DNA from: Candidatus Methanomethylophilaceae archaeon
GTDB lineage: Archaea; Thermoplasmatota; Thermoplasmata; Methanomassiliicoccales; Methanomethylophilaceae
Direction of reading: 5' to 3'
DNA: 64,000 nucleotides
Assembly (NCBI GenBank): GCA_017524805.1
Contig: JAFXUX010000006.1
Coordinates: 389 to 64,388 of the forward strand
Shown: positions 1 through 64,000 of the stretch, in pieces
How positions within the stretch are numbered: position 1 is the first letter of the stretch
How the letters are laid out: every line of letters starts with the position of its first letter
The notes under the pieces: generated by a model
Seen by the model: only the letters and a program-made list of their open reading frames with translations
Told to the model about the DNA's origin: nothing
Databases searched by the model: none
Program-made: the position numbers and the translations under genes

Positions 1-1756
1 TCCCGATAGATGCTACCCCGCTCAGATCGATTCTAGCCAGGGACCCGCAACCGCTGAAGGCGCTGGTGCCCAGGGTGTCGGCGCCGCCGAGGTAGACACG
101 CGCAAGGGACGAGCAGCCGAAGAAGGCGTACGCACCGACGGAGGCCGCCCCGTTCAGGGTGACTGAGGCGAGGTTCCTGCAGCCGTGGAAGGCGCTGCGG
201 CCGACGTCCACCTCGGAGATGACCGAAACGATGGAACCGTTCCTGAGGAAGGCTTTGGGCGCGATAGATGTGACGGTCCATTCGAACCCGAGGTAGCTGA
301 TGGACGCGGGGACGAAGATATCGGTCGCATCATCGTCGGCCAGGCGGACCGCGGTCACTATCTTGGAATCCGCCCCGTTGTCGGTGATCCTGTACTTCAC
401 GCCGTCGTAGACGATGGTCCCCCTGAGGGGCGGGACGTACAGCTCGAGACAGGTGGCATCCACACCGGTGAACTTGTGGCCGGCCATGGCTTCAGCGCTG
501 AAATCCATCGGCCTTTCGTTCTCATCATAGAATTTGCACCAGAGGAAAGCGCCATTGCCGACTTCCGCAAAATCCGCTCCGAACACGATGTAATTGAGGC
601 CGTAGCATTCCGCGAAGGCGTAATCGCCTATGGACACTTCGCCGCCCGAGAACTTGAGGCACTCGAGCGCGCTCCCGCAGAATGCGTAGTACCCGATGGT
701 GGTGACGGTGGCGGGGATCTTCACGTAACGGAAGTAATTGCCGTCCGGGTCCTCATCCTTCAGGGCGGCCCCGGCGCCCATGAAAGCCATGGAGGCTATC
801 TCCTTGACGGTCGCCGGTATGTCGAGGCTCCGCTTCGAGGCGGGAAATTTCAGGAGCGTGGATACCTCTTTGTCGTACAGGACCCCGTCCACGGACGCGA
901 AAGTCGCGTTATCTCCGAGCACCTCTATAGACGCGAGATATGGGCTGTCAAGGGCGTTGTCCCCGATGGACGCGACCTCGGTGCCGATCGAGACCGACAC
1001 TAAGGTTTCGCATTCCGCAAAGGCCCGTTCGACGATCGCCACGGGAAAATATTCCGCGCCGCCGTGCTTGACCATCGAGGGCACGGACAGGGATTCGGGG
1101 GCCCCCACGAAGCCTGCCGCGGATACCCGGCCATCGGAGAGCAGGGCGTAGCACACGGAGCCCTCCGAGAACCCCTCGTACAGATTGCCGTCGCCGGGGC
1201 CCACGAACTCCCTGCCGCGGAGGGTTTCGGCGTCTCCATCAAGCTCCGTGTCCCCGCTGTAGAAGGATGCGTCAAATGCACCGGGCCCGAGATAATCCAG
1301 AGAATCGGAGAACCTGACGTATGCCAGATTTTCGCAGTGACTGAATGCATTATCCCCCACGCTTGTCGCCGAGGGCAGGCTCACCTCCCTCAGGAACTCG
1401 CAGCCCCAGAAGGCGTCTTCCCCCACGCTTGTCGCCGAGGGCAGGCTCACCTCCCTCAGGAACTCGCAGCCCCAGAAGACGCCTTCCCCCACGGACTCCA
1501 CCGTCCAGTCGATACCGTCGTAGCTCACCGTGCCTTCCACGCGCACGGGGCTGCCGACGTAACCTATGATATTAACGTATTGTCTATGTTCGTCAGTCAC
1601 TTCGTATACGATGTCGTCCGCGGTGAATTCTTCACCTTCCGACAGCGCCTCGGCGCCGTCCGAGAGGGAGACGGCCGCGAGAGCTATCATCGCCAATGCG
1701 ATGGCGGCGGCCGATGCCCACTGAAAGCCGCGCAGATTCAATGTGCTTGGTTCCAT
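1..1756 (-). CDS. BspA-like leucine-rich-repeat surface protein (3' end runs off the window)
   Basis: Absent from the ORF track because no stop lies inside the window. My translation from the ATG at 1756 gives MEPSTLNLRGFQWASAAAIALAMIALAAVS (signal/TM segment). Many ~22-23 aa units of the type FxGCxxLxxVxLPxSxxxIGxxAF follow. The long + strand ORFs 185..1003 and 1064..1882 are antisense shadows. Confidence 0.75.
   Translation of the reverse strand, partial: MEPSTLNLRGFQWASAAAIALAMIALAAVSLSDGAEALSEGEEFTADDIVYEVTDEHRQYVNIIGYVGSPVRVEGTVSYDGIDWTVESVGEGVFWGCEFLREVSLPSATSVGEDAFWGCEFLREVSLPSATSVGDNAFSHCENLAYVRFSDSLDYLGPGAFDASFYSGDTELDGDAETLRGREFVGPGDGNLYEGFSEGSVCYALLSDGRVSAAGFVGAPESLSVPSMVKHGGAEYFPVAIVERAFAECETLVSVSIGTEVASIGDNALDSPYLASIEVLGDNATFASVDGVLYDKEVSTLLKFPASKRSLDIPATVKEIASMAFMGAGAALKDEDPDGNYFRYVKIPATVTTIGYYAFCGSALECLKFSGGEVSIGDYAFAECYGLNYIVFGADFAEVGNGAFLWCKFYDENERPMDFSAEAMAGHKFTGVDATCLELYVPPLRGTIVYDGVKYRITDNGADSKIVTAVRLADDDATDIFVPASISYLGFEWTVTSIAPKAFLRNGSIVSVISEVDVGRSAFHGCRNLASVTLNGAASVGAYAFFGCSSLARVYLGGADTLGTSAFSGCGSLARIDLSGVASIG
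1354..1485 (-). repeat. 66-bp tandem duplication (2 copies, 2 mismatches) inside the LRR gene
   Basis: cccccacgcttgtcgccgagggcaggctcacctccctcaggaactcgcagccccagaag... occurs at 1354..1419 and again at 1420..1485. This equals one 22-aa LRR unit (EDAFWGCEFLREVSLPSATSVG) duplicated in frame. Confidence 0.9.
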
Positions 1757-2080
1757 GGGAAAAGCCACGCCTCGCGCGCACTTAATGGTAGCGATGATCC
1801 CCGGCCCGACGGATCTGCCGCCCGGCACCGAACCGCGGCGGGGGTTCAGCGGATGCTGTGTCCGTCCGTGTTAACAGGTTAAAGGAATTAACAGAATTAC
1901 GTTTGAAACATCATTCTATTATTTCAGTCCCTTCCGTGCGGGCCGCTCCCCACCGGCGTCGACCGCGGAAAGAACGCGGTTCCCCACCGAACATCGAACG
2001 GGGCCCGCATCGTCCCTGTTGGGAGCGGGAACCTTCGATCTGGCTCGGGCGGCATCAAAAACGGGCAGGCCCACCTGTTA

Positions 2081-2242
2081 CTAATGCCATTCAAAATACT
2101 TTCCCCATTTCTTACAATCAGGATGATGAGGTTCCTTCCTTGCAAAGCCCATTGACTTGCCGTCCTTCATACCGGCGGCCACATCCTTGAAAGACGACTT
2201 GCTGACGCGCTTAATTCTTCGAGTTTCCGCCCTATATGCCAT
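2081..2242 (-). CDS. small hypothetical protein (53 aa) ending in tandem stops TAG-TAA
   Basis: Below the ORF-track size cutoff. My translation is MAYRAETRRIKRVSKSSFKDVAAGMKDGKSMGFARKEPHHPDCKKWGKYFEWH followed by tag taa (plus-strand tta cta at 2078..2083). It starts 14 nt after the stop of the 107-aa ORF upstream. Confidence 0.35.
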   Translation of the reverse strand: MAYRAETRRIKRVSKSSFKDVAAGMKDGKSMGFARKEPHHPDCKKWGKYFEWH

Positions 2243-2255
2243 ATAGGACGAAGCG

Positions 2256-2579
2256 TCATCGCCAGTCTATTCTTTTATTGGGGTCCGGATACATGGGCCC
2301 GTACCCGTGGAAAAAATCCCCTCTGGCCTCGACCTCCGCAGCCTTCGCCTCGGCGGACGCTGCAGCCGCCAGAACGTCGTCCTCGGAGATCAAATATGCC
2401 TCCGCCAGGAACGCGACGGTCTCGTTCCTCTCCCTGCGGATGTACGCCCTCGCCTCCAGGAACGTGCATCCGGCGATCTCCTGCAGCAGCCACAAACGGG
2501 TACAGTACCTGACCTTCCTCTCCCTCTCCTTCTTGTTCATCGCTTCCTCCTCGGAACCATTGGTATCCGTTGCCCTCAC
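2256..2579 (-). CDS. hypothetical protein (107 aa)
   Basis: ORF-track entry with a GTG start and protein-like composition (…KVRYCTRLWLLQEIAGCTFLEARAYIRRERNETVAFLAEAYLISEDDVL…). I recognise no family. Confidence 0.45.
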   Translation of the reverse strand: MRATDTNGSEEEAMNKKERERKVRYCTRLWLLQEIAGCTFLEARAYIRRERNETVAFLAEAYLISEDDVLAAAASAEAKAAEVEARGDFFHGYGPMYPDPNKRIDWR

Positions 2580-2883
2580 AAAGATTCGGCTCGATCTTGC
2601 CGATGTATTTGGTGAGATCGACTCCGGACAGCTAAGACTTGAAGTATTCGAACCATGCCCCGTATTCGTCTAAGTCCATACCGAAAATCTCTTCATAGAA
2701 CCAGGGCCAGTCGGCTCTCAGCTAGTCGCACCCTACGAACGTCGCCTCCTCGAACGTGAGACCAACCTTCTCCTGCAGAGCCCAGAGAAGAAGAGCATAC
2801 TCCTCCTGGTAATCGAATATAAAACAGTCCGAATGCTCGGGTCTAAGAATCGGATCGTGCCTGATCTCGCCCACTATCCTCAA
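2580..2883 (-). pseudogene. fragmented or recoded coding remnant with two in-frame TAG codons
   Basis: Minus-strand frame from TTG at 2883 reads LRIVGEIRHDPILRPEHSDCFIFDYQEEYALLLWALQEKVGLTFEEATFVGCD-TAG(2722..2724)-LRADWPWFYEEIFGMDLDEYGAWFEYFKS-TAG(2632..2634)-LSGVDLTKYIGKIEPNL. It is protein-like across both TAGs. It then runs out of frame relative to ORF 2256..2579. Confidence 0.35.
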
Positions 2884-3153
2884 CTCTCCGTCCGGGCGCT
2901 CAGCTCTTTTTTTCCTTCTCCCATGGGATTCCCTCCCGACTCGCTTTCGGATATCTCCAAGGACGTCCTTGTCCCCTCTTTCTTTTTTGATTTCCTCGTG
3001 CGGCCTTAGTTCCTTTGCATCATCTTCGCTGCCATATCATCTTTTATCGATTTTCTCTTCGACATCTCGCTCATGACAGTTGATTCCGATTTCGATGGCG
3101 AGAAACCCAAAGCAGATTCTATTCAGCTAACATCATCAGAACGAAGGTTCTGA

Positions 3154-3221
3154 GTAACTATTCAGGACCTTCGCAGTAACACTATAGTAAAATATCATTA
3201 CGATAGGTCCTGAATAGTTAC
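3154..3221. repeat. perfect 17-bp inverted repeat with a 34-bp spacer
   Basis: gtaactattcaggacct at 3154..3170 is the exact reverse complement of aggtcctgaatagttac at 3205..3221. It lies about 150 bp upstream of the 3372 CDS in a lower-GC stretch. Confidence 0.85.
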
Positions 3222-3371
3222 CTTCCAACTATCTGCGACGATTTTGGAGTCTTGCTCTATGATTTCCCATACAAACACCGTTTCAACTGCGCGATGCCCA
3301 GATTCTAACCTCGATGGAAACAGCGACCACTGGTTAAGTAGGCGCCACAGATTGGTTGCTGCGGGATTCAT

Positions 3372-4349
3372 ATGAGCAAAAAGAGATCGAAAAGAACAAC
3401 ATACAATGGGCATCCAGAAGGCGAATCTGCCGACCCTATAGTGAAACTGCTGAAAGAGTTCATACCCTGCTCGCGTAAGTATTTCGCAGGCATAGGATGC
3501 GAGCCATTCGTGAATGACGACGGGGACTATCAGATACTCCGGAAATTCTCTGGTGAAACGGATATCATATCCTCCAACAAAGAAGGAAGAATCAAAATGA
3601 CGGTCACTTACATCGTATCTCCGGGCAGGAATCTGCGTCCGGAGACGATCGCCGCCCGCAAAGGGATAAAACTGTTCGAGAGAAACCCGGACGAATTCCT
3701 CTCCGAAAGCCCGGACAGAATCCGGAGATATTGCTCCGTAGCAGTGGTCATAGATCCACCCGCAGAGAACAGATGGACCGTCTCATCGTACAACATAAGA
3801 TGCATGCGCAAAGACAAGGAATACTTCGGCGAGAATGGAGAGGAATTCATGCATATCATAGTCCTGAACCTGGGCCCAAGCAAAGACAGCAATATGAAGG
3901 ACGGCGCAGGCCTGTTGGGCGTGATATTCGACAAGGATCTCACATTGAAGGAGACCGTATACGCCTTGGAAAAAAGGTTCATGCTGTCCGCCGATCTGAA
4001 CATAATGGAAGAGATCGCCACCTTACACGGATACCTGAGAGGGTATGCCGATGGAAAGAGCATGGCAGAGCCTGCTTACGATTTCGGGAAGGCAGTGGAG
4101 AACATACAGAGAGGGGAATTCATTGCTCTGGCCGAGATGGTCATGCGCGTCCATGACGAATGCGGAGTGCCGATCGAGGATCCCATCAGAGTATTGAAAC
4201 TGAATGAAGAAGAACGTGAAAAGGTCCTCGCGGAAGTGGAGAAAATCCTGAAAGCCAGGGAGTGCTTTGCCAGGATGCCGAAGAAGACCGATGTCCCCGA
4301 TGCGAACCGCGAAAATCAGGAGTCTTCAGCGGACGAACCTGCCGCTTGA
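3372..4349 (+). CDS. hypothetical protein (325 aa) with weak resemblance to PD-(D/E)XK Rpn/TIGR01784-type putative nucleases
   Basis: Clean ORF in a lower-GC accessory stretch. The segment VAVVIDPPAENRWTVSSYNIRCMRKDKEYFGENGEEFMHIIVLNLG and the helical C-terminus recall that family only loosely. Confidence 0.5.
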   Translation: MSKKRSKRTTYNGHPEGESADPIVKLLKEFIPCSRKYFAGIGCEPFVNDDGDYQILRKFSGETDIISSNKEGRIKMTVTYIVSPGRNLRPETIAARKGIKLFERNPDEFLSESPDRIRRYCSVAVVIDPPAENRWTVSSYNIRCMRKDKEYFGENGEEFMHIIVLNLGPSKDSNMKDGAGLLGVIFDKDLTLKETVYALEKRFMLSADLNIMEEIATLHGYLRGYADGKSMAEPAYDFGKAVENIQRGEFIALAEMVMRVHDECGVPIEDPIRVLKLNEEEREKVLAEVEKILKARECFARMPKKTDVPDANRENQESSADEPAA

Positions 4350-4510
4350 TGCCGTTTTTACCCGTATAGCCTTATCTCCGTAGTATGGCACGCCCATTGG
4401 CTTCTCCATGCCCACCGATTCTGCACAGAATAGATTTCAAAGTGTCCCCCATCGGATTCGCTAATGGGGGATCCGGAAATCGCACGATCTCCGGCAAAAC
4501 TCGTGCCCAG

Positions 4511-6433
4511 TCATGACAAGCGTTCCAATTCCTCTGCGGCCTCCTCATTGCCGTTCTCTGCGGATTCCGAATACCACCTCTTCGCTTCCTCCAGGGATTT
4601 CGGGACTCCCTTCCCTTGCTCGAAGAAGCGCCCTATATGAAGCTGAGCCAGCGCATTGCCACCTTCCGCTGCCTTCAGATACCATTCCGCCGCCTTCTCA
4701 TAGGATTTGTCCGCTGCCATCCCGTTCTCGTACATATAACCGAGATTGTTTTGAGCCGAGAGATGGCCTTGGTCTGCCGCTTCGGAGAACCATCTGAAGG
4801 CTTCCGCATCGGATTTCGGCACACCCTTCCCATCCACGAACATCAGACCGAGACAGAATTGCGAATGCGGATCTCCGAGCTCAGCCCCTTTCCTATACCA
4901 TTCCGCCGCCTTGATATCGGAATGGCCCGGCCACTCCTCATCCTCATAGATGAGACCCAGTTCGTTGGAGGCGTCCAGCATCCTGCCTTCGAACGCTTTC
5001 TCCAGCAGAGGAATCGCCCTCTCATAGGATTGCTCGACGCCTTCCCCGAGGCGGAGAAGCCTCCCCAGATTGTAGCAGGACCTGATGTGCCCCTGGGATA
5101 CGGCCTTCTCGTAGAACTCGGCAGCTTTCTCGCAGGATTGCTCGACGCCCTCGCCCTCCTCATACATAGAACCCAGATTGTTCTGGCAGTATGGGTCTCC
5201 GAGCTCAGCCCCTTTCCGATACCATTCTGCAGCCCTCTCGTAAGATTTCTCGATGCCTTCCCCGTTGAAAAGCGAGACGGCCAGATTGAAGCAGGCATCC
5301 GCATCCCCGCCTTCTGCGGCCCTCTCATACCACTTGACAGCCTCCTCGCAGGACTTTTCGACGCCCTCGCCCCTCTCGTACATCCCGCCCAGAAGATACT
5401 GGGAACGCGGATCGCCTTGATCGGCGGCCTTGGAATACAATTCGATGGCTTTTGCGTAGGACCTCTCCACGCCTTCCCCATCCCTGTACATGGAAGCGAG
5501 ATTGCACTGCGCCCTGATATTGCCCTGATCGGCTGCCCTGGAAAACCAGATCAGCGCATCATCGTAGGACTGATCCACGCCCAGGCCGTGCTGATACATC
5601 ATTCCGACGTTGTTCGCCGCGTCTGCATCCCCATCATCAGCGGCCATTTCGAACAGCTCGAAAGCCTTCTCGTAAGATTTCTCCGTCCCGAGCCCGCTGA
5701 AATATAAGAGCCCCAGGTTGTTCATAGCCCGGGGGTATTTCGTGGCCGCCGCTTCTGAGTACAGCTCGATAGCTCTCTCGTAGGACTGCTCCACGCCCAG
5801 GCCGTGGTCATAAAGATAGCCAAGATCGCACTGCGCCACGTCCAGCCCCATTTCGGCGGCTTTCCCGTAGTATTCGGCGGCCTTCGCATAGGATTGTTCG
5901 GTGCCCTTCCCGTTCTCGTAAAGATTGGCCAAGCAGCGGTATCCCATGGCGTTGCCTCTGTCTCCGGCTTTCTTATACAGCTCCAGCGCTTTCCGGAAGG
6001 ACTCCTCCGTCCCTTCCTTCTCATGCCTCAATGCCATCATCTACAGACAGAACGCGTTCCCATACTCTGCGCCCAAAGCGTAGAGGTCCATGCCGTCGTA
6101 AAACCCGTCCCCGACAATCCCCAATGTCTGGCAGAGATTTCCGGCGCGTTCCATGGCGAACCCGTCGCCCGCATCGGCAGCCAGACCGTACCACCTTATA
6201 GCTTCGATCAGACTGGGACGGACCCCCAAGCCATGCTCGAATGCCAGCCCCATCATGCATTGCGCGTCGCGGTCCCCATCTCCGGACGCCTCGGCCAAAA
6301 AATCCAACGTTTCCTCGTCCGTGCCGAAGAAACCTGACCATTCGCCCATCCTGGCCGCCAAACGGGACGACATCTCCGAATCCTTCCCGCCGCCTTCCAG
6401 CAGCCACCCCACCACCGCGGAAACATCTTTCAT
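4511..6433 (-). CDS. Sel1-like repeat (SLR/TPR-like) protein, single reading frame interrupted by one TAG at 6041..6043
   Basis: ORFs 6041..6433 (130 aa) and 4511..6040 (509 aa) are contiguous and in the same frame. Both consist of 36-aa units of the type AxxWYxKAAxxGxxxAQxxLGxMYxxGxGVExS. The junction reads GNAFCL-TAG-MMALRHEKEGTEES. Confidence 0.75.
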
Positions 6434-6568
6434 GAGGGACGGATGGCAAAAAACGTATTTCGCCCTTGCTTCCCGCCTTCTGCGGATCGGATGGGCATCG
6501 CAACGATCGCTGCCGCTCTGGCTTCCGCTGACTTGGACCGATCCGATTACGACGGCCGATCGGGCGCC

Positions 6569-7135
6569 TCAATGATGGCCTTTCTCATAGGGCCAAACCG
6601 GCTCCGGCTGCTCTCCGGACAGATATTTCCTGAGCGTATCGGCCTCAACGACGCTGCATATGACCTCGGCAGCCTTGTTCCCCTCTTGGTTGTATGGGAT
6701 CGTCGCGTCTTTTCCCAGATACGGGCATATGCCCCTCTCGCCGGCCCCATAATAGGTGGTAATCACGCAGAACTCCGTCAGCATCCCGGCGAATAGGACG
6801 CAGTCGATGCCGTTCTTCGACAGGATATCCTCCAGATCGGTCTCCTTGAAGCAATTCATATGCTCCTTGCGGACGATTATATCTGAATCCTCCACTTCCA
6901 ACCCCTGAAGCCATTCGTCGCCGTCGTCGCCTTCGTAGCCGCAATGGGACGGGCCGACGAATCCGACGAATATCACCGGGGCGCCATATTTGCGGAAAAT
7001 CCTTGCGTATTCGTTGATCGCCTCTACGGCGGGTTCCATGCGCTCCTTCCAATCCGCAACCGGGAGCGAGAATTTGCGCTGGGGGTCGATGACTATCATC
7101 GCCATCTTCTTGCCCCATATGGATTCGGCTTTCAT
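6569..7135 (-). CDS. isochorismatase-family cysteine hydrolase
   Basis: MAMIVIDPQRKF…, NCFKETDLEDILSKNGIDCVLFAGMLTEFCVITT are typical isochorismatase/nicotinamidase-fold motifs. Confidence 0.85.
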   Translation of the reverse strand: MKAESIWGKKMAMIVIDPQRKFSLPVADWKERMEPAVEAINEYARIFRKYGAPVIFVGFVGPSHCGYEGDDGDEWLQGLEVEDSDIIVRKEHMNCFKETDLEDILSKNGIDCVLFAGMLTEFCVITTYYGAGERGICPYLGKDATIPYNQEGNKAAEVICSVVEADTLRKYLSGEQPEPVWPYEKGHH

Positions 7136-8475
7136 ATCTGCACCTCCATAGAAATCGGCTCATACATCTCTTCCAAAGCGACCAGAACGACATCCTCCCT
7201 CGAATTTGCCATTTCCTTGAGATCATCCGCGAATCCGCACCCAGAGAACAGCATCAAAATGAGCTTATTGTCTATCTTAATCTTTTTGGAGCCGCTCTGA
7301 AGCCTCTTGAAATCGCGCATATCCATGGGGTCCCCGTGGAACCTGGACAGGGTGCATATGTTCACCATGCGCCCATCTGCGTCCCTCGCGATGACGGCGT
7401 AATCGGCATCCGGCCCGGAAGGACCTCCGCCGCGAACCTTCCCGACAGATATGGTGTTGTAGTGTATTTTGACGTATTCTTTGGTGATGGTCCTGAATAT
7501 ATCGGAAAGATAAGGCTCCAAAGCATCCAAAGCCGCGACGAATGCCTTGTCCTCGGAGAAGAAATCGTCTCCGAGCCTGCACTTCGTTATCACGGTGAAG
7601 TAGAATCTCAGAATATTGCTGGAGAAAACGCACACCCAATTCCTTTTGTCGAAATCGGAGAATTCGCGGGATACCATCCCTCTGTTCTCCATCTCAGCGA
7701 TCGCCTTCTGGCACTGGCCTGCTGACAGCCCGGACCTTGACTGGATCTCTTTCGGGGATTCCGCCCCGGAGGCCATCGCGTAGAGTACCCTGATGCAATC
7801 CCCCTTCGGGGCCACATCGGACATGGTGGATTCGACTTCCAGAGAAAACACAGACATCTTGCCTATGAACTGATCCCTTATTGCATCCTCAGGATCGCCG
7901 GCCAGAAGATGCTGGTATGCGGGCGTCCCTCCGACGATCGCGTAAGCCTTGAGCTGCTGGATCGGCCCGAACTCCGGATGGAATCCCGCACATTCCAGAT
8001 AGTTCATGGGCCTGATCTCTTTCGGATTCGTTATCCTGCCGAAGATGGAGCTGTCGGTATCGCACGCGATAAGGAAGATCTTGGTTTCCTTTATGTCGCG
8101 GGAGAGGAATCTGGAGAGAGCGCTGTACATGTGCGGGAACTGGGCCATAAGCTCGGAATAATTGTCGAGGATGACCACAGTCCTTTTCGTGCATATCTGT
8201 TTGAGGCGGTCGAACAGCTCATCCTCATCTTCGATATGCTCTTTCTCGCCGGAGCATCTCCCGACAGCCTCCTCGATATTGCGCAGCAGATCCGATTTTG
8301 GGCCGTTGAAGCCGGAAATATATATGTGGCGCTTGTACTCGCAGAATTTCTGAAGCAAGGCGGTCTTCCCCAGACGCTTCCTTCCATATATGGCGCAGCT
8401 CTGAGGGGCTGCTTTGTACAGGCTCTCCAAATAATCCAGATAATCGCTCCGACCGACGAATCCGTCCATGCCCAT
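7132..8475 (-). CDS. archaeal-type AAA ATPase (Arch_ATPase/DUF234-like)
   Basis: N-terminus FVGRSDYLDYLESLY…AIYGRKRLGKTALL (Walker A), 447 aa. It makes a 4-nt overlap with the downstream gene. Confidence 0.8.
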   Translation of the reverse strand: MGMDGFVGRSDYLDYLESLYKAAPQSCAIYGRKRLGKTALLQKFCEYKRHIYISGFNGPKSDLLRNIEEAVGRCSGEKEHIEDEDELFDRLKQICTKRTVVILDNYSELMAQFPHMYSALSRFLSRDIKETKIFLIACDTDSSIFGRITNPKEIRPMNYLECAGFHPEFGPIQQLKAYAIVGGTPAYQHLLAGDPEDAIRDQFIGKMSVFSLEVESTMSDVAPKGDCIRVLYAMASGAESPKEIQSRSGLSAGQCQKAIAEMENRGMVSREFSDFDKRNWVCVFSSNILRFYFTVITKCRLGDDFFSEDKAFVAALDALEPYLSDIFRTITKEYVKIHYNTISVGKVRGGGPSGPDADYAVIARDADGRMVNICTLSRFHGDPMDMRDFKRLQSGSKKIKIDNKLILMLFSGCGFADDLKEMANSREDVVLVALEEMYEPISMEVQI

Positions 8476-8669
8476 AAAACGCCGTTTGTTTATAAGATAA
8501 TTCTAGGGCAGTGTTTTTAGGAAAGACTAAATTTATATAATATTTAGGTATTCCTAAATTTAGGCAACAAAAGGAGGCGGATAATAAAGAAAGAGTGAAA
8601 CCAAAACCGGCCCGCGAAAAGTCCAGTGGCAAAAAAGTAGTATCACACGGGCCGGCCGTATACCAAAAC

Positions 8670-9488
8670 TCATTCCCGGTAGAGTTCCGGACGCCTTCTG
8701 TCAAGATAATAAACGTTCCTCATCGTGACGTATCCGTCGCCCTCTCTTATGAGCTCAAGCGGTTCCTTGCGTAGATCCGTGACCAATCTGGCCTCGTCGC
8801 CGGAGGAATCCTGCGCGATGACCTTCCCGAAGGGATCCAAGACCATGGCGCACCCGCCGAAATTCACGCCGCAACCGTTGTCTCCGGAAGCGTTGACAGC
8901 CACAACATACACCGAATTGTCGTAAGCTCTGGCCGGAAGCGTCCTGTTCCAGATGTCCATCCTGCGCTGGGGCGGAAGGGAAGAGGCCGTCGGCATAAGA
9001 ACTACATCCGCACCGTTCTGCGCGTATGTGCGGGTGATGTCGGGGAAATGCGATTCCCAGCACAGCTGTATGCCGAAAACCGCCTTTTTCGTGTATATGA
9101 CGTCCAATGAATCTCCCGGCACAATCCTCTCGGATTCGGCGTCGCCCAGATGCGTCTTCCAGTATTCGCCGACTATCTTACCCCTCTCGGCGATGGCTTG
9201 GACTATATGGCCTTCGTAATCCACGTAGCCGAAACAGATGCAGATATCCATGGACGCCGCGACCAATCTCCTGAACTCAGAGGAATACTCGCCCGTCTCG
9301 ACGATCTTGCCGGACGACACTGCATACCCTGTCAGCGAAAGCTCCGGGAAGACTATCATGTCCGCCCCTAGCATCTTCGCCTCCTCTATTTTCCTCAGCA
9401 TGGAATCGAGGTTCCCGGCGATGTTGCCCGCTTCGGACCTCATGCATGACAACGCTATGCTCATGTCCTCCATGGAATCCGAATGCAA
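8670..9488 (-). CDS. carbon-nitrogen hydrolase (nitrilase superfamily)
   Basis: FPELSLTGY, then the HLGDAE.. region, then CWESHFP (catalytic Cys context), 272 aa. Confidence 0.85.
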   Translation of the reverse strand: MHSDSMEDMSIALSCMRSEAGNIAGNLDSMLRKIEEAKMLGADMIVFPELSLTGYAVSSGKIVETGEYSSEFRRLVAASMDICICFGYVDYEGHIVQAIAERGKIVGEYWKTHLGDAESERIVPGDSLDVIYTKKAVFGIQLCWESHFPDITRTYAQNGADVVLMPTASSLPPQRRMDIWNRTLPARAYDNSVYVVAVNASGDNGCGVNFGGCAMVLDPFGKVIAQDSSGDEARLVTDLRKEPLELIREGDGYVTMRNVYYLDRRRPELYRE

Positions 9489-9604
9489 GGGATAGGTTAT
9501 TGCGGTATCGATTTGGATTCGCCATTATGTGCGTTTCGAAAAAAACTAAACGAATAATATTTTGTAATATCCCGCCGCGGATGGCCCGAGGCGGGGAAAT
9601 GATT

Positions 9605-11209
9605 TCATTCGGCTCTCTGAGAGTCGTCGGCGATCGCGTCACCTTCGGGGATTAGAACGTCAGAGCCGATTTCCGAGGGCTTCTTCACCTTGAAGATGAT
9701 CCCTATGAAGACCAGCAGAAGAATTAGCACGCCTCCGGTGAGGAACGCGAAATCCACGCTGTTGGCGAAGGCCAGAAGGATCTCGCCTGCGACCTGGTTA
9801 ACCTGATCGGGCACGAGAATGGCTACCTGCGCCCAGAACTCCGGGTCGAGCAGCGAATCCAGCACGCCGGTGTTGTGGGGGACGATGTCGTAAACGGCCT
9901 CTGGCAGAAGCTTGAACAGCTCGCCGTCGATCTTGTTGGATATGACCATCGCGAAGATCGCGCTCCCTATGGTCGCGCCTACCGACCTGATGAGATTGAC
10001 GGCGGACGTCGTCATCCCTATCTCGGAATTCTCGGAGCTGTTCTGGACGGCAGTCATGATGACGCCTATGAAACATCCGAGGCCGAAACCGAGGATGAAC
10101 AGAGACATGACGTAGTACCCAACGGTGGTCCCGACTGTCATCTGGGACATCAGATAGAGCCCTGCGAAAGCGATGACGGGCCCGGAGCAAAGCCACAGCC
10201 TATATCCGGTCTTTTCGAGCAGAGCTCCGCTGGACAGCGAAGTGATCATCATGCCTGCGACCAATGCCAAGGAATAATACGCCGAATCCAAGACGGAGTA
10301 CCCAAGAACGTAGATCGAGAACATCGATGCGTAGGTCATGGCTCCCATCATGGCTATCCCGAAGATGAACATGAAAAGAGCCGCCTTGACGACCACGCTG
10401 TTGTGGATCAGATGGGGCGCGATGATGGGCTCTGGAACTCTCCTCTCATTGATGACGAACAGCGCGATGAGCGCCAAAGCGAGGGCCACCATGGCGAACG
10501 ATGTGATGCTGAACCAATCGAATTTGTCCCCTCCGAACTGGAAGAAGAGCAGAACGTCGATGAGCATTACAGACAGGAGAGCGATACCCACCTTGTCTAT
10601 CCTGACCGATGCGGAATCGCTGATGGGCGTGGGGAACTTCTTGATCGTCAGCACGTATGCGGCCGCGGCCATCGGGATGTTGATGTAGAATATCCAATGC
10701 CAGCTGATGTACTCGGTTATGTACCCTCCGATAAGGGGGCCTATTCCGCTTCCGATCCCGAAGATGGCGCCGAGCATCCCCTGCATCCTAGCCCTCTCGC
10801 GCGGGGAATATAGATCTGCCACGGCGGCGGTGGCGACGGGTATCAGGATACCTCCGCCCAACCCTTGGATAGCACGGCAGGCGATGAACATCTCCATGCT
10901 GGTGGACAGCCCGGCCAGGAACGATCCCGCCACGAAGATGGTGAGTCCGATGAGGAAAAGCGGCTTCCTTCCGTAGAGATCCGAAAGCTTCCCTGAAATG
11001 GGGATCATCACGGTCTCACACAGCATATATGCCGTGATCATCCATGCATAAAGCTCCGCGCCATGGAGATCTTCTATGATTCTCGGCGCGCACGTGCCGA
11101 CGATGGTCCCGTCGAAGCACGCGATGAGCATGGCGAGCCCGAGGCCCAGCATTATCATCTTGCGGACCTTGGGATCTATGTTTTTGTAGGTTATCTGTTC
11201 GGCTGCCAT
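9605..11209 (-). CDS. MFS transporter, DHA2 (14-TMS drug:H+ antiporter-like)
   Basis: 534 aa and highly hydrophobic. Motif A-like GKLSDLYGRKPLF and the LGGGILIPVATAAVADLYSPRERARMQG region are present. Confidence 0.85.
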   Translation of the reverse strand: MAAEQITYKNIDPKVRKMIMLGLGLAMLIACFDGTIVGTCAPRIIEDLHGAELYAWMITAYMLCETVMIPISGKLSDLYGRKPLFLIGLTIFVAGSFLAGLSTSMEMFIACRAIQGLGGGILIPVATAAVADLYSPRERARMQGMLGAIFGIGSGIGPLIGGYITEYISWHWIFYINIPMAAAAYVLTIKKFPTPISDSASVRIDKVGIALLSVMLIDVLLFFQFGGDKFDWFSITSFAMVALALALIALFVINERRVPEPIIAPHLIHNSVVVKAALFMFIFGIAMMGAMTYASMFSIYVLGYSVLDSAYYSLALVAGMMITSLSSGALLEKTGYRLWLCSGPVIAFAGLYLMSQMTVGTTVGYYVMSLFILGFGLGCFIGVIMTAVQNSSENSEIGMTTSAVNLIRSVGATIGSAIFAMVISNKIDGELFKLLPEAVYDIVPHNTGVLDSLLDPEFWAQVAILVPDQVNQVAGEILLAFANSVDFAFLTGGVLILLLVFIGIIFKVKKPSEIGSDVLIPEGDAIADDSQRAE

Positions 11210-11292
11210 CTGAATTACGGACGGACATTTCCTTCTGATATTTGTAGGTAAGCGAAGATCGATTCAGAACCGTGGCGACTGGCCCGGTAACG

Positions 11293-11766
11293 TCAGCTGT
11301 TCTCGCGGATATCCGCCACATATGGCTCATAAATGCTCCCGGCAGATATTTCATCGGCGCGTTCGGCGACCTTCGACATCACACTCAAGAAAACCTTCAG
11401 ATCTTCCTCAGGTATCCCTGTGAAAAGCCTTTCGTTCAGATCGTCGACGATCTCCCCCGCTTTCTTCGAAACAACCTCCCCCGAAGGGGTCAAACTTATC
11501 GACCACACTTTTCCGGTGCTGTCATTCCTGACGTATCCGCAGCGTATGAGCTCGCGGACGACGATGGAAACCCTGGATTTGTCTAGTGGGATGCATTCGC
11601 ACAGGCTCTTCTGGGATATGCATGGATGCTCCCTGATCGCCAGCAAAAACGGTATGTAATAGTACTTGAAGCCGCATTCCTCGGCCTTCTCTGAGCTGAC
11701 GGTACGCACGCACCTGGACATTATGTCCAAGAATTGGTGAAATTGAGCAAGCGAATAATCATCCAT
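11293..11766 (-). CDS. MarR-family transcriptional regulator
   Basis: Only the C-terminal 157 aa of ORF 11293..12915 are protein-like (MDDYSLAQFHQFLDIMSRC…ISQKSLCECIPLDKSRVSIVVRELIRCGYVRN, a wHTH). The remainder is antisense to ilvC. It is divergent from ilvC. Confidence 0.8.
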   Translation of the reverse strand: MDDYSLAQFHQFLDIMSRCVRTVSSEKAEECGFKYYYIPFLLAIREHPCISQKSLCECIPLDKSRVSIVVRELIRCGYVRNDSTGKVWSISLTPSGEVVSKKAGEIVDDLNERLFTGIPEEDLKVFLSVMSKVAERADEISAGSIYEPYVADIRENS

Positions 11767-11850
11767 AATTCGTTGAAGATGTATGAGTTTATAATAGCAA
11801 CCATCAATCTTTATGTGGGGATTGTCTAATACCGTCCTCAGGTGCGAAAT

Positions 11851-12837
11851 ATGCAGCTTTATCACGACAAAGATGCGGACCTTTCGATATTCGACGGCAA
11901 AAAAGTTGCCGTCCTCGGATACGGAGCGCAAGGAAGGGCGCAGGCCCTCTGCTTCCACGACTCCGGCATCGACGTCACCGTGGGCGTCAGAAAAAACGGG
12001 AAATCCTGGGAGAAAGCGAAGGAAGACGGCCTCAAAGTCGCCGAGTTCGCAGACGCGGTGAAAGGCGCCGACGTCGTCCTCATGCTCCTTCCGGACGAAA
12101 TCCAGCCTGACATCTACAAAGAATATGTGAAGCCCAACCTCAAGAAAGGAGCGGCCCTCGAATTCGCGCATGGATTCGCCATAACATACAAGCTCATAGT
12201 CCCGCCCAAAGACGTGGATGTCATCATGATGGCGCCCAAAGCCCCCGGAGACATGGAAAGGATCGTCTTCACCGAGGGATTCGGAGTGCCTGCCCTGATA
12301 TGCATCCACCAGGACGTCACCGGAAACGCCAAAAAGATTGCCCTCGGACTCGCGAAAGGGCTCGGGGCCACCCGTGCCGGAGTGTTCGAAACCACTTTCG
12401 ACAACGAGACCTACACCGACCTGTTCGGAGAGCAGTCGGTCCTCTGCGGAGGCCAGACGGAACTCATCAAGAAAGGGTTCGAGACCCTCGTCGAAGGCGG
12501 GTACCCTCCCGAGATGGCCTATTTCGAGGTTCTGCACGAGACCAAACTCATCGTCGACCTCATCAACAAGGGCGGATTCGAGCTCATGTGGCATGTGGTC
12601 TCCAACACTGCGGAATATGGCGGCATGACCAGAAGGGAGAGGGTCGTCACCGACCAGTCCAAGAAGGCCATGAAGGAGATCCTCACCGAGATCGAGAACG
12701 GAACCTTCAAAGACCAGTGGAGAAAGGAGTGGGCCGACGGCCTCGTCAACCTCAAAGCCATGGAAGAGAAAGAGAAGCAGCTCCAGCTCGAAGTAACCGG
12801 AAGAGAGATCCGCAAGCTCTTCGAGAGAAAGAACTGA
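11851..12837 (+). CDS. ilvC: ketol-acid reductoisomerase
   Basis: MQLYHDKDADLSIFDGKKVAVLGYGAQGRAQALCFHDSG…, class I KARI length. An alternative GTG start lies at 11842. Confidence 0.95.
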   Translation: MQLYHDKDADLSIFDGKKVAVLGYGAQGRAQALCFHDSGIDVTVGVRKNGKSWEKAKEDGLKVAEFADAVKGADVVLMLLPDEIQPDIYKEYVKPNLKKGAALEFAHGFAITYKLIVPPKDVDVIMMAPKAPGDMERIVFTEGFGVPALICIHQDVTGNAKKIALGLAKGLGATRAGVFETTFDNETYTDLFGEQSVLCGGQTELIKKGFETLVEGGYPPEMAYFEVLHETKLIVDLINKGGFELMWHVVSNTAEYGGMTRRERVVTDQSKKAMKEILTEIENGTFKDQWRKEWADGLVNLKAMEEKEKQLQLEVTGREIRKLFERKN

Positions 12838-12855
12838 AGGCGGAAGGGGAGAGAT

Positions 12856-13440
12856 ATGAGCGAGATATCCATAAGGTGCGTCCATGCCGGGGAATTCCGC
12901 GGCGATCTCGACCATTCGGACATATCGAATGCCATATGGCTCTCCCCGCCCGTCACCCTTGAGACGAACATGCTGGGGGGCATGATGTACTGCGAATTGC
13001 CCCTGGATGCCGTCCTGCCCAAGGAAAACCGCGTTACCAAATTGGAGATCGGGGACATCGCCTATTGGCCCGGCCCCGGCGCATTCTGCGTCTTCTTCGG
13101 CCCGACTCCCCTGAGCGGGGAGGATGGCAAACCTGTCGCCCCTTACCCCGTCATAAAGATCGGAAAGATGATCGGGGACTGCTCCGGAATGGATCGCATC
13201 GGAGACAGGCAGAGGATAGTCCTGTCGCCTGTGCTGCGACCGCCGGGAACCCCATTTCAGAAGAAATCATCCAGCTTTTTGACTTTGGCGGATGGCTTCG
13301 AAGCCTTCGCCTTGTTCCCCTTCTCCTTCGGCGCGAAAGAGAAGAGATCGGCCTGCTGGTTCCCTGTCATAAGGTCCTTCTCAGTCCATCCGAAGACTTC
13401 TGTTATACGGGACGCTGTCTGGGCGATGCGCTCGGCATAA
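12856..13440 (+). CDS. cyclophilin-like (TM1367/PF04126-like) protein with a ~70-aa C-terminal extension
   Basis: EIGDIAYWPGPGAFCVFFGPTPLSGEDGKPVAPYPVIKIGKMIGD matches the cyclophilin-like fold family. The ORF continues 184 nt into the convergent polB 3' end before a TAA. Confidence 0.6.
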   Translation: MSEISIRCVHAGEFRGDLDHSDISNAIWLSPPVTLETNMLGGMMYCELPLDAVLPKENRVTKLEIGDIAYWPGPGAFCVFFGPTPLSGEDGKPVAPYPVIKIGKMIGDCSGMDRIGDRQRIVLSPVLRPPGTPFQKKSSSFLTLADGFEAFALFPFSFGAKEKRSACWFPVIRSFSVHPKTSVIRDAVWAMRSA

Positions 13441-15644
13441 TACCTGTAATCCGGCTTCCCGACGAACGGAACGCCGCTGACGTAAGGCTCCACCTTCTGC
13501 GGGGTGCTGCTCCCATCGGTCACTATCCATGAGACCTTCATCCCCGGTATGAACTCGTATCCTCTATCTATCATCTTCCTGGCAGCCTGGACGTTGGCCA
13601 TCCTCTCCGGATTCTCGTATGCGTCCAATCCCTTGCACGTCCTGGAGATCACCAAGCTTCCGATAGGGACTTCCCCTTTCAGCGTGTTTTGGACCGTGCG
13701 TCTGACGGTTTCCAGCGCCTCCGAATTCTCCTCGGCGAGGATCTTCTCGAACAGCCCGGCCAGAAGGTCGCTCTGAAGGTCGAACGAATCGGAGCGGCGC
13801 ATCTCGTAGCCTCTCACAAGAAGCTCGTCGGAAGCCTCCGGCCAGACCACCTTCCCCACGTACCTCTTCTTCATCCCGTGGGTGAACATCGGCTCCAGAA
13901 GCTTCTCGAACTCCAGTATCCCGCCGTCCTTGGAGAAACGGTCGGCCATCTTTCCGCCGAAATTCACGGCACCTTCCAGCGTATGGTCGGGAGACTGCAT
14001 GAAAACCGAGTCGGTATCGGAATAGATTACGGAGATGCCCTCCGACTCCACCGTCTCTATTATCCCTTTGATGTTGGATCTGGCGAACGACGTTATCGCA
14101 GAGCCTATGCTCTTGTCGGTGAAACGGTAGAACGAGGAAGCGAAGACCCCGTAGAACGTATTCATCAGGACCTTGACCGCTGCCTGCAGACCGTCCAGAT
14201 AATGCTTCTCATGGTCATCAGACGTCTGCTTCATCCTCTTCTTTATGCTGTCCCTCTCGTTCATCAGATCGGAAAGGAGCTGCGGCAGAAGCCCGACCCT
14301 CCTCTCCTTGGACATGAACCTGGCTCCGGACGGGCTCTTGATCTCCCCGTCGGGAGACAGCGTGGTGAAGCAGATGTTCTTCGCGATGATCAGCGACGGA
14401 TACATGGATTTGAAGTCGAGGACGCACACCCAATGATACAGACCTGGGGTCATGCTGTGGACGTATCCCCCTTCGATCTGCTCCCCGGACGACGTCCTGG
14501 CGCCCATCGGAGGAACGCCGACTTTGTTCCTGTCGGCCATGCGTATCAGAAGGGAATCCACCAGCTGTGATGAGCCTGAGGTCAGCACGTCCTCCAGAGT
14601 AAGCTTGGACACGTAGGACAGGTCCATCCCTTTGCGGACCGTCCCCACCTCTATGAGAATGCGAAGCGCGAGCTCGGCATCCTTGATGCAGTATTCCTTG
14701 ACCTTCCCGGGGTTCTCGGCCCATTCCCTGTCCATATGCTTCGGATCGACGTCCAGCTTCTGCTCCCCTAAAATCTGCATGGAAACGGCGTTGAGCGTCT
14801 CCTGCTTGGGCCTGAGCTCCCTGCGGACCGCCCACCAGGCATCGCATATCACTCTGCCTTTGACCCTCCAGAACCTGTCGTTGACGAGCCTCGGCTGGCT
14901 TCCGTCGCGCCCCCACGGCATCGGATCCCTGACTTTGCAGGCCTTCGCCCTTTCGTCGATCTTCCTTATGTCGTAGTTGTCGATGTTGTATCCCGTGATC
15001 ACATCGGGATCCTCTTTCCTGATGATCTCCGCGAACGCCCGGATAATCTCTTCCTCGGTCCCGACCGCGGGCTCGCAGGCTCTTATGCCGTCCCTGTCGT
15101 GTATGACGGCGCATATCGTATAGAGCGTGTCGTGCTCTACGCTGTTCTCGACGTCGAAGGAGAGTATCCTGAGCCCGGGATCGAACGCCTCTATGTTCTC
15201 GAAGGATTCCATCTCGATGACGACGTCGGTGCCGTATTGCCTATCGGACGGCTTCCCGGTGACCCTTATGCACGCGCCCATATCGTTGTCGTAGAAGAAA
15301 CGGTGGTGATGGGGTATGTCCCCGGACAGGATCCTGTTCTTCTTCCTGATGGCGTTCCTCCATTCGGACAGCTTGCGGGGGTCGCTGAAAGTCACCTTGA
15401 GGACGTCGTGCACCTCGGACTTGTACAGCAGCCTGTCGGGCTCGGCGGACTCTATCCCTTCCTCCTTGGGCAGCAGATCCTTGAGCTCAGGCGCGGGATC
15501 GACCACGAAGAAATATGGCTTGAACCCGGAGGCCAAGACCGTCACGGACTCGCCCGTCCTCGCCCTTCCGAAGAGCTCGATGCAAGCGCCGCCCCCGTCT
15601 TGGACGAAGGAAGATCCTATCAGCCTAAGGTCCCAGGTTCCCAT
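13257..15644 (-). CDS. polB: family B DNA polymerase
   Basis: Exo I ILSFDVEN, pol motif A LDFKSMYPSLII, motif C VIYSDTDSVF. The true start is the MGTWDLRLIG ATG at 15644. The upstream part of ORF 13257..16241 overlaps ychF out of frame. Confidence 0.95.
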   Translation of the reverse strand: MGTWDLRLIGSSFVQDGGGACIELFGRARTGESVTVLASGFKPYFFVVDPAPELKDLLPKEEGIESAEPDRLLYKSEVHDVLKVTFSDPRKLSEWRNAIRKKNRILSGDIPHHHRFFYDNDMGACIRVTGKPSDRQYGTDVVIEMESFENIEAFDPGLRILSFDVENSVEHDTLYTICAVIHDRDGIRACEPAVGTEEEIIRAFAEIIRKEDPDVITGYNIDNYDIRKIDERAKACKVRDPMPWGRDGSQPRLVNDRFWRVKGRVICDAWWAVRRELRPKQETLNAVSMQILGEQKLDVDPKHMDREWAENPGKVKEYCIKDAELALRILIEVGTVRKGMDLSYVSKLTLEDVLTSGSSQLVDSLLIRMADRNKVGVPPMGARTSSGEQIEGGYVHSMTPGLYHWVCVLDFKSMYPSLIIAKNICFTTLSPDGEIKSPSGARFMSKERRVGLLPQLLSDLMNERDSIKKRMKQTSDDHEKHYLDGLQAAVKVLMNTFYGVFASSFYRFTDKSIGSAITSFARSNIKGIIETVESEGISVIYSDTDSVFMQSPDHTLEGAVNFGGKMADRFSKDGGILEFEKLLEPMFTHGMKKRYVGKVVWPEASDELLVRGYEMRRSDSFDLQSDLLAGLFEKILAEENSEALETVRRTVQNTLKGEVPIGSLVISRTCKGLDAYENPERMANVQAARKMIDRGYEFIPGMKVSWIVTDGSSTPQKVEPYVSGVPFVGKPDYRYYAERIAQTASRITEVFGWTEKDLMTGNQQADLFSFAPKEKGNKAKASKPSAKVKKLDDFF

Positions 15645-15649
15645 ATGGA

Positions 15650-16837
15650 TCACTTGTTCGCGACTATCCTTATGATGTCGCCGTCCTGAAGCTCGTAGTC
15701 GGCGCCCACGGTGCGTTTGGTGCGGGCGTTCACGGCGCGGATGAATTTGTCGCCCAGATCGGTGTGGATCTTGTACGCGAAATCCCTGGCGGTCGTGCCG
15801 CGGGGAACCAGGAAAGCATCCGGCAGCACCCTTCCGAAGTGGTCGGTGAACTTGTTCTCGTCTTCCACCGGATATACGGCTATCAGGCCCAGCATCTTGT
15901 AGGCGGCGTCCTCCAAGCATTTCTGCACTCCGGTGCCGCCGTACTTGTCCATGTTGGCCTTCATGTACTCCAGGCCTTTCCTCTGGGCGTCGGTGAGCTT
16001 CTTCCCCTCCACCACCTTGAAGGTGGGATCTCCGGGCACATATTCGACCAGACCTGCCGCGGCGGCCCTCTTCAGCGCCAGCTCCGTCTCGGCCATGGTC
16101 ACGACGCAGATGTCGTTTATGGCTTCGACCTTCTCGATGTTGCCCTCCGGCGCGATGTCCGCCTTGTTCATGGCGGCGATCATCGGCTTGGACCTCTTCC
16201 TGATCTCTTTGCACAGCCTCAGCAGCGATTCGTCGTCCCACTGGGTAGGGTCGTCAGGCAGAGGAGCCTCTCTGAGCGCGTCCTTGACCTGCTGCTCGGT
16301 GACGTTGAGCCCTGCGAGCCTCTCGTGGAGTATGGCCTCCGGCTTGCTGCCCTGCATCCTCGCCTGCCTGGCGATCTTGGAGAAGCCGTTCTTGATTATC
16401 TCTCTCATCCAGCATTCGATCTCGGTCCTGAGGAACAGGATGTCCTCGGTGGGATCATGGGACCCAGGCTCTCCGGGCACACCCTCGATATCTGTGGAAC
16501 CGCTGACGTCGACGACGTTTATGAGCGCGTCTGCCTGTCTGAGGTCGTCCAAGAACTGGTTCCCAAGGCCTTTGCCCTGCCAGGCGTCAGGCACCAGCCC
16601 GGCCACATCCAGAAGCTCGACCGGAATCATCCTAGTGCCGTTGACGCAGAGCGAATTGTGCGGGGTGCAGGTGACCCCGAGCCCTTTGCACGGGCATGGA
16701 GCACGGACGTATCCGACGCCTTTGTTGGGCTCTATTGTCGTGAAGGGATAGTTGGCGATCTCCACTGGAGCCATGGTTGCGGCCCCGAAGAATGTGGATT
16801 TCCCGACGTTCGGCTTCCCTACTATTCCGATTTGCAT
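15650..16837 (-). CDS. ychF: Obg-like GTPase/ATPase (YchF/DRG family) with C-terminal TGS domain
   Basis: MQIGIVGKPNVGKSTFF (G1), DVAGLV (G3), C-terminal GTTARDFAYKIHTDLGDKFIRA…GDIIRIV (TGS). Confidence 0.88.
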   Translation of the reverse strand: MQIGIVGKPNVGKSTFFGAATMAPVEIANYPFTTIEPNKGVGYVRAPCPCKGLGVTCTPHNSLCVNGTRMIPVELLDVAGLVPDAWQGKGLGNQFLDDLRQADALINVVDVSGSTDIEGVPGEPGSHDPTEDILFLRTEIECWMREIIKNGFSKIARQARMQGSKPEAILHERLAGLNVTEQQVKDALREAPLPDDPTQWDDESLLRLCKEIRKRSKPMIAAMNKADIAPEGNIEKVEAINDICVVTMAETELALKRAAAAGLVEYVPGDPTFKVVEGKKLTDAQRKGLEYMKANMDKYGGTGVQKCLEDAAYKMLGLIAVYPVEDENKFTDHFGRVLPDAFLVPRGTTARDFAYKIHTDLGDKFIRAVNARTKRTVGADYELQDGDIIRIVANK

Positions 16838-16867
16838 GAGATCAATGGGAGTATATCTCGCATCGGA

Positions 16868-17677
16868 TTAGTTTGTATCGTCCAGAGGGCGCCCGGAGCC
16901 AGGATGCCTTGCACGATACACCGCATCGGCCAGCTCCCCTATCTCCGCCGGGCGGAGGTTCTCTATCCTCTCGTCCAGATACGGGAACCCATCGGCGGAA
17001 TCGATCATGCGGGTAGCCTTCAGGGACGTGCCGATCTTCTTCCTGCGGTGGTTGAACGCTACCTCGACTACCCTGAAGAAAGTGGCCTCGTCAAGCACGC
17101 TGAACGGCGCCTTCCTGGGGACGATCCTGACCAATGCGGAATCGACTTTGGGCCTGGGGTCGAACCTTGACGCCGGGACGCTCTCCAATATCTCGCAATC
17201 GGCACGATAGAACAGATCGACGGTCAGGCGAGAATAGTCGGGGCTGCCCACGTCGGCGACCATGCGATCGGCGAATTCCTTCTGGACCATCACCACGGCG
17301 GACCTGAAATCATAATCCAGAAGCTTGAAGATGATCGGGGTGGAGACGCTGTAAGGCAGATTGCTGACGAAGACGTCGAACTCCGGGAACGGGACCTTGA
17401 CTGCGTCCCCGCGTATGAGAGTCAGACGGCCGCCGTACTCGCCTTCTATGTAGTCGGCGAGCTTCTCATCCAATTCTATGCAGGTCAGGCTTCCTGCGGC
17501 CTCTACAAGCCTTGAGGTGAGGACTCCGAATCCGGGCCCGACCTCGAGAACCCTGTCGCCTTCCCTTATGCCGGCGTATCCGATGTGCCTGTCGGCCACC
17601 CTGCCGTCGATCAGAAAATTCTGGCCCCTGCTCTTCCTCGGGACGAAACCGGGGTCAGGCCTGCCCGCACCCGTCAT
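16868..17677 (-). CDS. ksgA: 16S/18S rRNA adenine dimethyltransferase (KsgA/Dim1)
   Basis: RGQNFLIDGRVADRHI…VLEVGPGFGVLTSRL…NLPYSVSTP. Its ATG makes an ATGA overlap with the stop of the upstream DUF655 gene. Confidence 0.9.
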   Translation of the reverse strand: MTGAGRPDPGFVPRKSRGQNFLIDGRVADRHIGYAGIREGDRVLEVGPGFGVLTSRLVEAAGSLTCIELDEKLADYIEGEYGGRLTLIRGDAVKVPFPEFDVFVSNLPYSVSTPIIFKLLDYDFRSAVVMVQKEFADRMVADVGSPDYSRLTVDLFYRADCEILESVPASRFDPRPKVDSALVRIVPRKAPFSVLDEATFFRVVEVAFNHRRKKIGTSLKATRMIDSADGFPYLDERIENLRPAEIGELADAVYRARHPGSGRPLDDTN

Positions 17678-18195
17678 TTCGACACGAACAGATAGCGCTT
17701 GAGATCGGGGCTCTCGATCTCTTCGATAATGCGCCTGGCGAGCAGCTTCTCGGGGACCTTTATCTTGGCCCTCTCGGTGAGATCGGCGAAACCGGTGAAT
17801 TTGGCTTTCTCCCTCTCCCTGAGGATCTCCTCGACGGATTTCTTCCCCAGACCGGGGATCTCCTCCAGAAGGTGCTTGCGGAGGCTGATCGCCTGGGCTT
17901 CGTTGAAGAACCTGATGAATCTGTCCTCATGGAGCTTCACGATCTCGATGATGGCGTATTCCAGCTCCGACAGGGCGTTGTTGGTAAGCTCCCCGTACCC
18001 TATGCGGCTCTTGACGTGGTCTATGACGTCGCGCTTCTGCGTCGGGGTGTCTTTGCCTATGTAGACCCTGTCCCCCACGCCGAATATGGCGTTCGTCTTC
18101 GGGACCAGGATGAAAAGCTTGAACTCCTCGTCCCCCACGGCATAGGCCACGGGCTCTTTCTTTCCCATGCCCTGGCCCGAAATGCCTGTCGGCAA
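17674..18195 (-). CDS. DUF655 RNA-binding protein (S1-like plus HhH)
   Basis: It sits in the conserved archaeal L21e-RpoF-DUF655-KsgA arrangement. The C-terminal LEEIPGLGKKSVEEILRER is helix-hairpin-helix-like. Confidence 0.75.
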   Translation of the reverse strand: MPTGISGQGMGKKEPVAYAVGDEEFKLFILVPKTNAIFGVGDRVYIGKDTPTQKRDVIDHVKSRIGYGELTNNALSELEYAIIEIVKLHEDRFIRFFNEAQAISLRKHLLEEIPGLGKKSVEEILREREKAKFTGFADLTERAKIKVPEKLLARRIIEEIESPDLKRYLFVSK

Positions 18196-18245
18196 GTAAT
18201 CCAGGATGTATGCGAACTCTTCCGTATGAACCGCCTCCGGAAGTC

Positions 18246-18536
18246 TTATCCGATGTATTTCGCCACTATGTCCAGGATCGACTGGATCCTGTCGGCGGTG
18301 AGTTCGATCCTTTCCTTGTAGAATATGGCGCGGACATCGTTGGGGTATTTCGGCAGTATGTCCGCGATTTTGGCCGCTATGCGGTCGTCAACTATGTCGA
18401 GGGCGCTGACCTCTTCGACGAGCCTGCGCGTGTCCTCGGCGGAAAGGTAGGAGACTTTCTGGGCGTGCTCGAGCGCCGACTTCTGCGACGTGAGAAGCTC
18501 TCTCTTCTCGCTTTCCTCCGTCAGGAGTTCCTTCAC
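18246..18536 (-). CDS. rpoF: RNA polymerase subunit Rpo4/RpoF
   Basis: …LLTEESEKRELLTSQKSALEHAQK…AAKIADILPKYPNDVRAIF. The ORF track starts at GTG 18536. The same frame stays open upstream (KGSETISERYVTLAEV), which looks like the conserved RpoF N-terminus but has no ATG/GTG/TTG. Confidence 0.75.
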   Translation of the reverse strand: MKELLTEESEKRELLTSQKSALEHAQKVSYLSAEDTRRLVEEVSALDIVDDRIAAKIADILPKYPNDVRAIFYKERIELTADRIQSILDIVAKYIG

Positions 18537-18592
18537 TTCAGCCAGTGTTACGTAACGCTCAGATATAGTCTCACTTCCTTTTGTTTGTCGTT

Positions 18593-18886
18593 TCAGCTTT
18601 TGTTCTTCACGAGGTGCTCGGGGCGTGCGATGACGGTCTTGACTTTGTCTCCGTCCTTGACGCTGACCTCATAGGCGCTTCCCCTCTCTCCGATGATGAC
18701 CCCGGTGAGGCCGTGGAATCTGGAGAAGGGCATGCCTTTGTGCACGCTCGGGTCGATTATTATGTTGACTTTCTCCCCCTCTTCGAAGGTCTGAAGGCCT
18801 TTGGTGATAGGGGAAAGCCCGCGTGCCCTCGCCTTCTTCTTCAGAAGGTTGCGGGTTTTGGTCCTTGTTCCTCTGGATGCTTGCAT
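18593..18886 (-). CDS. rpl21e: ribosomal protein L21e
   Basis: MQASRGTRTKTRNLLKKKARARGLSPITKGLQTFEEGEKVNIIIDPSVHKGMP…. Confidence 0.92.
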   Translation of the reverse strand: MQASRGTRTKTRNLLKKKARARGLSPITKGLQTFEEGEKVNIIIDPSVHKGMPFSRFHGLTGVIIGERGSAYEVSVKDGDKVKTVIARPEHLVKNKS

Positions 18887-18895
18887 TCTGATCCC

Positions 18896-20122
18896 TCATG
18901 GTTCATAGTAGTTTATCGCCAACACATCGAGGGCTTCGACTCTGCACTGCACCCCGAGCCTCTCGGAGAAGCTCGGAACGCTGCGCCCATCATCGCCGGA
19001 CACGAATTCCTTGACGTAGGTGCCCGAATCTGTCTCCAGCTCGAGATCGAACGAATCTTCGGAGATCGAGTCCGCCTTTACCCAGTGGACCGTCCTCTTC
19101 CTCACCAAATCGGCGCGTCTGTGCTCGACACGATGCGGAGTTCTCTGGTCTATATTGGCGTTCTTGAACGATAAGGCAACGTCAACTACTCTATCTTTAT
19201 TAACTTTCCCCTCGACCACTACATGCGCGCGATATACCTTGTCAGATGCCGCTCCTTTGTATCTTTCGACGGCTTCGCGCTTCGCGAAATGCAGATCGCG
19301 GTATGCCGCCAGGCCGCCGGCATTGGCGCGTTCGGCTAGCTCGGCCAAGTCTATCCCCCTGATTTTGGGGTCGCTGATCTCCAGGACGAAGGGTCTCCCA
19401 TCCCCCAGCATGCGGGCGTCGATGTCCTCGCGGCCCATCCCATGGAAGAAATGCTCCTTGCCGCCGGTCATCTCCAAAGCTATGTCCCCGATGATCTCCT
19501 GCACGGATGTGGAGTACATCTTCCCTTTCCCATGGCAATGGTCGCACCCTTTGCCGTGGCAGACCCTGCAGGGCCATATGGTCTGGGGGATCTCCCTGCT
19601 GTATTTGTTGTAGCGGCCGGCTATGAAAAGCGGAGCTATGTCCAAAGTCACGTCGGCGAAGCGGGTGTCCACGCAGGCCACGACCTGAGGGTTCTTGAAC
19701 TCCACCGGGCGATGGATCTTGCAGATGGCGATCTTGCCGATCTCGCGGTTGAGCTCTGATTTGATCCCCTCGGCGTTATCCAGGCCCATCTCCGCGACGA
19801 TTTCCTTCTCTCTCTTGGCGATTTCAGGTTCAACCCTGCTTCCGATCAGGAAATTCTCGGACTCGACCGAGTTTACGCTCTCTGCCGCCGCGTCCGCGAA
19901 CCTCTCGAGCATATCGAACACGTTCTCGCAGAGGGGGCATATCTCCTCCGCCTCGGACTCGACGCCCTTTTCGGATAGGGCCTCGCGGATCATCCTGCCG
20001 CGGACGTCGTTGGTCATGTTCGTCCCGAGCTTGCCGAACATGCGCCCGAGGCAGCGGTCGCAAAGGCCCATGCCGGCCAGCTTCCCGGCGGCTTCCAGAT
20101 TCCCGGCGATCCATTCCTCCAT
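18896..20122 (-). CDS. pus10: tRNA pseudouridine(54/55) synthase Pus10
   Basis: N-terminal Zn motifs CDRCLGR…CPLCENVF, CRVCHGKGCDHCHGKG, and catalytic region GREDIDARMLGDGRPFVLEI. Confidence 0.88.
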   Translation of the reverse strand: MEEWIAGNLEAAGKLAGMGLCDRCLGRMFGKLGTNMTNDVRGRMIREALSEKGVESEAEEICPLCENVFDMLERFADAAAESVNSVESENFLIGSRVEPEIAKREKEIVAEMGLDNAEGIKSELNREIGKIAICKIHRPVEFKNPQVVACVDTRFADVTLDIAPLFIAGRYNKYSREIPQTIWPCRVCHGKGCDHCHGKGKMYSTSVQEIIGDIALEMTGGKEHFFHGMGREDIDARMLGDGRPFVLEISDPKIRGIDLAELAERANAGGLAAYRDLHFAKREAVERYKGAASDKVYRAHVVVEGKVNKDRVVDVALSFKNANIDQRTPHRVEHRRADLVRKRTVHWVKADSISEDSFDLELETDSGTYVKEFVSGDDGRSVPSFSERLGVQCRVEALDVLAINYYEP

Positions 20123-20131
20123 CGGCGCACC

Positions 20132-20674
20132 TCAGATGTCGAACCCCATCTCGCTTATCCTGAGCAGAGGGCGCTGGCTTTCCATGTAATGGTAGACGGT
20201 GGCATGCTCGCTCCCATGGATGAGAAGCTCCACCGCGTGTTTTGCTACGGGGAGGCTGACGCTGTTGCCTATCAGACCCACGGTATTCCCGTAGATGACC
20301 ATGTCGCACCCGGTCAGCTCCTCGATGAGCTTGCGGGTCTTGCCGCCTTTCCCTATTATGCGGCCTCTCACGCGGGATACCTGGGTCGCCCCCACGGCAT
20401 CCTTTATGTCCACTATCTCGAGGTACTCGTCGTCATCGAAGAGCCTCATGGCTTTGTCGGGGTTGAATCCCCTACCGACCGCCTTTATCACATCCATAAT
20501 CTTCAGCGCCATAACGGGGTCCTCAAGCTCCACTTCGTCATGGATTATGACCTCCCCGTCCTCCGCGCTGATCTCCAGCTTCACCCCGGAGATGTCCTGA
20601 AGGGCCTTTTTCGTCTCCCCGCCCTTCCCTATCAGCGTCCCTACCCTGTCGGCGGGCACTCTTATCGATCTCAT
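20132..20674 (-). CDS. KH-domain RNA-binding protein (Dim2/Pno1-like)
   Basis: Two KH GxxG motifs (IGKGGETKKAL, IGKGGKTRKLI). It sits in the conserved aIF1A-Rio1-KH arrangement. Confidence 0.82.
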   Translation of the reverse strand: MRSIRVPADRVGTLIGKGGETKKALQDISGVKLEISAEDGEVIIHDEVELEDPVMALKIMDVIKAVGRGFNPDKAMRLFDDDEYLEIVDIKDAVGATQVSRVRGRIIGKGGKTRKLIEELTGCDMVIYGNTVGLIGNSVSLPVAKHAVELLIHGSEHATVYHYMESQRPLLRISEMGFDI

Positions 20675-21471
20675 TCTTCATCCCCTTCCTCTTCGTCGTC
20701 GATCCCGTTGAGCGCGCAGTCCATGATTTTCTCTGCCTCTATGATATCCGCGCCCCTCTGTCTGAAGAACCTGTTGACGTTGGCTATGTCCCTCATCAGA
20801 TACTCTTTCGCGTTGTAATGGTCGCAGGTCATCGCCTGGCCGACGTCGATGAGTATCGGCTGCCCATCCTGCATGAGGATGTTGTATTCGCTGAGATCCC
20901 CATGGACCAGATGGGCGTCGCGCCAGCCGTCTATTATGAATGAGGTGACCTCATCGTAAATGTCTGTGGGATCGTCCAGAACGCAGTCTTTGAGCTGGGG
21001 CGCCGGCCCCGTCTCGTCGCCTATGTACTCCATCAGGAGGCAGTTGTTCTCGAACGCAACCGGTTCCGGCACCGGGATATCCGCGTCGTAGTATCTCAGA
21101 AGGTTCTTGTATTCCTTGTTTACCCACGCGTAAATCATCTTCCAGCGGTTGCCGCTGACCCCTTTGAACCTGGGGTCGCCCTCGATGTACTTCGATACCC
21201 TCTTGAACGTGGAGGTGGAGGTCCTGAATATCTTCAGAGCCAGCCCCTCGCCGTCCTCGTCCGTGACGTAGAAAACGTTTCCCTCTTTGCCGGTGGAGAT
21301 GGGGTAGTGCACCTTATCCAGAAAACCGTCGGACATGAGGTCATAGATCGTCATGAGGGTCTTTTTGTCGAAGACCTCGCCGTCGGTCTGCCGTTCGTCT
21401 CCCGTTTTATTGGTCTTAAGGGCATCCACGTGCTTTTCGAGGTAAGCGTACTTCTCTTCGTATGACGGCAT
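20671..21471 (-). CDS. rio1: RIO-type serine/threonine kinase Rio1
   Basis: ISTGKEGNVFYV, LVHGDLSEYNIL, LIDVGQA. The start is taken at MPSYEEKYAYL (ATG 21471). The longer ORF-track N-terminus overlaps aIF-1A. Confidence 0.9.
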   Translation of the reverse strand: MPSYEEKYAYLEKHVDALKTNKTGDERQTDGEVFDKKTLMTIYDLMSDGFLDKVHYPISTGKEGNVFYVTDEDGEGLALKIFRTSTSTFKRVSKYIEGDPRFKGVSGNRWKMIYAWVNKEYKNLLRYYDADIPVPEPVAFENNCLLMEYIGDETGPAPQLKDCVLDDPTDIYDEVTSFIIDGWRDAHLVHGDLSEYNILMQDGQPILIDVGQAMTCDHYNAKEYLMRDIANVNRFFRQRGADIIEAEKIMDCALNGIDDEEEGDEE

Positions 21472-21488
21472 GCGGATCCCCTTGGATC

Positions 21489-21821
21489 TCAGAAGATGTC
21501 CAGATTCTTGGGCACTTTGTTCTTCTTGCTGAGGTTGACCGCCTGGGTTCTGGTGTATCTGAACCTTATGTCGCATTTGTCCGGCTGGAAGTCCCAGACG
21601 GAGACGATAAGCAGATCTCCCTCTCTAATCCACATTCTTTTCTTTATTTTGCCGGGGATGCGCCCCACGCGGGACACTCCGTCCTCGCACATGACCTTGA
21701 TCTTGGATGCCCCCAGGAGCTGATCGGCTATGCCGAATATCTCTCCCTCTTTGATGTTGGGCATGCGGATGCGGGATACATCCTCCTCGGTGCTTTCCAT
21801 AGGCTGCTCTGTCATTGCCAT
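21489..21821 (-). CDS. eif1a: translation initiation factor aIF-1A
   Basis: …RIRMPNIKEGEIFGIADQLLGASKIKVMCEDGVSRVGRIPGKIKKRMWIREGDLLIV (S1/OB fold). Confidence 0.92.
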   Translation of the reverse strand: MAMTEQPMESTEEDVSRIRMPNIKEGEIFGIADQLLGASKIKVMCEDGVSRVGRIPGKIKKRMWIREGDLLIVSVWDFQPDKCDIRFRYTRTQAVNLSKKNKVPKNLDIF

Positions 21822-21962
21822 CTCCGCATAACATGAATCGACGTTTTATAAAAACATAACCATTTTTTCGGTGCGAAGCCAGACTCGGAATACGGCGCTG
21901 GGACATGAAAACCCGTGGGCTTTCGGAAACCATTATAAACGATGCTGTGATGGGGCTATTGC

Positions 21963-22035
21963 GCTCCAGTGGTGTAGTGGCCAATCATTCAGCCCTTTCG
22001 AGGCTGATACCTGGGTTCGAATCCCGGCTGGAGCA
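21963..22035 (+). tRNA. tRNA-Glu (anticodon UUC), no encoded CCA
   Basis: Acceptor GCTCCAG/CTGGAGC. Anticodon arm cagcc-CTTTCGA-ggctg. T arm ctggg-TTCGAAT-cccgg. Discriminator A. Confidence 0.85.
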
Positions 22036-22093
22036 CTATCACTTCTAAATTTTGGATGGCTGATTGTTTGTGACTGTAATCGCGGGCGCCGCC

Positions 22094-23200
22094 TCAGATT
22101 TCGCCTTTGATCATCCTGTCGCGCATCTTCTCGCTCTTCTCGCAGAGGTCGTCCAGATCAACGTCGTCCGTGGCGTAGACCTCCGGGAACTTCTTTTCCG
22201 ATAGCAGCCTGTCAGCCAGATGCCTGTCCGGGAAATCCCCGCTGTCAGCGAATCCCCGGTCCCACTTGTCGGCCAGATCGAGAACCGCCTGTATGCCTTT
22301 GTCGTAGAAAGTCCCGGCCAACACGGCGCCGACGGTGGCGCTCTCGGAAATGACGGTTATGTTGCTACCTCTGATCGCTATCTCAGACCCGTTGAACGAC
22401 ATCGCCAGGCCGCTGCTGTCCTTCACAAGGCTCAGACTCTGGTAATCGGTGTGGTCGTCGCCGATGTATATGGTCCCGTCCAGATCGATGCCGCGCTGGC
22501 GCCTGAGATCCAGGATTCTGTACGCCTTCTTGCTGGAGTCCATCGGCTGGCAGGATTCCATCGCAAGCCTGCCCTCGTCCGTCATGCCGTCGCCCAGGAA
22601 ATGGTCCAGCTTCTGTATGATTTTGATGTCCCTTTTGTCCAAGTTGGTGGGTACGTTGAACTGGTATGTTACGTCGGGTATCTCCAGGGAATTCATCTCC
22701 GCCGCCATTTCCCTGAGGACTTTGGAGCCGATGCGGCCGATCTGCCCGGTGGTATAATCGTATTCGGTGGGCTCGGACTCGCATAGCGGCGTTCTGAGCT
22801 TTTCCTCGAGGGCCATCAGCGCTTGGTCATACGAAGAGGTGGTGATGAAAGTCGGCAGAAGATCCGCCAGATACTTCATGACTTCCGGGGCATTGTCGAC
22901 CAGCCTCAGAGATTCTTTGGCCGCCTTATAGATGAGATAATTGGTTGCCCCGTAGGCTTTGAGAAACGGCAACGCGTACTTGGGGACGTTCCCGGCCACC
23001 AGATCGTCCCTTCCCAGAACGTAAGTGACTAAGCAATCGTATCTGGATAAGAGATCGTAAAAATGCTCGCCGTCAGGAATGAAATGGGCGCATATGTCCC
23101 TCGTGCTGTCGTTGCGGGACAGGAATCCCCTGCATCCGCATATGACCATCTTCTCTGGAGGCAGACCAAGCTCCAGGGTGGGGTCGAACTCTCCGGACAT
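22094..23200 (-). CDS. HAD-like protein resembling EhaR-type proteins
   Basis: 368-371 aa with GDDHTDYQSL near the C-terminal third (HAD motif IV-like). The N-terminal MVICGCRGFLSRNDST sits where relatives, as I recall them, have DCEGPxxxND. Start is ATG 23200 or GTG 23209. Confidence 0.45.
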   Translation of the reverse strand: MSGEFDPTLELGLPPEKMVICGCRGFLSRNDSTRDICAHFIPDGEHFYDLLSRYDCLVTYVLGRDDLVAGNVPKYALPFLKAYGATNYLIYKAAKESLRLVDNAPEVMKYLADLLPTFITTSSYDQALMALEEKLRTPLCESEPTEYDYTTGQIGRIGSKVLREMAAEMNSLEIPDVTYQFNVPTNLDKRDIKIIQKLDHFLGDGMTDEGRLAMESCQPMDSSKKAYRILDLRRQRGIDLDGTIYIGDDHTDYQSLSLVKDSSGLAMSFNGSEIAIRGSNITVISESATVGAVLAGTFYDKGIQAVLDLADKWDRGFADSGDFPDRHLADRLLSEKKFPEVYATDDVDLDDLCEKSEKMRDRMIKGEI

Positions 23201-23205
23201 TCCTC

Positions 23206-24027
23206 TCACTCCAAAGACGCGTCGACCTGCGAGGACAGATCGTACGGTCCGTCCAGAGGCTCCCCTTCCGCGTAAAGCCTTTTGTTTTGTATGGACACGC
23301 GGCCGTCGGCGAACGCCTTTATGGTGGCGACGATCAGCGGGAGCTCGCGTTTGGCGCCGTCCTCCCTTATCCTCTTGAAGAGCGGCTCTTCCGTGCCTTC
23401 CATCTCCTTGATCTCATCCAAAGTGTATGATTCCAGCTTCTTGCCGAGATCCTCCCAGAGAGCATCGTATTCCCCTCCGCGGATCGGGAAGCAGCAATAG
23501 GTCAGCGGGGCGCCCCTGTCCCATTCCTCGGTGCAGATGTGCATCATCGCGCCTTGGCGGTCGGCATTCTCGGCTATCAGCTGCCAGATGACTTCCTGCC
23601 ATGTCCCTTTGGGGCCATCAGGAAGTGCGGGATGCAGGTTCAGCATGTCATACTGCTGGCAGGTCTCGTCGTCCATCCACATCATGTAACCCGCGAGGAT
23701 CCCCAGATCGAAGCCGTAGACGGAGGTCTTCTCCCTAAGGAGCCTCCCGTATTCGACCCTCCAAGCGGCTTCGTCGCTCTTCCTGAGCTCGGGCATGAAC
23801 CTTTTCCAGGACGCGGTCAGCAGCGGTATGCCGTATCCGCGCACCATATCGAAGAACATCTGCCTCTGCTCCCTCTTGGGGTTGTCTTCCTCCTCGTTGT
23901 CCCAATTGCAGAAGACGAAGGGTATTTCGATGTCCAGGACGCCCTCGTCTCTCTTATCCATGACCGCTTTGAGCAGATTGCGAGACCCTGGGCCCCTTCC
24001 CGTGGAGAACCATCCTAACCTGAGCAT
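23206..24027 (-). CDS. formyltransferase-family protein (PurN-like core with C-terminal extension)
   Basis: LRLGWFSTGRGPGSRNLL…, MLNLHPALPDGPKGTW (the N-x-HPSLLP-type motif). Confidence 0.7.
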   Translation of the reverse strand: MLRLGWFSTGRGPGSRNLLKAVMDKRDEGVLDIEIPFVFCNWDNEEEDNPKREQRQMFFDMVRGYGIPLLTASWKRFMPELRKSDEAAWRVEYGRLLREKTSVYGFDLGILAGYMMWMDDETCQQYDMLNLHPALPDGPKGTWQEVIWQLIAENADRQGAMMHICTEEWDRGAPLTYCCFPIRGGEYDALWEDLGKKLESYTLDEIKEMEGTEEPLFKRIREDGAKRELPLIVATIKAFADGRVSIQNKRLYAEGEPLDGPYDLSSQVDASLE

Positions 24028-24060
24028 CGCTCCCCCATGATTGAACAGGGATATAGAATT

Positions 24061-24468
24061 TCAGACGTCGAACACCACCGTGACCGAGGGCGTCTCCCGA
24101 TCGACCTCCATCATATGGTAGGTCACGGCCTTTACCTCGGACCTTATCCTGTGCTTGGATCTGTCCAGCCTCTCGCCCCTCCCCCTGCAATGGACCTTGT
24201 TCCCGTCGATGGAAACTTCGATCTCTTTCAGGATGAGGTTCTCGCAATCCTCGATGAAAAGCAGCTCCGAGAGGAACGAGAACAGCATATCCTCGTCGTC
24301 GATACCCTCGACCTCGAATTCCGTCGCCACGGATTCCCCTATGCCGGAGAGATCCACGGTCTCGTTGAACAGGGCGAAACCCGCGTTGGCGAAGCACTCC
24401 TCCAACGTGCTTCCGAATGCCTTCACCATCATATCGGCGGTGTGGTCTATAAGGGCGTATCTCTCCAT
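24061..24468 (-). CDS. archease
   Basis: MERYALIDHTADMMVKAFGSTLEECFANAG…VKAVTYHMMEV, 135 aa. Confidence 0.9.
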   Translation of the reverse strand: MERYALIDHTADMMVKAFGSTLEECFANAGFALFNETVDLSGIGESVATEFEVEGIDDEDMLFSFLSELLFIEDCENLILKEIEVSIDGNKVHCRGRGERLDRSKHRIRSEVKAVTYHMMEVDRETPSVTVVFDV

Positions 24469-24551
24469 GCCACCGGAATCCGCCCGCCCGATTTTAACGT
24501 TGCCCGGATCCCCATGGGCAAATTGAAAAGCATATCCGACGTTGCCCCGCC

Positions 24552-25202
24552 ATGGACGGCATATTCTTGAGAGCCGAAAAGTTCGCCGAGGGAGTTTTCG
24601 CAGGTGATTCCGGCGGACATGACATCTACCATACGCTCCGGGTGCACTCTGTGGCCAGAAGGATATGCGCGGAAGAGGGCGGGAACGAGAGGATAGTCCG
24701 CCTTGCCTCCCTCCTGCACGATGTGGACGACCCCAAACTGTTCGGGAACGCTGGATATGCCAACGCCATGCGCTTCATGGAATCCGAGGGGATCCCGGCG
24801 GAAGAGCGGGAAAAGATAATCCGGATAATCTCCCAGATATCTTTCAGAGGCTCGGGCTCATCGGTGCCTGACACCTTGGAAGGGAAGATAGTCCAGGATG
24901 CCGACAGAATGGATGCCATCGGAGCCATTGGCATCGCCAGAGCCTTCGCATACGGCGGAAGCAAAGGGCGCCCGATGCACATCCCGAGCGAAAAGCCGAG
25001 GGAATCCATGACCGAAGAGGAATACAGATCGGAAGGCACGACTCTGAACCATTTCCATGAGAAGCTCCTGAAGCTGAAAGGGCTGATGAACACCGAATCT
25101 GCGAGGAAAATGGCGGAAAGGCGGCACAGCTACATGGAAGAATTCTTGGACGAATTCCTCAGGGAATGGGACGGAAAAATGCGATGGCCACTCTTATCGT
25201 AG
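24552..25202 (+). CDS. HD-domain phosphohydrolase. It is the only family-assigned gene here that ends in TAG.
   Basis: GGHDIYHTLRV…LLHDVDDPK…QDADRMDAIGAIGIARAF. The stop at 25200..25202 is tag. Confidence 0.8.
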   Translation: MDGIFLRAEKFAEGVFAGDSGGHDIYHTLRVHSVARRICAEEGGNERIVRLASLLHDVDDPKLFGNAGYANAMRFMESEGIPAEEREKIIRIISQISFRGSGSSVPDTLEGKIVQDADRMDAIGAIGIARAFAYGGSKGRPMHIPSEKPRESMTEEEYRSEGTTLNHFHEKLLKLKGLMNTESARKMAERRHSYMEEFLDEFLREWDGKMRWPLLS

Positions 25203-25308
25203 AATTATTACGTTATTCGTATTATCAATTATAATTAGCATACGAATCTGTCTTAATACCTGTATTTTTACGAAAAATATCTTAATATACCATCCCATTT
25301 GGGGCCTC

Positions 25309-26115
25309 ATGCGCATAACAATAGCCGGATGCGGATCGATCGGCCAGATGCTGGCTGAAGCCGCCGACGAGATGGCCGAGGTGAAGAGAATATACCTCAC
25401 CGACTCAGACAAAGCGAGGGCTGAGGGCCTGGCGTCGAGACTGAAGAAGGGCATCGTCGTCGAAAGCGTGGAGGAGGAGCTGTACCATTGCGATCTTGTC
25501 ATTGAATCGGCCACCCAGGAAGCCGCCAAGGCCATCATCCCCAAAGTCGTGGCCAGAGGCGTCGACATCATGGTCATGTCCGTGGGCGCCCTTGTGGACG
25601 ACGATTACAGAAAATCGGTCACCGAGAAAGCGGCGGAATGCGAGGCGAAGATATACATACCGTCCGGAGCCGTGTGCGGGACCGATGGGCTGAGATCTTC
25701 CTCCATGGGCAAGCTGGATGAGGTCGAGCTCATAGCCATACAGGGGCCGAAAACCCTGTCCGGCGTGGATTATGTCATCAATAAAGGGATAGACGTCGGA
25801 AAGCTGACCGAGAAGACCGTTGTCTATTCCGGCACCGCCAGGGAAGCCGTTCAGATGTTCCCCAAGAACGTGAACGTAGCGGCGACGGTGAGCCTTCTGG
25901 GCATAGGGTTCGACAGAACCAAGGTGACCATAGTCATGGACCCGGAGACCCACAGCAACTCCTACGAACTGAAGCTCAAAGGGGAATTCGGCGAGATGGA
26001 CTGCAGCACATACAACGTCCCCGCCCCGGATAACCCGAAAACTTCGTACCTCTCGGCCATGTCGGCGATATCCGCTCTGAAAAGGATAGTCAGGAACGAA
26101 TGGATCGGAATCTGA
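25309..26115 (+). CDS. nadX: L-aspartate dehydrogenase
   Basis: MRITIAGCGSIGQMLA…, IYIPSGAVCGTDGL, …NVAATVSL…, 268 aa. Confidence 0.85.
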   Translation: MRITIAGCGSIGQMLAEAADEMAEVKRIYLTDSDKARAEGLASRLKKGIVVESVEEELYHCDLVIESATQEAAKAIIPKVVARGVDIMVMSVGALVDDDYRKSVTEKAAECEAKIYIPSGAVCGTDGLRSSSMGKLDEVELIAIQGPKTLSGVDYVINKGIDVGKLTEKTVVYSGTAREAVQMFPKNVNVAATVSLLGIGFDRTKVTIVMDPETHSNSYELKLKGEFGEMDCSTYNVPAPDNPKTSYLSAMSAISALKRIVRNEWIGI

Positions 26116-26284
26116 TTCGATTCTGACAGAGGGCGGGCTTCCGATGGGGATGTCCTATCCCAAAAACCGGATTCCCGCCCTTTGGCATCCCTTCTGAAGA
26201 GTCCTCCCGCAGGACTTTTCCATCAGGAGTTTCCGATTATTTTGGAATCCCAAAATATTTCATGCCAACTCCGCATTAACCTCC

Positions 26285-27373
26285 ATGGCCAAAACAAGAG
26301 CCGAAAGGCTCATATCGAATGCGGAAGGCATGGATGCCGTCGTCATAGCCAACGATGGCGAGCCCTTCCTGGACTCCACGTTCTGGTATCTGACGGAGCA
26401 GAGCTCGGGCACTTTCGAAAGCTCCTTCGCGATCGTGAAAAAGGACGGGTCCATGGACGTCATAGTGAGCGTTCTGGAGGAGGAATCGGCGAACGCCGGC
26501 AAAGGCGACGTGCGCGTGTACCATGACCGCGAAGAGAGGGAAGCGTTCATCAAAGAAGCCCTCCGCGGATGCTCCAAAGTCGGTTTCAACATGCATTCGG
26601 CCACTTACGCCGCAGTGCAGTACATAAAGAAGGTTGCGGGAGAGTTCGAACCTATAGACGCCGGAAAAGCCATCGGCGACACCGTGTCGGTGAAGGACGC
26701 CAAAGAGATCGAAGCCACCAGACGCGCCTGCGACATCTCATCGAAAGTCGCGGCCGAGATTCCGGATTACCTCTCGGAAGGCGTCTCTGAAAGAGAAATC
26801 GCCGCGAGGATGGACAGCAGGATGAGAGAGCTGGGCGGGACCGGAAACGCGTTCGACACCATCGCCGCATTCGGCGAGTATTCGTCCCAGCCGCACCACA
26901 TGCCTTGCGATTATAGGCTTAAGAAAGGGGACACTGCGCTGTTCGACTTCGGGTCGAAATACGACAGGTATTGCTCCGACATGACCCGCACAGTCTTCCT
27001 GGGAAAGCCCCCGGAGATAATGGAGAGAGCATACGAAATCGTGAAGGAAGCCCAGATCGCCGGGATCGAGGAATACCGCGACGGCGCGGAAGCAAAAGCG
27101 GCAGATCTGGCTGCGAGGAAAATAATCGACGATTCCGAGTTCAAAGGGAAATTCATCCATTCGTTCGGACACGGCATCGGCATGGACGTCCACCAAGACA
27201 TATCCGTGTCGCCGAGGTCGGATCAGATCCTTCGCGCGGGCAACATCGTCTCCGCCGAACCGGGGATATACATCCCTGGCGTGGGAGGGATAAGGATCGA
27301 GGACACCTGCCTCATAACTGAAAATGGATGCGAGATCCTCACGTCCTTCGACCATTCGTTCACGGTGGTATGA
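26285..27373 (+). CDS. M24-family Xaa-Pro peptidase
   Basis: Creatinase-like N-domain plus ALFDFGSKYDRYCSDMTRT, HSFGHGIGMDVHQ, EPGIYIPGVGGIRIEDT metal ligands. Confidence 0.9.
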   Translation: MAKTRAERLISNAEGMDAVVIANDGEPFLDSTFWYLTEQSSGTFESSFAIVKKDGSMDVIVSVLEEESANAGKGDVRVYHDREEREAFIKEALRGCSKVGFNMHSATYAAVQYIKKVAGEFEPIDAGKAIGDTVSVKDAKEIEATRRACDISSKVAAEIPDYLSEGVSEREIAARMDSRMRELGGTGNAFDTIAAFGEYSSQPHHMPCDYRLKKGDTALFDFGSKYDRYCSDMTRTVFLGKPPEIMERAYEIVKEAQIAGIEEYRDGAEAKAADLAARKIIDDSEFKGKFIHSFGHGIGMDVHQDISVSPRSDQILRAGNIVSAEPGIYIPGVGGIRIEDTCLITENGCEILTSFDHSFTVV

Positions 27374-28782
27374 TGCAGAAACAGATCCTCATGAAAGCCG
27401 AGGACACCCAGGACATCCTCCACAAAGCGGTGGGAAGGATGGTCGATCTGGGCGCGGAGTTCTGCGACGCGAAGTCCCAGACGATAAGGAGCATCGGGAT
27501 AAGCTCCATGGACGGGGAGCTCAGGCAGCTCGTCAGAAAGAGCACAGGAGGGGTTTGCCTCAGAGCATGGGCAGGCGGCAGATGGGGATACGGAACGGTG
27601 ACGTCATTCGACCCCGACGCGGTCATGAAAGCGGCGGAAGATGCCGTAAAGAACGCCTCCGGCGAAAGGAAATCGGACCTTGCCTTGGAACCGTCCGCCA
27701 TAAGGAAGCACATGCCTGCGCAGGTGAGGATACACCCGGATTCCGTCGGCTTGGAAGAGAAGATCCAGGCAGCGCTCGACTTGGACAGAGCCCAATCCAT
27801 CGACGATCGCATAGCGAACCGCATGGGTTCCTATTCCGAGGAGATCAAGGAGAACGCCTTGGTGAACTCCGCGGGCTCCGATCTGAGCTGGGAGGAAGTC
27901 CGCACCTTGTGCAGGGCGATGTCCGTCGCTTTCGACGGGAACTCCATGGAGAGATACTACGAGGGCCCGGACAGCACCTTAGGGTACGAGACCGTGAAAG
28001 ACGCCGATCTGGAGGGGATCGGAAGGACCGCCGCAGAGGAGGCCATTAAGACTCTGTCCGCGAAGAGGGCGCCGTCCGGCAACCTCACGGTGATCTCCGA
28101 CCCGATGGTGTCCGGGCTGCTGGCCCATGAGGCCATGGGGCATGCGTCGGAGGGCGATGAGATCACCAAAAAGCGCTCGTTCCTCACGGGAGCCGTCGGG
28201 AAGAAGGTAGCATCGGACATCATCACCATGTATGACAACGGAACCGTCCCGGGAGCCCACGGATCCGTCCCGTTCGACGACGAAGGCACCCCGTCATCAT
28301 GCACCAAAATCATAGACCGCGGAATCTACAATGGATATATGCACAGCCTCGAGACGGCATCTCAGCTGGGGTGCAAACCCACCGGGAACGGAAGGGCGGA
28401 GAATTTCGGCAAGAGGGCTTGGGTCAGGATGACCAACACCTATTTCGGGCCGGGTGACTGGGACAAAGACGAGCTGATCGCAGACACCGAACATGGGATA
28501 ATCTGCGACAAGATGGTCAACGGAATGGAAGACCCGGTAGGCGGATGCTTCGAAGCCAAATGCCTGAGGGGGTTCGAGATCGAGAACGGCGAGATCAAAG
28601 GGATGCTGAGATCCTTCACGCTCACCGGGAAATCGGTGGAGATCCTGTCCTCCGCGGACGCGCTCACCAAAGAGGTGATCCTGGACGGAGGGATGTGCGG
28701 GAAAGGCATAGAGGATTGGGTAAGGGTTTCCTCCGGAGGCCCATACATGCGCGCCAGGATGATCGTGGGGGGAGGCCAGTGA
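27370..28782 (+). CDS. tldD: TldD-family metallopeptidase
   Basis: …LLAHEAMGHASEGD… (HExxxH-like TldD motif), 470 aa. The start ATG makes an ATGA overlap with the peptidase stop. Confidence 0.88.
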   Translation: MMQKQILMKAEDTQDILHKAVGRMVDLGAEFCDAKSQTIRSIGISSMDGELRQLVRKSTGGVCLRAWAGGRWGYGTVTSFDPDAVMKAAEDAVKNASGERKSDLALEPSAIRKHMPAQVRIHPDSVGLEEKIQAALDLDRAQSIDDRIANRMGSYSEEIKENALVNSAGSDLSWEEVRTLCRAMSVAFDGNSMERYYEGPDSTLGYETVKDADLEGIGRTAAEEAIKTLSAKRAPSGNLTVISDPMVSGLLAHEAMGHASEGDEITKKRSFLTGAVGKKVASDIITMYDNGTVPGAHGSVPFDDEGTPSSCTKIIDRGIYNGYMHSLETASQLGCKPTGNGRAENFGKRAWVRMTNTYFGPGDWDKDELIADTEHGIICDKMVNGMEDPVGGCFEAKCLRGFEIENGEIKGMLRSFTLTGKSVEILSSADALTKEVILDGGMCGKGIEDWVRVSSGGPYMRARMIVGGGQ

Positions 28783-30095
28783 TCTACCCGGACGATATGG
28801 CCGTGCAAGCCATGAAGAAGTATGACCAAGCCGAGGTCTACGTGAGCAGAGCCGTCGTGAACACCGTTTACATCGACAACTCACAGATAAGCAACATCGA
28901 GACCAAGACCGACGAAGGCATGATGTTCAGGATGTCCGAGGGCCGCAGGCTGGGGAAATCATCCGTGTCCCTGAACTCTCCCGATGCCGTCGGAAGCTGC
29001 TTGGAGATGGCCGATTCGGTACTGAGACATTCGCCGGAGAACGCCGCCTTCAAAGGCTACGCCCAACCGGGACGGGCCAAAATCGCCTCGCCCGATATAT
29101 GGGACAAAAAGGTCGAGAACATAACTCCGGAAGAGCTGAGGGAGCTGGCGAAATCCGTAATCGAGAATTGCCGGGTGAACATCCCAAGAGCGCAGATACG
29201 CGTGTCATGCATGGAGTCCAGGGTCGTGAACGGGAACGGCGTCGACGTGGGGCACAGGAGCACCCTCGTCTACGGCCATTTCACATCGATGGCCAGCATC
29301 GACCATCCTGGCGAAGGGATGGAAACGTTCCACGGAACCCATCTGAATTTGGACCCAGCCCTGATCGGCCACAGCCTCTCCAGAAAAGCTGAGGCGGCGG
29401 CAACATGCAGGGAATTCAGAGGATCGAAGAAGCTTTCGATGATACTCCCGCCGAGCGAACTGGGCGACATGCTCTTCTCATCCGTGGGATCGGCGGTGAA
29501 TGGGGAGAACAGAAAATACGGGAGAAGCCTCTGGAAGGATTCCCTCGATGAGAAAGTCGCCTCGGATTGCGTCACCATCATCGACGACCCTACCGTCAGC
29601 GCCCCGCTTTCTTGCGCGTTCGACGACGAGGGCGTCCCGACCGAAAGGCGCCCGATCATAGAGAACGGGATTCTGAGAGGATTCCTCAGCGACACTTTTT
29701 GCGGGGACAGCACCGGAAACGGGATGAGAAGGTCCAGCGTAGAACCTCAGGGAGCCTACGACAGGACTCCCGCCATAAAACCGCTGAACATGTCCGTCAA
29801 GCCCGGGAACAAAAACCCGGAGGACATCGTCTCGCAGACGGACGATGGGATCCTCGTGGAAAAATTCGCTTGGCCGGAGGCGGATGAGCTCACCGGAAGG
29901 TTCGGGCTGAACGTCAGATGCGGATATATCGTCAGAAACGGGGAGATTGTGAGCGTCGTTAACAACGCCCTGCTCATGGGCAATATGCTGGATGCGATCG
30001 CGAGCGTCGAAGCCATCGGGAACGACCCCGCGCAGATGGGAGTCATAACCGTCCCGACGATGAGCTTCTCGGGGACCGAACTGGTTGGAAACTGA
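28779..30095 (+). CDS. pmbA: PmbA/TldE-family protein (TldD partner)
   Basis: TldD/PmbA fold (…FDDEGVPTERRPIIENGILRGFL…). GTGA overlap with the tldD stop. An alternative ATG lies at 28797. Confidence 0.82.
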   Translation: MIYPDDMAVQAMKKYDQAEVYVSRAVVNTVYIDNSQISNIETKTDEGMMFRMSEGRRLGKSSVSLNSPDAVGSCLEMADSVLRHSPENAAFKGYAQPGRAKIASPDIWDKKVENITPEELRELAKSVIENCRVNIPRAQIRVSCMESRVVNGNGVDVGHRSTLVYGHFTSMASIDHPGEGMETFHGTHLNLDPALIGHSLSRKAEAAATCREFRGSKKLSMILPPSELGDMLFSSVGSAVNGENRKYGRSLWKDSLDEKVASDCVTIIDDPTVSAPLSCAFDDEGVPTERRPIIENGILRGFLSDTFCGDSTGNGMRRSSVEPQGAYDRTPAIKPLNMSVKPGNKNPEDIVSQTDDGILVEKFAWPEADELTGRFGLNVRCGYIVRNGEIVSVVNNALLMGNMLDAIASVEAIGNDPAQMGVITVPTMSFSGTELVGN

Positions 30096-30145
30096 TGGCT
30101 CAGGCCGCGGCGGATCCTAATATAAAGCGCCGCGGCCGAGCCGAA

Positions 30146-31534
30146 TCAGATCTGCTTGAACAGCTCCTCCTCGCTGATTATCCTGATCTTCTTCCCTTTC
30201 TCGCGCATTTCCTCGGCCATGGCGATCTTCCCGCCGCCACCGCCGAATCTGAATCTGTTCACGCCGAGGTTTCCGACGAAAAGGTAATCCAGATCGTTGG
30301 AGACTCTCATCTTGCTTATGGCGCCCTTGGATTCGAGGACCTTCCTGACTTCCGGATCGGAGCCGTACTCGAAATCCCCCGCGAGGCAGAACGTCTTGCC
30401 TTTGAGCTCTATCTCATCGAACTCGTTGCTGTCTGGGTTGAGGATCTCCTTGAACTCGTGGAGGATGGCTTCCTGCTCGGCGGACGATATCATGTTGTCC
30501 TTGAGAGCTTCCGTAATTGCGGAATAGACCTTGTCATACGGATATACGCCGGACAGGTAATCGTTCTCCTCCAGCCAGCCCTTCAGATACATGCCCTCAG
30601 GCCTGCTTATCTTGCCGTCGGCGGCAATTCCGCGTATGATGCCCTGCAAGAATTGGATCGCTACGGTGCTGTCGCTGTAGAATTTGTTCTTCCCGATGGC
30701 GCTGGCGACGTTCATGAGATCTTTCTGCTCGTAAGCGGTTATCACCCCGTCATCCAATGCCTTGTCCAAGGCCGTTATGATGCGATCGAACAATGGATAC
30801 TCCCTGAGATCCATGTTGTTGCCCATCCATTCGCGGATGCACTTTATCTCGTCCGGGGATATGTTCCTGTCAGCGGTAATGCCCATGACTATGCCGTAGA
30901 TCTCATTGAGCCTGACCACCAGGTCGACGTCCATCGAATCCTCTTCGCTCTGGCGATACTCATGGATTTCTGAATCATCCACGCCATATTTCCCCTCCAG
31001 ATATTCGAACAGAGCCTGGGTAGCTGATGCGTCGCCCATGACTTGACGCCCGCTGTATTGATGGCCTATGGACTTGGAAAGTTCGCCGAGATTGTACGAT
31101 GGCGCGTCCATGTATTTGCGGCAGAGCTTCAGCGTGTCTATGTATCTGAAATCCGGGACGTCAAGACTATAGCGCTCCAAAGACCGCGTAAGGACCGCCA
31201 AACCATACTTCGCATTGTGGCTCACGATGACGAGATCCCTAAGATATCCCTCCACCTTCGGCCAATATTCCGGCAATGTCGGATATCTCTCTATCCTGGC
31301 CGCATCTATCCCGGTGACGGCCGCGTTGCGCTTGTCTATCCTGTCCTCAGGGTTGATCGTCGAATACAGCCGGTCGACAACCTTCCCATCCTTCACTACG
31401 ACCATCCCTATCGCGCAGATAGAATTTCCACGGGAGTTCGGATTCTCCAGGTTAAGAGCTACGTAATCCTTCATCGGCCTCGGGGCTAATTCGTGCGCAT
31501 TCGGTTTAATTGTTGCTATCGCACAGACGGCCAT
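30146..31534 (-). CDS. DnaQ-like (DEDDh-fold) exonuclease homolog, then helical DG-x-I-S/T repeats, then C-terminal BRCT
   Basis: The exonuclease fold is recognisable (YVALNLENPN…, IVSHNAKYGLAVL, GRQVMGDASATQALF). The C-terminus ELKGKTFCLAGDFEYGSDPEVRKVLESKGAISKMRVSNDLDYLFVG…IRIISEEELF is BRCT-like. The start may be MKDY at 31474. Confidence 0.65.
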   Translation of the reverse strand: MAVCAIATIKPNAHELAPRPMKDYVALNLENPNSRGNSICAIGMVVVKDGKVVDRLYSTINPEDRIDKRNAAVTGIDAARIERYPTLPEYWPKVEGYLRDLVIVSHNAKYGLAVLTRSLERYSLDVPDFRYIDTLKLCRKYMDAPSYNLGELSKSIGHQYSGRQVMGDASATQALFEYLEGKYGVDDSEIHEYRQSEEDSMDVDLVVRLNEIYGIVMGITADRNISPDEIKCIREWMGNNMDLREYPLFDRIITALDKALDDGVITAYEQKDLMNVASAIGKNKFYSDSTVAIQFLQGIIRGIAADGKISRPEGMYLKGWLEENDYLSGVYPYDKVYSAITEALKDNMISSAEQEAILHEFKEILNPDSNEFDEIELKGKTFCLAGDFEYGSDPEVRKVLESKGAISKMRVSNDLDYLFVGNLGVNRFRFGGGGGKIAMAEEMREKGKKIRIISEEELFKQI

Positions 31535-31745
31535 GCTAGCATCCGCGCTGAAAAGCCTGAAGATTGGTTCGAGGAATCTGTCCCGAATTGCCCAGAAACT
31601 GAGCTTCGGTTCGAAAGAAATAGCGCATTAGAAACTGGAGGCTTGACAGAGACCATTAAATAAAGGATGGCGATGCGCAAACCGCAGAACAATTTGTTCC
31701 GCGAACGGAAATGTACCTTAGGGCGAATCCGTAAAGGTGATACAA

Positions 31746-32369
31746 ATGAGCGAAGAGACTCAGGAAGCACGCCCGGTCAACGGGAAAAGCATGTACAGCT
31801 ACATCGCCAAGGCTTGGGATGTTCCCTCCGAATCCTATGTGAAAGCTCTCAACTACGAGCGCCGCATCATCTGGAGAAAGGAAGAGAACTTCCTCCGCAT
31901 CGAGAGGCCTACCCGCCTCGACAGGGCAAGAGCTCTTGGATACAAAGCTAAGCAGGGATACATCGTCGTCAGGGCCAGAGTAAGGAAGGGAAGCTTCCAG
32001 AAGAGAGCCATAGTTACTGGAAGGAGAGCCAAGAGGAAGGGTATCAACCAGATCACCGTCGGCAAGAGCCTCCAGAGGATGGCTGAGGAAAGGACCGCGA
32101 AGAGATTCCCCAACATGGAAGTCCTGAACTCCTACTGGGTCGGAGCAGACGGACAGCAGGAGTGGTATGAGGTCATCCTCGTCGACCCCGCGCACCCCGT
32201 CATCAAATCCGACAAAAAGATCAACTGGATCTGCGACTCCACGCACAAGAACCGTGTGTACCGCGGAAAGACCTCCGCCGGACAGAAAGGACGTGGAATG
32301 AGGCACACCGGAAAGGGAGCCGAGAAAGCCAGGCCGTCCGTCAGAGCCAACCAGAGGAGAATCAAGTGA
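31746..32369 (+). CDS. rpl15e: ribosomal protein L15e
   Basis: …[13 protein letters not shown]…[29 protein letters not shown]…. The ATG at 31746 is preceded by aaggtgat (SD-like). Confidence 0.9.
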
Positions 32370-32559
32370 GATTCCTTCCGCCTGCCTAGTTTGGCAGGCC
32401 CAAACTCCTTACCATTTCTAATCTCAATTATCGCGTCCCAGCTTCTATTAGAAAGGATAGTGCCTTATTCTATTTCATTTATGGATTATTTTATCATATT
32501 TGATTCATTTTAACATATAAAGAAACAGATAATAGCGTATAATTACTATAATTTATATG

Positions 32560-32810
32560 AGATGACGCCAGGGAGGAAGCCCAGTGTACAGGGGCTTCCG
32601 GCGTGCACTGGGCCCTGTCCTGAGCCATCGAAAGGAAGTGAAAAAATCTCCGAAGAGGGAAAGGACCGGGGTCAGACCACTAAACTCACCCTGGCCCTCG
32701 AGACGATCAGGCTGATAGCCGATCTTCTCCTGGCTGCCTTCCTTTGAAGAAGGCTTCAAACACCTTACGGCTTCCTTCGGGAGGCCGGCAAGGTTAGGTT
32801 AATATTGTCT
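32560..32810. ncRNA. candidate structured RNA (identity and strand unresolved)
   Basis: A GC-rich island lies between AT-rich spacers, in a gap between convergent genes. Perfect stems are 32579..32586/32606..32613 (gcccagtg/cactgggc), 32736..32741/32749..32754, and a cUUCGg-type hairpin at 32769..32786 (ggcttcc-ttcg-ggaggcc). A TATA-like tttatatga lies at 32551..32559. Confidence 0.3.
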
Positions 32811-32882
32811 GGCACAACCTTAATACTATCGTTTCAACGCATCAAATATTCAAATTCGTGAAGAACCGCGATTTCATAAAGG

Positions 32883-33788
32883 TCAGAAACGAATCGGAGC
32901 GATCGTTACGAGCCCTCTCATACGTTGCAATCGGAATCCAGCCCTGATTTTGGCCGCCAAATCGCCGACTTCCTCATCCGACATGGCGACAGTGGGGAAA
33001 AACACAGGGAGATCATATTTTGACGCGTCGAAATCCTCGAGATCGGAGATTCCTTTGCCTTGAATGTACGCCAACGCATATCTCACGTTCTTATCGTCAG
33101 CCATCCTCATCTCCGGATCGTAATTCCTCAGAGTCTCGAAGTCTCCCGGACCCCTGAATATGATTCTGCAGCCTCTCTTCATGGCCAGCCAGGCGGAGAC
33201 CAATCCGCGGTCGTCTTCCACATCGGCCACGACTTTGCCTTGGGTACCTATCGGGAGCCCGGAATGGCATTGAATAACCTCCTGGAAAATATACGCCTTG
33301 TTGTCCCTGACCTCGACGAAAAAGGTGACATCCGGGTTTTTGAGCTTGACTTTGATCCCCAGGCTTTCGTTCTCCAGGAAAATAGCCGATCCAGCTTCTC
33401 TGGCGACATCTATGCTGGTGTACGGATGGCTCCCGTCTCTGCGCGCATCGACCGCGAATGTCTGGCCCTGAGATAATCTTCCCTTGGAATAGGCGGCTGC
33501 TGTCCTGCAGATGTCTTCCATATCGGAAGAGCAGGTCTCCGCGACAGACATCGACGCCACGCCGAACACTTTCCTGGCGGATCTTATCGCTTTCTCGGAA
33601 TCATCGGTTTCTATGAAGATCCTGGCGCCTTTCTTGGTGACGAAAGCCTCCACCCCATCCTTAGCTAGCATCGCCATTATGTTTTCTCTGAGCTGATTCT
33701 CGAATCTTTTGCGGACCGGATCGCTTTTCAGCCCTATTTCCGAATATCTGAGGAGAAGAATCGTCACAGCCCGCCATGTAAGATTCAA
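32883..33788 (-). CDS. THUMP-domain ThiI-like protein lacking the PP-loop signature
   Basis: N-terminus LLLRYSEIGLKSDPVRKRFENQL (ThiI-like) and a THUMP region. VADVEDDRGLVSAWLAMKRGC sits where ThiI has LLSGGIDSPVAAWLMMKRG. 301 aa. Confidence 0.7.
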   Translation of the reverse strand: MNLTWRAVTILLLRYSEIGLKSDPVRKRFENQLRENIMAMLAKDGVEAFVTKKGARIFIETDDSEKAIRSARKVFGVASMSVAETCSSDMEDICRTAAAYSKGRLSQGQTFAVDARRDGSHPYTSIDVAREAGSAIFLENESLGIKVKLKNPDVTFFVEVRDNKAYIFQEVIQCHSGLPIGTQGKVVADVEDDRGLVSAWLAMKRGCRIIFRGPGDFETLRNYDPEMRMADDKNVRYALAYIQGKGISDLEDFDASKYDLPVFFPTVAMSDEEVGDLAAKIRAGFRLQRMRGLVTIAPIRF

Positions 33789-33972
33789 CCTTAAAACATA
33801 TCGTCCTTGGCCTCCAAAATTCCGATTCAGCCCTTGAGCGGATTCCGTCCCGCTCCAGCCTGCGATGCCATTATTGGTTTACAATCCGTCGTGGCCATTC
33901 CGTGTGGGCATCAGAGGGGCGCAAAAATGTTTGGCGGGAGCCGGCGGCTTTTAAATCGACCCCCGTTAAGCA

Positions 33973-35448
33973 TCATTCCTTTCCGCTATCCTCGGCGGCC
34001 TCGACGTCATCCTTCCCGAGAGTAAATGAATACGCTATGAGGATGGCGGTGACCGCAGCCATAATGGCGATAGACACCACGAATCCGTCGCTGAGAGAGC
34101 TGGCCGCGCTCTGGACGTCGTTCATGAGCTTCGCGGCCACCTCTTTCAGCACATTCTCAGCGACGGACAGGTCTATGGGAACCGAGACATAATTGCCCTG
34201 GGTTACCTCACTGATATACGACCCGACGATAGCATTCCCTACGAATATGCCCACCATGCGTATTGCCATGAGGTTGCCGGTATGCTGGCCCATGTCTTTC
34301 ACATCCGATACGCTCTGCAGAGCGCATATCAGCTGGTTCACGATGAATCCCAGGCCGAATCCGAACAGGAACAGGGAGATACCGAATTGCAGTATGCCCT
34401 GGCTGATGATAAAATGGGTGAGGATGAGTGCGGCAGTGACGATGGCCGATCCCGCGATGATCCACGGCCTGACTCCCGTCGAGAACACCTTGCGGCTTCC
34501 GATCATTGAGGGCACGGCTGCCCCGGCGATCAGCAGCCAAAACATGGCGCTCGCCTTGTATATATCGAACTCGTAGCACGTGAGATACATCTTGAAGAAA
34601 TACTGTATCAGACCGAGCCCGCATAAGCTGAATATGAACATCAATACGAGGACCTTCCTTTCGAACGGCGGAATCCTCACGGGTATGACAGGGCTCTCAG
34701 AGCGCTTTGCATGAGCCACCAAAGCGACCGCCCCGACGACGATCAGCCCGGCGATAGCGAACGAAGGGACGCTGATCAGATCGAAGTTGACGTTGACAAG
34801 CTGGGTATACACCGTCGCCGATCCGAAGACCAGAGCCGCGAGCGCCATCCCTACTATATCGGACTTCTGATGGGAACCCCTATCCTCCGGGAGGAATCTC
34901 CACGCAAGAGCCAGCCCTACCGCCACCATCAGCGAAAGGGCCATGAACCCGAGCCTCCAGTTGAAGTTCTCCGTGAGGAAATAGCCCGCAGCCGATCCGA
35001 ACAGCGAGCCTACGGCAAAGGACGCCGTCATCAGCTCGCTAACCTTGCCTCTCTTAAGCGTAGGATAAAACTTCCCTACTGCGGTGTACGCGAGCGCGAG
35101 GATGAGGCCTGCCCCTATCCCTTGGACGAACCTGAAAGCCACCAGCATCTCGACGGACACCGACAAAGCGCAGACCATGGAAGCCGCGATGAAAATCAGC
35201 GGAGCCACCGATAGCACGCGCCTTGCTCCGAACAGATCCGCCAGCTTGCCTCCCAGCGGGATCATGGCGACCTCCGAGACCACGTACGCAGGCACGATGT
35301 AATCGATGTTGGGCGATTTCGGGAGGTCTACGACGGACCAGACCATGCCGAACCTCATGAACATCCATCCCGCGGCTGCCGCAGTCAGACAAAGCGCAAG
35401 TCCCCACATCGCGAACGCGCGGTTCCTTTCCGATCCGGACATGCTCAT
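33973..35448 (-). CDS. MFS transporter (DHA2-like)
   Basis: Hydrophobic, ~14 TMS, GGKLADLFGARRV motif. The start is taken at MSMSGSERN (ATG 35448), which makes an ATGA overlap with the upstream gene. The ORF track starts at 35487. Confidence 0.8.
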   Translation of the reverse strand: MSMSGSERNRAFAMWGLALCLTAAAAGWMFMRFGMVWSVVDLPKSPNIDYIVPAYVVSEVAMIPLGGKLADLFGARRVLSVAPLIFIAASMVCALSVSVEMLVAFRFVQGIGAGLILALAYTAVGKFYPTLKRGKVSELMTASFAVGSLFGSAAGYFLTENFNWRLGFMALSLMVAVGLALAWRFLPEDRGSHQKSDIVGMALAALVFGSATVYTQLVNVNFDLISVPSFAIAGLIVVGAVALVAHAKRSESPVIPVRIPPFERKVLVLMFIFSLCGLGLIQYFFKMYLTCYEFDIYKASAMFWLLIAGAAVPSMIGSRKVFSTGVRPWIIAGSAIVTAALILTHFIISQGILQFGISLFLFGFGLGFIVNQLICALQSVSDVKDMGQHTGNLMAIRMVGIFVGNAIVGSYISEVTQGNYVSVPIDLSVAENVLKEVAAKLMNDVQSAASSLSDGFVVSIAIMAAVTAILIAYSFTLGKDDVEAAEDSGKE

Positions 35449-36833
35449 GCGGAGCGCCTCCTCATAAGTATCGCGGCGCCCAGACACCCGATCAGACCCG
35501 CGGTAGACATCGCGACATACTCTATCGGAATCTTCAGCTCGTATTCCTCATCGTATTTTATCATGGCATTGGTGTGCTCGTAGACGGCTTCGTACCTGCC
35601 TTTTGTCTCATCGTCCATCTCATCGACGTCGACGGTGCCCCATCCCAGCAGTATCGCGATGAGTTCGATGATGTCCTTGGCCCGTTCATCCAATATGTAC
35701 GACGGCACGAGCCTCAATATATCGCTGACCTCTATGCAATAGGCGGACTTGGGCAAGCGGAACGTCTCCCCGGCATCTCCTTTGACCTGCCTGAGCTCCA
35801 CGTATTCGTCGCCGGCCTCATCGGACACGTTGGACGCCTGGAATTCCGCCAGGTAATCGATGTCCTTTATCGTGGTGCCGGTCAGCGACTTAAGCGTCTC
35901 GACCAGATCCACTACCCTGCTGCCGGATTCGATTATATTCAGCACCAGATCTGGGAGCCTGCTCTTCAAAAGCCCTTCGATCCCTGCGAACTGAGAGACC
36001 ATGTTCCACAGGCCGCTCGCCAGATCCGACGAAACAGTGATCTCGTCGATATGCTGGGTCATCTTGGGGCTGATGCTCCAAGACTCCCTGCTGTCGAAGA
36101 TCTTCATCCCCTCGTAAGTGAGGCCCATCCCCATGCTGACATAGAAATTGCTGTATGACACGCTGTTTCTGTATTGGATGGTCACCTCATCGAGAACCCC
36201 GTCGCTGTCCTCCGCCGTAGAGACATCGAAATCTCTGCTCTCATACTCGACGACGAACAGCTTGGCGAACACATCGCTGCGGACCATCTCTCCGGTCACC
36301 GTGTCTATCTCGGTGGAGATATCCACATCCACGTATATGCAGAACTGCAAGCTCAGATCGATGTCGCGAGGATCCGGCGAGGCGCTCCCCTTCAATATCC
36401 TTTCCAGGAAGCTTTCCTCGTCCTCCCCCTCCTGCCTCTGATAGGTGCCCTCCTCAGGCATATTCCCATGGGCTCCGGCGGCGGTTACGAACTCTATGTA
36501 AGCGGACACGTGGTCATCGATGAGATAGCTCGTCCCGACTGTCCGCACATCCCTCTTGGTGGCGAACTCACCTTCGAAATGCGGTTCGGACAGCCTGAGC
36601 TCAAACCCCAGCTGGCTCTCGGAAAAATCCATTATCAGTTCCTCAACGGATTTCCCGGTCATCTGCTCGCTTATCTTTTCAACCTCGGTCCAAGAGAATC
36701 CCATGGCCGTCCCGTAAGTTCTGTCGGAGACGTCCGCGCCGGCTTCTTCAAAGGAGATCGGAAGGCACGTGACCGCCAGCAGCAATGCTATAGCAAATGC
36801 TGAAGCGGCCCTCGCTTCATTTTTCATAGACAC
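35445..36833 (-). CDS. hypothetical acidic surface protein (signal peptide plus C-terminal TM anchor)
   Basis: N-terminus MSMKNEARAASAFAIALLLAVTCLPIS. C-terminus YVAMSTAGLIGCLGAAILMRRRSA. D/E-rich. I recognise no family. Confidence 0.6.
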   Translation of the reverse strand: MSMKNEARAASAFAIALLLAVTCLPISFEEAGADVSDRTYGTAMGFSWTEVEKISEQMTGKSVEELIMDFSESQLGFELRLSEPHFEGEFATKRDVRTVGTSYLIDDHVSAYIEFVTAAGAHGNMPEEGTYQRQEGEDEESFLERILKGSASPDPRDIDLSLQFCIYVDVDISTEIDTVTGEMVRSDVFAKLFVVEYESRDFDVSTAEDSDGVLDEVTIQYRNSVSYSNFYVSMGMGLTYEGMKIFDSRESWSISPKMTQHIDEITVSSDLASGLWNMVSQFAGIEGLLKSRLPDLVLNIIESGSRVVDLVETLKSLTGTTIKDIDYLAEFQASNVSDEAGDEYVELRQVKGDAGETFRLPKSAYCIEVSDILRLVPSYILDERAKDIIELIAILLGWGTVDVDEMDDETKGRYEAVYEHTNAMIKYDEEYELKIPIEYVAMSTAGLIGCLGAAILMRRRSA

Positions 36834-36976
36834 GCGATAACTGATTGGTGTTTAAGGATGCGCGTCAGTTATGCAAAAAATAGCCCATTCCTCCGATGGA
36901 ATGAGAGAAATTGCGAATAACGCCGGAACAGGATGGATTCAGAAATGATATAATAGTCTCGACCATACGCAGGAGC

Positions 36977-37798
36977 ATGGAAGCGCTCATTCTGTTGGGT
37001 CTGCTGGCGACCGGATCGGCCGCCGGGATACTTGGAGCGCTGTTCGGGCTCGGAGGCGGGTTCATCTTCGTTCCCGTCCTGATGCTCGCATTCGGATTGG
37101 CTCCCGCAGAAGCTGTTGCCGTGAGTCTTATCGGCATAATTGCGGGATCTGTGGGCGCATCCACCGTATTCGTCGACAAAGGCGCGGCCAACGTGCGCTT
37201 GGGACTGCTTCTGGAAATAACCACTGCAGCGGGGGCGATAATCGGCGCGCTGATTGCCGGGCTGCTTGAGGATTGGATTCTGATGTGCATATTCTCGGCC
37301 GTGGTCCTTTACAGCGGCATGAGGATGGCCCTGAACCCCGAGAAGGTCTTGGAGCCCGCCGAAGGGTCGGATGGCAGATTCGTCTTCTCTTATGAGGGCG
37401 ACAGCGGGAAAGAAGTGAGATATGAAGTGCAGAACATGAAAGGCGGGATGGCCCTGTGCACGGCTGCCGGCATGATTTCCTCGATGACCGGAGTCGGCGG
37501 AGGCGCAATCAAAGTCCCGCTTATGAACCTGTACATGCATGTGCCGATCAAAGCGGCGAGCCCCACCAGCAGCTATATGATCGGCATAACCGCTTTCTCC
37601 GGGGCAATCACATATTTCCTGTCAGGGACAGTCCTGCTGGAATACGCCGCTGGAATCGCGATAGGAGCTTTCGCCGGGTCTCTCGCGGGTACAGCCCTCT
37701 CAAAAAGAATACATGCCAAGCATCTGAGGAAATACTTCTCCGTTCTGCTGTTCGTCGTCGCAGTATTGGTCCTTCTGCAGGCTGGAGGCATATTATGA
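36977..37798 (+). CDS. TauE/SafE (DUF81) anion exporter family membrane protein
   Basis: MEALILLGLLATGSAAGILGALFGLGGGFIFVPVLML, with the second-half repeat GVGGGAIKVPLMNL. Confidence 0.8.
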   Translation: MEALILLGLLATGSAAGILGALFGLGGGFIFVPVLMLAFGLAPAEAVAVSLIGIIAGSVGASTVFVDKGAANVRLGLLLEITTAAGAIIGALIAGLLEDWILMCIFSAVVLYSGMRMALNPEKVLEPAEGSDGRFVFSYEGDSGKEVRYEVQNMKGGMALCTAAGMISSMTGVGGGAIKVPLMNLYMHVPIKAASPTSSYMIGITAFSGAITYFLSGTVLLEYAAGIAIGAFAGSLAGTALSKRIHAKHLRKYFSVLLFVVAVLVLLQAGGIL

Positions 37799-38393
37799 AT
37801 CTTAACAAGACCACCGCGAGGACGCTTCGCGTTGGGATCATCATAGGAATGGCGTTGATAGCCATAGGGCTGATTCTGTCGGCTTTGGGATACGGGAATT
37901 CGATGCTCAGCGCGGGGATTCTGATCCTGATAATATCCCCATTGGCCGGCGTCATCGCTTCGTTCGCTGCCCTGGCGACGGAAAAAGATTGGTTCTGGGC
38001 ATCGATAGCGGCCATCCTGCTAGCGATCACCGTCGTCGGGATGGTTTTGGCTGCTCTCCGATGGTTTCGCCCGCCCAGATCGGCGCAAGAATGGGAAACG
38101 TCAGGTCGAGCGCTCCCTCCCTCGTCATGAGATTGATCGTCAAATTTTCTGACGCGGGCCAGAATGGCCTCGGATCCCTTGGGCACAACCAAATCTAGAT
38201 CCTTCATCATCTCATAATTCTGGCAGTATTCTATGCGCCTCTTTTCCTTATAATCCAGATAGAATTTGAGGGCGTCATTTACCAGTTCCGCGATGGTCTC
38301 CCCTTGGAGGACGCGTTCTTCCTCCAGCCTTTTCCTTAGCACAGTACTGATTTTGACCGAGATTTGGACTGATGTCTGTCCTGCAGCACCCAT
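37608..38393 (-). CDS. ribbon-helix-helix (CopG-like) protein, 3' end uncertain
   Basis: The first ~90 aa (VQISVKISTVLRKRLEEERVLQGETIAELVNDALKFYLDYK…) look like an RHH domain. The rest of the 261-aa ORF is antisense to the DUF1634-like gene and not protein-like. No stop occurs before 37608. Confidence 0.4.
   Translation of the reverse strand: MGAAGQTSVQISVKISTVLRKRLEEERVLQGETIAELVNDALKFYLDYKEKRRIEYCQNYEMMKDLDLVVPKGSEAILARVRKFDDQSHDEGGSARPDVSHSCADLGGRNHRRAAKTIPTTVIASRMAAIDAQNQSFSVARAANEAMTPANGDIIRIRIPALSIEFPYPKADRISPMAINAIPMMIPTRSVLAVVLLRFIICLQPAEGPILRRRTAERRSISSDAWHVFFLRGLYPRETRRKLLSRFQRRIPAGLSLTGNM
37795..38130 (+). CDS. small membrane protein (DUF1634-like TauE partner)
   Basis: MNLNKTTARTLRVGIIIGMALIAIGLILSALG…. 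ATGA overlap with the TauE stop. Read from the distal part of ORF 37456..38130. Confidence 0.55.
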   Translation: MNLNKTTARTLRVGIIIGMALIAIGLILSALGYGNSMLSAGILILIISPLAGVIASFAALATEKDWFWASIAAILLAITVVGMVLAALRWFRPPRSAQEWETSGRALPPSS

Positions 38394-38511
38394 ACAATTC
38401 GTTATGTACCTGTAATACTAAATTTATATCCAGTCAAACATGGTGCATATGAATTCTGTATCAATCAAATAATAGGTTATACAATCCATCCAACCTAATA
38501 AGAATAAACTA

Positions 38512-40321
38512 ATTAACGAGTTCCCAACGAGCCGTATAGTCAGTTGACAGGATTCTTTTTAGGCCTCCCCCTAGGCCTCTTAGGCTTCTCTTCGGTGCCC
38601 GTTTTCTTAGGTCTTCCACGCTTCTTCGGAGCGACCGGTTCGGGGCCTTTGGACAATCCCAGCTTCTCCATGGTCTCATGGACATTGGGAAGCGTATGCA
38701 CCCAAGCGCCGTCCGAACGGGACGGCGCCTCGGGTCCATCCACCCTCCGCCATGCGGATGACAGGTCGTCCATGAGGTCCCTGTACGAGGCCTCCTCCAG
38801 GAGCTTCGTCTCGGTGAACCGCCTGATTATCCTGCATGTGATTATCGTCGCGATGCTGTTGATGAACTCGCTGCCCCGCACGGAGAAATCGCCCTGGACC
38901 CTGATGTCGTCCAGGCCCTCGTCATTCTTGTAATAGTTGAAGACCAGCTCCAGGAGCCATCTGTCGTCGTAGCATCTGTACGCCGTCTCGCAGTCCATAT
39001 CGAGATCGGATTCGAACACGATCGTCCCGAAGTTCCTGTCCTTCTTCGAATATTTCTGATAATCGAAGGACTTCTGGGTGCTCCTCCTGCCCAGGTAGGT
39101 CATCTCCTCCAGGGATGCCTTGTACGGGTCCTTGAAGGCATAGAGGAACATGCCGCCCTGTATGCGGCGCTTCCTGTAGAGCACCTTATGCTCGGTGTTC
39201 TCCAGTATTCCCTCGAAATCCAGCATGTCGTTGTTCGTTATGCGGATGTCGTTGCGCTTTATAGGAGTGAGGAAATGGAGCTGGGGGCGGTCCCCCAGCT
39301 CCTCCCTTATCCTGCTGGGAGGGAACCCCTTGTCGGCTATGATGATGCCTTTCCGGATGTCGTTGTCGCGGATGAAATCCGAGTATGCGACGGCGTCTAT
39401 GCAGTTACCCGGGAACACCTCGGCACATATGGGCTCCATCCTCTCGACGTCATAGGCATAGATGACTGAAACGTCCTTGGTGCCCTTCACCCTCGACTTG
39501 TATGAAAAATCCGAAAGGTCGTTGACGGTGCTGTTATCAGTCTTCAGTGTCCCGTCGATGGCCACATGATGCGTCTCGGCCACTGCCTTGATGCGTCTGG
39601 AATAGAACTCCTTGCGCTTGGGCCCGTTCATGCCCAGCAGCTGATGGAGCCCGCATACGCTGTTCTTGGAGATCGCCAGGTCGGGGTAGAATACGCTGGC
39701 GAACGTCCTCCTGTAATGGGTGGACAGGCGATTATCGGTCACATGCGGTATCGCCACCCGCAGGGCGGCGATGGCCATGATCTGATATCCCGCATCGATA
39801 CCGTAGACGTCCAGGAGGTCGTTAAGGATGTCATCGGATACCGACCTTACCAATGCCAGTGCACCGAACGACAGTTCCTGTGGCTCAGATCCGGAGAGAT
39901 CCGATACGGGAACGAACCTCCCGTTGTGGATGTATCCGATCACCTCTCCGTTGACAGGCTGAGGGTTGTGGCCGGGAACGTAGATGACCTTCTTGCGCGA
40001 CCTCACGGCGTACCTCTTCCTTCCGTCGCCGCCATTGTCGACGACGACGGTGTTGCTCGGTCTCGGGACCTTCCTGATTTCCTCCGGCACTCCCATAAAA
40101 TCCCCCTAAATATAGTATTTATTCTATATTTCAGTACTATATATTAACATTTTTGCCTGTCATTATTCAAAGATTACGGACCCCGTCCATCACTTCGATT
40201 GCCGGAAGAATCCTGAAAAGGCCGACAGGATCGAACAATAAACGTTACTTCAGCCCAAAACAGGCCCGAAATACACTGATTCTCAGAGGGATATAGTACG
40301 GCTCGTTGGGAACTCGTTAAT
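38512..40321 (-). mobile_element. intact insertion sequence, IS4/IS1634-type (~1.81 kb)
   Basis: 25-bp perfect terminal inverted repeats (38512..38536 attaacgagttcccaacgagccgta, 40297..40321 reverse complement) bracket a single DDE transposase ORF. Confidence 0.88.
38540..40096 (-). CDS. DDE transposase (IS4 family, IS1634-like) with two C-terminal AT-hooks
   Basis: D (HVAIDGT), D (IIADKGF), and Y-2-R-3-E-6-K signature YDDRWLLELVFNYYK. The C-terminus is KKRGRPKKTGTEEKPKRPRGRPKKNP. Confidence 0.9.
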   Translation of the reverse strand: MGVPEEIRKVPRPSNTVVVDNGGDGRKRYAVRSRKKVIYVPGHNPQPVNGEVIGYIHNGRFVPVSDLSGSEPQELSFGALALVRSVSDDILNDLLDVYGIDAGYQIMAIAALRVAIPHVTDNRLSTHYRRTFASVFYPDLAISKNSVCGLHQLLGMNGPKRKEFYSRRIKAVAETHHVAIDGTLKTDNSTVNDLSDFSYKSRVKGTKDVSVIYAYDVERMEPICAEVFPGNCIDAVAYSDFIRDNDIRKGIIIADKGFPPSRIREELGDRPQLHFLTPIKRNDIRITNNDMLDFEGILENTEHKVLYRKRRIQGGMFLYAFKDPYKASLEEMTYLGRRSTQKSFDYQKYSKKDRNFGTIVFESDLDMDCETAYRCYDDRWLLELVFNYYKNDEGLDDIRVQGDFSVRGSEFINSIATIITCRIIRRFTETKLLEEASYRDLMDDLSSAWRRVDGPEAPSRSDGAWVHTLPNVHETMEKLGLSKGPEPVAPKKRGRPKKTGTEEKPKRPRGRPKKNPVN

Positions 40322-40496
40322 CGATCATTCTGTTCATATCATCGGTCGTATCCGCACTGACGTAAAGCCACCCTTCGCCAACATCCATCTCGATCCGACT
40401 GCTACGGTCTGCGGTTGATTCGTATTTCAGCCCGATGATATCATTCACATCGAAAAGTGCATTCATTAGAGATGCCTCATTTCTTTTCCGATTCAT
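40317..40496 (-). CDS. small ORF (59 aa) whose stop codon lies inside the IS terminal repeat
   Basis: My translation is MNRKRNEASLMNALFDVNDIIGLKYESTADRSSRIEMDVGEGWLYVSADTTDDMNRMID-taa. It is below the ORF-track cutoff. Confidence 0.3.
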   Translation of the reverse strand: MNRKRNEASLMNALFDVNDIIGLKYESTADRSSRIEMDVGEGWLYVSADTTDDMNRMID

Positions 40497-40590
40497 CTGG
40501 ATCCGTCTGGATAGATGGGTTCATGCCCGAAGAATATCTCCCTTTCTTCCATCGCATCCTCCACCATCTTCCTGATCATAGGTTCGGCTT

Positions 40591-40788
40591 TCAGAACAGC
40601 TTCAGTCCGTTGATCTTCTTGATCAGTCCGGCATCTACGAATCTGTAGTAAGCATCCCAGAGTCTGCTGTCATCGGCATTCTCCACATCGCCGATGTCCC
40701 TGCTCCTTTCGATGTACTTCCCCTGGTTCAGCTCCCTGAACTCGTCAGATTGCCTCTTTTCTGGGGCAACTTCTGACTCTCTTTCCAT
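40591..40788 (-). CDS. small hypothetical protein (65 aa)
   Basis: ORF-track entry MERESEVAPEKRQSDEFRELNQGKYIERSRDIGDVENADDSRLWDAYYRFVDAGLIKKINGLKLF. It lies immediately downstream of tRNA-Leu. Confidence 0.35.
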   Translation of the reverse strand: MERESEVAPEKRQSDEFRELNQGKYIERSRDIGDVENADDSRLWDAYYRFVDAGLIKKINGLKLF

Positions 40789-40892
40789 GAGTTTTTCACT
40801 CCGTCATCCGGACGATTTTGAGGACGATTCCGATGCTTTCGCTTGTGCAACGAGCGCATTGCACCGAAACTAATGTCTGGCTAGTGAAAAAG

Positions 40893-40980
40893 TGGTGCAA
40901 GGGAAGGGATTTGAACCCTCGAACTCCTACGAGAATAGGCCCTGAACCTATCTCCTTTGGCCAGGCTCGGATACCCTTGC
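40893..40980 (-). tRNA. tRNA-Leu (anticodon CAG), class II, CCA encoded
   Basis: Reverse complement reads GCAAGGG-TA-TCCGAGCCTGGCCAAAGGA-GATAGG-TTCAGGG-CCTATT-CTCGTAGGAGTTC-GAGGG-TTCAAAT-CCCTT-CCCTTGC-A-CCA, with a long variable arm. Confidence 0.85.
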
Positions 40981-41030
40981 ACAGGATGAGAACCACCATT
41001 CTTTGCTTGTATTTCAATATTGTTACTGGC

Positions 41031-41255
41031 TCAGGAGTTGTCCTTCATGATCTTCATCCAGCCACCAGACTCGTAGATGGCAAGACCCCTTTTGCTCAGA
41101 AGAGCTTCGAATTCCTTCCAGGAGATAACCTCGAGCCTGTCGTTGTAGCCTTTAGTGAACTGAACGCCTTCGGTTCCCTTCACCTTTCCGGGTTTCAACC
41201 CTTTGTTCTTGGCTATTGTCTGGGCTTTTTTGATTGATATGCGTTCCATGGACAT
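41031..41255 (-). CDS. small hypothetical protein (74 aa)
   Basis: MSMERISIKKAQTIAKNKGLKPGKVKGTEGVQFTKGYNDRLEVISWKEFEALLSKRGLAIYESGGWMKIM. Basic N-terminus. I recognise no family. Confidence 0.5.
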   Translation of the reverse strand: MSMERISIKKAQTIAKNKGLKPGKVKGTEGVQFTKGYNDRLEVISWKEFEALLSKRGLAIYESGGWMKIMKDNS

Positions 41256-41438
41256 CCTTAGGTCACAGTATCATATCGCTAAATATCATATAAAAAACAT
41301 TGTCAAAACAAGAAAAATCTGGCAATTCAATGGAATAGTGCCAGTATCAAATATTATAGATATCTGGATTAATAATCCAATTTAAACGCATCCATGATGA
41401 CCGCAACCCATATCAATGTCAGTGCGTAAAAGGTTGGC

Positions 41439-42749
41439 ATGCCTGAAAGAATGGGTCTCGTTCTGCGCTCCGGACCGGGCGCGGCCGTGACCACGGAGAT
41501 GGGGATCGAAGTCGGCCGCGCCCTGGCCGCAGAGCACAAGCGCGTGGCGGTCATCTCAGACGACATGAGGAGCACCCGCATGATGAAGGAGGCGCTTATA
41601 TCTGGGATTCTGTCCCAAGGCGCGGACGTCTTGGATTGCGGAAGCGCCACGGAAGCCGCCGCCGCATACGCCGCAAGGCTCGCAGATTGCTCGGCTTACG
41701 TCTCGGAATGCCCCACCTACGGAAATGCCAGCGGATACAGGCTGTTCGGCAGGGACGGAAGGCAATTCACGGAATCCCAGATCAGGCGTTTGGACTCGAT
41801 CCGCGATAACTTGGTGACCCCAAACCACATGGGACTGGGGAAGAGGATCCCATATGTCAACGCCGTCTCCGACTACAATTCGTTCGCGTCCTCCCGCATC
41901 GGGAAAATATCTGGGGCCCCAGTTCTCCTGGACTGCGGATGCGGCATAGCGTCCGAATCCGCCCCGCAGGTGCTGGAATCCGTCGGCATAGAGGTCATTT
42001 CGGTGAATTGCCACCGCAGCAGGGATTTCGTGCCGAAAGACCCTTCAGCAGAGGCCCAGCAGTTCGGATGGCTGCACGATCTGATCTCCAACAAAGAGGG
42101 ATGCATAGGCATCGGCATGGATCGCATCGGGTCCCGCGCCACCGTCATCGGCGAGGACGGGAACATCATAGACCATGCGTCGGCGTCCGCTCTGGCAGTG
42201 AGATCGGCCGCCCCAAAAAGCATCGTCATGTCGATGAATGTGACATCGAGGGTGAAGGATGAATTCCTTAAGAACGGCGGGGACCCAGAGATGATCTACA
42301 TGGCACCCATGGGGACAGCCGATGTGGCCGCCGTGATGGCCGAGAAAAATGCCGACATGGCCGTATGCGACGCCGGGATCATGTACAGCGGAATCCCCGC
42401 GCTGGACGGCATCCGCACCGCCGCGGCCATATCGAAGCTTGCGAACAGCGGAAGCCTCAAGAAAATGGCCGAAGACGTCTCCACCCTTAGGGACATCTCA
42501 TCGATCAAGGTCGACAATAATCCCGGCGCGTTCGACAGAGGGATGGAAACAGCCCTCTCCGGAAGGGAGGGGAAAATCTTCGTCTGCAAGGATGGGTGGA
42601 GAGTCGACATGGACAAGGGATGGGTCCTGATCCGCAAGCCGAAGGAAGGCGTCTGCAGAGTTTCCGCAGAATCCCCGGACAGCGCATATCTGGCCGGCCT
42701 CCTGGAAACCGGAGCCGATATGGTCAGAATCGCGTCCAAATCTCAGTAA
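41439..42749 (+). CDS. alpha-D-phosphohexomutase-fold protein (GlmM/PMM-like) with degenerate catalytic motifs
   Basis: Four-domain length (436 aa) and collinear blocks. SECPTY replaces TASHNP, GMDRIGSR replaces DGDGDR, and IRKPKEGV replaces RPSGTEP. Confidence 0.7.
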   Translation: MPERMGLVLRSGPGAAVTTEMGIEVGRALAAEHKRVAVISDDMRSTRMMKEALISGILSQGADVLDCGSATEAAAAYAARLADCSAYVSECPTYGNASGYRLFGRDGRQFTESQIRRLDSIRDNLVTPNHMGLGKRIPYVNAVSDYNSFASSRIGKISGAPVLLDCGCGIASESAPQVLESVGIEVISVNCHRSRDFVPKDPSAEAQQFGWLHDLISNKEGCIGIGMDRIGSRATVIGEDGNIIDHASASALAVRSAAPKSIVMSMNVTSRVKDEFLKNGGDPEMIYMAPMGTADVAAVMAEKNADMAVCDAGIMYSGIPALDGIRTAAAISKLANSGSLKKMAEDVSTLRDISSIKVDNNPGAFDRGMETALSGREGKIFVCKDGWRVDMDKGWVLIRKPKEGVCRVSAESPDSAYLAGLLETGADMVRIASKSQ

Positions 42750-43114
42750 ACGATCTCCAGATCCAGGACGTTGCCATCGGAATCGTACGCCCTCCAGCTC
42801 CGGCGGTCGTAGGGCTGGCAGGTTATTATGTGGACGCCGCCCATGTTGCGGAAATAATCCAGGTCGGCGTCCGACGCTTGGTTGGAATAACCCGGATGGG
42901 AGTGAGCGGAACCGGCGATGCTGTAATCTATCGGGGCCATCCATTGGTTCAGGAAGCTGTGGCTGTCCCCGTAGACCGTCCCGGGAAGGATGATCATCTC
43001 CGAGATTATGCCGTCTATCTCGCGGGTCATGCACAGGAACTCGTCCGGATAGGTTGACCTAGCCGCGTCGTTCAGACCGTCTATGAAATCCACATCGACC
43101 CCGGTTATCTTCAT
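42743..43114 (-). CDS. JAB1/MPN (JAMM) metalloprotease
   Basis: The distal 123 aa of ORF 42743..43411. JAMM motif AHSHPGYSNQASDADL (HxHx7Sx2D). ATGA overlap with the upstream NAD kinase gene. Confidence 0.8.
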   Translation of the reverse strand: MKITGVDVDFIDGLNDAARSTYPDEFLCMTREIDGIISEMIILPGTVYGDSHSFLNQWMAPIDYSIAGSAHSHPGYSNQASDADLDYFRNMGGVHIITCQPYDRRSWRAYDSDGNVLDLEIVY

Positions 43115-44721
43115 TCCCCGTTCACCAGCTTCTCGCGGACGCGCGAATAGAAATCGTCGTTGAAACGTATCAGACGGGCTTTCTTGGATGACATCATGAA
43201 CTGCACGGAGGTCCCGCCTTCCATCTTCACCTCGCTCTGGCCGTCCAATACAATCATGCAGCCTCTGTCGAGAACGTTCTCCACCGTTATCTTGGAGGTC
43301 GCCGGGACCAGGAACGGACGGGAGGTGTACTTGTAAGGGGCCATGGGAACCACCAGCATCGCCTCGACGTGGGGATCCATGTACGGCGCCCCGAGGCTCA
43401 TTGCATAGCACGTCGATCCCGTGGGAGTGGATACGACTATCCCGTCCGCGCGGAAATCAGCCGCCAGAACATCGTCCACGTAAATGCGGTAATGGCGGAT
43501 CTTCGCGACGGTATCGGTATGCACCACGGCCTCGTTCACGGAATCCGGGAGATATTCCCCGCCATACCTGGTGGCTATCTTGAAGCGGGTATCCACGGCG
43601 TAATCCCCCGACAGGAGACGGGTTATGCCCTCTTTGATGTGGTCGCGGTCTATCTCGGCGAGGAATCCGACGCTTCCGCCGTTTATGCCGATTACCAACG
43701 CATCGTTGTTCTGCATAGCTCTGAGAAGAGTCCCGTCCCCTCCGATGACGATGACGATGTCCGCGTCCATATCTTTCAGTGGAGTGCCCTGGATGCCGAG
43801 GACCTTCGCTATGCCGCTGTCCACGATGTAATCCTGGCCCTGCAGCGCATCCAAGACCTGGCGCGTGTATTCGGCGGCGTTGCTCACCGAGACGTTAGTG
43901 TATACGCCATAGGTCAGACCGTCATGCGGGAGTATGTCGTTCTTCATGGCGTAGTCGTAGACTTTCTTGTCCCCGACGGCCACGAAATTGGATCTGCGGT
44001 CGAGATCGAATGGCATATCCATCGGGTTCCCGCCCAAGTCGTAAATCTCGCCCCCGGCCTCCTTCAGGATTATGTAGCTCGCCGCGATGTCGACCACCCT
44101 TATCGCGCGGAAATAATTCCTAGAATTCATGTAATAGCCATCGGCCTCCCCTTCGGCGACGATGGCCATCTCCAGGGAAGCGCATCCGAACGAGCGGGAG
44201 GACTTCACCCTCCGCGCCAACGCAGCTGATTCGGGAGCGGCGCTGTTGCCCTGGTATATCATCATGAAGAGCTCGCTCAGATCGGCTTTGCGGACATGGA
44301 TGGGCTTCCCGTTCTTGTAGGCGCCTTTCCCTTTCTCCGCCCACATCTCGTCGCCGGTGGCCAGATTGCGAAGATAGCCGACGTAGATGTCGGAAAGGGC
44401 GGATTTCCCCACGGCGAGGGACACCGTGTAATATGGGATCGAGGCGATGGCGTTCGATGTCCCGTCTATTGGGTCGATGACGAGGGTATCCTCGAACCCG
44501 TTGTCGACGAATCCTATCTCCTCGCTGAGGATGTTGACCGGGATGCCGGAGCGCTCTATGAACATCATCGCGGCGTTCTCGGCTATCTTGTCGATCTGCG
44601 ACGTGGGAGTCCCGTCGGCTCCCATGCACACCTTCTCCCTTTTGGATGCGGAATCCGGGATCAGGGCAATCGCGTCCCGGACCGCGTCAGCGATGCCCGA
44701 AAGCATCTCGACCGTAATCAT
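43111..44721 (-). CDS. bifunctional inositol-monophosphatase-family NADP phosphatase / NAD kinase
   Basis: N-terminal half has LVIDPIDGTSNA and other IMPase motifs. C-terminal half has IVIGGDGTLLRA and STPTGSTCYAMSLG (NAD kinase). This fusion type is known from Methanocaldococcus. Confidence 0.9.
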   Translation of the reverse strand: MITVEMLSGIADAVRDAIALIPDSASKREKVCMGADGTPTSQIDKIAENAAMMFIERSGIPVNILSEEIGFVDNGFEDTLVIDPIDGTSNAIASIPYYTVSLAVGKSALSDIYVGYLRNLATGDEMWAEKGKGAYKNGKPIHVRKADLSELFMMIYQGNSAAPESAALARRVKSSRSFGCASLEMAIVAEGEADGYYMNSRNYFRAIRVVDIAASYIILKEAGGEIYDLGGNPMDMPFDLDRRSNFVAVGDKKVYDYAMKNDILPHDGLTYGVYTNVSVSNAAEYTRQVLDALQGQDYIVDSGIAKVLGIQGTPLKDMDADIVIVIGGDGTLLRAMQNNDALVIGINGGSVGFLAEIDRDHIKEGITRLLSGDYAVDTRFKIATRYGGEYLPDSVNEAVVHTDTVAKIRHYRIYVDDVLAADFRADGIVVSTPTGSTCYAMSLGAPYMDPHVEAMLVVPMAPYKYTSRPFLVPATSKITVENVLDRGCMIVLDGQSEVKMEGGTSVQFMMSSKKARLIRFNDDFYSRVREKLVNGE

Positions 44722-44804
44722 GAGATGCCTGATGCGATAGTGATTAATTTGGGTTTCCGACGCCGGAAAAACAACCCGATTCTAGCGACTAGGTTTATTA
44801 TTCT

Positions 44805-46349
44805 ATGACTGAATGGCATGGCGGTCGTTCTCGGATGGATGCGGAAATCAAAAAAGCTATGCCCGGGCTGTGGCTGCTGTCATTCAGCACCTTTGTGGTA
44901 TGCGTGCCTGCGGCGTTCACGCAGATTCTCTCGCTGGATCTCATGATGGATTTGAACTCGTTCCCCACCGAGGGGTACGCATGGACGTTCCCGGCTTTCG
45001 TGGGCGGAGAATGCGCCTCCATGGCCCTTTTCGCCGGCCTGATGGACAGCGTGGGCCGCAAGAAACCGTATCTGATCGGTTCGGTGCTGTTCATACTGAG
45101 TTCGATAGCCTGCGCCATGAGCTCCGATATGTCCGAGTTCATTCTGTTCCGCGTGATAGAAGGGTTCGGGGCCGGGATCATAATCATCGCGTGCATAGCG
45201 CAGATTTACTACGACGTGCCGAACCCAAAGCTCCGCTACATCGCCAACGGGATAATGTCCCTGGGATTCGGGCTGGGGATGCTGGTGGGGGTCTTCCTTG
45301 GGAAAGCGATAATAGACGGCATGGGCTGGGAGCTCACGTTCTGGGCGATGGCGGCGCTCCAAGCTATCGTCACCTATCCATCGCTGCTGACCCTGTCCAA
45401 AGGCGAGCCCAGCAGCATGAAACCGGACTACCCAGGCGCCATCATTCTCATGTTCCTCTCTGGGTTCTTCGTGTTCTTCCTTCAGAAGCTGTATCTCGAC
45501 TGGGGCCCGGTCAGCCCGGAAGGCCTCATGGGTACGGCGCTCATCGTCATGCTGATCGTCGCGCTGGCAGTCGCTGAATCTCTGAATCCGAATTCCATCG
45601 CACACCGCAAGCTGGACGACAAAAAGCTCACCGCCGCGTGCCTGATATTCATAATAATTCTGGGGGCGCTAGACATGGCCGCCGTGGGGTCGATGATAAA
45701 GATCTCGTTCTTCACATATCAGATGTCCATCCTCGAAGTTGCCCCCTATTTCACGATAATGGTTTTGGGGGCCGCGACCACCGCCATAACCATCTCCAAG
45801 AAGATCGACAAGACGGGGCATCTCGTCTGGCTCCTGCTGAGCGCCGTGCTCACGCCCATAGCGCTGCTGTCGATGCTGCTGGTCAAAGCGGACGACCCCT
45901 CATACATATTCGCCATCCATCTGTTCCTGCTCGGCCTCGCCATAGGGTGTCTGGTATCCATGCTTAATGCAACGATCCAGAACCGCACCGACGAAAGCAA
46001 CAACAGCGCCATCATGGGATTCGCCATACTCATCCGCACGGCGGCCCTTTGGCTGGGATACAACTTCTATCAATTCATCACGGACCAATACATGCTGAAC
46101 AAGCTGAGCCCGTACGTCGAGCATTGGAACGAGATCTTCCCGTTCGATATCCCCGCGGACAGCATGCTGGCCAACCTTCTGATCACCCCGATGAAAGAGC
46201 TACTGAAGCTATTGCCCGGACTGACGGACGCCATCGCGGATATCTACGCCGAAGGGATGGCTCAGGCGCTCATGCTGGGAGCCGTCATATTCGTGGCCGT
46301 TGCGATCCCCACCGCGGCCATCCTCGTAGGCAGGAGGAAAACATTATGA
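44805..46349 (+). CDS. MFS transporter (DHA2-like)
   Basis: 514 aa, hydrophobic, GLMDSVGRKKPYL motif. The stop makes an ATGA overlap with the start of the giant ORF. Confidence 0.8.
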   Translation: MTEWHGGRSRMDAEIKKAMPGLWLLSFSTFVVCVPAAFTQILSLDLMMDLNSFPTEGYAWTFPAFVGGECASMALFAGLMDSVGRKKPYLIGSVLFILSSIACAMSSDMSEFILFRVIEGFGAGIIIIACIAQIYYDVPNPKLRYIANGIMSLGFGLGMLVGVFLGKAIIDGMGWELTFWAMAALQAIVTYPSLLTLSKGEPSSMKPDYPGAIILMFLSGFFVFFLQKLYLDWGPVSPEGLMGTALIVMLIVALAVAESLNPNSIAHRKLDDKKLTAACLIFIIILGALDMAAVGSMIKISFFTYQMSILEVAPYFTIMVLGAATTAITISKKIDKTGHLVWLLLSAVLTPIALLSMLLVKADDPSYIFAIHLFLLGLAIGCLVSMLNATIQNRTDESNNSAIMGFAILIRTAALWLGYNFYQFITDQYMLNKLSPYVEHWNEIFPFDIPADSMLANLLITPMKELLKLLPGLTDAIADIYAEGMAQALMLGAVIFVAVAIPTAAILVGRRKTL

Positions 46350-49300
46350 AAGCAATCCACGCGGCCTTCCTGGCGATGCTCGCCATAACCATTCTGGCCT
46401 CTGCCTTGGCATACGATCATATCGACGCGGAAACGCTGCCGACCGGCGACGTCGTGATTTCCGGCGACGTCTATCTCGACGGCGACGTGCGCATCGAAAG
46501 CGGCTCCGACGTCATCATCATGGACGGGGCCAGCATCGACATCTCGGATCATACCGTGACTATCGGCCAGGGATCCAAAGCCCTTGTGCTGGGGTCGGCG
46601 TCAGTCTCGAGCTCGGGCGGCAGCATCATACTGGAAAGCGGGGTTCCGTTATCCATACTCGACATCCCCCTGTTCCGCATGGAAGGGGACATAACAGTCA
46701 CCTTCGATGGGACCATATCGCTGAGCCTGGATCCTCTGCTGGGAACGCTGAGATTGGGATTCCAGCCGTCCGGCTCCGACAAATCCATCCATCTGTCGCA
46801 AGGCAGCAGAACCTTGGCGCTGGAGAAACCGGGCCTGACAGCGAAGATGGGCATCGGAAACGTGGACATAACGGTCGGATTCTCTAAGATCGTCCTTACC
46901 GAGGAGAAGAGAGACGGCAATTCCTTGGTGAGCAGGACCGCGACGACCATAACATCAAGCAACCCGGAAGATTCCTTGGAGTTCGTCCTCTACCTGATAG
47001 ACGAAGGATACGGCGACTTCTATCTCAAAGACATCAACATCAGGAGCGTGGAGATGTCCACATACCACGCCGAAAGCAGGATCACCACATCCTGGTCGCT
47101 GTCCGGATTCCATCACCTGAGCGTCTCCCTGAGCGGAAGCGGCATAATTTCCGTGAGTTCGGCGATAGACAAAGCGACATTCGAAAGGAGCAGAGACGGC
47201 ATCGTCGAAAGCAGAACAGTTCTGAACTCAATAAACTGGGATGTCGACCTGGACCTGATCAGACTCTTCCAGATGCTGGAAGCCGTCATATTCGGGGGAG
47301 ACAAGATCGAAGTCTCTGACATGATCAAGGATGTGACGGTCGCCATAAAGTCCATTTCGATAGACGACCGCGAGAAAGACATCAGAAAGAATCTGACCGG
47401 CTTCCGCTTCGAACTGCAGAGGGACGCTCCCGCGGAATTCCGCAACGTCATCGTATGGAAGGACGGGGACACATCCTATAGGCTGGCTTTCTCCGGGGTC
47501 ATCCTCAACTCTATCGGCATAGGAACCGATTTCATGATGGACCTGGACGTCTCGGTGGCGGATGCCAGATTGGATGTCGTGCCTTCCCAAGGACCAAAGA
47601 CGGCGGCGACTGCGACGGACCTGGATTTTGAGATAAACGATCTGGATCTGCCCGGGCTTCTCTCTGTCCTATCCAGAACGGGAGAGATCGATATCCAGCA
47701 GATTCTGGACCATTGCCTGCGCTTGCGCCTGTCCGCATCCTCGATGGCATACTCCAAGGACGGCCAAACGATCGCCGCCCGCGGCATCAGCATGTCCCTC
47801 GAAAAGGATGTCAGAGGGCGCAGCACATTTGCTCTCGGTTTCAGCAGCATAAAAGGCTCCGCCATTCTGGAAGACGGCGGATACCTCAGCATGGACATCG
47901 GGAAGACGGCGGCATCCCTAACCACCGACGGCTCCCTCGCAGAATACATAGACGCGCTCAGATCTGTCCCGCACATATCCGGAGACTCGGACCTTGCCAT
48001 ACAGATAAAAACGGAATCGGTAAGAATCGACTTCGAAGATGCCGGCGGATCAGCCTCGGTCTCGAGCAGACCAGTAACCGCGAACCCTTCCGCCATCTCT
48101 CTGGATCTGTCGGTCAGGCATACCGCGTACAAGGACATAACCGGCCTGAGCGGCAGCTTTTTGGCCGTCGGGCACGAGATCACTGCGAAAGAGCACGATG
48201 CCGAGAAAGGCTTGGACCTGGTCGCCATCATAACCGATCCCGACCTCACCCTGAACGGAGCAGACCTCGGTTCTCTGGCCGCGATCCGCGAGGAAACAGG
48301 GAAGATAAGCGTGCTGGACATCGCCGACAACATCGACAGCGCCGAACTCCTCGCCCGCTACGCAGATGTGAGAGCCGATGGCAGCCGCATCAAACTCGCA
48401 TCCCCTGAAATCAGAGCCGGAGCGATCAGAAGCTATTCGGTCGGCATAAGCGCGGATTCTATGTCCGCTGACGCCTCTGCGGCGGGGCTCTCCATTAAAT
48501 CTGGATCGGCCTCGCTTTCATTTTCGTCCAGCATCTCGTTCAGCACCCTTCAGAAGGCTTTCTCCGACGGATTCAGATTCGATTCCGACGTCTCCATCTC
48601 GTTCGAAGGGACCGTGACCGACGCCGAAGCTAAATACGCCGGCGATTCCCTCACCGCAGTTATATCCAACAGCGGGTCGCCTACGTTGGAGATCGATCTG
48701 TCTTATGAGCGCTCGGAAAGATGGGGCATATCCGCCCTTACTGCCGAACTGTATGCCAATGGATACGGGATCGAAGCCGATGGAAGCGACAAAAACGGAG
48801 AAAGATTCGCCGTATCCCTGCAGGATCCGGAAGCCGCCGTTAAGGATCTGGATGTCGATGCGCTCTCCGCCGCGAAAGAGGCCGGAGAGATAGATGTCTT
48901 CGACGTTCTGGACAATACCGGTAGGGCCGACATCGACGCATCATCCGCGAGCATGAATTACAGAGGCTATGAGATAACCGTCAGATCGTTCGGCATCGAT
49001 ACGATCTCTTCGAACGTGTGCAGCGCATCCCTAGCGGCCAGCTCTCTGTCCGCTCTCGCGCCTGCTAAGACAGGAAACGTGAGCATCAAATCGGGGGCTT
49101 TGGATTTGAGAGTCTCATCCAACATGTCCTTCGCCGGGATCCGCGACGCCCTCCTCGAAGGCAAAGAATTCGAGCCGGGAGCCAAGATCGCGGCGGAAGC
49201 CAGCTTTGAAAGCCTCAACCTCAGCTATTCCGCCGACTTTGCCATTTCCATATCGGGCACGAGCGAAAAACCGACCTTGACTTTAGACGCCACCGCCGCC

Positions 49301-51952
49301 CGCCTGACGGATTCCTCTGAGACTCTGTCGGACATGGAAATCGTAGCAACAGGCTATCGCATAATAGTTGACTCGGCTGGATCCGATGGGACCGCGATGA
49401 ACGCGCGCATAGACGACCCCTCTGCCTCAGTCAAAGGCCTGGATATCGATGCGGTGCGCTCCGAATTCGAAGAGAGCGGGAAACTTACCTTGGACATGCT
49501 GGATCATTGCGAGTCGGCGCGCATCCAAGCCGCAAGCCTTTCCGTCGATGCGAAAGGAGAAAGGACTTTCCAGGCAGATGCCGCCGCGCCCTCGCTTATC
49601 GTCGGGACCGGCGCGGAAAGCAGCGCCCGCTTTGAATCAGGGACTTTGGAGATTTCAGCATCCTTGGATGAAGGTAAATTGAGCATGAACTCTTCCGCGA
49701 TGGAAGCGGCCGCATCCTCTAACCTGTCATTCGCAGACATCATGGCCATCATCGGCGGCGACCTGAAACCCGGCTCGGATTCGGAAGCTGCTGTGAGCTT
49801 ATCCATGACGGACCTATCTGCAGACTATGCGGACGAGAAAATCAAAATATCACTCGGCAGAAGCGCATCGGCCTCAGCAACGATGACGCTGGACGCGACC
49901 GTCAGGGGCGAGGATGATTCCGGCGACATCTTCCTGTGGGCAGACCTTTCAGCCAAAGGGTACGCCATGAGGTTCGACAGCTCCGGCGTTTCCTACGGCA
50001 AAGTCCCCGTCAAAGGCGACAAACTGCATATTGAATCCCGCGACATCAACCTCTCTGCGTCAGAGCTGAATCTGAGCGAGCTCCGCAGGATATATGACGA
50101 GACTGATAAGATCAAAATCCAGCAGATCATTGACAGCTGCTCCTCGCTGAGCCTATCTGCCGAGCATGCCGAATTGGAATGGGATGGGGACGGGAAATCC
50201 GACGCCATCATGGAAAAGAGCGAAGCGAACGCCTCCAAGGATGGGAACGGAATTTCGACTGTCACCATGGGCGTCGAAAAAGCGGCGGCGTCCATTCCCT
50301 TGGAGGGGCGCATGGCGGACATCCAATCGAACAGGACCGAGATATCGCTGTCTTCGAGCATCCCGATCTCCGAGTTGGTGGAGCTAATCATCGACGGGCT
50401 GGATTTCAAGAAGGATACGTCCGTAAGAATATCCGCCGAGACGGATGGAATCCGGATTGCGGCCGAAATGGAGAAGGGAGATGTGTCCTTGGAATTGTCT
50501 CCGAAAGAGAATCCCGGCGACGCGATAGCTAAGGCGGAGATCGCTCTGGATCACTCGGAATCTTCCGGCAGCACGACGATAGACGGGAAGATCGATGCGC
50601 TCGGATACAGAACAACAATAAATATGGTCCTGAGCCAGAAGTTCTCCGGGAAGCTCTCGGACCTGCCGTTCCCTGTCGGGGAAGGATCGGCCATCGCGAT
50701 GGGATTCGACGATCTGAGCGTGGATTTGGCCGGATTCGATGCTGCAACCGCTTACGAGCTGCTGTCCGAATACGGATCTCTGACCGCCCAACAGATCTTG
50801 GACTGCTGCGATCGGATGGGAATCGGAGCCTCGGACGCGTCCATCGACATCAACGGCGACGGCGAAATCGAACTGGCAACCAGAAATTCCCAGGCCACAT
50901 TGAGCAAGAACAAAGGGCAGAACATGATTTCGTTCAATTTCGACTGGCTGAAGACCTCGATGGAGATGAGCGAAGCAGAGATCAGAGCCCAGCTTGGCGC
51001 CTCGGAGATCCTTCTCTTCACTGAAGGATCGATCTCGGAATGCATAGACGCGCTATTCAGCGGCGTCAACTTCTCCTCCGACACGCGCGCAGAACTGCAC
51101 ATATCCAACGAGGCCGCCGTGATCGAATGCCTCAAGGAAGAGGACTGCCTGACGATGACCAACGCGAATCTGCGCGAGAACTCTCCGAAATACGTTACCG
51201 TAGTGATGTCTCTGGAATACTCGAGCTACAGAGACCAGACCACATTGGTGGGGAAGATCTCGTCCATAGGACACTCCGTAACGTTGAAAGACAGGTCTGC
51301 CGTCAACGACGAGGGCGGGATTCTGGACCTGTCCTTCAGGACCGATGAGGTCTCGGGCGGATTCGAAATGGTATATGGAGATGGCATCGGATTCTCCGCG
51401 AACCTCTGCATGCCTTGGAAAGCGGAATTCGGGTATTACGACGTGCAGTTCCAGATGGAAAGCGGCGAATCCGTGGTCTCTTTGACCCGCGGCAATCTGG
51501 CCGTCGACGGATATGACCATAGGAAGCAAGGCCTTCTTGCCGTCGTTCCCGCGATAAAGAGCAGCAGCTTCGCCTTCGAGAACAGGGTTCTCATGTCATC
51601 CGATTCGATGCGCGTCCTCAGAAGCGGAACCGGCGAAGTGATCAGCTCGTACGGAGACGCGGAGCTCGACGTGGAGAAGGTCAAAGCGGATCTGAGAAGG
51701 GGAGATACCCTGAACGTGATCTTGGAGAGACTGGACATCCGCATAACCGATCAGGACGGAAAAGTCACCGAAAGGTCGCTGGAAAGGCTTGACGTAACCA
51801 CGGACCAAAGCGGAGCTGAACCAGAGAAGAGCTGGGTGGAAAAGAACTCCCTCCTTCTGGCCGCGGTCTTCATAGCGGCGTCGATCGCCATGATAGCAGC
51901 TTTGATCATCATCCGCATGAAAAACCGTGAACCGCCGGAGACAGAGGGATGA
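46346..51952 (+). CDS. giant (1868 aa) acidic, S/A/D-rich surface protein with signal peptide, six ~200-aa repeats and a C-terminal TM anchor
   Basis: The real start is MKAIHAAFLAMLAITILASALA, preceded by aggagga. The upstream part of ORF 46049..51952 overlaps the MFS gene out of frame. The C-terminus is LLLAAVFIAASIAMIAALIIIRMKNRE. Confidence 0.8.
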   Translation: MKAIHAAFLAMLAITILASALAYDHIDAETLPTGDVVISGDVYLDGDVRIESGSDVIIMDGASIDISDHTVTIGQGSKALVLGSASVSSSGGSIILESGVPLSILDIPLFRMEGDITVTFDGTISLSLDPLLGTLRLGFQPSGSDKSIHLSQGSRTLALEKPGLTAKMGIGNVDITVGFSKIVLTEEKRDGNSLVSRTATTITSSNPEDSLEFVLYLIDEGYGDFYLKDINIRSVEMSTYHAESRITTSWSLSGFHHLSVSLSGSGIISVSSAIDKATFERSRDGIVESRTVLNSINWDVDLDLIRLFQMLEAVIFGGDKIEVSDMIKDVTVAIKSISIDDREKDIRKNLTGFRFELQRDAPAEFRNVIVWKDGDTSYRLAFSGVILNSIGIGTDFMMDLDVSVADARLDVVPSQGPKTAATATDLDFEINDLDLPGLLSVLSRTGEIDIQQILDHCLRLRLSASSMAYSKDGQTIAARGISMSLEKDVRGRSTFALGFSSIKGSAILEDGGYLSMDIGKTAASLTTDGSLAEYIDALRSVPHISGDSDLAIQIKTESVRIDFEDAGGSASVSSRPVTANPSAISLDLSVRHTAYKDITGLSGSFLAVGHEITAKEHDAEKGLDLVAIITDPDLTLNGADLGSLAAIREETGKISVLDIADNIDSAELLARYADVRADGSRIKLASPEIRAGAIRSYSVGISADSMSADASAAGLSIKSGSASLSFSSSISFSTLQKAFSDGFRFDSDVSISFEGTVTDAEAKYAGDSLTAVISNSGSPTLEIDLSYERSERWGISALTAELYANGYGIEADGSDKNGERFAVSLQDPEAAVKDLDVDALSAAKEAGEIDVFDVLDNTGRADIDASSASMNYRGYEITVRSFGIDTISSNVCSASLAASSLSALAPAKTGNVSIKSGALDLRVSSNMSFAGIRDALLEGKEFEPGAKIAAEASFESLNLSYSADFAISISGTSEKPTLTLDATAARLTDSSETLSDMEIVATGYRIIVDSAGSDGTAMNARIDDPSASVKGLDIDAVRSEFEESGKLTLDMLDHCESARIQAASLSVDAKGERTFQADAAAPSLIVGTGAESSARFESGTLEISASLDEGKLSMNSSAMEAAASSNLSFADIMAIIGGDLKPGSDSEAAVSLSMTDLSADYADEKIKISLGRSASASATMTLDATVRGEDDSGDIFLWADLSAKGYAMRFDSSGVSYGKVPVKGDKLHIESRDINLSASELNLSELRRIYDETDKIKIQQIIDSCSSLSLSAEHAELEWDGDGKSDAIMEKSEANASKDGNGISTVTMGVEKAAASIPLEGRMADIQSNRTEISLSSSIPISELVELIIDGLDFKKDTSVRISAETDGIRIAAEMEKGDVSLELSPKENPGDAIAKAEIALDHSESSGSTTIDGKIDALGYRTTINMVLSQKFSGKLSDLPFPVGEGSAIAMGFDDLSVDLAGFDAATAYELLSEYGSLTAQQILDCCDRMGIGASDASIDINGDGEIELATRNSQATLSKNKGQNMISFNFDWLKTSMEMSEAEIRAQLGASEILLFTEGSISECIDALFSGVNFSSDTRAELHISNEAAVIECLKEEDCLTMTNANLRENSPKYVTVVMSLEYSSYRDQTTLVGKISSIGHSVTLKDRSAVNDEGGILDLSFRTDEVSGGFEMVYGDGIGFSANLCMPWKAEFGYYDVQFQMESGESVVSLTRGNLAVDGYDHRKQGLLAVVPAIKSSSFAFENRVLMSSDSMRVLRSGTGEVISSYGDAELDVEKVKADLRRGDTLNVILERLDIRITDQDGKVTERSLERLDVTTDQSGAEPEKSWVEKNSLLLAAVFIAASIAMIAALIIIRMKNREPPETEG
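47681..50810 (+). repeat. six divergent ~585-670-nt coding repeats inside the giant ORF
   Basis: A recurring anchor motif starts at 47681, 48299, 48884, 49478, 50105 and 50774. The six instances are GEIDIQQILDHC, GKISVLDIADNI, GEIDVFDVLDNT, GKLTLDMLDHC, DKIKIQQIIDSC and GSLTAQQILDCC. Each is preceded by a DLD/ELN-h-x-x-h segment. Confidence 0.75.
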
Positions 51953-52009
51953 TCCCCGATCGGAGAATGCCCCCAACGGTTTATATCGCCGAAACCATGG
52001 GCGCTAACG

Positions 52010-52675
52010 ATGGAAACCGTCGACCGCACGAACGGAAGGGTATTCTCCGATAGGGGCCGCCTGTACACGGAATCGCTTTTCCCAGGCAAGAGAATCTATG
52101 GCGAAAGGCTGGTGAGCGCCTACGGGACCGAATACAGGGAATGGGATCCCAGAAGAAGCAAGCTTTCGGCATACCTCTCAGCCGGCGGAAGATCTTTCCC
52201 GTTCCATGCGGACAGCAAAGTCCTCTATCTGGGCGCATCCAGCGGAACCACCGCATCCCATGTGGCGGACATATGCCCTGATGGGAAGGTCTTCTGCGTG
52301 GAATTCGCCCAGAGGATGTTCAGAGAACTGGTCTCGACGTGCGAAACCAGGCCCAATATGATGCCGATCCTTGGCGACGCCACCAAACCGGACGGATATT
52401 CCATGTTCGTGGGCTCGGCCGACATAGTCTATCAGGACGTGGCCCAGAAGAGGCAGGCAGATATCATCTGCGACAACATGGACGCTTTTGGCTCGCAATA
52501 CGGGATGGTTGCCATCAAAGCCCGTTCGGAAGACGTCACAGCGTCCCCGGAAAGCATATTCGCCGCCGCTGAAGGCAGAATAAAGGAGAGAGGATTCCGC
52601 ATCATAGACGCGCGTTCTTTGGAGCCGTATGAGAAATCCCACGAGATGATCGTCTTCGAGAGGAAAAGCCCATGA
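52010..52675 (+). CDS. flpA: fibrillarin-like 2'-O-methyltransferase
   Basis: …YREWDPRRSKLSAYL…VLYLGASSGTTASHVADI…IVYQDVAQ…. Confidence 0.92.
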   Translation: METVDRTNGRVFSDRGRLYTESLFPGKRIYGERLVSAYGTEYREWDPRRSKLSAYLSAGGRSFPFHADSKVLYLGASSGTTASHVADICPDGKVFCVEFAQRMFRELVSTCETRPNMMPILGDATKPDGYSMFVGSADIVYQDVAQKRQADIICDNMDAFGSQYGMVAIKARSEDVTASPESIFAAAEGRIKERGFRIIDARSLEPYEKSHEMIVFERKSP

Positions 52676-53130
52676 GAACGGCGTATGCGGTGGCGTTCGA
52701 GGGGGACCGGTTCCTGATGGTCTGGAACCCGCGCCGCGGCGGATGGGAGATGCCGGGAGGCCACGTGGAAGAGGGCGAGACCTCCGAGGAAGCCGCCGCC
52801 AGGGAGTTCGAGGAGGAAGCCGGATATTCGATAGAAATCGTTGCCACCAGGGATCTGGGGCCTTGCGATGTATGCGCTGCGATAATTAAATCCAAAACCG
52901 GAAATCCCTGCGAGATGAGATCAGAGCTGTTCTCCGAACTCCCCGAGACGCTTTCGTTCGGCAGGGAAGAATACGAGGATACCGTCCCTTGGGCAAGAGA
53001 GATGCTGAAAATACGATTTCAAATCAATTTTCGGACTGCTCCAGACGCCGAAAAAAACATCGGTAATGAGCCGCCGGAGGACATCTGTTGGATGGGTGAA
53101 GCAGATGTGAGAGGCAACGTTACATCCTGA
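52672..53130 (+). CDS. NUDIX hydrolase
   Basis: Nudix box GGHVEEGETSEEAAAREFEEEAGY. ATGA overlap with the flpA stop. Confidence 0.85.
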   Translation: MRTAYAVAFEGDRFLMVWNPRRGGWEMPGGHVEEGETSEEAAAREFEEEAGYSIEIVATRDLGPCDVCAAIIKSKTGNPCEMRSELFSELPETLSFGREEYEDTVPWAREMLKIRFQINFRTAPDAEKNIGNEPPEDICWMGEADVRGNVTS

Positions 53131-53188
53131 GTTGGCATATTATTTTCTACTTGTCCAGACGTTACTTTTTTCAAACGGGGCTGATGCC

Positions 53189-53593
53189 ATGAAAGGGAAT
53201 AATATAGCGATTATCGCCGTGACTGCGGTTATAATCGTCATAATACTCGCATATTGTATGTTCACCTACGGCGACAACGACCGTAACGACCAATCCAACG
53301 GGGCCTCACCGGTAGAGCTGACCTTCTCCATCGATGATTCGAAGCTGAAGGTTGTCTGCGGAGACAGGGAAATCAAGGACAAAGACGTGATCACGTTCGA
53401 AGAGGATTCTTCTCTGACTGTGACAACGCTCGACGGACAGAGACATACCATAGGCTACGCCGGCAGCTGGCAGAACGACGCAGGCATGGGCGAAAGCAGC
53501 AGCGCCAGCGTGCTGACAAATAGCCTATCAATCCCCATCGATTGCGTCTACGGCGGCAAGGCCACAGGGAATATGAGCATAAGCTGCGACTGA
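53189..53593 (+). CDS. small N-terminally anchored hypothetical protein
   Basis: MKGNNIAIIAVTAVIIVIILAYCMF followed by a soluble domain. The ORF-track TTG start at 53132 is less likely. Confidence 0.5.
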   Translation: MKGNNIAIIAVTAVIIVIILAYCMFTYGDNDRNDQSNGASPVELTFSIDDSKLKVVCGDREIKDKDVITFEEDSSLTVTTLDGQRHTIGYAGSWQNDAGMGESSSASVLTNSLSIPIDCVYGGKATGNMSISCD

Positions 53594-53621
53594 GAATAGA
53601 TTGCACGGCTCCGTCTCATAG

Positions 53622-53640
53622 AGGGGCGGGGCCCTTTTTT
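53622..53640 (+). terminator. possible oligo-T terminator
   Basis: aggggcggggccc followed by six T at 53635..53640, 40 nt after the stop at 53593. Confidence 0.35.
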
Positions 53641-53881
53641 CAAACTGCTTGCTTCTTCGCACTTCTAATTACTGTGACAAGGTCGGAATCGATAAGACGA
53701 TGGAAGCGTCAGCGTGCAACGATTCCTGCTGGATCGCGGACCCGCAAAGAGATCTTGACGGATGCCTATGACCGCGGCATCGAAGAAGCTGTTACGAACA
53801 GCCGATATTAGTCGAAAAGATTACGTAATATTACGTGATTTTTTCATTATGCGGATCGAAAGGCCAATCCACCTCCAATAA

Positions 53882-55147
53882 TTGATCGACCGCCGCGATA
53901 ACGGTCTGATCAAAGTCATAACAGGGGTCCGCCGCTGCGGAAAAACGTACCTCGTCGAGATACTGTTCAGAGATTGGCTGATTGAAAATGGCGTGGATCC
54001 CAAAAACATCATATTCATATCGCTTGAAACGGGCCTTAATGCCCATCTCAGAAATCCCCTTACGCTTTCAGAGCACATTCACGACGCGATTGGCGGCTCC
54101 GACTCCAGAAAATACGTGATTATAGACGAGATACAGCTTTGCGCCAGCGTGGACAACCCATACCTTCCCCCAGAATCCCGCACTATAGAGAACATGATGA
54201 CGTTCTATGACGTCGTCTTAGGTCTGAGAGAAAAATGCGACATTTATGTCACCGGAAGCAATTCAAAAATGCTTTCCAAAGATGTCCTCTCCAGTTTCAG
54301 GGGCAGAACGGACGAAATACCCATAATTCCCCTGTCATTCTCTGAATTCCACTCTGCCCTCAGAGGGGACGTCAGGTCGGATTGGATGGAATGCCTCTAC
54401 CATGGAGGAATGCCTGGAACACTGCTATATCATGATGCCCCGTCCAAAAACAGGTACCTATCAAGTCTGTTCAATGAGATCTACCTCAAAGATATTCAGG
54501 AACGCTATGGAATCCATGGCATCGACGATCTGTCAGCGATCGTTGATGTTCTCGCCTCATCATCCGGAGGGTTGGTTAACCCGCAGAAAATCGCTGACTC
54601 CTTCCGGGACAGGAGCGTCAGCAGGAACACCGTGGCCAATTATATAGAGCATCTAGAGGACTCTTTCCTGATATCCGGATCCATGCGCTTCGATATCAGA
54701 GGGAGGAGGCACATAAACGGCCTAAAAAAGTATTATTTCACGGACGTGGGGCTGATGAACGCCAGACTCAATTTCAGGGAGATGTCGCGTGCAAAGCTCA
54801 TCGAAACCGTGGTGCATAACGAATTCCTGCTTCGTGGATGCAACGTAGATGTCCGAAGAATAGATGTCAGAAGAAGAAACGAAGAGGGAAAATCTGCGAT
54901 CATATCTCTGGAAATAGATTTCGTCGTCAACAGATCGTTCGATAGGGCTTACATACAAGCGGCCATGGGAGTGGATGACCCAGGAAAAATGGAGCAAGAG
55001 ACCAGATCGCTGAAGGCCATCAAGGATGGCTTCGCAAAGATCCTGCTGATAGATTCCGACGTCCCAGAGCATGTCACCGAGGATGGCATCAGGGTGATGT
55101 CCATCATAGATTTCCTGCTCGACGAGGGCTCCCTGAGATTCAACTGA
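53882..55147 (+). CDS. AAA ATPase with DUF4143-type C-terminus (COG1373-like), N-terminus interrupted by TAA
   Basis: VITGVRRCGKTYL (Walker A), VIIDEIQ (Walker B). The frame is continuous with ATG 53849 (MRIERPIHLQ) except for a taa at 53879..53881. A TTG follows directly at 53882. Confidence 0.78.
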   Translation: MIDRRDNGLIKVITGVRRCGKTYLVEILFRDWLIENGVDPKNIIFISLETGLNAHLRNPLTLSEHIHDAIGGSDSRKYVIIDEIQLCASVDNPYLPPESRTIENMMTFYDVVLGLREKCDIYVTGSNSKMLSKDVLSSFRGRTDEIPIIPLSFSEFHSALRGDVRSDWMECLYHGGMPGTLLYHDAPSKNRYLSSLFNEIYLKDIQERYGIHGIDDLSAIVDVLASSSGGLVNPQKIADSFRDRSVSRNTVANYIEHLEDSFLISGSMRFDIRGRRHINGLKKYYFTDVGLMNARLNFREMSRAKLIETVVHNEFLLRGCNVDVRRIDVRRRNEEGKSAIISLEIDFVVNRSFDRAYIQAAMGVDDPGKMEQETRSLKAIKDGFAKILLIDSDVPEHVTEDGIRVMSIIDFLLDEGSLRFN

Positions 55148-55264
55148 AAAAATCGCGTAATTATACAGATATTTTGAAACGCGGTGCATAGTCATATTTT
55201 AAATAGGGATTGCCCATAGCCACTGACAGCCTCGCCGCATAGATATGATTCGGAGGATCAGACT

Positions 55265-55716
55265 ATGGCAAGAATGCACACCAGAAGAAAGGGAAAATCC
55301 TGTTCCAAACACCCCATGGTTTCCGAGAACCCCGCATGGGTCACCCTCAGCGCCACCGAAATCGAGGACCTCATCGCGAAGCTCGCCAAGGATGGAATAG
55401 TTTCCGCTAAGATCGGGCTCATTCTCAGGGACCAGTACGGCGTCCCCGACGTGAAGCTCGCCACCGGAAAGACCATCACCAAAATCATGGAGGAGAAGAA
55501 CGTCATGCCCTCTCTTCCCGAAGACCTTTCCAACCTCATGAGACGCGCAATCTCCCTCAACGGCCACCTCAAGGAGAACAAGGGAGATATCTCCAACAAG
55601 AGAGGCCTCAACATGATCGAAGCTAAGATCAGGAGGCTCGAGCGCTACTACAAGAGGAACGGCGTCCTTCCCGCGGACTGGAAATATTCTCTTAAGAACG
55701 CGGAGCTCATGCTTAA

Positions 55717-55720
<4 letters not shown>
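55265..55720 (+). CDS. rps15: ribosomal protein S15 (uS15)
   Basis: MARMHTRRKGKSCSKHP…GLILRDQYGVPDVK…IRRLERYYK. Confidence 0.92.
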
Positions 55721-58039
<2,319 letters not shown>

Positions 58040-58123
58040 GGCCGATGGAAAGCCAGCGCCGTTATTATATCCTGCCCCCGGAACGACGTGTGCTGCCATA
58101 GATAGAACCGATCGGATGCTTTG

Positions 58124-58174
58124 TTTAACGCGATAAAACTTTTTGATTTTGAAAGTTTTATAGCGTTAAATTGC
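58124..58174 (+). repeat. 51-bp hairpin-forming element, copy 1 (upstream of the ATPase gene)
   Basis: tttaacgcgataaaactttttgattttgaaagttttatagcgttaaattgc. The 18-nt arms 58125..58142 and 58152..58169 pair 17/18 around a 9-nt loop. Confidence 0.9.
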
Positions 58175-58185
58175 ATTTTAGAACT

Positions 58186-59412
58186 ATGCTTGAGCTCAGG
58201 AGAGAGAAATACCTTTCCAGGATCCGCCCCTTTTACAAAGATACGGACATCATCAAAGTGCTGACCGGGGCCCGCAGATGCGGCAAATCCACCATTTTGA
58301 GGCAGATCATCGACGAGCTCCGCGAAGAAGGCGTAGATGGCCGTTCATTGGTATACCTAGATCTGGACAGCAAAAAATATCTCAGCGTCAGAACGTCGGA
58401 TGCTCTGGAAAAGCTGATCGATTCGGGATTCGGGGATTGCCAAAGCGGCAGATACCTCTTCATCGATGAGATCCAAAATGTCAGAGACTTCGAGCCGCTG
58501 ATCAATGCGTATCGCAACGACGGAGTCTCCGTGTTCATAACTGGCTCCAATTCTTATCTGCTAAGCGGAGAGCTGGTGACCAAACTCACGGGAAGATACG
58601 TGGAATTCAGGATTTCCACGTTCTCTCTGAGCGAAGTCAGAGAATTCTATCGGATAAACGGCATGGCTTTCACCCCGTCAGAAGCGTTTCAAGACTATCT
58701 TCTGAACGGAGGATATCCCAAGAGCTTCGAATATGCCGATCAAGACAGCAAATCGCTGTACATCCGCTCAGTAATCGATGAGACGATAGAGAAGGACATC
58801 CTAAGGAGCAAAAAGGTCAGAAACAGGGCTCTGATGGGAAAACTTCTCGATTATATTCTTTCGACGCCGGGCGCGGAGATATCTTCCACATCCATAGCCG
58901 ATTATCTGCGCTCCGAACGCATGATGACGACCCCGAACACTGTGAACGGCTATCTGGATCTGATATTCTCCAGCAAACTGGCGGACAAGTGCGTTCGCTT
59001 CGATATCTTCGGAAAGAAAGCCCTGAAAACCCATTACAAATCATACGTCGCCGACATATCCCTCCACACATCTTATCCCAATGTCAGGCGCGACCTGAAA
59101 ATGGGGCATATCCTGGAGAATATAGTCTTCAACGAGCTCAGATCCAGGGGATACGACGTCCAAGTCGGAAAACTCAGGGACATAGAGGTAGATTTCGTCG
59201 TCTCGAACAGGAAGGACATCGCCTATATCCAAGTGACATACCTGATGGCATCTCCTGAGACGGAAGAAAGGGAAGAACGCCCTCTCCTGAAGATAGAAGA
59301 CAACTATCCAAAATACATCATATCCATGGATCCGATAGCCATCGACCGCAAGGGAATCAAAAGATTGCGTCTGGTGGAAGATTTCTTGTTGGGAGATGGA
59401 TTCAGATTTTAA
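58186..59412 (+). CDS. AAA ATPase with DUF4143-type C-terminus (COG1373-like), paralog of 53882..55147
   Basis: MLELRREKYLSRIRPFYKDTDIIKVLTGARRCGKST…LFIDEIQ. ATG 58186 is preferred over the TTG at 58171, which lies in the repeat. The stop TAA 59410..59412 lies inside repeat copy 2. Confidence 0.8.
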   Translation: MLELRREKYLSRIRPFYKDTDIIKVLTGARRCGKSTILRQIIDELREEGVDGRSLVYLDLDSKKYLSVRTSDALEKLIDSGFGDCQSGRYLFIDEIQNVRDFEPLINAYRNDGVSVFITGSNSYLLSGELVTKLTGRYVEFRISTFSLSEVREFYRINGMAFTPSEAFQDYLLNGGYPKSFEYADQDSKSLYIRSVIDETIEKDILRSKKVRNRALMGKLLDYILSTPGAEISSTSIADYLRSERMMTTPNTVNGYLDLIFSSKLADKCVRFDIFGKKALKTHYKSYVADISLHTSYPNVRRDLKMGHILENIVFNELRSRGYDVQVGKLRDIEVDFVVSNRKDIAYIQVTYLMASPETEEREERPLLKIEDNYPKYIISMDPIAIDRKGIKRLRLVEDFLLGDGFRF

Positions 59413-59458
59413 CGCGATAAAACTTTTTGATTTTGGAAGTTTTATAACGTTAAATTGC
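59408..59458 (+). repeat. 51-bp hairpin-forming element, copy 2 (downstream of the ATPase gene)
   Basis: tttaacgcgataaaactttttgattttggaagttttataacgttaaattgc. It matches copy 1 at 49 of 51 positions. Confidence 0.9.
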
Positions 59459-59587
59459 GAAACATCTGGGAGATGCGTTCCGGTTGCGGCGATATTCCCA
59501 TGAAAATGACGGACGGATTCCACCCTTAACCTGCACATATCCAGCAACAACAACGATTATATAGTACCAATTAATGCACCATTCATC

Positions 59588-59664
59588 GGACTCGTGGTCT
59601 AGATGGTTATGACGTCGCCTTGACATGGCGGAGGTCGCCGGTTCAAATCCGGCCGGGTCCACCA
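59588..59664 (+). tRNA. tRNA-Val (anticodon GAC), CCA encoded
   Basis: Acceptor GGACTCG/CGGGTCC. Anticodon loop TTGACAT between cgcc/ggcg. T arm gccgg-TTCAAAT-ccggc. Then A-CCA. Confidence 0.85.
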
Positions 59665-59763
59665 TCCTTTATGAATTTCAGTTATTTTTTGAGATTGCAT
59701 TATTCCGATAGTAATGTCGCTTTTATAGAGAATTATTGCCGTTATGACAATAATCATACTTAA

Positions 59764-59826
59764 TACGAAATTCGTAAAATACAATTATTTCTTTTCAGAT
59801 AACATATTATTTCTACGAAATTCGTA
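59764..59826. promoter_or_regulatory. two copies of a perfect 13-bp palindrome, TACGAAATTCGTA, 50 bp apart
   Basis: The copies are at 59764..59776 and 59814..59826, in the AT-rich region upstream of the alanine/cation symporter gene. Confidence 0.45.
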
Positions 59827-59955
59827 ATTATAACTGAATAGTTTAATAAACAATTCTTTTCTTAGGGATGGCATCGGATTGCGGCATGAAACTGGCGGCG
59901 TCTTAGATGCGCCGGCGAAAGGCAACCGCTCATGCAACGGCATGAGGTGTGATAT

Positions 59956-61386
59956 ATGGTCGATCTTCTAACGACTCTGAATGACATGATAGGCGTCTGG
60001 AACACCTACTTCTGGCGCATATCTTTTGTCTTCCTCATCGGTCTGGGAATCATCTTCACAATCAAGCTGAAGGGAATCCAGATAACCAAACTGGGCAGCA
60101 ACGCGAAACTGGCCATTTCCGGCGTGAGCGAAGGCAAAGGGAAAAAGAAACTCTCATCGTTCGAGGCTTTCTGCATAAGCATGGGCGCCCGCATAGGCGT
60201 CGGAAACATCGCGGGAGTCGCGACCGCGATCGCAACCGGAGGGCCGGGAGCGGTCTTCTGGATGTGGATCTTCGCGATAATCGGATCCGCGAGCAGCTTC
60301 ATGGAATCCGTTCTGGCTCAGATATACAAGGAGCAGAAGACGGATGAGGGATACCACGGCGGGCCCGCATACTATGCCACCAAAGGATTGAAAAGCAGGA
60401 AACTGGGGATTTTCGTCGCCATACTGTTGGTCCTGACCTTCGGCGTCGGATTCGTTATGGTCCAGTCCTGCAACGCATCCAACGCGCTGTGCGGGGCATT
60501 CGATTTCGAGAACAACCATCTGGTCTTCGCGGCCATCATCGCCATCATCGCGGCCGGCCTCGTGTTCGGCGGATTCAAGATCATCGGTAAGTTCTCCTCC
60601 ACCGTCGTCCCCCTGATGGCCCTTCTGTGGGTCATCTTCGCCCTGATCGCGATGGCGTTCAACGCCGGGAACATCGGCAATGCCATAGCCAGCATCTTCG
60701 CCAATGCGTTCAGCATCCCCAGCATACTCGGAGGAGGGATAGGAACCATCATCATCACCGGATTGAAGAGAGGCGTGTTCTCCAACGAAGCCGGTCTGGG
60801 TTCCATCGCCAACGTGGCGGCCACCTCAGACATCAAGCACCCCATCAAGCAGGGGAAGATCCAGTCCTTCGGAGTCCTCGTCGATACTCTCATCGTCTGT
60901 ACCATCACCGCGCTCGTCGTTCTTTCCTACGGGACCTTCGACGACATCGTCGGCCTTGGCCTGAAGGGATCCAACCTCGTCCAAGCGGTCGCCAGCAGCA
61001 CTCCCATGGGAGACGCCGCGAACATACTCATCGCGATCTTCATGTTCGTCTTCGCTTTCACCAGCATGATCGGATACTACACCATGAGCGAGTCCAATGC
61101 CAGGTTCGTCAGGGACAACAAAATCACCGTCAACCTCGTGCGCATTGTCGTCATCATAGTCGCGTTCGCGGCGGCTCTCGTCACCGACGTCACCATAGCG
61201 GACAACATCAGCGACACGTTCATGGCGGCCATGGCTGCCGTCAACATGACCATCGTCGCATTGCTGAGCAGGCAGGTGTTCGAAGCTTACGCCGACTGGA
61301 AGAAACAGAAGAAAGAAGGCGTCGAAGATCCCGAATTCCATAGGGATACCCTGTCTGACCCCTCAGGAGTCACGGAATGGGAGTGA
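59956..61386 (+). CDS. alanine/glycine:cation symporter (AGCS family)
   Basis: …SSFEAFCISMGARIGVGNIAGVATAIATGGPGAVFWMWIFAIIGSASSFMESVLAQIYK…, 476 aa. Confidence 0.9.
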   Translation: MVDLLTTLNDMIGVWNTYFWRISFVFLIGLGIIFTIKLKGIQITKLGSNAKLAISGVSEGKGKKKLSSFEAFCISMGARIGVGNIAGVATAIATGGPGAVFWMWIFAIIGSASSFMESVLAQIYKEQKTDEGYHGGPAYYATKGLKSRKLGIFVAILLVLTFGVGFVMVQSCNASNALCGAFDFENNHLVFAAIIAIIAAGLVFGGFKIIGKFSSTVVPLMALLWVIFALIAMAFNAGNIGNAIASIFANAFSIPSILGGGIGTIIITGLKRGVFSNEAGLGSIANVAATSDIKHPIKQGKIQSFGVLVDTLIVCTITALVVLSYGTFDDIVGLGLKGSNLVQAVASSTPMGDAANILIAIFMFVFAFTSMIGYYTMSESNARFVRDNKITVNLVRIVVIIVAFAAALVTDVTIADNISDTFMAAMAAVNMTIVALLSRQVFEAYADWKKQKKEGVEDPEFHRDTLSDPSGVTEWE

Positions 61387-61592
61387 TAAGCATGGAAAAC
61401 ATAAGCAAAGCCATCGCGGTCACCGGAATCGTAGCGGTCCTCATGGGAATCGCCATGGCCTATGTCGAAAGGCACAACGACGACGTGAACGTCGCGTTCA
61501 TACCTCTGGTCATCGGATTCGCCGTGATATTCGTCTTCTTCTACCTCATTACAAAGAGGGACGACGATAAATACGGCAAGATCAAGGAATGA
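61377..61592 (+). CDS. small two-TM membrane protein
   Basis: …MENISKAIAVTGIVAVLMGIAMAYV…FIPLVIGFAVIFVFFYLITKRDDD. It overlaps the symporter stop. The start may be ATG 61392. Confidence 0.4.
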   Translation: MGVISMENISKAIAVTGIVAVLMGIAMAYVERHNDDVNVAFIPLVIGFAVIFVFFYLITKRDDDKYGKIKE

Positions 61593-61654
61593 TCGGAAAG
61601 CGGGGAAACCCCGCACCCTTCTCTTTTCCGGTCGCCACCGATCCGACGGCCGGC

Positions 61655-62788
61655 TCATCCTCTGAACCCTAGGATTGCGATGTTCTCCGAGAGCACCGCG
61701 TCATCGTGGCTTCTGAACCCTATCGTGCCCTCTATCTCGCCGCTGTGCTTGCCAGCGATGGCGGACAGCTCCTTGGAACCGTAGTTGGGCACGGCCTTGG
61801 CGATGACCTCCCCGCCGCAGGCTATCTCCACGACGTCGCCTTTCTCGAAGATTCCCTCGACGGAGCGAATGCCCACCGGGAGCAGAGACTTGTGGTCGAG
61901 GACCGCCTTAACCGCGCCTTCGTCTATGGTTATGCGGCCGGTGGCATGGGCGGATTTGATCCATCTGCGCTTCTTGGAAACTTCGTCCCCGGAAACGAAA
62001 AGGGTTCCCACATCGTCCCCGGCAGCCGTGCGGTAGACCACGCCATAAGCCGCGCTGGACGCTATGATCATGTTGCACCCGGCGTCGCTGCATATCGCAG
62101 CCGCCTCCAGCTTGGTCTTCATGCCGCCGGTCCCGAACCCAGATCCGGCTCCGCCGGCCATCGCCCTTATGGATTCGTCGATCTTGGTCACGACCGGGAT
62201 GAATCTGGCGTCTTTGTTCTCGCTGGGATCGCTGTCATACAATCCGTCTATGTCCGAGAGGATGACGAGGAGATCCGAATCTGTCCTGCTGGCTATGATG
62301 GCCGACAGCGTGTCGTTGTCCCCGAATTTTATCTCTTTGATGCAGACCGCATCGTTCTCGTTGAATATCGGGATCACGCCGTTCTCGAGCAGGGATTCTA
62401 TGGTGTTGTGAAGGTTGATCGCGCTCTCCCTGTCGGAATAGACATCGAGAGTAAGCAGAACCTGGGCGACGGTTATCCCGCATTGCTGGAAGGCCTCGGA
62501 CCATTTCTGCATCAGGATGCTCTGCCCGACGGATGCCGCCGCCTGCCTTATGGGGACCTCGTTCGGCTTTGGCTTGACGCCCATTGCCTTGAGCCCGATG
62601 CCTATCGCCCCGGATGACACCAGGAGGACTTGCTTGCCCTCTTCCCTGAGGCGGGAGACCTGCTCCGCCACCGATCTCATGAAGCGCTCCGACACGGCGC
62701 CGTCCTTTATCAGGGAAGATGTCCCGATCTTCACGACGACGCGCCTGACATCGCCCAAGTACTCTCTTCTGGACGCCATCTGAATCAC
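61655..62788 (-). CDS. proB: glutamate 5-kinase (with PUA domain)
   Basis: VVVKIGTSSL…, VLLVSSGAIGIG, FGDNDTLSA, and a C-terminal PUA region (…KSLLPVGIRSVEGIFEKGDVV). Confidence 0.9.
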   Translation of the reverse strand: MIQMASRREYLGDVRRVVVKIGTSSLIKDGAVSERFMRSVAEQVSRLREEGKQVLLVSSGAIGIGLKAMGVKPKPNEVPIRQAAASVGQSILMQKWSEAFQQCGITVAQVLLTLDVYSDRESAINLHNTIESLLENGVIPIFNENDAVCIKEIKFGDNDTLSAIIASRTDSDLLVILSDIDGLYDSDPSENKDARFIPVVTKIDESIRAMAGGAGSGFGTGGMKTKLEAAAICSDAGCNMIIASSAAYGVVYRTAAGDDVGTLFVSGDEVSKKRRWIKSAHATGRITIDEGAVKAVLDHKSLLPVGIRSVEGIFEKGDVVEIACGGEVIAKAVPNYGSKELSAIAGKHSGEIEGTIGFRSHDDAVLSENIAILGFRG

Positions 62789-64000
62789 TCGAACGGATAC
62801 TCCCTTTCGGAGGGGACATGAAGGAACGGCTTAGCGTCTTTCCCGACGTAATCCTTCACGATCTGGCCGTCCCCGACGAGGACGTATTTGTATATCATCA
62901 GGCCCTCCATCCCCACCGGGCCGCGGGAGTGGATCTTGTTGGTGCTTATCCCGACCTCGGCTCCCTTCCCGAACCTGAACCCATCGGCGAAACGGGTGGA
63001 TGCGTTCACGAACACGTCCGCGGAATCGACTTTCTTGGCGAAGATAGACGCCTTCACCATGTTGGAGGTGATTATCGCGTCCGTGTGATGGGACCCGTGG
63101 GCGTTGATGAAATCTATGGCTTCGGATATCGAATCCACCACTTTCACCGATATTATCAGATCCCCGTATTCGGTGTCCCAATCCTCGTCGGATGCCGGAA
63201 CGGCGGACGGCAGAATCCTGAGCGTCTTCTCGTCCCCTCTGATCTCCACGCCGGCATCGGAGAACGCCTTCCCCATCTTGGGCAGGAACTTTTCAGCTAT
63301 GGCGGAATCCACGAGGAGAGTCTCGGCCGCGTTGCATACGGCCGGGTATTGCGCCTTGGAATCCAGAGCGACCTTCACGGCCATCCCCATGTCGCACTCG
63401 GAATCGACGTACACATGGCATATCCCTGCGGCATGGCCGAGCACCGGGATCTTCGTGTTCGATTGGATATGGCGTACGAAGGCGTTGGACCCGCGGGGAA
63501 TCAGCAGGTCGATGTATTCATGCAGGCCCAGAATGGAATCAATGTCGGACCTCGATTCCATCAGGACGAACGCCTCCTCGGGAACCCCGGCGGAAGCTGC
63601 GGCGCCCCTCAGTATCTCGAAGAGCGAGCGTATGGACTCCAAAGCCTCGCGGCCGCCTTTGAACGCGACAGAGTTGCCGGATTTGAGGCACAGAGACATG
63701 ATCTGCGGGACCACGTCCGGACGGGACTCGAATATCACTCCCAGCATTCCTATGGGGCAGCGGATCTGGTACAGGGTCAGACCTTCGTCAAGGTCCAGAG
63801 AGGACATGACCTCTCCCACCGGATCCTTCAGCTTTATGACGTCCCTTATCCCGGCAATCATGCCGTCTATCTTGGGGCCGTCTATCTTCAGCCTCTTCAG
63901 CATGGGCCCGGTGATCTCTCCGCGCTCCAGCATGGCCTCTGCGGCCGCCATGTCCTTGGAATTCGCCGCAAGGATGGCTTCCCTGTTTGAATCCAGAGCC
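62785..64000 (-). CDS. proA: gamma-glutamyl phosphate reductase (5' end beyond the window)
   Basis: …FESRPDVVPQIMSLCLKSGNSVAFKGG…, CNAAETLLV. The frame stays open to the window edge (…LDSNREAILAANSKDMAAAEAML). ATGA overlap with proB. Confidence 0.9.
   Translation of the reverse strand, partial: ALDSNREAILAANSKDMAAAEAMLERGEITGPMLKRLKIDGPKIDGMIAGIRDVIKLKDPVGEVMSSLDLDEGLTLYQIRCPIGMLGVIFESRPDVVPQIMSLCLKSGNSVAFKGGREALESIRSLFEILRGAAASAGVPEEAFVLMESRSDIDSILGLHEYIDLLIPRGSNAFVRHIQSNTKIPVLGHAAGICHVYVDSECDMGMAVKVALDSKAQYPAVCNAAETLLVDSAIAEKFLPKMGKAFSDAGVEIRGDEKTLRILPSAVPASDEDWDTEYGDLIISVKVVDSISEAIDFINAHGSHHTDAIITSNMVKASIFAKKVDSADVFVNASTRFADGFRFGKGAEVGISTNKIHSRGPVGMEGLMIYKYVLVGDGQIVKDYVGKDAKPFLHVPSEREYPFE

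Follow-up and report, generated by a model that had tools for sequence, protein, structure and literature searches.

Stop codons of the window

We analysed a 64,000-nt stretch of DNA (hereafter, the window), whose proteins are deposited at NCBI under MBR4503557-MBR4503608 for 'Candidatus Methanomethylophilaceae archaeon' and carry locus tags IKP20_01015 to IKP20_01250. Gene calling combined a model of codon usage with scans against Pfam and was independent of a first-pass annotation of the same DNA. The features considered here are the following:

2081..2242, minus strand: 53-aa ORF ending in TAG TAA (2083..2078), coding score -0.07 per codon
2632..2883, minus strand: ORF-like stretch with two TAGs, at 2724..2722 and 2634..2632
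4511..6433, minus strand: Sel1-repeat protein gene, 640 codons, TGA stop, Sel1 repeats
13438: TAA stop of a cyclophilin-like gene
16868: TAA stop of ksgA
18246: TAA stop of rpoF
24552..25202, plus strand: HD-domain gene with a Pfam HD match, TAG stop at 25200..25202
38512..40321, minus strand: IS element with perfect 25-nt inverted repeats (38512-38536 and 40297-40321)
38540..40096, minus strand: DDE transposase of the IS element, Pfam DDE_Tnp_1 match
40317: TAA stop of a 59-aa ORF, inside the right inverted repeat of the IS element
42747: TAA stop of a phosphohexomutase-like gene
57056..58039, minus strand: kae1 (tRNA t6A synthase, TsaD/Kae1 family), 327 codons, TGA stop, Pfam TsaD match
59410: TAA stop of an AAA_14 ATPase gene

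Among the 55 coding sequences whose stop lies inside the window, 47 were closed by TGA, six by TAA and two by TAG (3.6%), exactly reproducing the first-pass annotation, which had reported a dominance of TGA, the same six TAA sites and two TAG stops. One of the TAA codons (40319..40317) is provided by the right inverted repeat of the IS element and closes the 59-aa ORF 40496..40317. When the linked contig L011 (described below) was added, bringing the sample to ~83 kb, a small fraction of the genome, the counts rose to 62 TGA, 8 TAA and 2 TAG (n=72; TAG 2.8%). At sense positions, TAG occurred twice among the 18,550 codons of the window census.

Base composition would predict that ~20% of stops be TAG. 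In intergenic DNA, taken as a composition control, TAG accounted for 23% of stop trinucleotides, and in the off-frames of the window genes for 7-49%. According to PMC12626013, Methanomethylophilaceae that encode Pyl have a median TAG-stop share of 4.1%, and archaea lacking pyrrolysine one of 22%; the value of the window matches the former, and its distance from the latter is not a matter of chance, given that two or fewer TAG stops in 55 would be found with a probability of 1.6e-4 at an expected 22% (3.8e-6 for 2 of 72). A TAG share of at most 5% of closed genes, a feature of Genetic Code 34, was likewise found both in the window and in the window plus L011, over these ~83 kb.

The HD-domain gene is the sole well-supported gene of the window that is closed by TAG. 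Most of its homologs, at ~210-220 aa, terminate no more than a few residues away from query position ~210, and so the TAG lies at the natural protein end of the family. Reading through it adds 18 codons of A+T-rich spacer, which have a negative coding score and include a second TAG at 25236, up to a TAA at 25254..25256. Where relatives end and non-coding-looking sequence follows, the context of this TAG appears to be that expected of a working terminator; the codon would either still terminate in part or add an 18-residue tail.

The second TAG stop belongs to the 53-aa ORF at 2081..2242, which is doubtful as a gene and has no match in Pfam or PHROGs. The first-pass annotation had pointed to tandem back-up stops, and the TAG TAA pair at 2083..2078 is indeed present, but it is the sole example and lies in this doubtful ORF with its negative coding score. 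Five assemblies of the same strain share the two-TAG stretch at 2632..2883 without a single difference; it has no family match in Pfam or PHROGs, and its coding score, weakly positive as far as the second TAG, turns negative beyond. If both of its TAGs are read through, the frame stays open to 2275 and overlaps, out of frame and over ~266 nt, the 94-aa reading (from ATG 2540) of the neighbouring gene 2256..2579, counted as 107 aa in the census; the status of the two-TAG stretch itself as a gene is weak. This neighbour and a 325-aa gene are also without a match in Pfam or PHROGs. The two-TAG stretch may be a functional gene or a pseudogene, or else a remnant of a mobile element.

In-frame TAG codons in kae1 and the Sel1-repeat gene

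The kae1 gene contains a single in-frame TAG at codon 119 (57685..57683, minus strand), flanked by matches to the Pfam TsaD profile (positions 11-98 before, 104-264 after). The site lies six residues past the metal-binding HxxxH motif, and in 120 homologs its column is occupied by T, L, Q or M, while the flanks (HIEIGRA-x-TGC-x-DP) are almost invariant. The 80 closest Kae1 loci, from as many related species, all lack TAG at this site; in the nearest three species it is CAG, the codon from which the TAG arose. The CAG-to-TAG change is absent at 94% protein identity and is probably very recent.

The kae1 TAG is present in each of the five assemblies that we examined for this species, among them the window, L001, L002 and the strain GCA_016292055.1. 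The latter is 99.39% identical to the window (~0.6% of bases differ) and has kept the TAG, its kae1 differing by two synonymous changes and one Asn-to-Ser replacement, all downstream of that codon. Evolutionary depth comes only from this strain and the 80 species representatives; L001-L006 and L015-L020, at least 99.8% identical to the window, confirm the TAGs and add no such depth.

Sel1 repeats flank the single in-frame TAG of the Sel1-repeat gene, codon 131 (6043..6041, minus strand). Three homologs (45-51% identity) align gaplessly over the junction, their residues in the TAG column being L, L and R, and the codon is also present in assemblies L015-L018. Standard annotation cuts both genes at the TAG: in the NCBI annotation the N-terminal 130 aa of the Sel1-repeat protein are a separate protein, MBR4503559.1, and the gene calls stored with the metagenome contigs split kae1 in two. 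Besides the TAG, we found no second lesion in either gene. In the AAA_14/DUF4143 gene nearby, some strains have a disrupting frameshift and another has a TGA, and therefore genuine decay in this species looks unlike the TAG cases.

Internal TAGs spanned by homology, in genes outside the methyltransferases, are a further Code 34 feature and occur in kae1 and the Sel1-repeat gene. Two columns (T/L/Q/M and L/L/R) fall far short of what would be needed to tell the inserted amino acid. The first-pass annotation had placed TAGs inside conserved frames in these two genes and in a stretch at 2580..2883; the claim stands for the two genes, while for the stretch both TAGs are present but Pfam and PHROGs gave no match that would bear out its conservation.

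Pyrrolysine genes and known Pyl decoders

A pylS gene (protein MBR4504345.1, locus tag IKP20_05190) was found on contig L011 and assigned to the MAG of the window because the two have the locus-tag prefix IKP20 in common, an assignment that depends on binning. Its product is 63% identical over its full length to the M. alvus PylRS, for which we used a query sequence identical to PDB chain 6jp2_A at every residue. L011 occurs in four metagenome samples that carry the strain of the window; the link between the two, which are separate contigs, is based on metagenomic binning (the locus-tag prefix), this co-occurrence and similar codon usage. ARAGORN placed a tRNA-Pyl (anticodon CUA) at 7824..7894 of L011, 6 nt upstream of pylS, and the three genes directly 3' of pylS have Radical_SAM, ATP-grasp_3 and PylD_N domains, identifying them, from precomputed Pfam domains only, as pylB, pylC and pylD. 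This cluster adjoins mtmB, mtbB and mttB, in each of which the frame is open but for a single, canonical TAG, at GV*GPET, DGV*VGVGDP and AGN*TDAK, respectively. The first-pass annotation had read the pattern as that of a Pyl-decoding archaeon such as the Methanomassiliicoccales and listed these Pyl and methyltransferase genes as ones to look for; the proposal is supported by a Methanomethylophilaceae MAG with pylS and a linked Pyl cluster.

Rfam families PYLIS_2 and PYLIS_3 matched at the mtbB and mttB TAGs, and no PYLIS match was found within the 64-kb window. In the 100 nt after the TAGs of kae1, the Sel1-repeat gene and the HD-domain gene, RNA folding was no stabler than that of shuffled sequence (z of 0.91, -1.12 and -0.17, respectively).

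The reference Pyl decoder of the family is Candidatus Methanomethylophilus alvus (alvi) Mx1201, of similar G+C, in which TAG stops amount to 1.6% and 16 extra Pyl proteins were predicted (Borrel et al. 2014, PMC4153887), and for which proteomics found Pyl at TAG genome-wide (Kivenson et al. 2024, bioRxiv 10.1101/2024.09.30.615893). The MAG of the window resembles it in a PylS without an N-terminal domain (273-277 aa), in a consistent gene order (tRNA-Pyl, pylS, pylB, pylC, pylD), in very rare TAG stops (2-4% here) and in having in-frame TAGs in housekeeping genes beyond the methyltransferases. It differs in belonging to another genus-level lineage, M. alvus being absent from the 80 closest Kae1 loci and the closest genomes with a name being uncultured MAGs from the rumen. 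The set of TAG-carrying genes also differs: neither kae1 nor the Sel1-repeat gene is among the TAG genes named in the passages of PMC4153887 and bioRxiv 10.1101/2024.09.30.615893 that we compared.

Genomes assigned to Genetic Code 34 offer a second comparison (Kivenson et al. 2024, bioRxiv 10.1101/2024.09.30.615893). A low TAG frequency is common to the MAG and to 'Group C' of these genomes. As in Code 34 genomes, most TAG genes here (kae1, Sel1, mtmB, mtbB, mttB) belong to 'Category 1', that is, internal TAG with homology on both sides, and TAG is found in a universally conserved gene, here kae1; those authors argue that such a TAG locks in constitutive Pyl expression. They also count long out-of-frame read-through overlaps (>60 nt) against reassignment. 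In the ~83 kb sampled here, Category 3 is represented once, by the HD-domain gene, extended by 18 codons, and Category 4 by a single doubtful case (2883..2275). For this phylum they name Methanomethylophilus, Methanogranum and Methanoplasma as Code 34 genera; the lineage of the window may lie outside all three.

Methanosarcina acetivorans (Shalvarjian et al. 2025, PMC12626013) likewise has the Pyl machinery and TAG stops of a few percent, and reads through TAG without an insertion element, as would kae1 and the Sel1-repeat gene, whose TAGs have no significant RNA fold downstream. It differs from the MAG of the window in phylum and in the N-terminal domain of its PylS, and its dual reading of UAG was shown by experiment.

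How TAG is read

Taken together, these data make it very probable that the window comes from an uncultured ruminant-gut methanogen of the Methanomethylophilaceae (Methanomassiliicoccales) that makes pyrrolysine and charges an amber-suppressor tRNA-Pyl (CUA) with it. The rarity of TAG stops is real, yet it is an already published pattern for this archaeal family. Wherever UAG is present, Pyl-tRNA would read it, and selection would have swapped most TAG terminators for TGA or TAA; single-base changes to TAG at tolerant sites, such as CAG to TAG in kae1, would then be missense rather than nonsense and could be fixed. We infer that Pyl stands at the TAG codons of kae1 and the Sel1-repeat gene. The Pyl machinery would in turn have to be expressed continuously, because kae1 is universally conserved and generally regarded as essential.

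TAG in this organism would be either partly terminating, that is, decoded ambiguously, or purely sense, as in Genetic Code 34. The former refines the above explanation without contradicting it, and we regard it as a serious possibility, if somewhat less than an even one: Pyl-tRNA and aRF1 would compete at every UAG, kae1 and the Sel1-repeat gene would give both full-length and truncated products, and the HD-domain gene would mostly terminate at its TAG. The position of that TAG at the natural C-terminus of the family, ahead of an A+T-rich spacer, fits such competition, as do the possible long overlap at 2883..2275 and the finding that UAG in M. acetivorans is read both as a stop and as Pyl (PMC12626013). 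Against it, a universally conserved single-copy gene would forfeit some of its output in each round of translation, five of the eight TAG-containing genes sampled (mtmB, mtbB and mttB counted) have their TAG internally and, in the related M. alvi, all detectable TAG-spanning peptides had Pyl (bioRxiv 10.1101/2024.09.30.615893). The majority of internal TAGs, as in Code 34 genomes, fits the first-pass view that TAG may be largely or wholly a sense codon, but the TAG of the HD-domain gene sits at the natural end of its family.

TAG has been reassigned to standard amino acids in some phages and eukaryotes, though we know of no archaeal code of this kind. That another suppressor tRNA inserts a standard amino acid here, e.g. 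glutamine, is very unlikely. The descent of the kae1 TAG from a glutamine codon (CAG) would suit it, but CAG to TAG is simply a one-step transition route and the Sel1 column holds L, L and R; moreover, the sole tRNA with a CUA anticodon that we found is the tRNA-Pyl adjoining pylS on L011, and searches in M. alvi detected no standard amino acid at TAG (bioRxiv 10.1101/2024.09.30.615893).

It is just as improbable that TAG is an ordinary stop, its scarcity a product of base composition and the kae1 and Sel1 cases pseudogenes, split genes or assembly errors. With a G+C of 56%, the TA dinucleotide is at 0.64 of its expectation and the TAG trinucleotide at 0.41 of its expected count, and NCBI annotates the Sel1-repeat gene as two proteins; yet TAA, about equally depleted overall, closes three times as many genes as TAG, and the Pyl machinery is present. 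Sequencing error, pseudogenes and pure composition were rejected on the kae1 TAG in five assemblies, one of them a strain differing at 0.6% of bases, on two genes intact but for the TAG, in a species where genuine decay takes the form of frameshifts and TGA, and on the 23% share of TAG among intergenic stop trinucleotides.

The phenomenon being established, the value of these findings is practical and incremental. Standard-code gene calls split the Sel1-repeat gene and kae1 and hence understate genome completeness and function, and reading TAG as Pyl is advisable when Pyl-decoding genomes of this kind are re-annotated. The PylS/tRNA-Pyl pair is a further candidate of the class without a PylS N-terminal domain, which is used in genetic code expansion. 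The kae1 TAG also bears on the debate over whether TAG is fully reassigned (Code 34) or decoded ambiguously. Within the window, kae1, which must be read through, and the HD-domain gene, with TAG at its natural end, lie ~32 kb apart and form a test pair for read-through versus termination. Fixed in a universally conserved, single-copy gene, the kae1 TAG would be a clear sign that this species cannot turn its Pyl machinery off. We put at just short of even the prospect that this uncultured rumen lineage, which may lie outside the three named Thermoplasmatota genera, has independently completed the switch to Genetic Code 34, making Pyl obligatory in Kae1. Under Code 34, the HD protein would be made with an 18-residue tail holding two Pyl, and the species would capture, as a natural snapshot, the way in which constitutive Pyl expression becomes locked in through a TAG in a universally conserved gene.

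Termination codons of the window

Genes were called with a codon-usage model trained iteratively, and nearly all candidates were scanned against Pfam. The resulting gene content is that of an archaeal housekeeping set (ribosomal proteins L21e, L15e and S15, rpoF, aIF-1A, fibrillarin, Pus10, RIO1, KsgA, archease, family B DNA polymerase and Kae1), together with transporters, an IS element and a BspA-type leucine-rich-repeat (LRR) protein. Of the 55 CDS that terminate within the window, 47 end in TGA, six in TAA and two in TAG; the six TAA and two TAG sites are exactly those read independently in the first-pass annotation, every countable detail of which was borne out. This includes the TAA at 40317, described there as IS-supplied, which falls within the right-hand arm of a perfect inverted repeat pair:

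38512..40321, complete IS element bounded by perfect inverted repeats of 25 nt (38512-38536 and 40297-40321), with a 518-aa DDE transposase inside

In silico removal of this element yielded neither a clear target-site duplication nor a restored host ORF. Between the window's genes we found no more TAG-ended ORFs with coding signal, save for the stretch 2722..2883. The 53-aa ORF with TAG TAA at its end scores slightly below zero for coding, which leaves the HD gene (24552..25202, +) as the sole well-supported TAG-terminated gene.

The window has a G+C content of ~55% and is depleted in the TA dinucleotide (observed/expected 0.64), with TAG and TAA trinucleotides about equally frequent over both strands (724 and 714, respectively). 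TAG accounts for 23% of stop trinucleotides in intergenic sequence and for 7-49% in the non-coding frames of genes. Two or fewer TAG stops out of 55 would be expected with a probability of 1.6e-4 given the median TAG-stop share of archaea without pyrrolysine (Pyl), 22%, and with an unremarkable probability of 0.61 given that of Pyl-encoding Methanomethylophilaceae, 4.1% (both medians from PMC12626013). A crude census of kae1 neighbourhoods in 80 related species gave 3.6% TAG (TGA 267, TAA 30, TAG 11). The depletion of TAG stops is real, yet typical for the family Methanomethylophilaceae.

Several other features of the window were recorded. A 184-nt overlap (13257..13440), also present in the public gene calls for this contig, joins two convergent genes, that of a cyclophilin-like protein (12856..13440, +) and that of a family B DNA polymerase (13257.., -); as the Pfam domain of each ends well short of it, one or other C-terminal tail may be spurious. 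An 1868-aa protein (46346..51952, +) has no Pfam match and is conserved in other strains, and three of the few strain differences cluster just upstream of its start, at 46272..46284. Neither a convincing ORF nor an Rfam match at gathering score turned up in two intergenic gaps of more than 500 nt (11210..11841 and 32370..32882).

In-frame TAG codons and gene decay

Two genes carry a TAG within a conserved frame, as the first-pass annotation had proposed:

58039..57056, minus strand, kae1 (tRNA t6A synthase gene, TsaD/Kae1 family), in-frame TAG at codon 119
6433..4511, minus strand, Sel1 gene, in-frame TAG at codon 131

The TsaD profile matches kae1 on both sides of its TAG (positions 11-98 upstream and 104-264 downstream), and among 120 homologs T, L, Q or M occupies the TAG column, between almost invariant flanking residues. 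TAG is absent from this site in all 80 GTDB species representatives, and the three closest species (protein identity 94, 90 and 88%) carry CAG, indicating a recent one-step transition. The TAG is common to the window, two other metagenome assemblies and GCA_016292055.1, a strain from another project that is 99.39% identical to the window and whose kae1 differs at only three sites, each of them downstream of the TAG; two are synonymous and the third replaces Asn by Ser. Sel1 repeats likewise lie both before and after the TAG of the Sel1 gene, and three homologs (45-51% identity) align across the junction without a gap, with L, L and R in the TAG column. This TAG is kept in four further assemblies, and NCBI annotates the N-terminal 130 residues as a protein of their own.

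Methanomethylophilaceae-type Kae1 (74-86% identity) was also found on contigs (L030, L032, L037, L038, L040, L090, L093 and L099) from several public bins that bear bacterial titles (Bacteroidaceae, Lachnospiraceae, Dialister hominis, Prevotella hominis, Faecalibacterium and others), which points to mislabelled or contaminated bins.

Decay of a gene in the same species takes a different form, as seen in an ATPase gene:

53882..55147, plus strand, AAA_14/DUF4143 ATPase gene, 421 aa, intact in the window

Comparison with contigs L001-L006 and L101 showed the frame to be shifted by one additional A (window position 54724) in six further assemblies of the strain, and in GCA_016292055.1 a GGA codon has become the nonsense codon TGA; the gene seems to have been inactivated independently in different strains. 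In this species a truly decaying gene shows polymorphic lesions, of kinds other than the TAGs of kae1 and Sel1.

A further stretch, 2632..2883, may be a decaying gene. The first-pass annotation had counted it (as 2580..2883) among conserved frames; its two in-frame TAGs are indeed present, together with a weak coding signal, but with no family match in Pfam or PHROGs its conservation was not supported. Reading through both TAGs keeps the frame open to 2275, running ~266 nt out of frame over a neighbour gene that scores well as coding.

As to the surroundings, which were compared with L015 (1..1247), L019 and L020, the last two contigs are in perfect agreement with the window apart from breaks at 2062/2083 and at 4883, and the segment 2062..4883, with its small unknown genes and two-TAG stretch, may be mobile or strain-variable. 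The LRR gene (2..1756, -) encodes a signal-peptide-like N-terminus, is cut by the window's left end (669 aa in the full contig) and contains a ~66-nt tandem duplication, 97% identical (repeats 1353..1427 and 1419..1493); upstream of it, just past the left end, lie a phage-type integrase gene and a resolvase gene.

Pyrrolysine machinery of the same organism

The window's proteins are catalogued at NCBI as MBR4503557 to MBR4503608 (locus tags IKP20_01015 to IKP20_01250) under a metagenome-assembled genome labelled 'Candidatus Methanomethylophilaceae archaeon', and the window's strain occurs in several ruminant-gut metagenomes. With PylRS of M. alvus as query (its sequence is that of PDB chain 6jp2_A), we found a 273-aa PylS in the same metagenome-assembled genome (MBR4504345.1, IKP20_05190); its contig is present in four samples, all of which contain the window strain. 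On the pyl-cluster contig, L011, ARAGORN placed a tRNA-Pyl (CUA anticodon) 6 nt in front of pylS, and downstream of pylS lie genes with radical-SAM, ATP-grasp and PylD_N domains, as expected of pylB, pylC and pylD. Corrinoid-protein genes are also present, as are the methylamine methyltransferase genes mtmB, mtbB and mttB, each uninterrupted but for one in-frame TAG and closed by TGA, with Rfam PYLIS_2 and PYLIS_3 matching at the mtbB and mttB TAGs. Of the remaining 14 complete genes, 12 end in TGA and two in TAA, giving 15 TGA, two TAA and no TAG with the methyltransferase genes included, and all genes of this contig receive coding scores under the window's codon model. These checks, which the first-pass annotation had itself suggested, support its reading of a Pyl-decoding lineage of the Methanomassiliicoccales type: pylS has the locus-tag prefix of the window's proteins, and the tRNA-Pyl(CUA), the putative pylBCD and the TAG-bearing methyltransferase genes lie on its contig.

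Full versus ambiguous decoding of TAG

Pyl-tRNA(CUA) most likely reads UAG without a special signal; in agreement with the literature, we found no stable RNA fold after the kae1 or Sel1 TAG. TAG stops would have been replaced because read-through of terminators is costly, and fresh TAGs at tolerant sites would amount to missense changes able to become fixed. Borrel et al. 2014 (PMC4153887) argue in the same way for Ca. M. alvus, and Kivenson et al. (bioRxiv 10.1101/2024.09.30.615893) go further, to Genetic Code 34, in which TAG is fully reassigned, and give proof of it from the proteomes of M. alvi and M. burtonii.

Sorted by the categories of Kivenson et al., the TAG genes of the window and L011 comprise five with internal TAGs (kae1, Sel1, mtmB, mtbB and mttB), the doubtful 53-aa ORF as a trivial extension, the HD gene as an extension of 18 codons, and 2883..2275 as a doubtful case of long overlap. 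The TAG of the HD gene is placed where most homologs end, and the sequence 3' of it is A+T-rich and looks non-coding. On sequence grounds this TAG would fit either residual termination, as shown at UAG for M. acetivorans (PMC12626013), or a tolerated tail. The finding is a fresh instance, in an uncultured lineage, of a phenomenon already published.

Follow-up and report, generated by a model that had tools for sequence, protein, structure and literature searches.

The Sel1-repeat locus of this Candidatus Methanomethylophilaceae archaeon was found to be, with a probability of roughly 0.8, a single gene coding for a 640-residue Sel1 protein with pyrrolysine (Pyl) at position 131, where the reading frame carries an internal TAG. 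The locus lies in the 64 kb stretch of DNA that was analysed here as a whole (hereafter the window), and its features are collected in Table 1. According to the mechanism that we propose, the amber codon would be decoded by pyrrolysyl-tRNA(CUA), TAG having been largely or entirely dropped as a stop codon in this lineage (Genetic Code 34), and the ribosome would insert pyrrolysine at codon 131 before going on to the terminal TGA. The TAG would have arisen in a degenerate repeat unit of low conservation, where it took the place of a Leu or Ile codon, and at least two species-level lineages would have kept it since, probably as a change that is neutral or nearly so. The product would be a Sel1-like repeat (alpha-solenoid) protein of the archaeon. 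An earlier sequence-only reading of the window had already taken the locus to be one 640-codon gene in which TAG behaves as a sense codon, and this is supported by homologues bearing a sense codon at the same place, by a relative that has kept the TAG, by purifying selection and by other TAG codons of the same family that are not followed by an ATG.

Table 1. Coordinates of the Sel1-repeat gene, its parts and the other TAG-containing genes of the window
Feature	Position	Strand	Description
Complete Sel1-repeat gene	4511..6433	minus	ATG 6433..6431; 640 sense codons including the TAG; TGA stop 4513..4511
In-frame TAG, codon 131	6041..6043	minus	putative pyrrolysine codon
N-terminal 130 codons	6044..6433	minus	family-specific region, a single canonical Sel1 unit at residues 56-90, then degenerate units as far as the TAG
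C-terminal 509 codons	4511..6040	minus	rest of the junction unit (degenerate), followed by 13 canonical Sel1 units
HD-domain gene	24552..25202		read-through of the terminal TAG adds 17 codons in an AT-rich spacer, no overlap with the next gene
Kae1/TsaD gene, 327 codons	57056..58039	minus	internal TAG 57685..57683 directly after the HxxxH metal-binding motif

The ORF coordinates bear out the layout that had been claimed, namely an ORF ending in TAG and an adjoining in-frame ORF opening with ATG: the TAG (6043..6041) is followed directly by an ATG (6040..6038), with a second ATG next, and 130 codons, the TAG and 509 codons add up to 640 in a single frame. In public assemblies, gene callers split the locus into a 130-aa and a 509-aa (or 508-aa) gene. 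The same TAG recurs in about 10 contigs of independent ENA and Logan metagenome assemblies, each differing by at most 2 nt in 1923, and an assembly error as its source was therefore ruled out; a sequencing error was given little weight. These contigs share 99.9% identity or more with the window and are uninformative on conservation.

Such a layout could also be read as that of two polypeptides, in which the TAG would end a 130-aa protein and re-initiation at the ATG would give a 509-aa Sel1 protein, the two perhaps reassembling non-covalently or occurring as a mixture set by the supply of Pyl-tRNA. We consider this unlikely. It is favoured by the two-gene annotation and by the ATG itself, which comes straight after the TAG in each of the three sequences of this clade that carry the TAG (the window and its relatives L014 and L011, described below). 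Over the 25 nt that precede the junction ATG, no Shine-Dalgarno-like (SD-like) motif was found, which would count slightly against re-initiation; this is a weak test, such a motif being present in just 10 of 29 window genes. Further evidence on both sides of this reading is given with the results that follow.

Both parts of the locus were compared with the Pfam Sel1 profile (PF08238), for which the gathering cut-off is 30.7 bits and the unit comprises about 36 residues arranged as helix A, a loop and helix B. The 130-aa part contains one repeat (34.8 bits, E = 2e-8) and the 509-aa part contains 13 (393.6 bits, E = 1e-121). Both therefore lie above the cut-off and, with a period of 36, belong to the Sel1-like repeats, in agreement with what had been claimed of the two parts. 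A repeat profile made solely from the units downstream of the junction was then run on the fused sequence, and it placed one unit at residue 56 and a series of others, spaced by a period of 36, from residue 163 through 199 and 235 to 596. Three periods counted from residue 56 lead to residue 164 (56 + 3 × 36), and as the first unit of the array lies at 163, passage over the TAG preserves the register within one residue. The 36-residue period thus carries across the TAG when the fused translation is submitted to repeat prediction, a check that the sequence-only reading had proposed, and the difference of a single residue in length that it had noted was confirmed, the junction unit having 36 residues (with the TAG counted as one) vs 37 in the next.

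The same profile recovered the helix-B half of a degenerate unit at residues 140-156, and helix A of this unit is therefore expected at about residues 127-139, with the TAG (131) within it. The claimed placement of the TAG inside helix A of a repeat, as opposed to between domains, is plausible but no more than moderately supported: the unit is degenerate, the profile aligns just its helix B and the pLDDT of the model described below is under 50 at this place. The unit that bears the TAG, located between the N-terminal region and the canonical array, is the least well defined of all. Separation of the chain at this point would cut a repeat unit and leave the helix B at 140-156 without its helix A, which argues against two polypeptides.

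We modelled P0003, an uninterrupted homologue with a Leu at the junction (residue 130), using AlphaFold with a 30-sequence alignment. The predicted structure is a continuous all-helical solenoid with a mean pLDDT of 88. In this model, the Leu at the junction forms part of a short helix (126-133), after which come a loop of 7 residues and a long helix; the predicted arrangement has the A-loop-B pattern of the canonical units. Residues 124-139 form the sole internal segment with a pLDDT below 50. A bulky residue would, judging from the model, be most easily tolerated at this degenerate, lowest-confidence unit that bears the TAG; the same placement of the junction in what is predicted to be the least well-defined unit of the solenoid would also suit a protein made in two pieces.

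Relatives of the gene were sought with a junction-spanning 233-aa query, which returned P0002 and P0003, and by scans of species-representative genomes and of metagenomes, which gave L014, L015, L016, L094 and L095; L012 and P0003 are one family member. Within the metagenome scan, L094 and L095 were the only new family members and the other 78 loci were generic bacterial Sel1 proteins. P0002 and P0003 are single proteins that cover 98-100% of the junction query with 46-47% identity (E = 8e-75 and 6e-74), and because each spans both parts, the continuity of the two parts in one gene is not due to chance. Homologues at 38-51% identity are uninterrupted at the TAG column of the window and have Leu or Ile there, the family alignment contains no gaps around the junction, and the full-length relatives, with or without TAG, have a common start (MKDVSAVV / MDDMPAVV) and a common C-terminus (..SESAENGNEEAAEELERLS). 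L014 (Tb.RUG.20) is full length, with 81% amino acid and about 84% nucleotide identity to the window, and L011 is partial and 97% identical to L014 at the nucleotide level. Comparison with orthologues, which had been suggested as a check, hence gave TAG (L014, L011) or a Leu/Ile codon at this column, within a continuous ORF in place of two spaced genes. Although TAG and ATG adjoin as they do in a coupled gene pair, the relatives hold one continuous ORF, and these single uninterrupted proteins speak against the production of two polypeptides.

Three TAG columns were identified in the family. At column 1, that of the window, TAG is found in the window, L014 and L011, and the other sequences have a Leu codon (CTG in L015, CTC in L012 and CTG in L016) or Ile (L094). 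At column 2, TAG is found in L016 and L095, and AGG (Arg) in L012 and L015. At column 3, TAG is found in L012 and L016 and putatively in P0002 (NCBI GCA_016648615.1), as judged from its close similarity to L012, to which it is nearly identical, and from a gene called in the same frame 6 nt downstream; the window and L014 have CAG (Gln) there. In columns 2 and 3, a single substitution separates each TAG from the sense codon that it replaces, neither TAG is followed by an ATG, and past these TAGs the frame stays open for about 200 clean Sel1 codons up to the conserved C-terminus. One Sel1 family has acquired TAG on three independent occasions, each at a tolerant position of the repeat scaffold, and two of the TAGs have persisted across species-level divergence. 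At column 1, the TAG was kept in L014 and L011 while neighbouring codons changed (CTG to CTT; ATG to ACG). The sharing of a TAG by two lineages at about 81% amino acid identity is not statistically significant alone, as an average site would do likewise, and it therefore provides no evidence of a specific role for Pyl.

Selection was examined by dN/dS analysis according to Nei-Gojobori. For L012 vs L016, dN/dS was 0.30 over the 339 codons before their common TAG (dS 0.49) and 0.086 over the 200 codons after it (dS 0.44). This low value downstream of a TAG that lacks an ATG implies that read-through must operate in the Sel1 family; the strong conservation past TAGs without an adjacent start is also difficult to reconcile with re-initiation. 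For the window vs L014, dN/dS was 0.16 over the 129 codons upstream of the TAG (dS 0.61) and 0.14 over the 509 codons downstream (dS 0.80), and zero further stops or frameshifts were observed downstream of the TAG in either sequence. Selection has thus maintained both halves of the window's gene since the origin of the TAG, as it has the segment past the ATG-less TAG in the sister lineage, and the upstream 130-aa part, the decay of which had been named as an observation that would count against a single gene, is not decaying. Purifying selection on both halves would likewise be expected of a split gene.

The use of TAG was then surveyed over the whole window, which has a GC content of 55% and contains archaeal hallmarks (a family B DNA polymerase and a fused inositol-monophosphatase/NAD kinase). 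A simple gene caller based on codon usage predicted 56 ORFs, of which 43 end in TGA, 7 in TAA and 6 in TAG. Half of the six TAG-ending ORFs scored poorly and are probably not genes, which leaves about 50 confident genes with three credible TAGs: one internal in the Sel1 gene, one internal in the Kae1/TsaD gene and one terminal in the HD-domain gene (Table 1). The few TAG stops of the window are thus mostly internal and entail no long out-of-frame overlap, as expected within this window for Code 34, and within the window TAG is essentially never a clear terminator.

The Kae1/TsaD gene corresponds to the second, independent case of a sense-like TAG that had been claimed in the window, and this case proved to be real. 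The Pfam TsaD profile matches at positions 11-98 before the TAG and at 104-264 after it, and the fused protein aligns over residues 1-326 with PDB 2ivn (E = 7e-122) and 3eno, the TAG occupying a single column. The best 120 Kae1 relatives (77-90% identity) are all uninterrupted and have T, L, Q, M or V at the TAG site, and the window's Kae1 shares 79% identity with the Ca. Methanoplasma termitum protein. This essential enzyme therefore needs read-through of TAG in the window's organism. Kae1 could not function as two pieces severed within the catalytic core, which further weighs against the two-polypeptide reading.

Published work on recoded archaea bears on the two-polypeptide reading from both directions. 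The release factor aRF1 persists in these organisms and could compete for the codon, but in M. alvi proteomics Pyl was seen in every case in which the peptide concerned could be detected (Kivenson et al. 2024, bioRxiv 10.1101/2024.09.30.615893). Read-through of the Sel1 TAG would presumably be efficient, and some termination alongside it is possible because aRF1 is still present in Code 34 genomes (Kivenson et al.).

A related view, which we regard as very unlikely, takes the TAG to be a selected feature and not a mere neutral change, namely a Pyl-dependent switch in a putative host-association Sel1 family. Abundant Pyl-tRNA, driven by methylamines, would give the 640-aa protein and scarce Pyl-tRNA would give separate 130-aa and 509-aa products via re-initiation, a scheme to which we attach the same very low likelihood. 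The view draws on the three TAG acquisitions, two of them retained, and on the ATG conserved after the TAG in the window's clade. If it were true, a putative host-interaction protein would be coupled to the energy substrate of the methanogen.

With regard to the identity of the inserted residue, we consider it more doubtful still that the TAG is read through otherwise than as Pyl, whether by a near-cognate or suppressor tRNA giving Gln, Tyr, Lys or Leu or by another reassignment. tRNA-Pyl was not found in the 64 kb window using Rfam and ARAGORN, which gave only tRNA-Glu, tRNA-Leu and tRNA-Val, and neither pyl genes nor methylamine methyltransferases were found by Pfam among 23 window proteins; the absence of pyl genes and tRNA-Pyl from the window, together with the Leu, Ile, Gln or Arg residues that sister sequences hold at the TAG columns, counts in favour of such a reading. 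On the other hand, members of the Methanomassiliicoccales characteristically carry pylTSBCD (PMC4153887; PMC10804542), the three TAG columns replace Leu, Arg and Gln and so indicate no single canonical residue, and in de novo-assisted proteomic searches of M. alvi, TAG positions showed no other, standard amino acid (Kivenson et al. 2024, bioRxiv 10.1101/2024.09.30.615893). Pyrrolysine is thus the putative residue at codon 131, and the genome would be expected to carry pylTSBCD, as suggested by the family-level taxon, the internal TAGs and the literature. A PYLIS-like stem-loop was also sought: the 104 nt from the TAG fold with -24.7 kcal/mol vs -21.95 +/- 2.8 for shuffled sequences (z = -0.98), and this segment thus shows no PYLIS-like structure.

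The weakest reading, a recent pseudogene in which a nonsense mutation of a Leu codon has left the remainder decaying or accidentally open, hardly deserves credence: the TAG does stand in for the Leu/Ile codon of homologues, the Sel1 family is large and possibly redundant (28 copies in Ca. M. alvus; PMC4153887) and mobile-element genes lie nearby (an integrase and a resolvase in L001), but the reading is refuted by the selection analysis of the window against L014, which shares the TAG at dS of about 0.6-0.8 and, at about 84% nucleotide identity, is not a same-strain contaminant, and each of the 13 downstream repeats has remained a strong match to the Sel1 profile.

The single gene decoded with Pyl was compared with known systems. 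The family Methanomethylophilaceae belongs to the order Methanomassiliicoccales, of which not every member is recoded, 11% of stops in M. luminyensis being TAG (PMC4153887). Borrel et al. (2014), whose work foreshadowed Code 34, reported that just 1.6% of genes end in TAG in Ca. M. alvus, which has 28 Sel1 proteins, and they predicted 16 Pyl proteins beyond the methylamine methyltransferases, including the Sel-1 domain protein AGI86303.1 (PMC4153887). Kivenson et al. (2024) detected Pyl in M. alvi in 12 of the 15 predicted Pyl proteins that were expressed, and inferred Code 34 for Methanomethylophilus, Methanogranum, Methanoplasma and some Methanosarcinales; in their study PYLIS was not needed, and most non-methyltransferase Pyl sites were neutral-looking singletons within a genome or genus (bioRxiv 10.1101/2024.09.30.615893).

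The Sel1 gene resembles Category 1 of Code 34 as defined by Kivenson et al. in several respects: it comes from the same family, TAG is near-absent as a terminator in the window, and homology exceeds 30% on both sides of the TAG with an extension of more than 15 aa, P0002 and P0003 covering both sides and read-through adding 509 aa. The lack of a PYLIS-like structure and the replacement of an ordinary sense codon at a variable site also fit, the latter being consistent with a neutral origin. It differs in that Pyl was demonstrated by proteomics in M. alvi, whereas we infer Pyl and the pyl genes from sequence, and in that the usual sites are singletons, whereas one Sel1 family here has three TAG columns, two of which are each common to sequences of about 81% amino acid identity. 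AGI86303.1 of Ca. Methanomethylophilus alvus is likewise a Sel1-class protein of the archaeal family with a TAG-interrupted CDS that was fused in silico (PMC4153887); this comparison was made from its published description, and that protein has 389 aa vs 640 aa here.

The pyrrolysine-dependent methyltransferases MtmB, MtbB and MttB also have a UAG read by tRNA-Pyl, as is proposed for the Sel1 gene, but their Pyl is universally conserved and catalytic, whereas the Sel1 site is mostly Leu or Ile and lies in a degenerate repeat. As most homologues have Leu or Ile at this site and the repeat is degenerate, no specific function of Pyl is indicated in the Sel1 protein. A closer parallel lies outside methylamine metabolism. 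Pyl occurs in the tRNA-His guanylyltransferase (Thg1) of Methanosarcina acetivorans, a case to which Kivenson et al. refer (their ref. 39) and which was interpreted as neutral evolution, reportedly by Heinemann et al. in PNAS in 2009. Thg1 has in common with the Sel1 gene an in-frame TAG outside methylamine metabolism, a full-length product, and a non-critical site with canonical residues in homologues. It belongs to another methanogen order and has another fold, and in Thg1 both read-through and the dispensability of Pyl are experimental, unlike in the Sel1 protein, where they are proposed.

The mechanism, Pyl decoding in Methanomethylophilaceae, and the lineage have been described before, and no new question is opened by this case. 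It extends the catalogue of non-methyltransferase Pyl proteins, and the three-column TAG family with two persisting TAGs, together with the Kae1 Pyl codon in the window, goes slightly beyond the published picture. Owing to the use of the standard code by gene callers, public assemblies mis-annotate the Sel1 and Kae1 genes as two fragments each, and gene calling in Methanomethylophilaceae MAGs should treat TAG as a sense codon. Overall, the case fits the published view that, once TAG was freed from its role as a stop, Pyl codons would spread by near-neutral drift and, especially on reaching essential genes such as Kae1, would lock in the code.

The surroundings of the Sel1-repeat gene look variable and rich in mobile elements. 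The features on which this impression rests are the first four entries of the table, which also collects the others discussed here; the resolvase and phage-integrase genes were seen in L001, a contig from another assembly that carries a near-identical locus and reaches past the window start.

Features discussed in this part, with positions in the window unless another contig is named
Feature	Position	Strand	Remarks
LRR_5 surface-type protein	within 1..4349		cut by window start
325-aa protein	3372..4349		without Pfam match
Resolvase and phage-integrase genes	L001 12454..13530		just outside window start
DDE transposase	38540..40096
Archaeal ATPase paralogues (n=3)	53882..55147, 58171..59412, 7132..8475	+, +, -	AAA_14 + DUF4143, or ATPase_2
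1967-aa ORF	46049..51952	+	good coding score
HD-domain gene including read-through extension	24552..25256	+	apparent terminal TAG at 25200..25202
Kae1/TsaD gene	57056..58039	-	internal TAG at 57685..57683
ORF upstream of Sel1 orthologue, and Sel1 orthologue (L015)	4654..5880 and 5986..8262		JAFYAH010000037.1, Methanomethylophilaceae RGIG6908
P0005	L013 663..1199		Logan SRR12529273

At L015, a homologous locus with an uninterrupted Sel1 orthologue, a TAG-ending ORF was observed directly upstream of that orthologue and in the same frame, the two being separated by 35 open codons. With TAG decoded as sense, the upstream ORF and the Sel1 gene would be joined in one fused frame; the arrangement could be due to chance, or could represent a Category 3 in-frame fusion in the classification of Kivenson et al. 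2024. The protein P0005, from the short contig L013, matched the L015 orthologue up to residue ~155 and continued as a nonsense tail, which is most likely a frameshift arising from an assembly error and not a real variant.

An "ATPase domain" protein is one of the putative pyrrolysine (Pyl) proteins of M. alvus (Borrel et al., PMC4153887). The archaeal ATPase paralogues of the window are dispersed across it, and none of the three copies carries an internal TAG. The 1967-aa ORF gave no Pfam match at E <= 1e-5, and the ~1.2 kb upstream of it (44800..46050) held poorly scoring ORFs only.

The HD-domain gene was the only confident gene of the window apparently ending in TAG. Read-through would add 17 codons, among them a second TAG at 25236, before stopping at TAA 25254..25256 inside an AT-rich spacer and short of the next gene (25309). 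On the sequence, termination and read-through are both compatible with the first TAG.

In the Kae1/TsaD gene, the TAG immediately follows the HxxxH metal-binding motif, and the fused product aligned along its whole length with the structures PDB 2ivn and 3eno. All of its best 120 relatives (120/120) were uninterrupted, with T, L, Q, M or V at the TAG site and Gln in the closest of them (90% identity); judged from these alignments, the TAG therefore looks like a species-specific Pyl codon. Kae1/TsaD is universally essential, and in public gene calls this copy would be expected to appear as two fragments.

Follow-up and report, generated by a model that had tools for sequence, protein, structure and literature searches.

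Two copies of a gene-specific palindrome at the borders of a PDC-S01 candidate defence gene in a Methanomethylophilaceae archaeon

The locus described here raises a simple question: why should a single ATPase gene, lying between kae1 and a tRNA gene, be bracketed by two nearly identical, hairpin-forming sequences? The window, i.e. the whole stretch of DNA analysed, comprises 64,000 nucleotides of a Methanomethylophilaceae archaeon (genome G000). A sequence-only reading of it had offered two answers: a site-specifically inserted cassette bounded by integron attC-like sites or, alternatively, a promoter or terminator palindrome duplicated along with the gene. The explanation that we favour, at about an even chance, is that selection keeps the two copies as paired cis-elements, to which the gene's own protein probably binds. 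The promoter part of the second suggestion comes close to this.

The direct repeat is 51 nt long and its copies (hp1 and hp2, Table 1) match at 49 of 51 positions, as had been claimed; when the dinucleotides of the window were shuffled 100 times, two matches never arose. Both copies are imperfect palindromes with a 9-nt loop, the arms measuring 19 nt rather than the 18 nt first proposed, with one arm mismatch in copy 1 (95% complementarity) and two in copy 2. Single-strand folding yields z-scores of -4.2 to -6.8 on either strand, and the folded stem is continuous over 19 pairs and free of bulges whichever strand is taken, the mismatch within it being symmetric, 1x1 in copy 1 and 2x2 in copy 2. 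In this genome the identity of the two copies extends through the loop and for 5 nt past the palindrome. The placement of the gene ends was likewise confirmed: GTTAAAT occupies 58165-58171 in copy 1, with the ATG of the gene (58186) 14 nt further on, and the TAA stop falls within TTTTAAC (59407-59413) at copy 2, inside which a T5 run follows at 59424-59428. The statement that the copies begin with RYYYAAC and end with GTTRRRY was correct for copy 1, which fits both patterns; the TTTTAAC of copy 2 fails RYYYAAC, its first base being a pyrimidine. A genome-wide search for further copies, proposed with the original observation, gave three in all, each beside this type of gene, and the third abuts a truncated asparagine-synthase-like gene. 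The repeat pair is not an assembly artefact, since contigs from two other studies span kae1, copy 1 and the gene, and also copy 2 (X4 records 2 and 4; X5 records 10 and 15).

The putative BRE/TATA-like box in copy 1 is centred 26.5 nt upstream of the first base of the ATG. Archaeal TATA boxes are found around 26 nt before the transcript start, and the position of the box fits a leaderless mRNA. From position we infer that hp1 and hp2 may have promoter, operator or terminator roles.

Table 1. Features of the kae1/tRNA-Val locus and of the second paralogue in the window (positions are those of the window).
Feature	Position	Strand	Remarks
Second PDC-S01 paralogue	ORF 53882-55147 (unit 53814..55166)	+	palindrome 53814-53846
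kae1 (TsaD/Kae1 family), left neighbour	57056..58039	-	probable start 58039
hp1, palindrome copy 1	58124..58174	.	arms 58124-58142 and 58152-58170, 9-nt loop
BRE/TATA-like box (AAAG + TTTTATAG)	58152..58163	+	right arm of hp1, read from sequence
PDC-S01 candidate defence gene, 408 aa	58186..59412	+	translation, Pfam, PADLOC model, structure model
hp2, palindrome copy 2	59408..59458	.	overlaps TAA stop 59410-59412
Spacer hp2 to tRNA, 129 nt	59459..59587	.	first ~85 nt without counterpart in relatives
tRNA-Val (GAC), right neighbour	59588..59664	+	Rfam

The identification of the gene as a COG1373-type ATPase was borne out by Pfam matches to AAA_14 (2.9e-30) and DUF4143 (1.4e-12), both above cut-offs, and by a match to the PADLOC model PDLC04787 (E 2.7e-126) over residues 4-402, i.e. 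the full length of the protein. The gene is a member of the PDC-S01 family (COG1373; AAA_14 plus DUF4143), a candidate phage defence. Its predicted structure (pLDDT 91) has 2qen, 2fna, Apaf-1/CED-4 and Orc1/Cdc6 as top folds, and the modelled architecture is that of an ORC/STAND-like AAA+ ATPase and winged helix joined to a C-terminal DUF4143 domain of PD-(D/E)xK nuclease fold, this last with weak fold matches to Bax1, McrC (E 7e-3), Card1/Can2, NucS and Hjc. In the model the winged helix is a plausible DNA-binding module. The ORF matched none of the transposase families in Pfam, and the protein had no match among the sequences of solved structures or in NCBIfam. Six other PDC-S01 paralogues, all matching the PADLOC model along their whole length, are present in the genome, with protein identities of 31-36%. 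One of them lies in the window (Table 1), where its palindrome is accompanied by a diverged, partial copy at 55145-55166 that begins in the stop codon.

According to the available text of two papers, PDC-S01 is a single-gene, patchy and frequently transferred family, abundant in Archaea and in the rumen, and in prokaryotes generally it belongs to the candidate defence genes of highest abundance (PMC12988326, PMC13356809); its protection against viruses is described as candidate, with validation pending (PMC12988326). That text makes no mention of flanking palindromes. The family was defined from genes embedded in other defence operons (10.1101/2024.01.29.577857), and the main text of that source, in which 'palindrom' and 'inverted repeat' were sought, does not describe flanking palindromes either.

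The position of the unit between kae1 and a tRNA gene was correctly given, the latter being the sole Rfam match in the region and having its own TATA-like box near 59557. The open frame of kae1 continues to 58099, and its start is probably at 58039, which gives MITLGIEG as in relatives; an in-frame TAG is present within kae1 at 57683-57685. In 13 of the 15 relatives measured, the kae1/tRNA-Val spacer is 58-354 nt long and contains no ATPase gene, and neither the gene nor the palindrome was found in this spacer in any of 17 relatives examined. Since the spacer of the relatives is empty, the gene is, on this sequence comparison, an insertion relative to its kin and horizontally acquired. To this extent the idea of an inserted cassette stood. 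Its att-like duplication did not: the single element copy looked for at the empty site is absent from the empty spacers and, similarly, from the empty counterparts of the orthologous locus in genome G155, so that neither an att-type nor a target duplication is indicated. In all three comparisons of filled with empty sites, 85-170 nt of unrelated DNA separate the palindromes from the conserved flanks, and the inserted segment was therefore larger than the palindrome-to-palindrome unit. Targeting of tRNA genes was considered and rejected, a tRNA being found within the locus in only one of 12 further family loci, or two of 13 when the tRNA-Val of this genome is counted. Among the sequences of the X5 study, a single joint from 58039 to 59587 represents a relative with a different spacer.

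The arrangement at the upstream end is conserved among orthologues. A palindrome lies 14-40 nt before the ATG in all 13 orthologous loci with a visible 5' region, a set with protein identities of 51-79% that takes in gene remnants and loci lacking the downstream copy. The core pattern is found in five of 261 genomes of the order, all from one genus. A second copy, at or no more than 4 nt from the stop, is present in G000, L053/G155, L055, L269/G166, L250 and L178, and is kept in orthologues 60-79% identical to the protein studied here. It is absent in about half of the orthologues with a visible 3' flank (G022, L054/G148, L056, L057/L272/L273 and G164; in L054/G148 the stop codon is also lost); it is dispensable. 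Relatives having the ATPase without flanking repeats, such as G022 and L054, had been sought as a check on the cassette idea, and their existence counts against it.

Where both copies are retained, they resemble each other in a particular manner. In three of four two-copy genomes, all except G000, the arms are alike and the loops different. The variable arm bases (CGCG, GGGT, CGAT) are the same in both copies of a genome and different between genomes. Across 19 related hairpins, 84% of cells pair and nine of 19 pairs have changed on both sides, a covariation that was reached by none of 500 shuffles. A MITE or other generic repeat was rejected as the source of the palindrome: in AT-rich DNA the loose core pattern often arises by chance, with at least 120 matches in metagenomes and 77 in viruses, and among the matches listed two of the metagenome ones (the same gene in both) and none of the viral ones lie beside the gene.

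This layout belongs to the gene family as such: a gene-specific palindrome precedes the start and a second copy lies at, or no more than 18 nt from, the stop. When the upstream and downstream flanks of 1198 ORFs of at least 200 aa in G000 were scored for repeats, the top two scores (45 and 38) both belonged to PDC-S01 paralogues, figures that may be compared with a next best score of 22 and a 99th percentile of 12; a third paralogue has a weaker repeat pair. In a sample from the archaeal family, with one locus per genome (26 evaluable loci of 29), eight of 26 have scores of 17 or more, the null maximum being 12. The repeats of six of these eight are wholly or partly palindromic and lie at -40 to -70 relative to the start and at -9 to +16 relative to the stop. 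Five of the 14 copies examined in genome G165, whose best pairwise protein identities are 36-56%, reach a score of 16 or more, and the palindrome differs from one of the five to the next. The family reaches up to 29 copies per 1.7-Mb genome. Some of its palindromes lack the TATA-like centre or the T run and, therefore, one common role for them is not evident.

In a mostly bacterial sample (69 evaluable loci of 80), 10 of 69 loci score at least 17, the null distribution having a 99th percentile of 12 and a maximum of 22. Some bacterial relatives have flank repeats of 54-158 nt distant from start and stop. Among bacterial flank repeats, those of L123 and L066 are specific to the gene's flanks, and that of L106 has six copies in its genome, three of them about 1.6-1.7 kb apart on one contig in tandem-like fashion. 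These bacterial repeats are not one phenomenon. Among plasmid records with a homologue, 171 of 223 are from Acinetobacter, and at five loci on such plasmids the gene was found beside BREX genes or between IS copies, with no flank palindromes seen.

Comparison of loci in different neighbourhoods shows that DNA homology begins where the upstream palindrome has its outer edge: at L053 positions 838-841 in nine loci, at 578-580 in the C3-type paralogue (repeat start 581) and at 451-458 in the L398 type (palindrome start about 457; four genomes from four genera). In G000 the homology extends as far as the outer edge of hp2 and stops there. Internal-deletion remnants that retain both gene ends were found in G164, G165 and G007:C33. 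The borders at the palindrome edges are the expected limit of selection, coding identity being only 69-83%; neutral flanks cannot be aligned at that distance and, therefore, the sharp borders are no proof of exact unit ends.

The reading as paired cis-elements would combine these observations as follows. Positions 58124-59458 (1335 bp) would form one self-contained, horizontally acquired PDC-S01 gene unit, which entered the variable kae1/tRNA-Val spacer by horizontal insertion in some vehicle, and the 51-nt copies would be two instances of a dyad-symmetric control element that is specific to the lineage and belongs to the unit itself. Copy 1 may overlap the core promoter, with the BRE/TATA-like right arm 26 nt before the ATG and a leaderless mRNA implied, while copy 2 would mark the 3' border by a stop codon in its left arm and then the T5 run. 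Selection would retain both copies and retain them alike, most likely through one sequence-specific factor binding both, for which the gene's own winged-helix domain is the best candidate. The protein might thus repress itself at the promoter, and copy 2 might act as a second operator, a roadblock or a terminator at the far border, the outcome being a potentially toxic nuclease gene insulated wherever it lands. The identity of loop and 5 adjoining nt in G000 is explained no less well by a recent duplication or a gene conversion than by selection, and the sharp borders, compact layout and internal-deletion remnants also fit the ends of a mobile unit.

Among the other explanations, the one that survives best, although we consider it unlikely, makes the palindromes terminal recognition sites, at which the ATPase-nuclease binds and cuts its own ends and so moves the 1.3-kb unit in the manner of a transposase. 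The layout is IS-like: one ORF fills the unit, the left repeat containing the putative promoter and the right one the stop, and in IS elements, where promoter and stop codon may similarly lie in the left and right ends, the terminal repeats co-evolve with the transposase, just as here the end sequence is particular to each paralogue and matched at both ends. The coincidence of homology borders with outer palindrome edges, the presence/absence polymorphism in otherwise syntenic spacers, the third palindrome copy abutting a truncated gene, the remnants with both ends, the high copy numbers and the modelled C-terminal nuclease fold all favour movement, as does, as far as its available text goes, the definition of the family from genes embedded in other operons (10.1101/2024.01.29.577857). 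Against it, near-identical copies within a genome are absent (best identities 36-56% in G165 and 31-36% in G000), no consistent target-site duplication was seen at the borders, the unrelated DNA outside the palindromes makes the insert exceed the unit in 3/3 comparisons, the right end is missing in half of the orthologues, and sharp borders are to be expected anyway at the coding identities observed. As to excision, the contigs of four runs contained no junction from which the 1284 nt separating the copies were missing, a weak argument since contigs drop rare forms. A classical insertion sequence was rejected on the lack of a transposase family in the ORF, of a consistent border duplication and of paralogues closer than the identities just given. 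A broader proposition, which we likewise consider unlikely, is that the paired-palindrome PDC-S01 clade, far from being passive defence cargo, is a new kind of autonomous selfish element, a 1.3-kb unit whose ORC-like ATPase with a restriction-endonuclease-fold domain recognises the gene-specific palindromes at its borders and by them excises, copies or inserts itself. If true, it would explain the frequent embedding in other operons and the up to 29 diverged copies in a 1.7-Mb archaeal genome.

Unlikely, too, is the explanation of copy 2 as a neutral scar, left either by a tandem duplication of promoter and gene joined at TTTAA, with subsequent loss of the second gene, or by recent gene conversion of hp1 to the 3' end. 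The 49/51 identity, loop and 5 further nt included, is what such an event would produce, the native end of the gene (GATTTTAA, as in G164) shares TTTAA with the start of the palindrome, and the L106 flank repeat resembles a tandem array. A neutral scar would decay, however, and the recurrence of the second copy in 60-79% identical orthologues, with conserved arms, diverged loops and co-varying arm bases, therefore counts against it. The same layout also recurs with unrelated palindromes in 5/14 and 6/26 family members. A remnant of a second gene was sought after hp2: the candidate at 59467-59485, which resembles the 3' end of the gene, matches at 15 of 19 positions (p ~0.04 when compared with the end of the unit and 0.09 with the unit as a whole) and was rejected as unconvincing.

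Very improbable is a cassette with hairpins as its bounds, mobilised in trans by an integron integrase (attC-like), an IS200/IS605-type Y1 transposase or a Xer-type recombinase (dif-like). A hairpin at each border, the core-like GTTTAAC and GTTAAAT of copy 1 and nine tyrosine-recombinase matches in the genome are in its favour. Tyrosine recombinases require identical crossover regions, to which the differing hp1 and hp2 loops of three of the four genomes run contrary. None of the nine matches lies on the contig of the window, in agreement with the original remark that no integrase was in sight and in answer to the suggestion of looking nearby or elsewhere. For integron integrase (TIGR02249), with its cut-off of 265 bits, the best match in this 98% complete genome reaches 24.1, and the Y1 (HUH) transposase PF01797 has no match in the genome; an IS200/IS605-type element was rejected on this ground and on there being only three hairpin copies. 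Both core boxes occur together in just one of 19 related hairpins (R'', RYYYAAC, in 2/19; R', GTTRRRY, in 6/19), whose stems lack bulged bases. The three genomic copies all accompany this gene type, with no other cargo, and the gene stands beside only two of the at least 120 metagenome pattern matches and none of the viral ones. According to the available text of the sources, integrons have been reported in archaeal MAGs (10.1101/2022.02.06.479319; PMC9024848), the attC fold has R and L boxes and between them a central spacer that is unpaired, and most integron cassettes lack a promoter and have attC at the 3' end (PMC9024848). We do not regard the unit as an integron cassette; against the attC likeness first suggested stand the missing integrase, the unconserved core, the absence of a bulge and the presence of the element at the 5' end. 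Insertion with a long target duplication has been proposed for restriction-modification genes, and the distant 54-158-nt flank repeats of some bacterial relatives would suit it; that the present repeats are a duplicated piece of the recipient site was nevertheless rejected and can be given hardly any probability, since in every relative examined the empty kae1/tRNA-Val spacer is without the repeat, as are the empty G155 counterparts, and since the palindrome accompanies the gene elsewhere.

With a conserved palindrome, particular to each gene, at its two borders, PDC-S01 acquires a concrete and testable handle. If the protein binds the palindromes, the recognised sequence is known beforehand for each paralogue. 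Regulation becomes testable with reporters, and cleavage, excision or circles at the palindromes would separate the defence-gene from the selfish-element readings. There is also a warning for annotation: a single gene flanked by paired hairpins that match attC cores by chance is not an integron cassette.

The unit may finally be compared with known systems. Like an attC cassette, it is a single gene between two hairpin-forming imperfect palindromes, of which copy 1 happens to fit both core patterns. The folded structure of attC has extrahelical bases and the sites are longer than 47-51 nt, whereas the element here is 47-51 nt, has a stem free of bulges and unpaired central spacer, lies with a promoter-like box at the gene's 5' end in 13/13 loci, occurs neither in arrays nor with other cargo, and is accompanied by no IntI and no conserved core. 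With insertion sequences the unit shares its compactness (1.3 kb), single ORF, element-specific matched ends, insertion polymorphism and internal-deletion remnants; it differs in having no transposase fold, target duplication or identical copies, and in ends that are full palindromes in direct order, the right one absent in half of orthologues. McrBC similarly combines an AAA+ NTPase with a restriction-endonuclease fold, McrC being one of the weak matches above, although here both parts are in one chain and the ATPase is predicted to be of the ORC/STAND rather than the McrB kind. Residues 1 to ~260 of the model, AAA+ plus winged helix, have Orc1/Cdc6, 2qen and 2fna as closest solved folds. Archaeal Orc1/Cdc6 binds inverted repeats, the origin recognition boxes, beside its own gene; the protein here differs by its C-terminal nuclease-fold domain, its palindrome binding is putative and there is no sign of an origin function. 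Autoregulated defence and toxin genes also offer a parallel. The C-protein boxes of restriction-modification systems are palindromic operators over a promoter, through which autoregulation is achieved, and they share with the present unit a gene-specific dyad on the core promoter, here a putative one, of a nuclease gene that may be toxic. To their known pattern the PDC-S01 unit adds a second copy of the putative operator, placed at the stop codon.

The 51-nt direct repeat around a single ATPase gene proved to have the coordinates and identity claimed in the sequence-only reading, and no two matches like this pair arose in shuffles of the window. Each copy is, as described there, an imperfect palindrome with a 9-nt loop, although the arms span 19 nt rather than 18 and contain one or two mismatches. 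Both fold far more strongly than shuffles (z -4.2 to -6.8, either strand). The 14-nt distance from GTTAAAT of copy 1 to the ATG, the TAA stop inside the left arm of copy 2 and the placement of the unit between kae1 and tRNA-Val were likewise confirmed. Judging by its relatives' starts, kae1 most likely begins at 58039. The layout also appears in contigs from two other studies, which span kae1, copy 1 and the ATPase gene, and copy 2 as well, and therefore does not stem from misassembly.

Positions of the repeat pair and adjoining features in the window
Feature	Coordinates	Remarks
Direct repeat, copy 1 (51 nt)	58124-58174	Pair brackets one ORF
Direct repeat, copy 2 (51 nt)	59408-59458	49/51 identical to copy 1
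ATPase ORF	58186-59412	Starts after copy 1; stop inside copy 2
tRNA-Val(GAC)	from 59588	Downstream of copy 2

Sequence comparison shows that the palindrome belongs to the ATPase gene. A related palindrome precedes the start in all 13 orthologous loci with a visible 5' region, these being 51-79% identical, lying in other neighbourhoods and including two remnants with most of the gene lost. A whole-genome search for further 51-nt copies yielded a third on contig 44, immediately ahead of the ATG in a fragment of a paralogous gene. Remnants L049 (genome G164) and L284 (G007:C33) lack the central part of the gene but retain the upstream palindrome with both coding ends; a similarly gutted remnant in G165 (L050) keeps the palindrome and at least the first 13-30 nt of coding sequence. 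Archaeal TATA boxes lie some 26 nt ahead of the transcript start. The right arm of copy 1 reads AAAG-TTTTATAG, with its centre 26.5 nt before the ATG, a position that fits the geometry of a BRE/TATA promoter, which would serve a leaderless mRNA.

Paired flank palindromes are a property of the PDC-S01 family. Self-comparison of the genome holding the window (G000) gave two repeat pairs only (at least 95% identity, 40-51 nt, 1-2 kb apart), both bracketing PDC-S01 paralogues, and the same two genes have the top upstream/downstream repeat scores among 1198 long ORFs (45 and 38; next best 22). The window's other paralogue, at 53882-55147, likewise carries a separate palindrome, a diverged copy of which begins in the stop codon. 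The original start of this paralogue seems lost (53850-53882): directly behind the palindrome, ATG 53850 begins a frame of 10 codons closed by TAA, and TTG 53882 is where the long ORF starts again. The archaeal family was sampled at one locus per genome in 29 genomes, and 8 of the 26 evaluable loci lay above the null maximum. In six of these the repeats are palindromic, at least in part, and lie -40 to -70 from the start and -9 to +16 from the stop. Five of 14 copies examined in G165 have a paired flank repeat, each a different palindrome. In a mostly bacterial survey 10/69 evaluable loci scored at least 17 (null 99th percentile 12, null maximum 22), with mixed repeats, two specific to gene flanks and one multi-copy or tandem. 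One archaeal PDC-S01 gene (L383) is flanked at -200 and +195 by 37-nt repeats that resemble the 3' end of a tRNA; at a bacterial gene (L123) two upstream segments, found nowhere else in that genome, recur downstream in swapped order (A-B-gene-B'-A').

The ATPase gene is an insertion, as proposed: kae1 and tRNA-Val lie 58-354 nt apart, without it, in 13 of 15 measured same-genus relatives. The spacer is a variable spot: it measures 599 nt in one relative, is occupied in G014 and G002 by another PDC-S01 subtype in opposite orientation, and contains two GGDEF-like genes in G009, the G002 and G009 spacers having been obtained separately from the 15. Four tandem 23-nt repeats precede the other subtype in G002 (L043, 833-947; the G014 locus is L045); three are kept, with no gene, in G006 (L018).

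Our preferred interpretation, for which we judge the chances even, is that the two copies are a selected cis-element pair of the gene unit. Copy 1 would act as promoter-operator and copy 2 as 3' border element, and the gene's own winged helix would probably bind both. It is unlikely that the palindromes are instead the ends of a self-mobile unit. In three unit types the homology among loci does begin where the upstream palindrome has its outer edge, and between G000 and G155 it stops at the outer edge of the downstream one, borders that look like defined ends. At a coding identity of only 69-83%, however, neutral flanks would be unalignable anyway. All three filled-versus-empty comparisons have 85-170 nt of unrelated DNA outside the palindromes, and there are neither near-identical copies nor a consistent target duplication. 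A search of G000 for a Y1 transposase gave no hits.

A neutral duplication scar, next in rank, is improbable. The second copy is recurrent and appears selected: a palindrome lies at the stop or at most 4 nt away in G000, L053 (G155), L055, L269 (G166) and metagenome contigs L250 and L178, and is absent there in G022, L054, L056, L057/L272/L273 and G164. Where both copies exist, the two in a genome share their variable arm bases, which differ from genome to genome; the loops of the two copies differ in 3/4 genomes. Among 19 hairpins, 84% of cells are paired and both sides change in 9/19 pairs; the covariation seen is reached in 0/500 shuffles, and slid registers drop to 36-53% paired.

Movement in trans as a cassette, the integron attC comparison included, is very unlikely. 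No integron integrase was found in G000, and TTTTAAC of copy 2, offered as an inverse core, does not match RYYYAAC. 

In two metagenome contigs and contig 44 the orthologue adjoins fragments of an asparagine-synthase-like gene, which resemble attachment-site debris of integrated elements, one possible vehicle. Contig 44 of G000 (32300-44700; L003, L040, L042) holds three 5'-part copies of that gene (32334-32879, 39237-39417, 43476-44030) with two tyrosine-recombinase fragments between them, and looks like nested integrated elements, each bringing a replacement gene start; its left edge carries the third hairpin together with an ATPase fragment (61 aa) that is cut by a DDE insertion sequence.

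A long target duplication can practically be dismissed, and with it the suggested att-like duplication, because none of the relatives' kae1/tRNA-Val spacers examined, G002 and G009 included, holds the palindrome; the repeat did not arise by duplication of the target. The core pattern of the palindrome occurs in 5/261 genomes of the order, in one genus only.

Within kae1 an in-frame TAG (57683-57685, minus strand) stands where relatives have Leu (13/16), Gln (2/16) or Val (1/16). G000 encodes PylS (252.9 bits, cut-off 178), so that pyrrolysine may be inserted at this codon. The codon is covered by contigs from two other studies, with no other letter among the differences listed. The orthologous ATPase of G022:C9 (L021, about 2254-2256) has an in-frame TAG against GAG (Glu) in G000, and is either a pseudogene or has another read-through or Pyl codon.

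The ATPase protein carries AAA_14 and DUF4143 domains and gives a full-length match to the PADLOC PDC-S01 model (E 2.7e-126). The folds closest to its AlphaFold model (pLDDT 91) are the archaeal AAA+ ATPases 2qen and 2fna, STAND proteins and Orc1/Cdc6, pointing to an AAA+ domain plus winged helix. At least one PDC-S01 match is present in 51/61 genomes of the archaeal family, reaching 29 in G165, 26 in G130 and 21 in G115 (archaea, 1.6-2.0 Mb); copies inside G165 are only 36-56% identical to one another. Of the 223 plasmid records that include a homologue, 171 come from Acinetobacter. At four of five plasmid loci (L418-L422) the homologue is directly followed by BREX-type genes, namely a WYL regulator and DUF1819; the remaining locus has it between two copies of IS6. 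The family, a candidate for phage defence, is described as very abundant and frequently transferred between domains (PMC12988326, PMC13356809). Its candidates were defined through genes sitting inside BREX, DISARM and type I RM loci (10.1101/2024.01.29.577857). Modelled separately (pLDDT 91.5), the C-terminal 144 residues give weak, consistent matches (E 2e-3 to 0.1) to the PD-(D/E)xK nucleases Bax1, McrC, Card1/Can2, NucS and Hjc, in agreement with the assignment of DUF4143 to that superfamily in PMC3424549.
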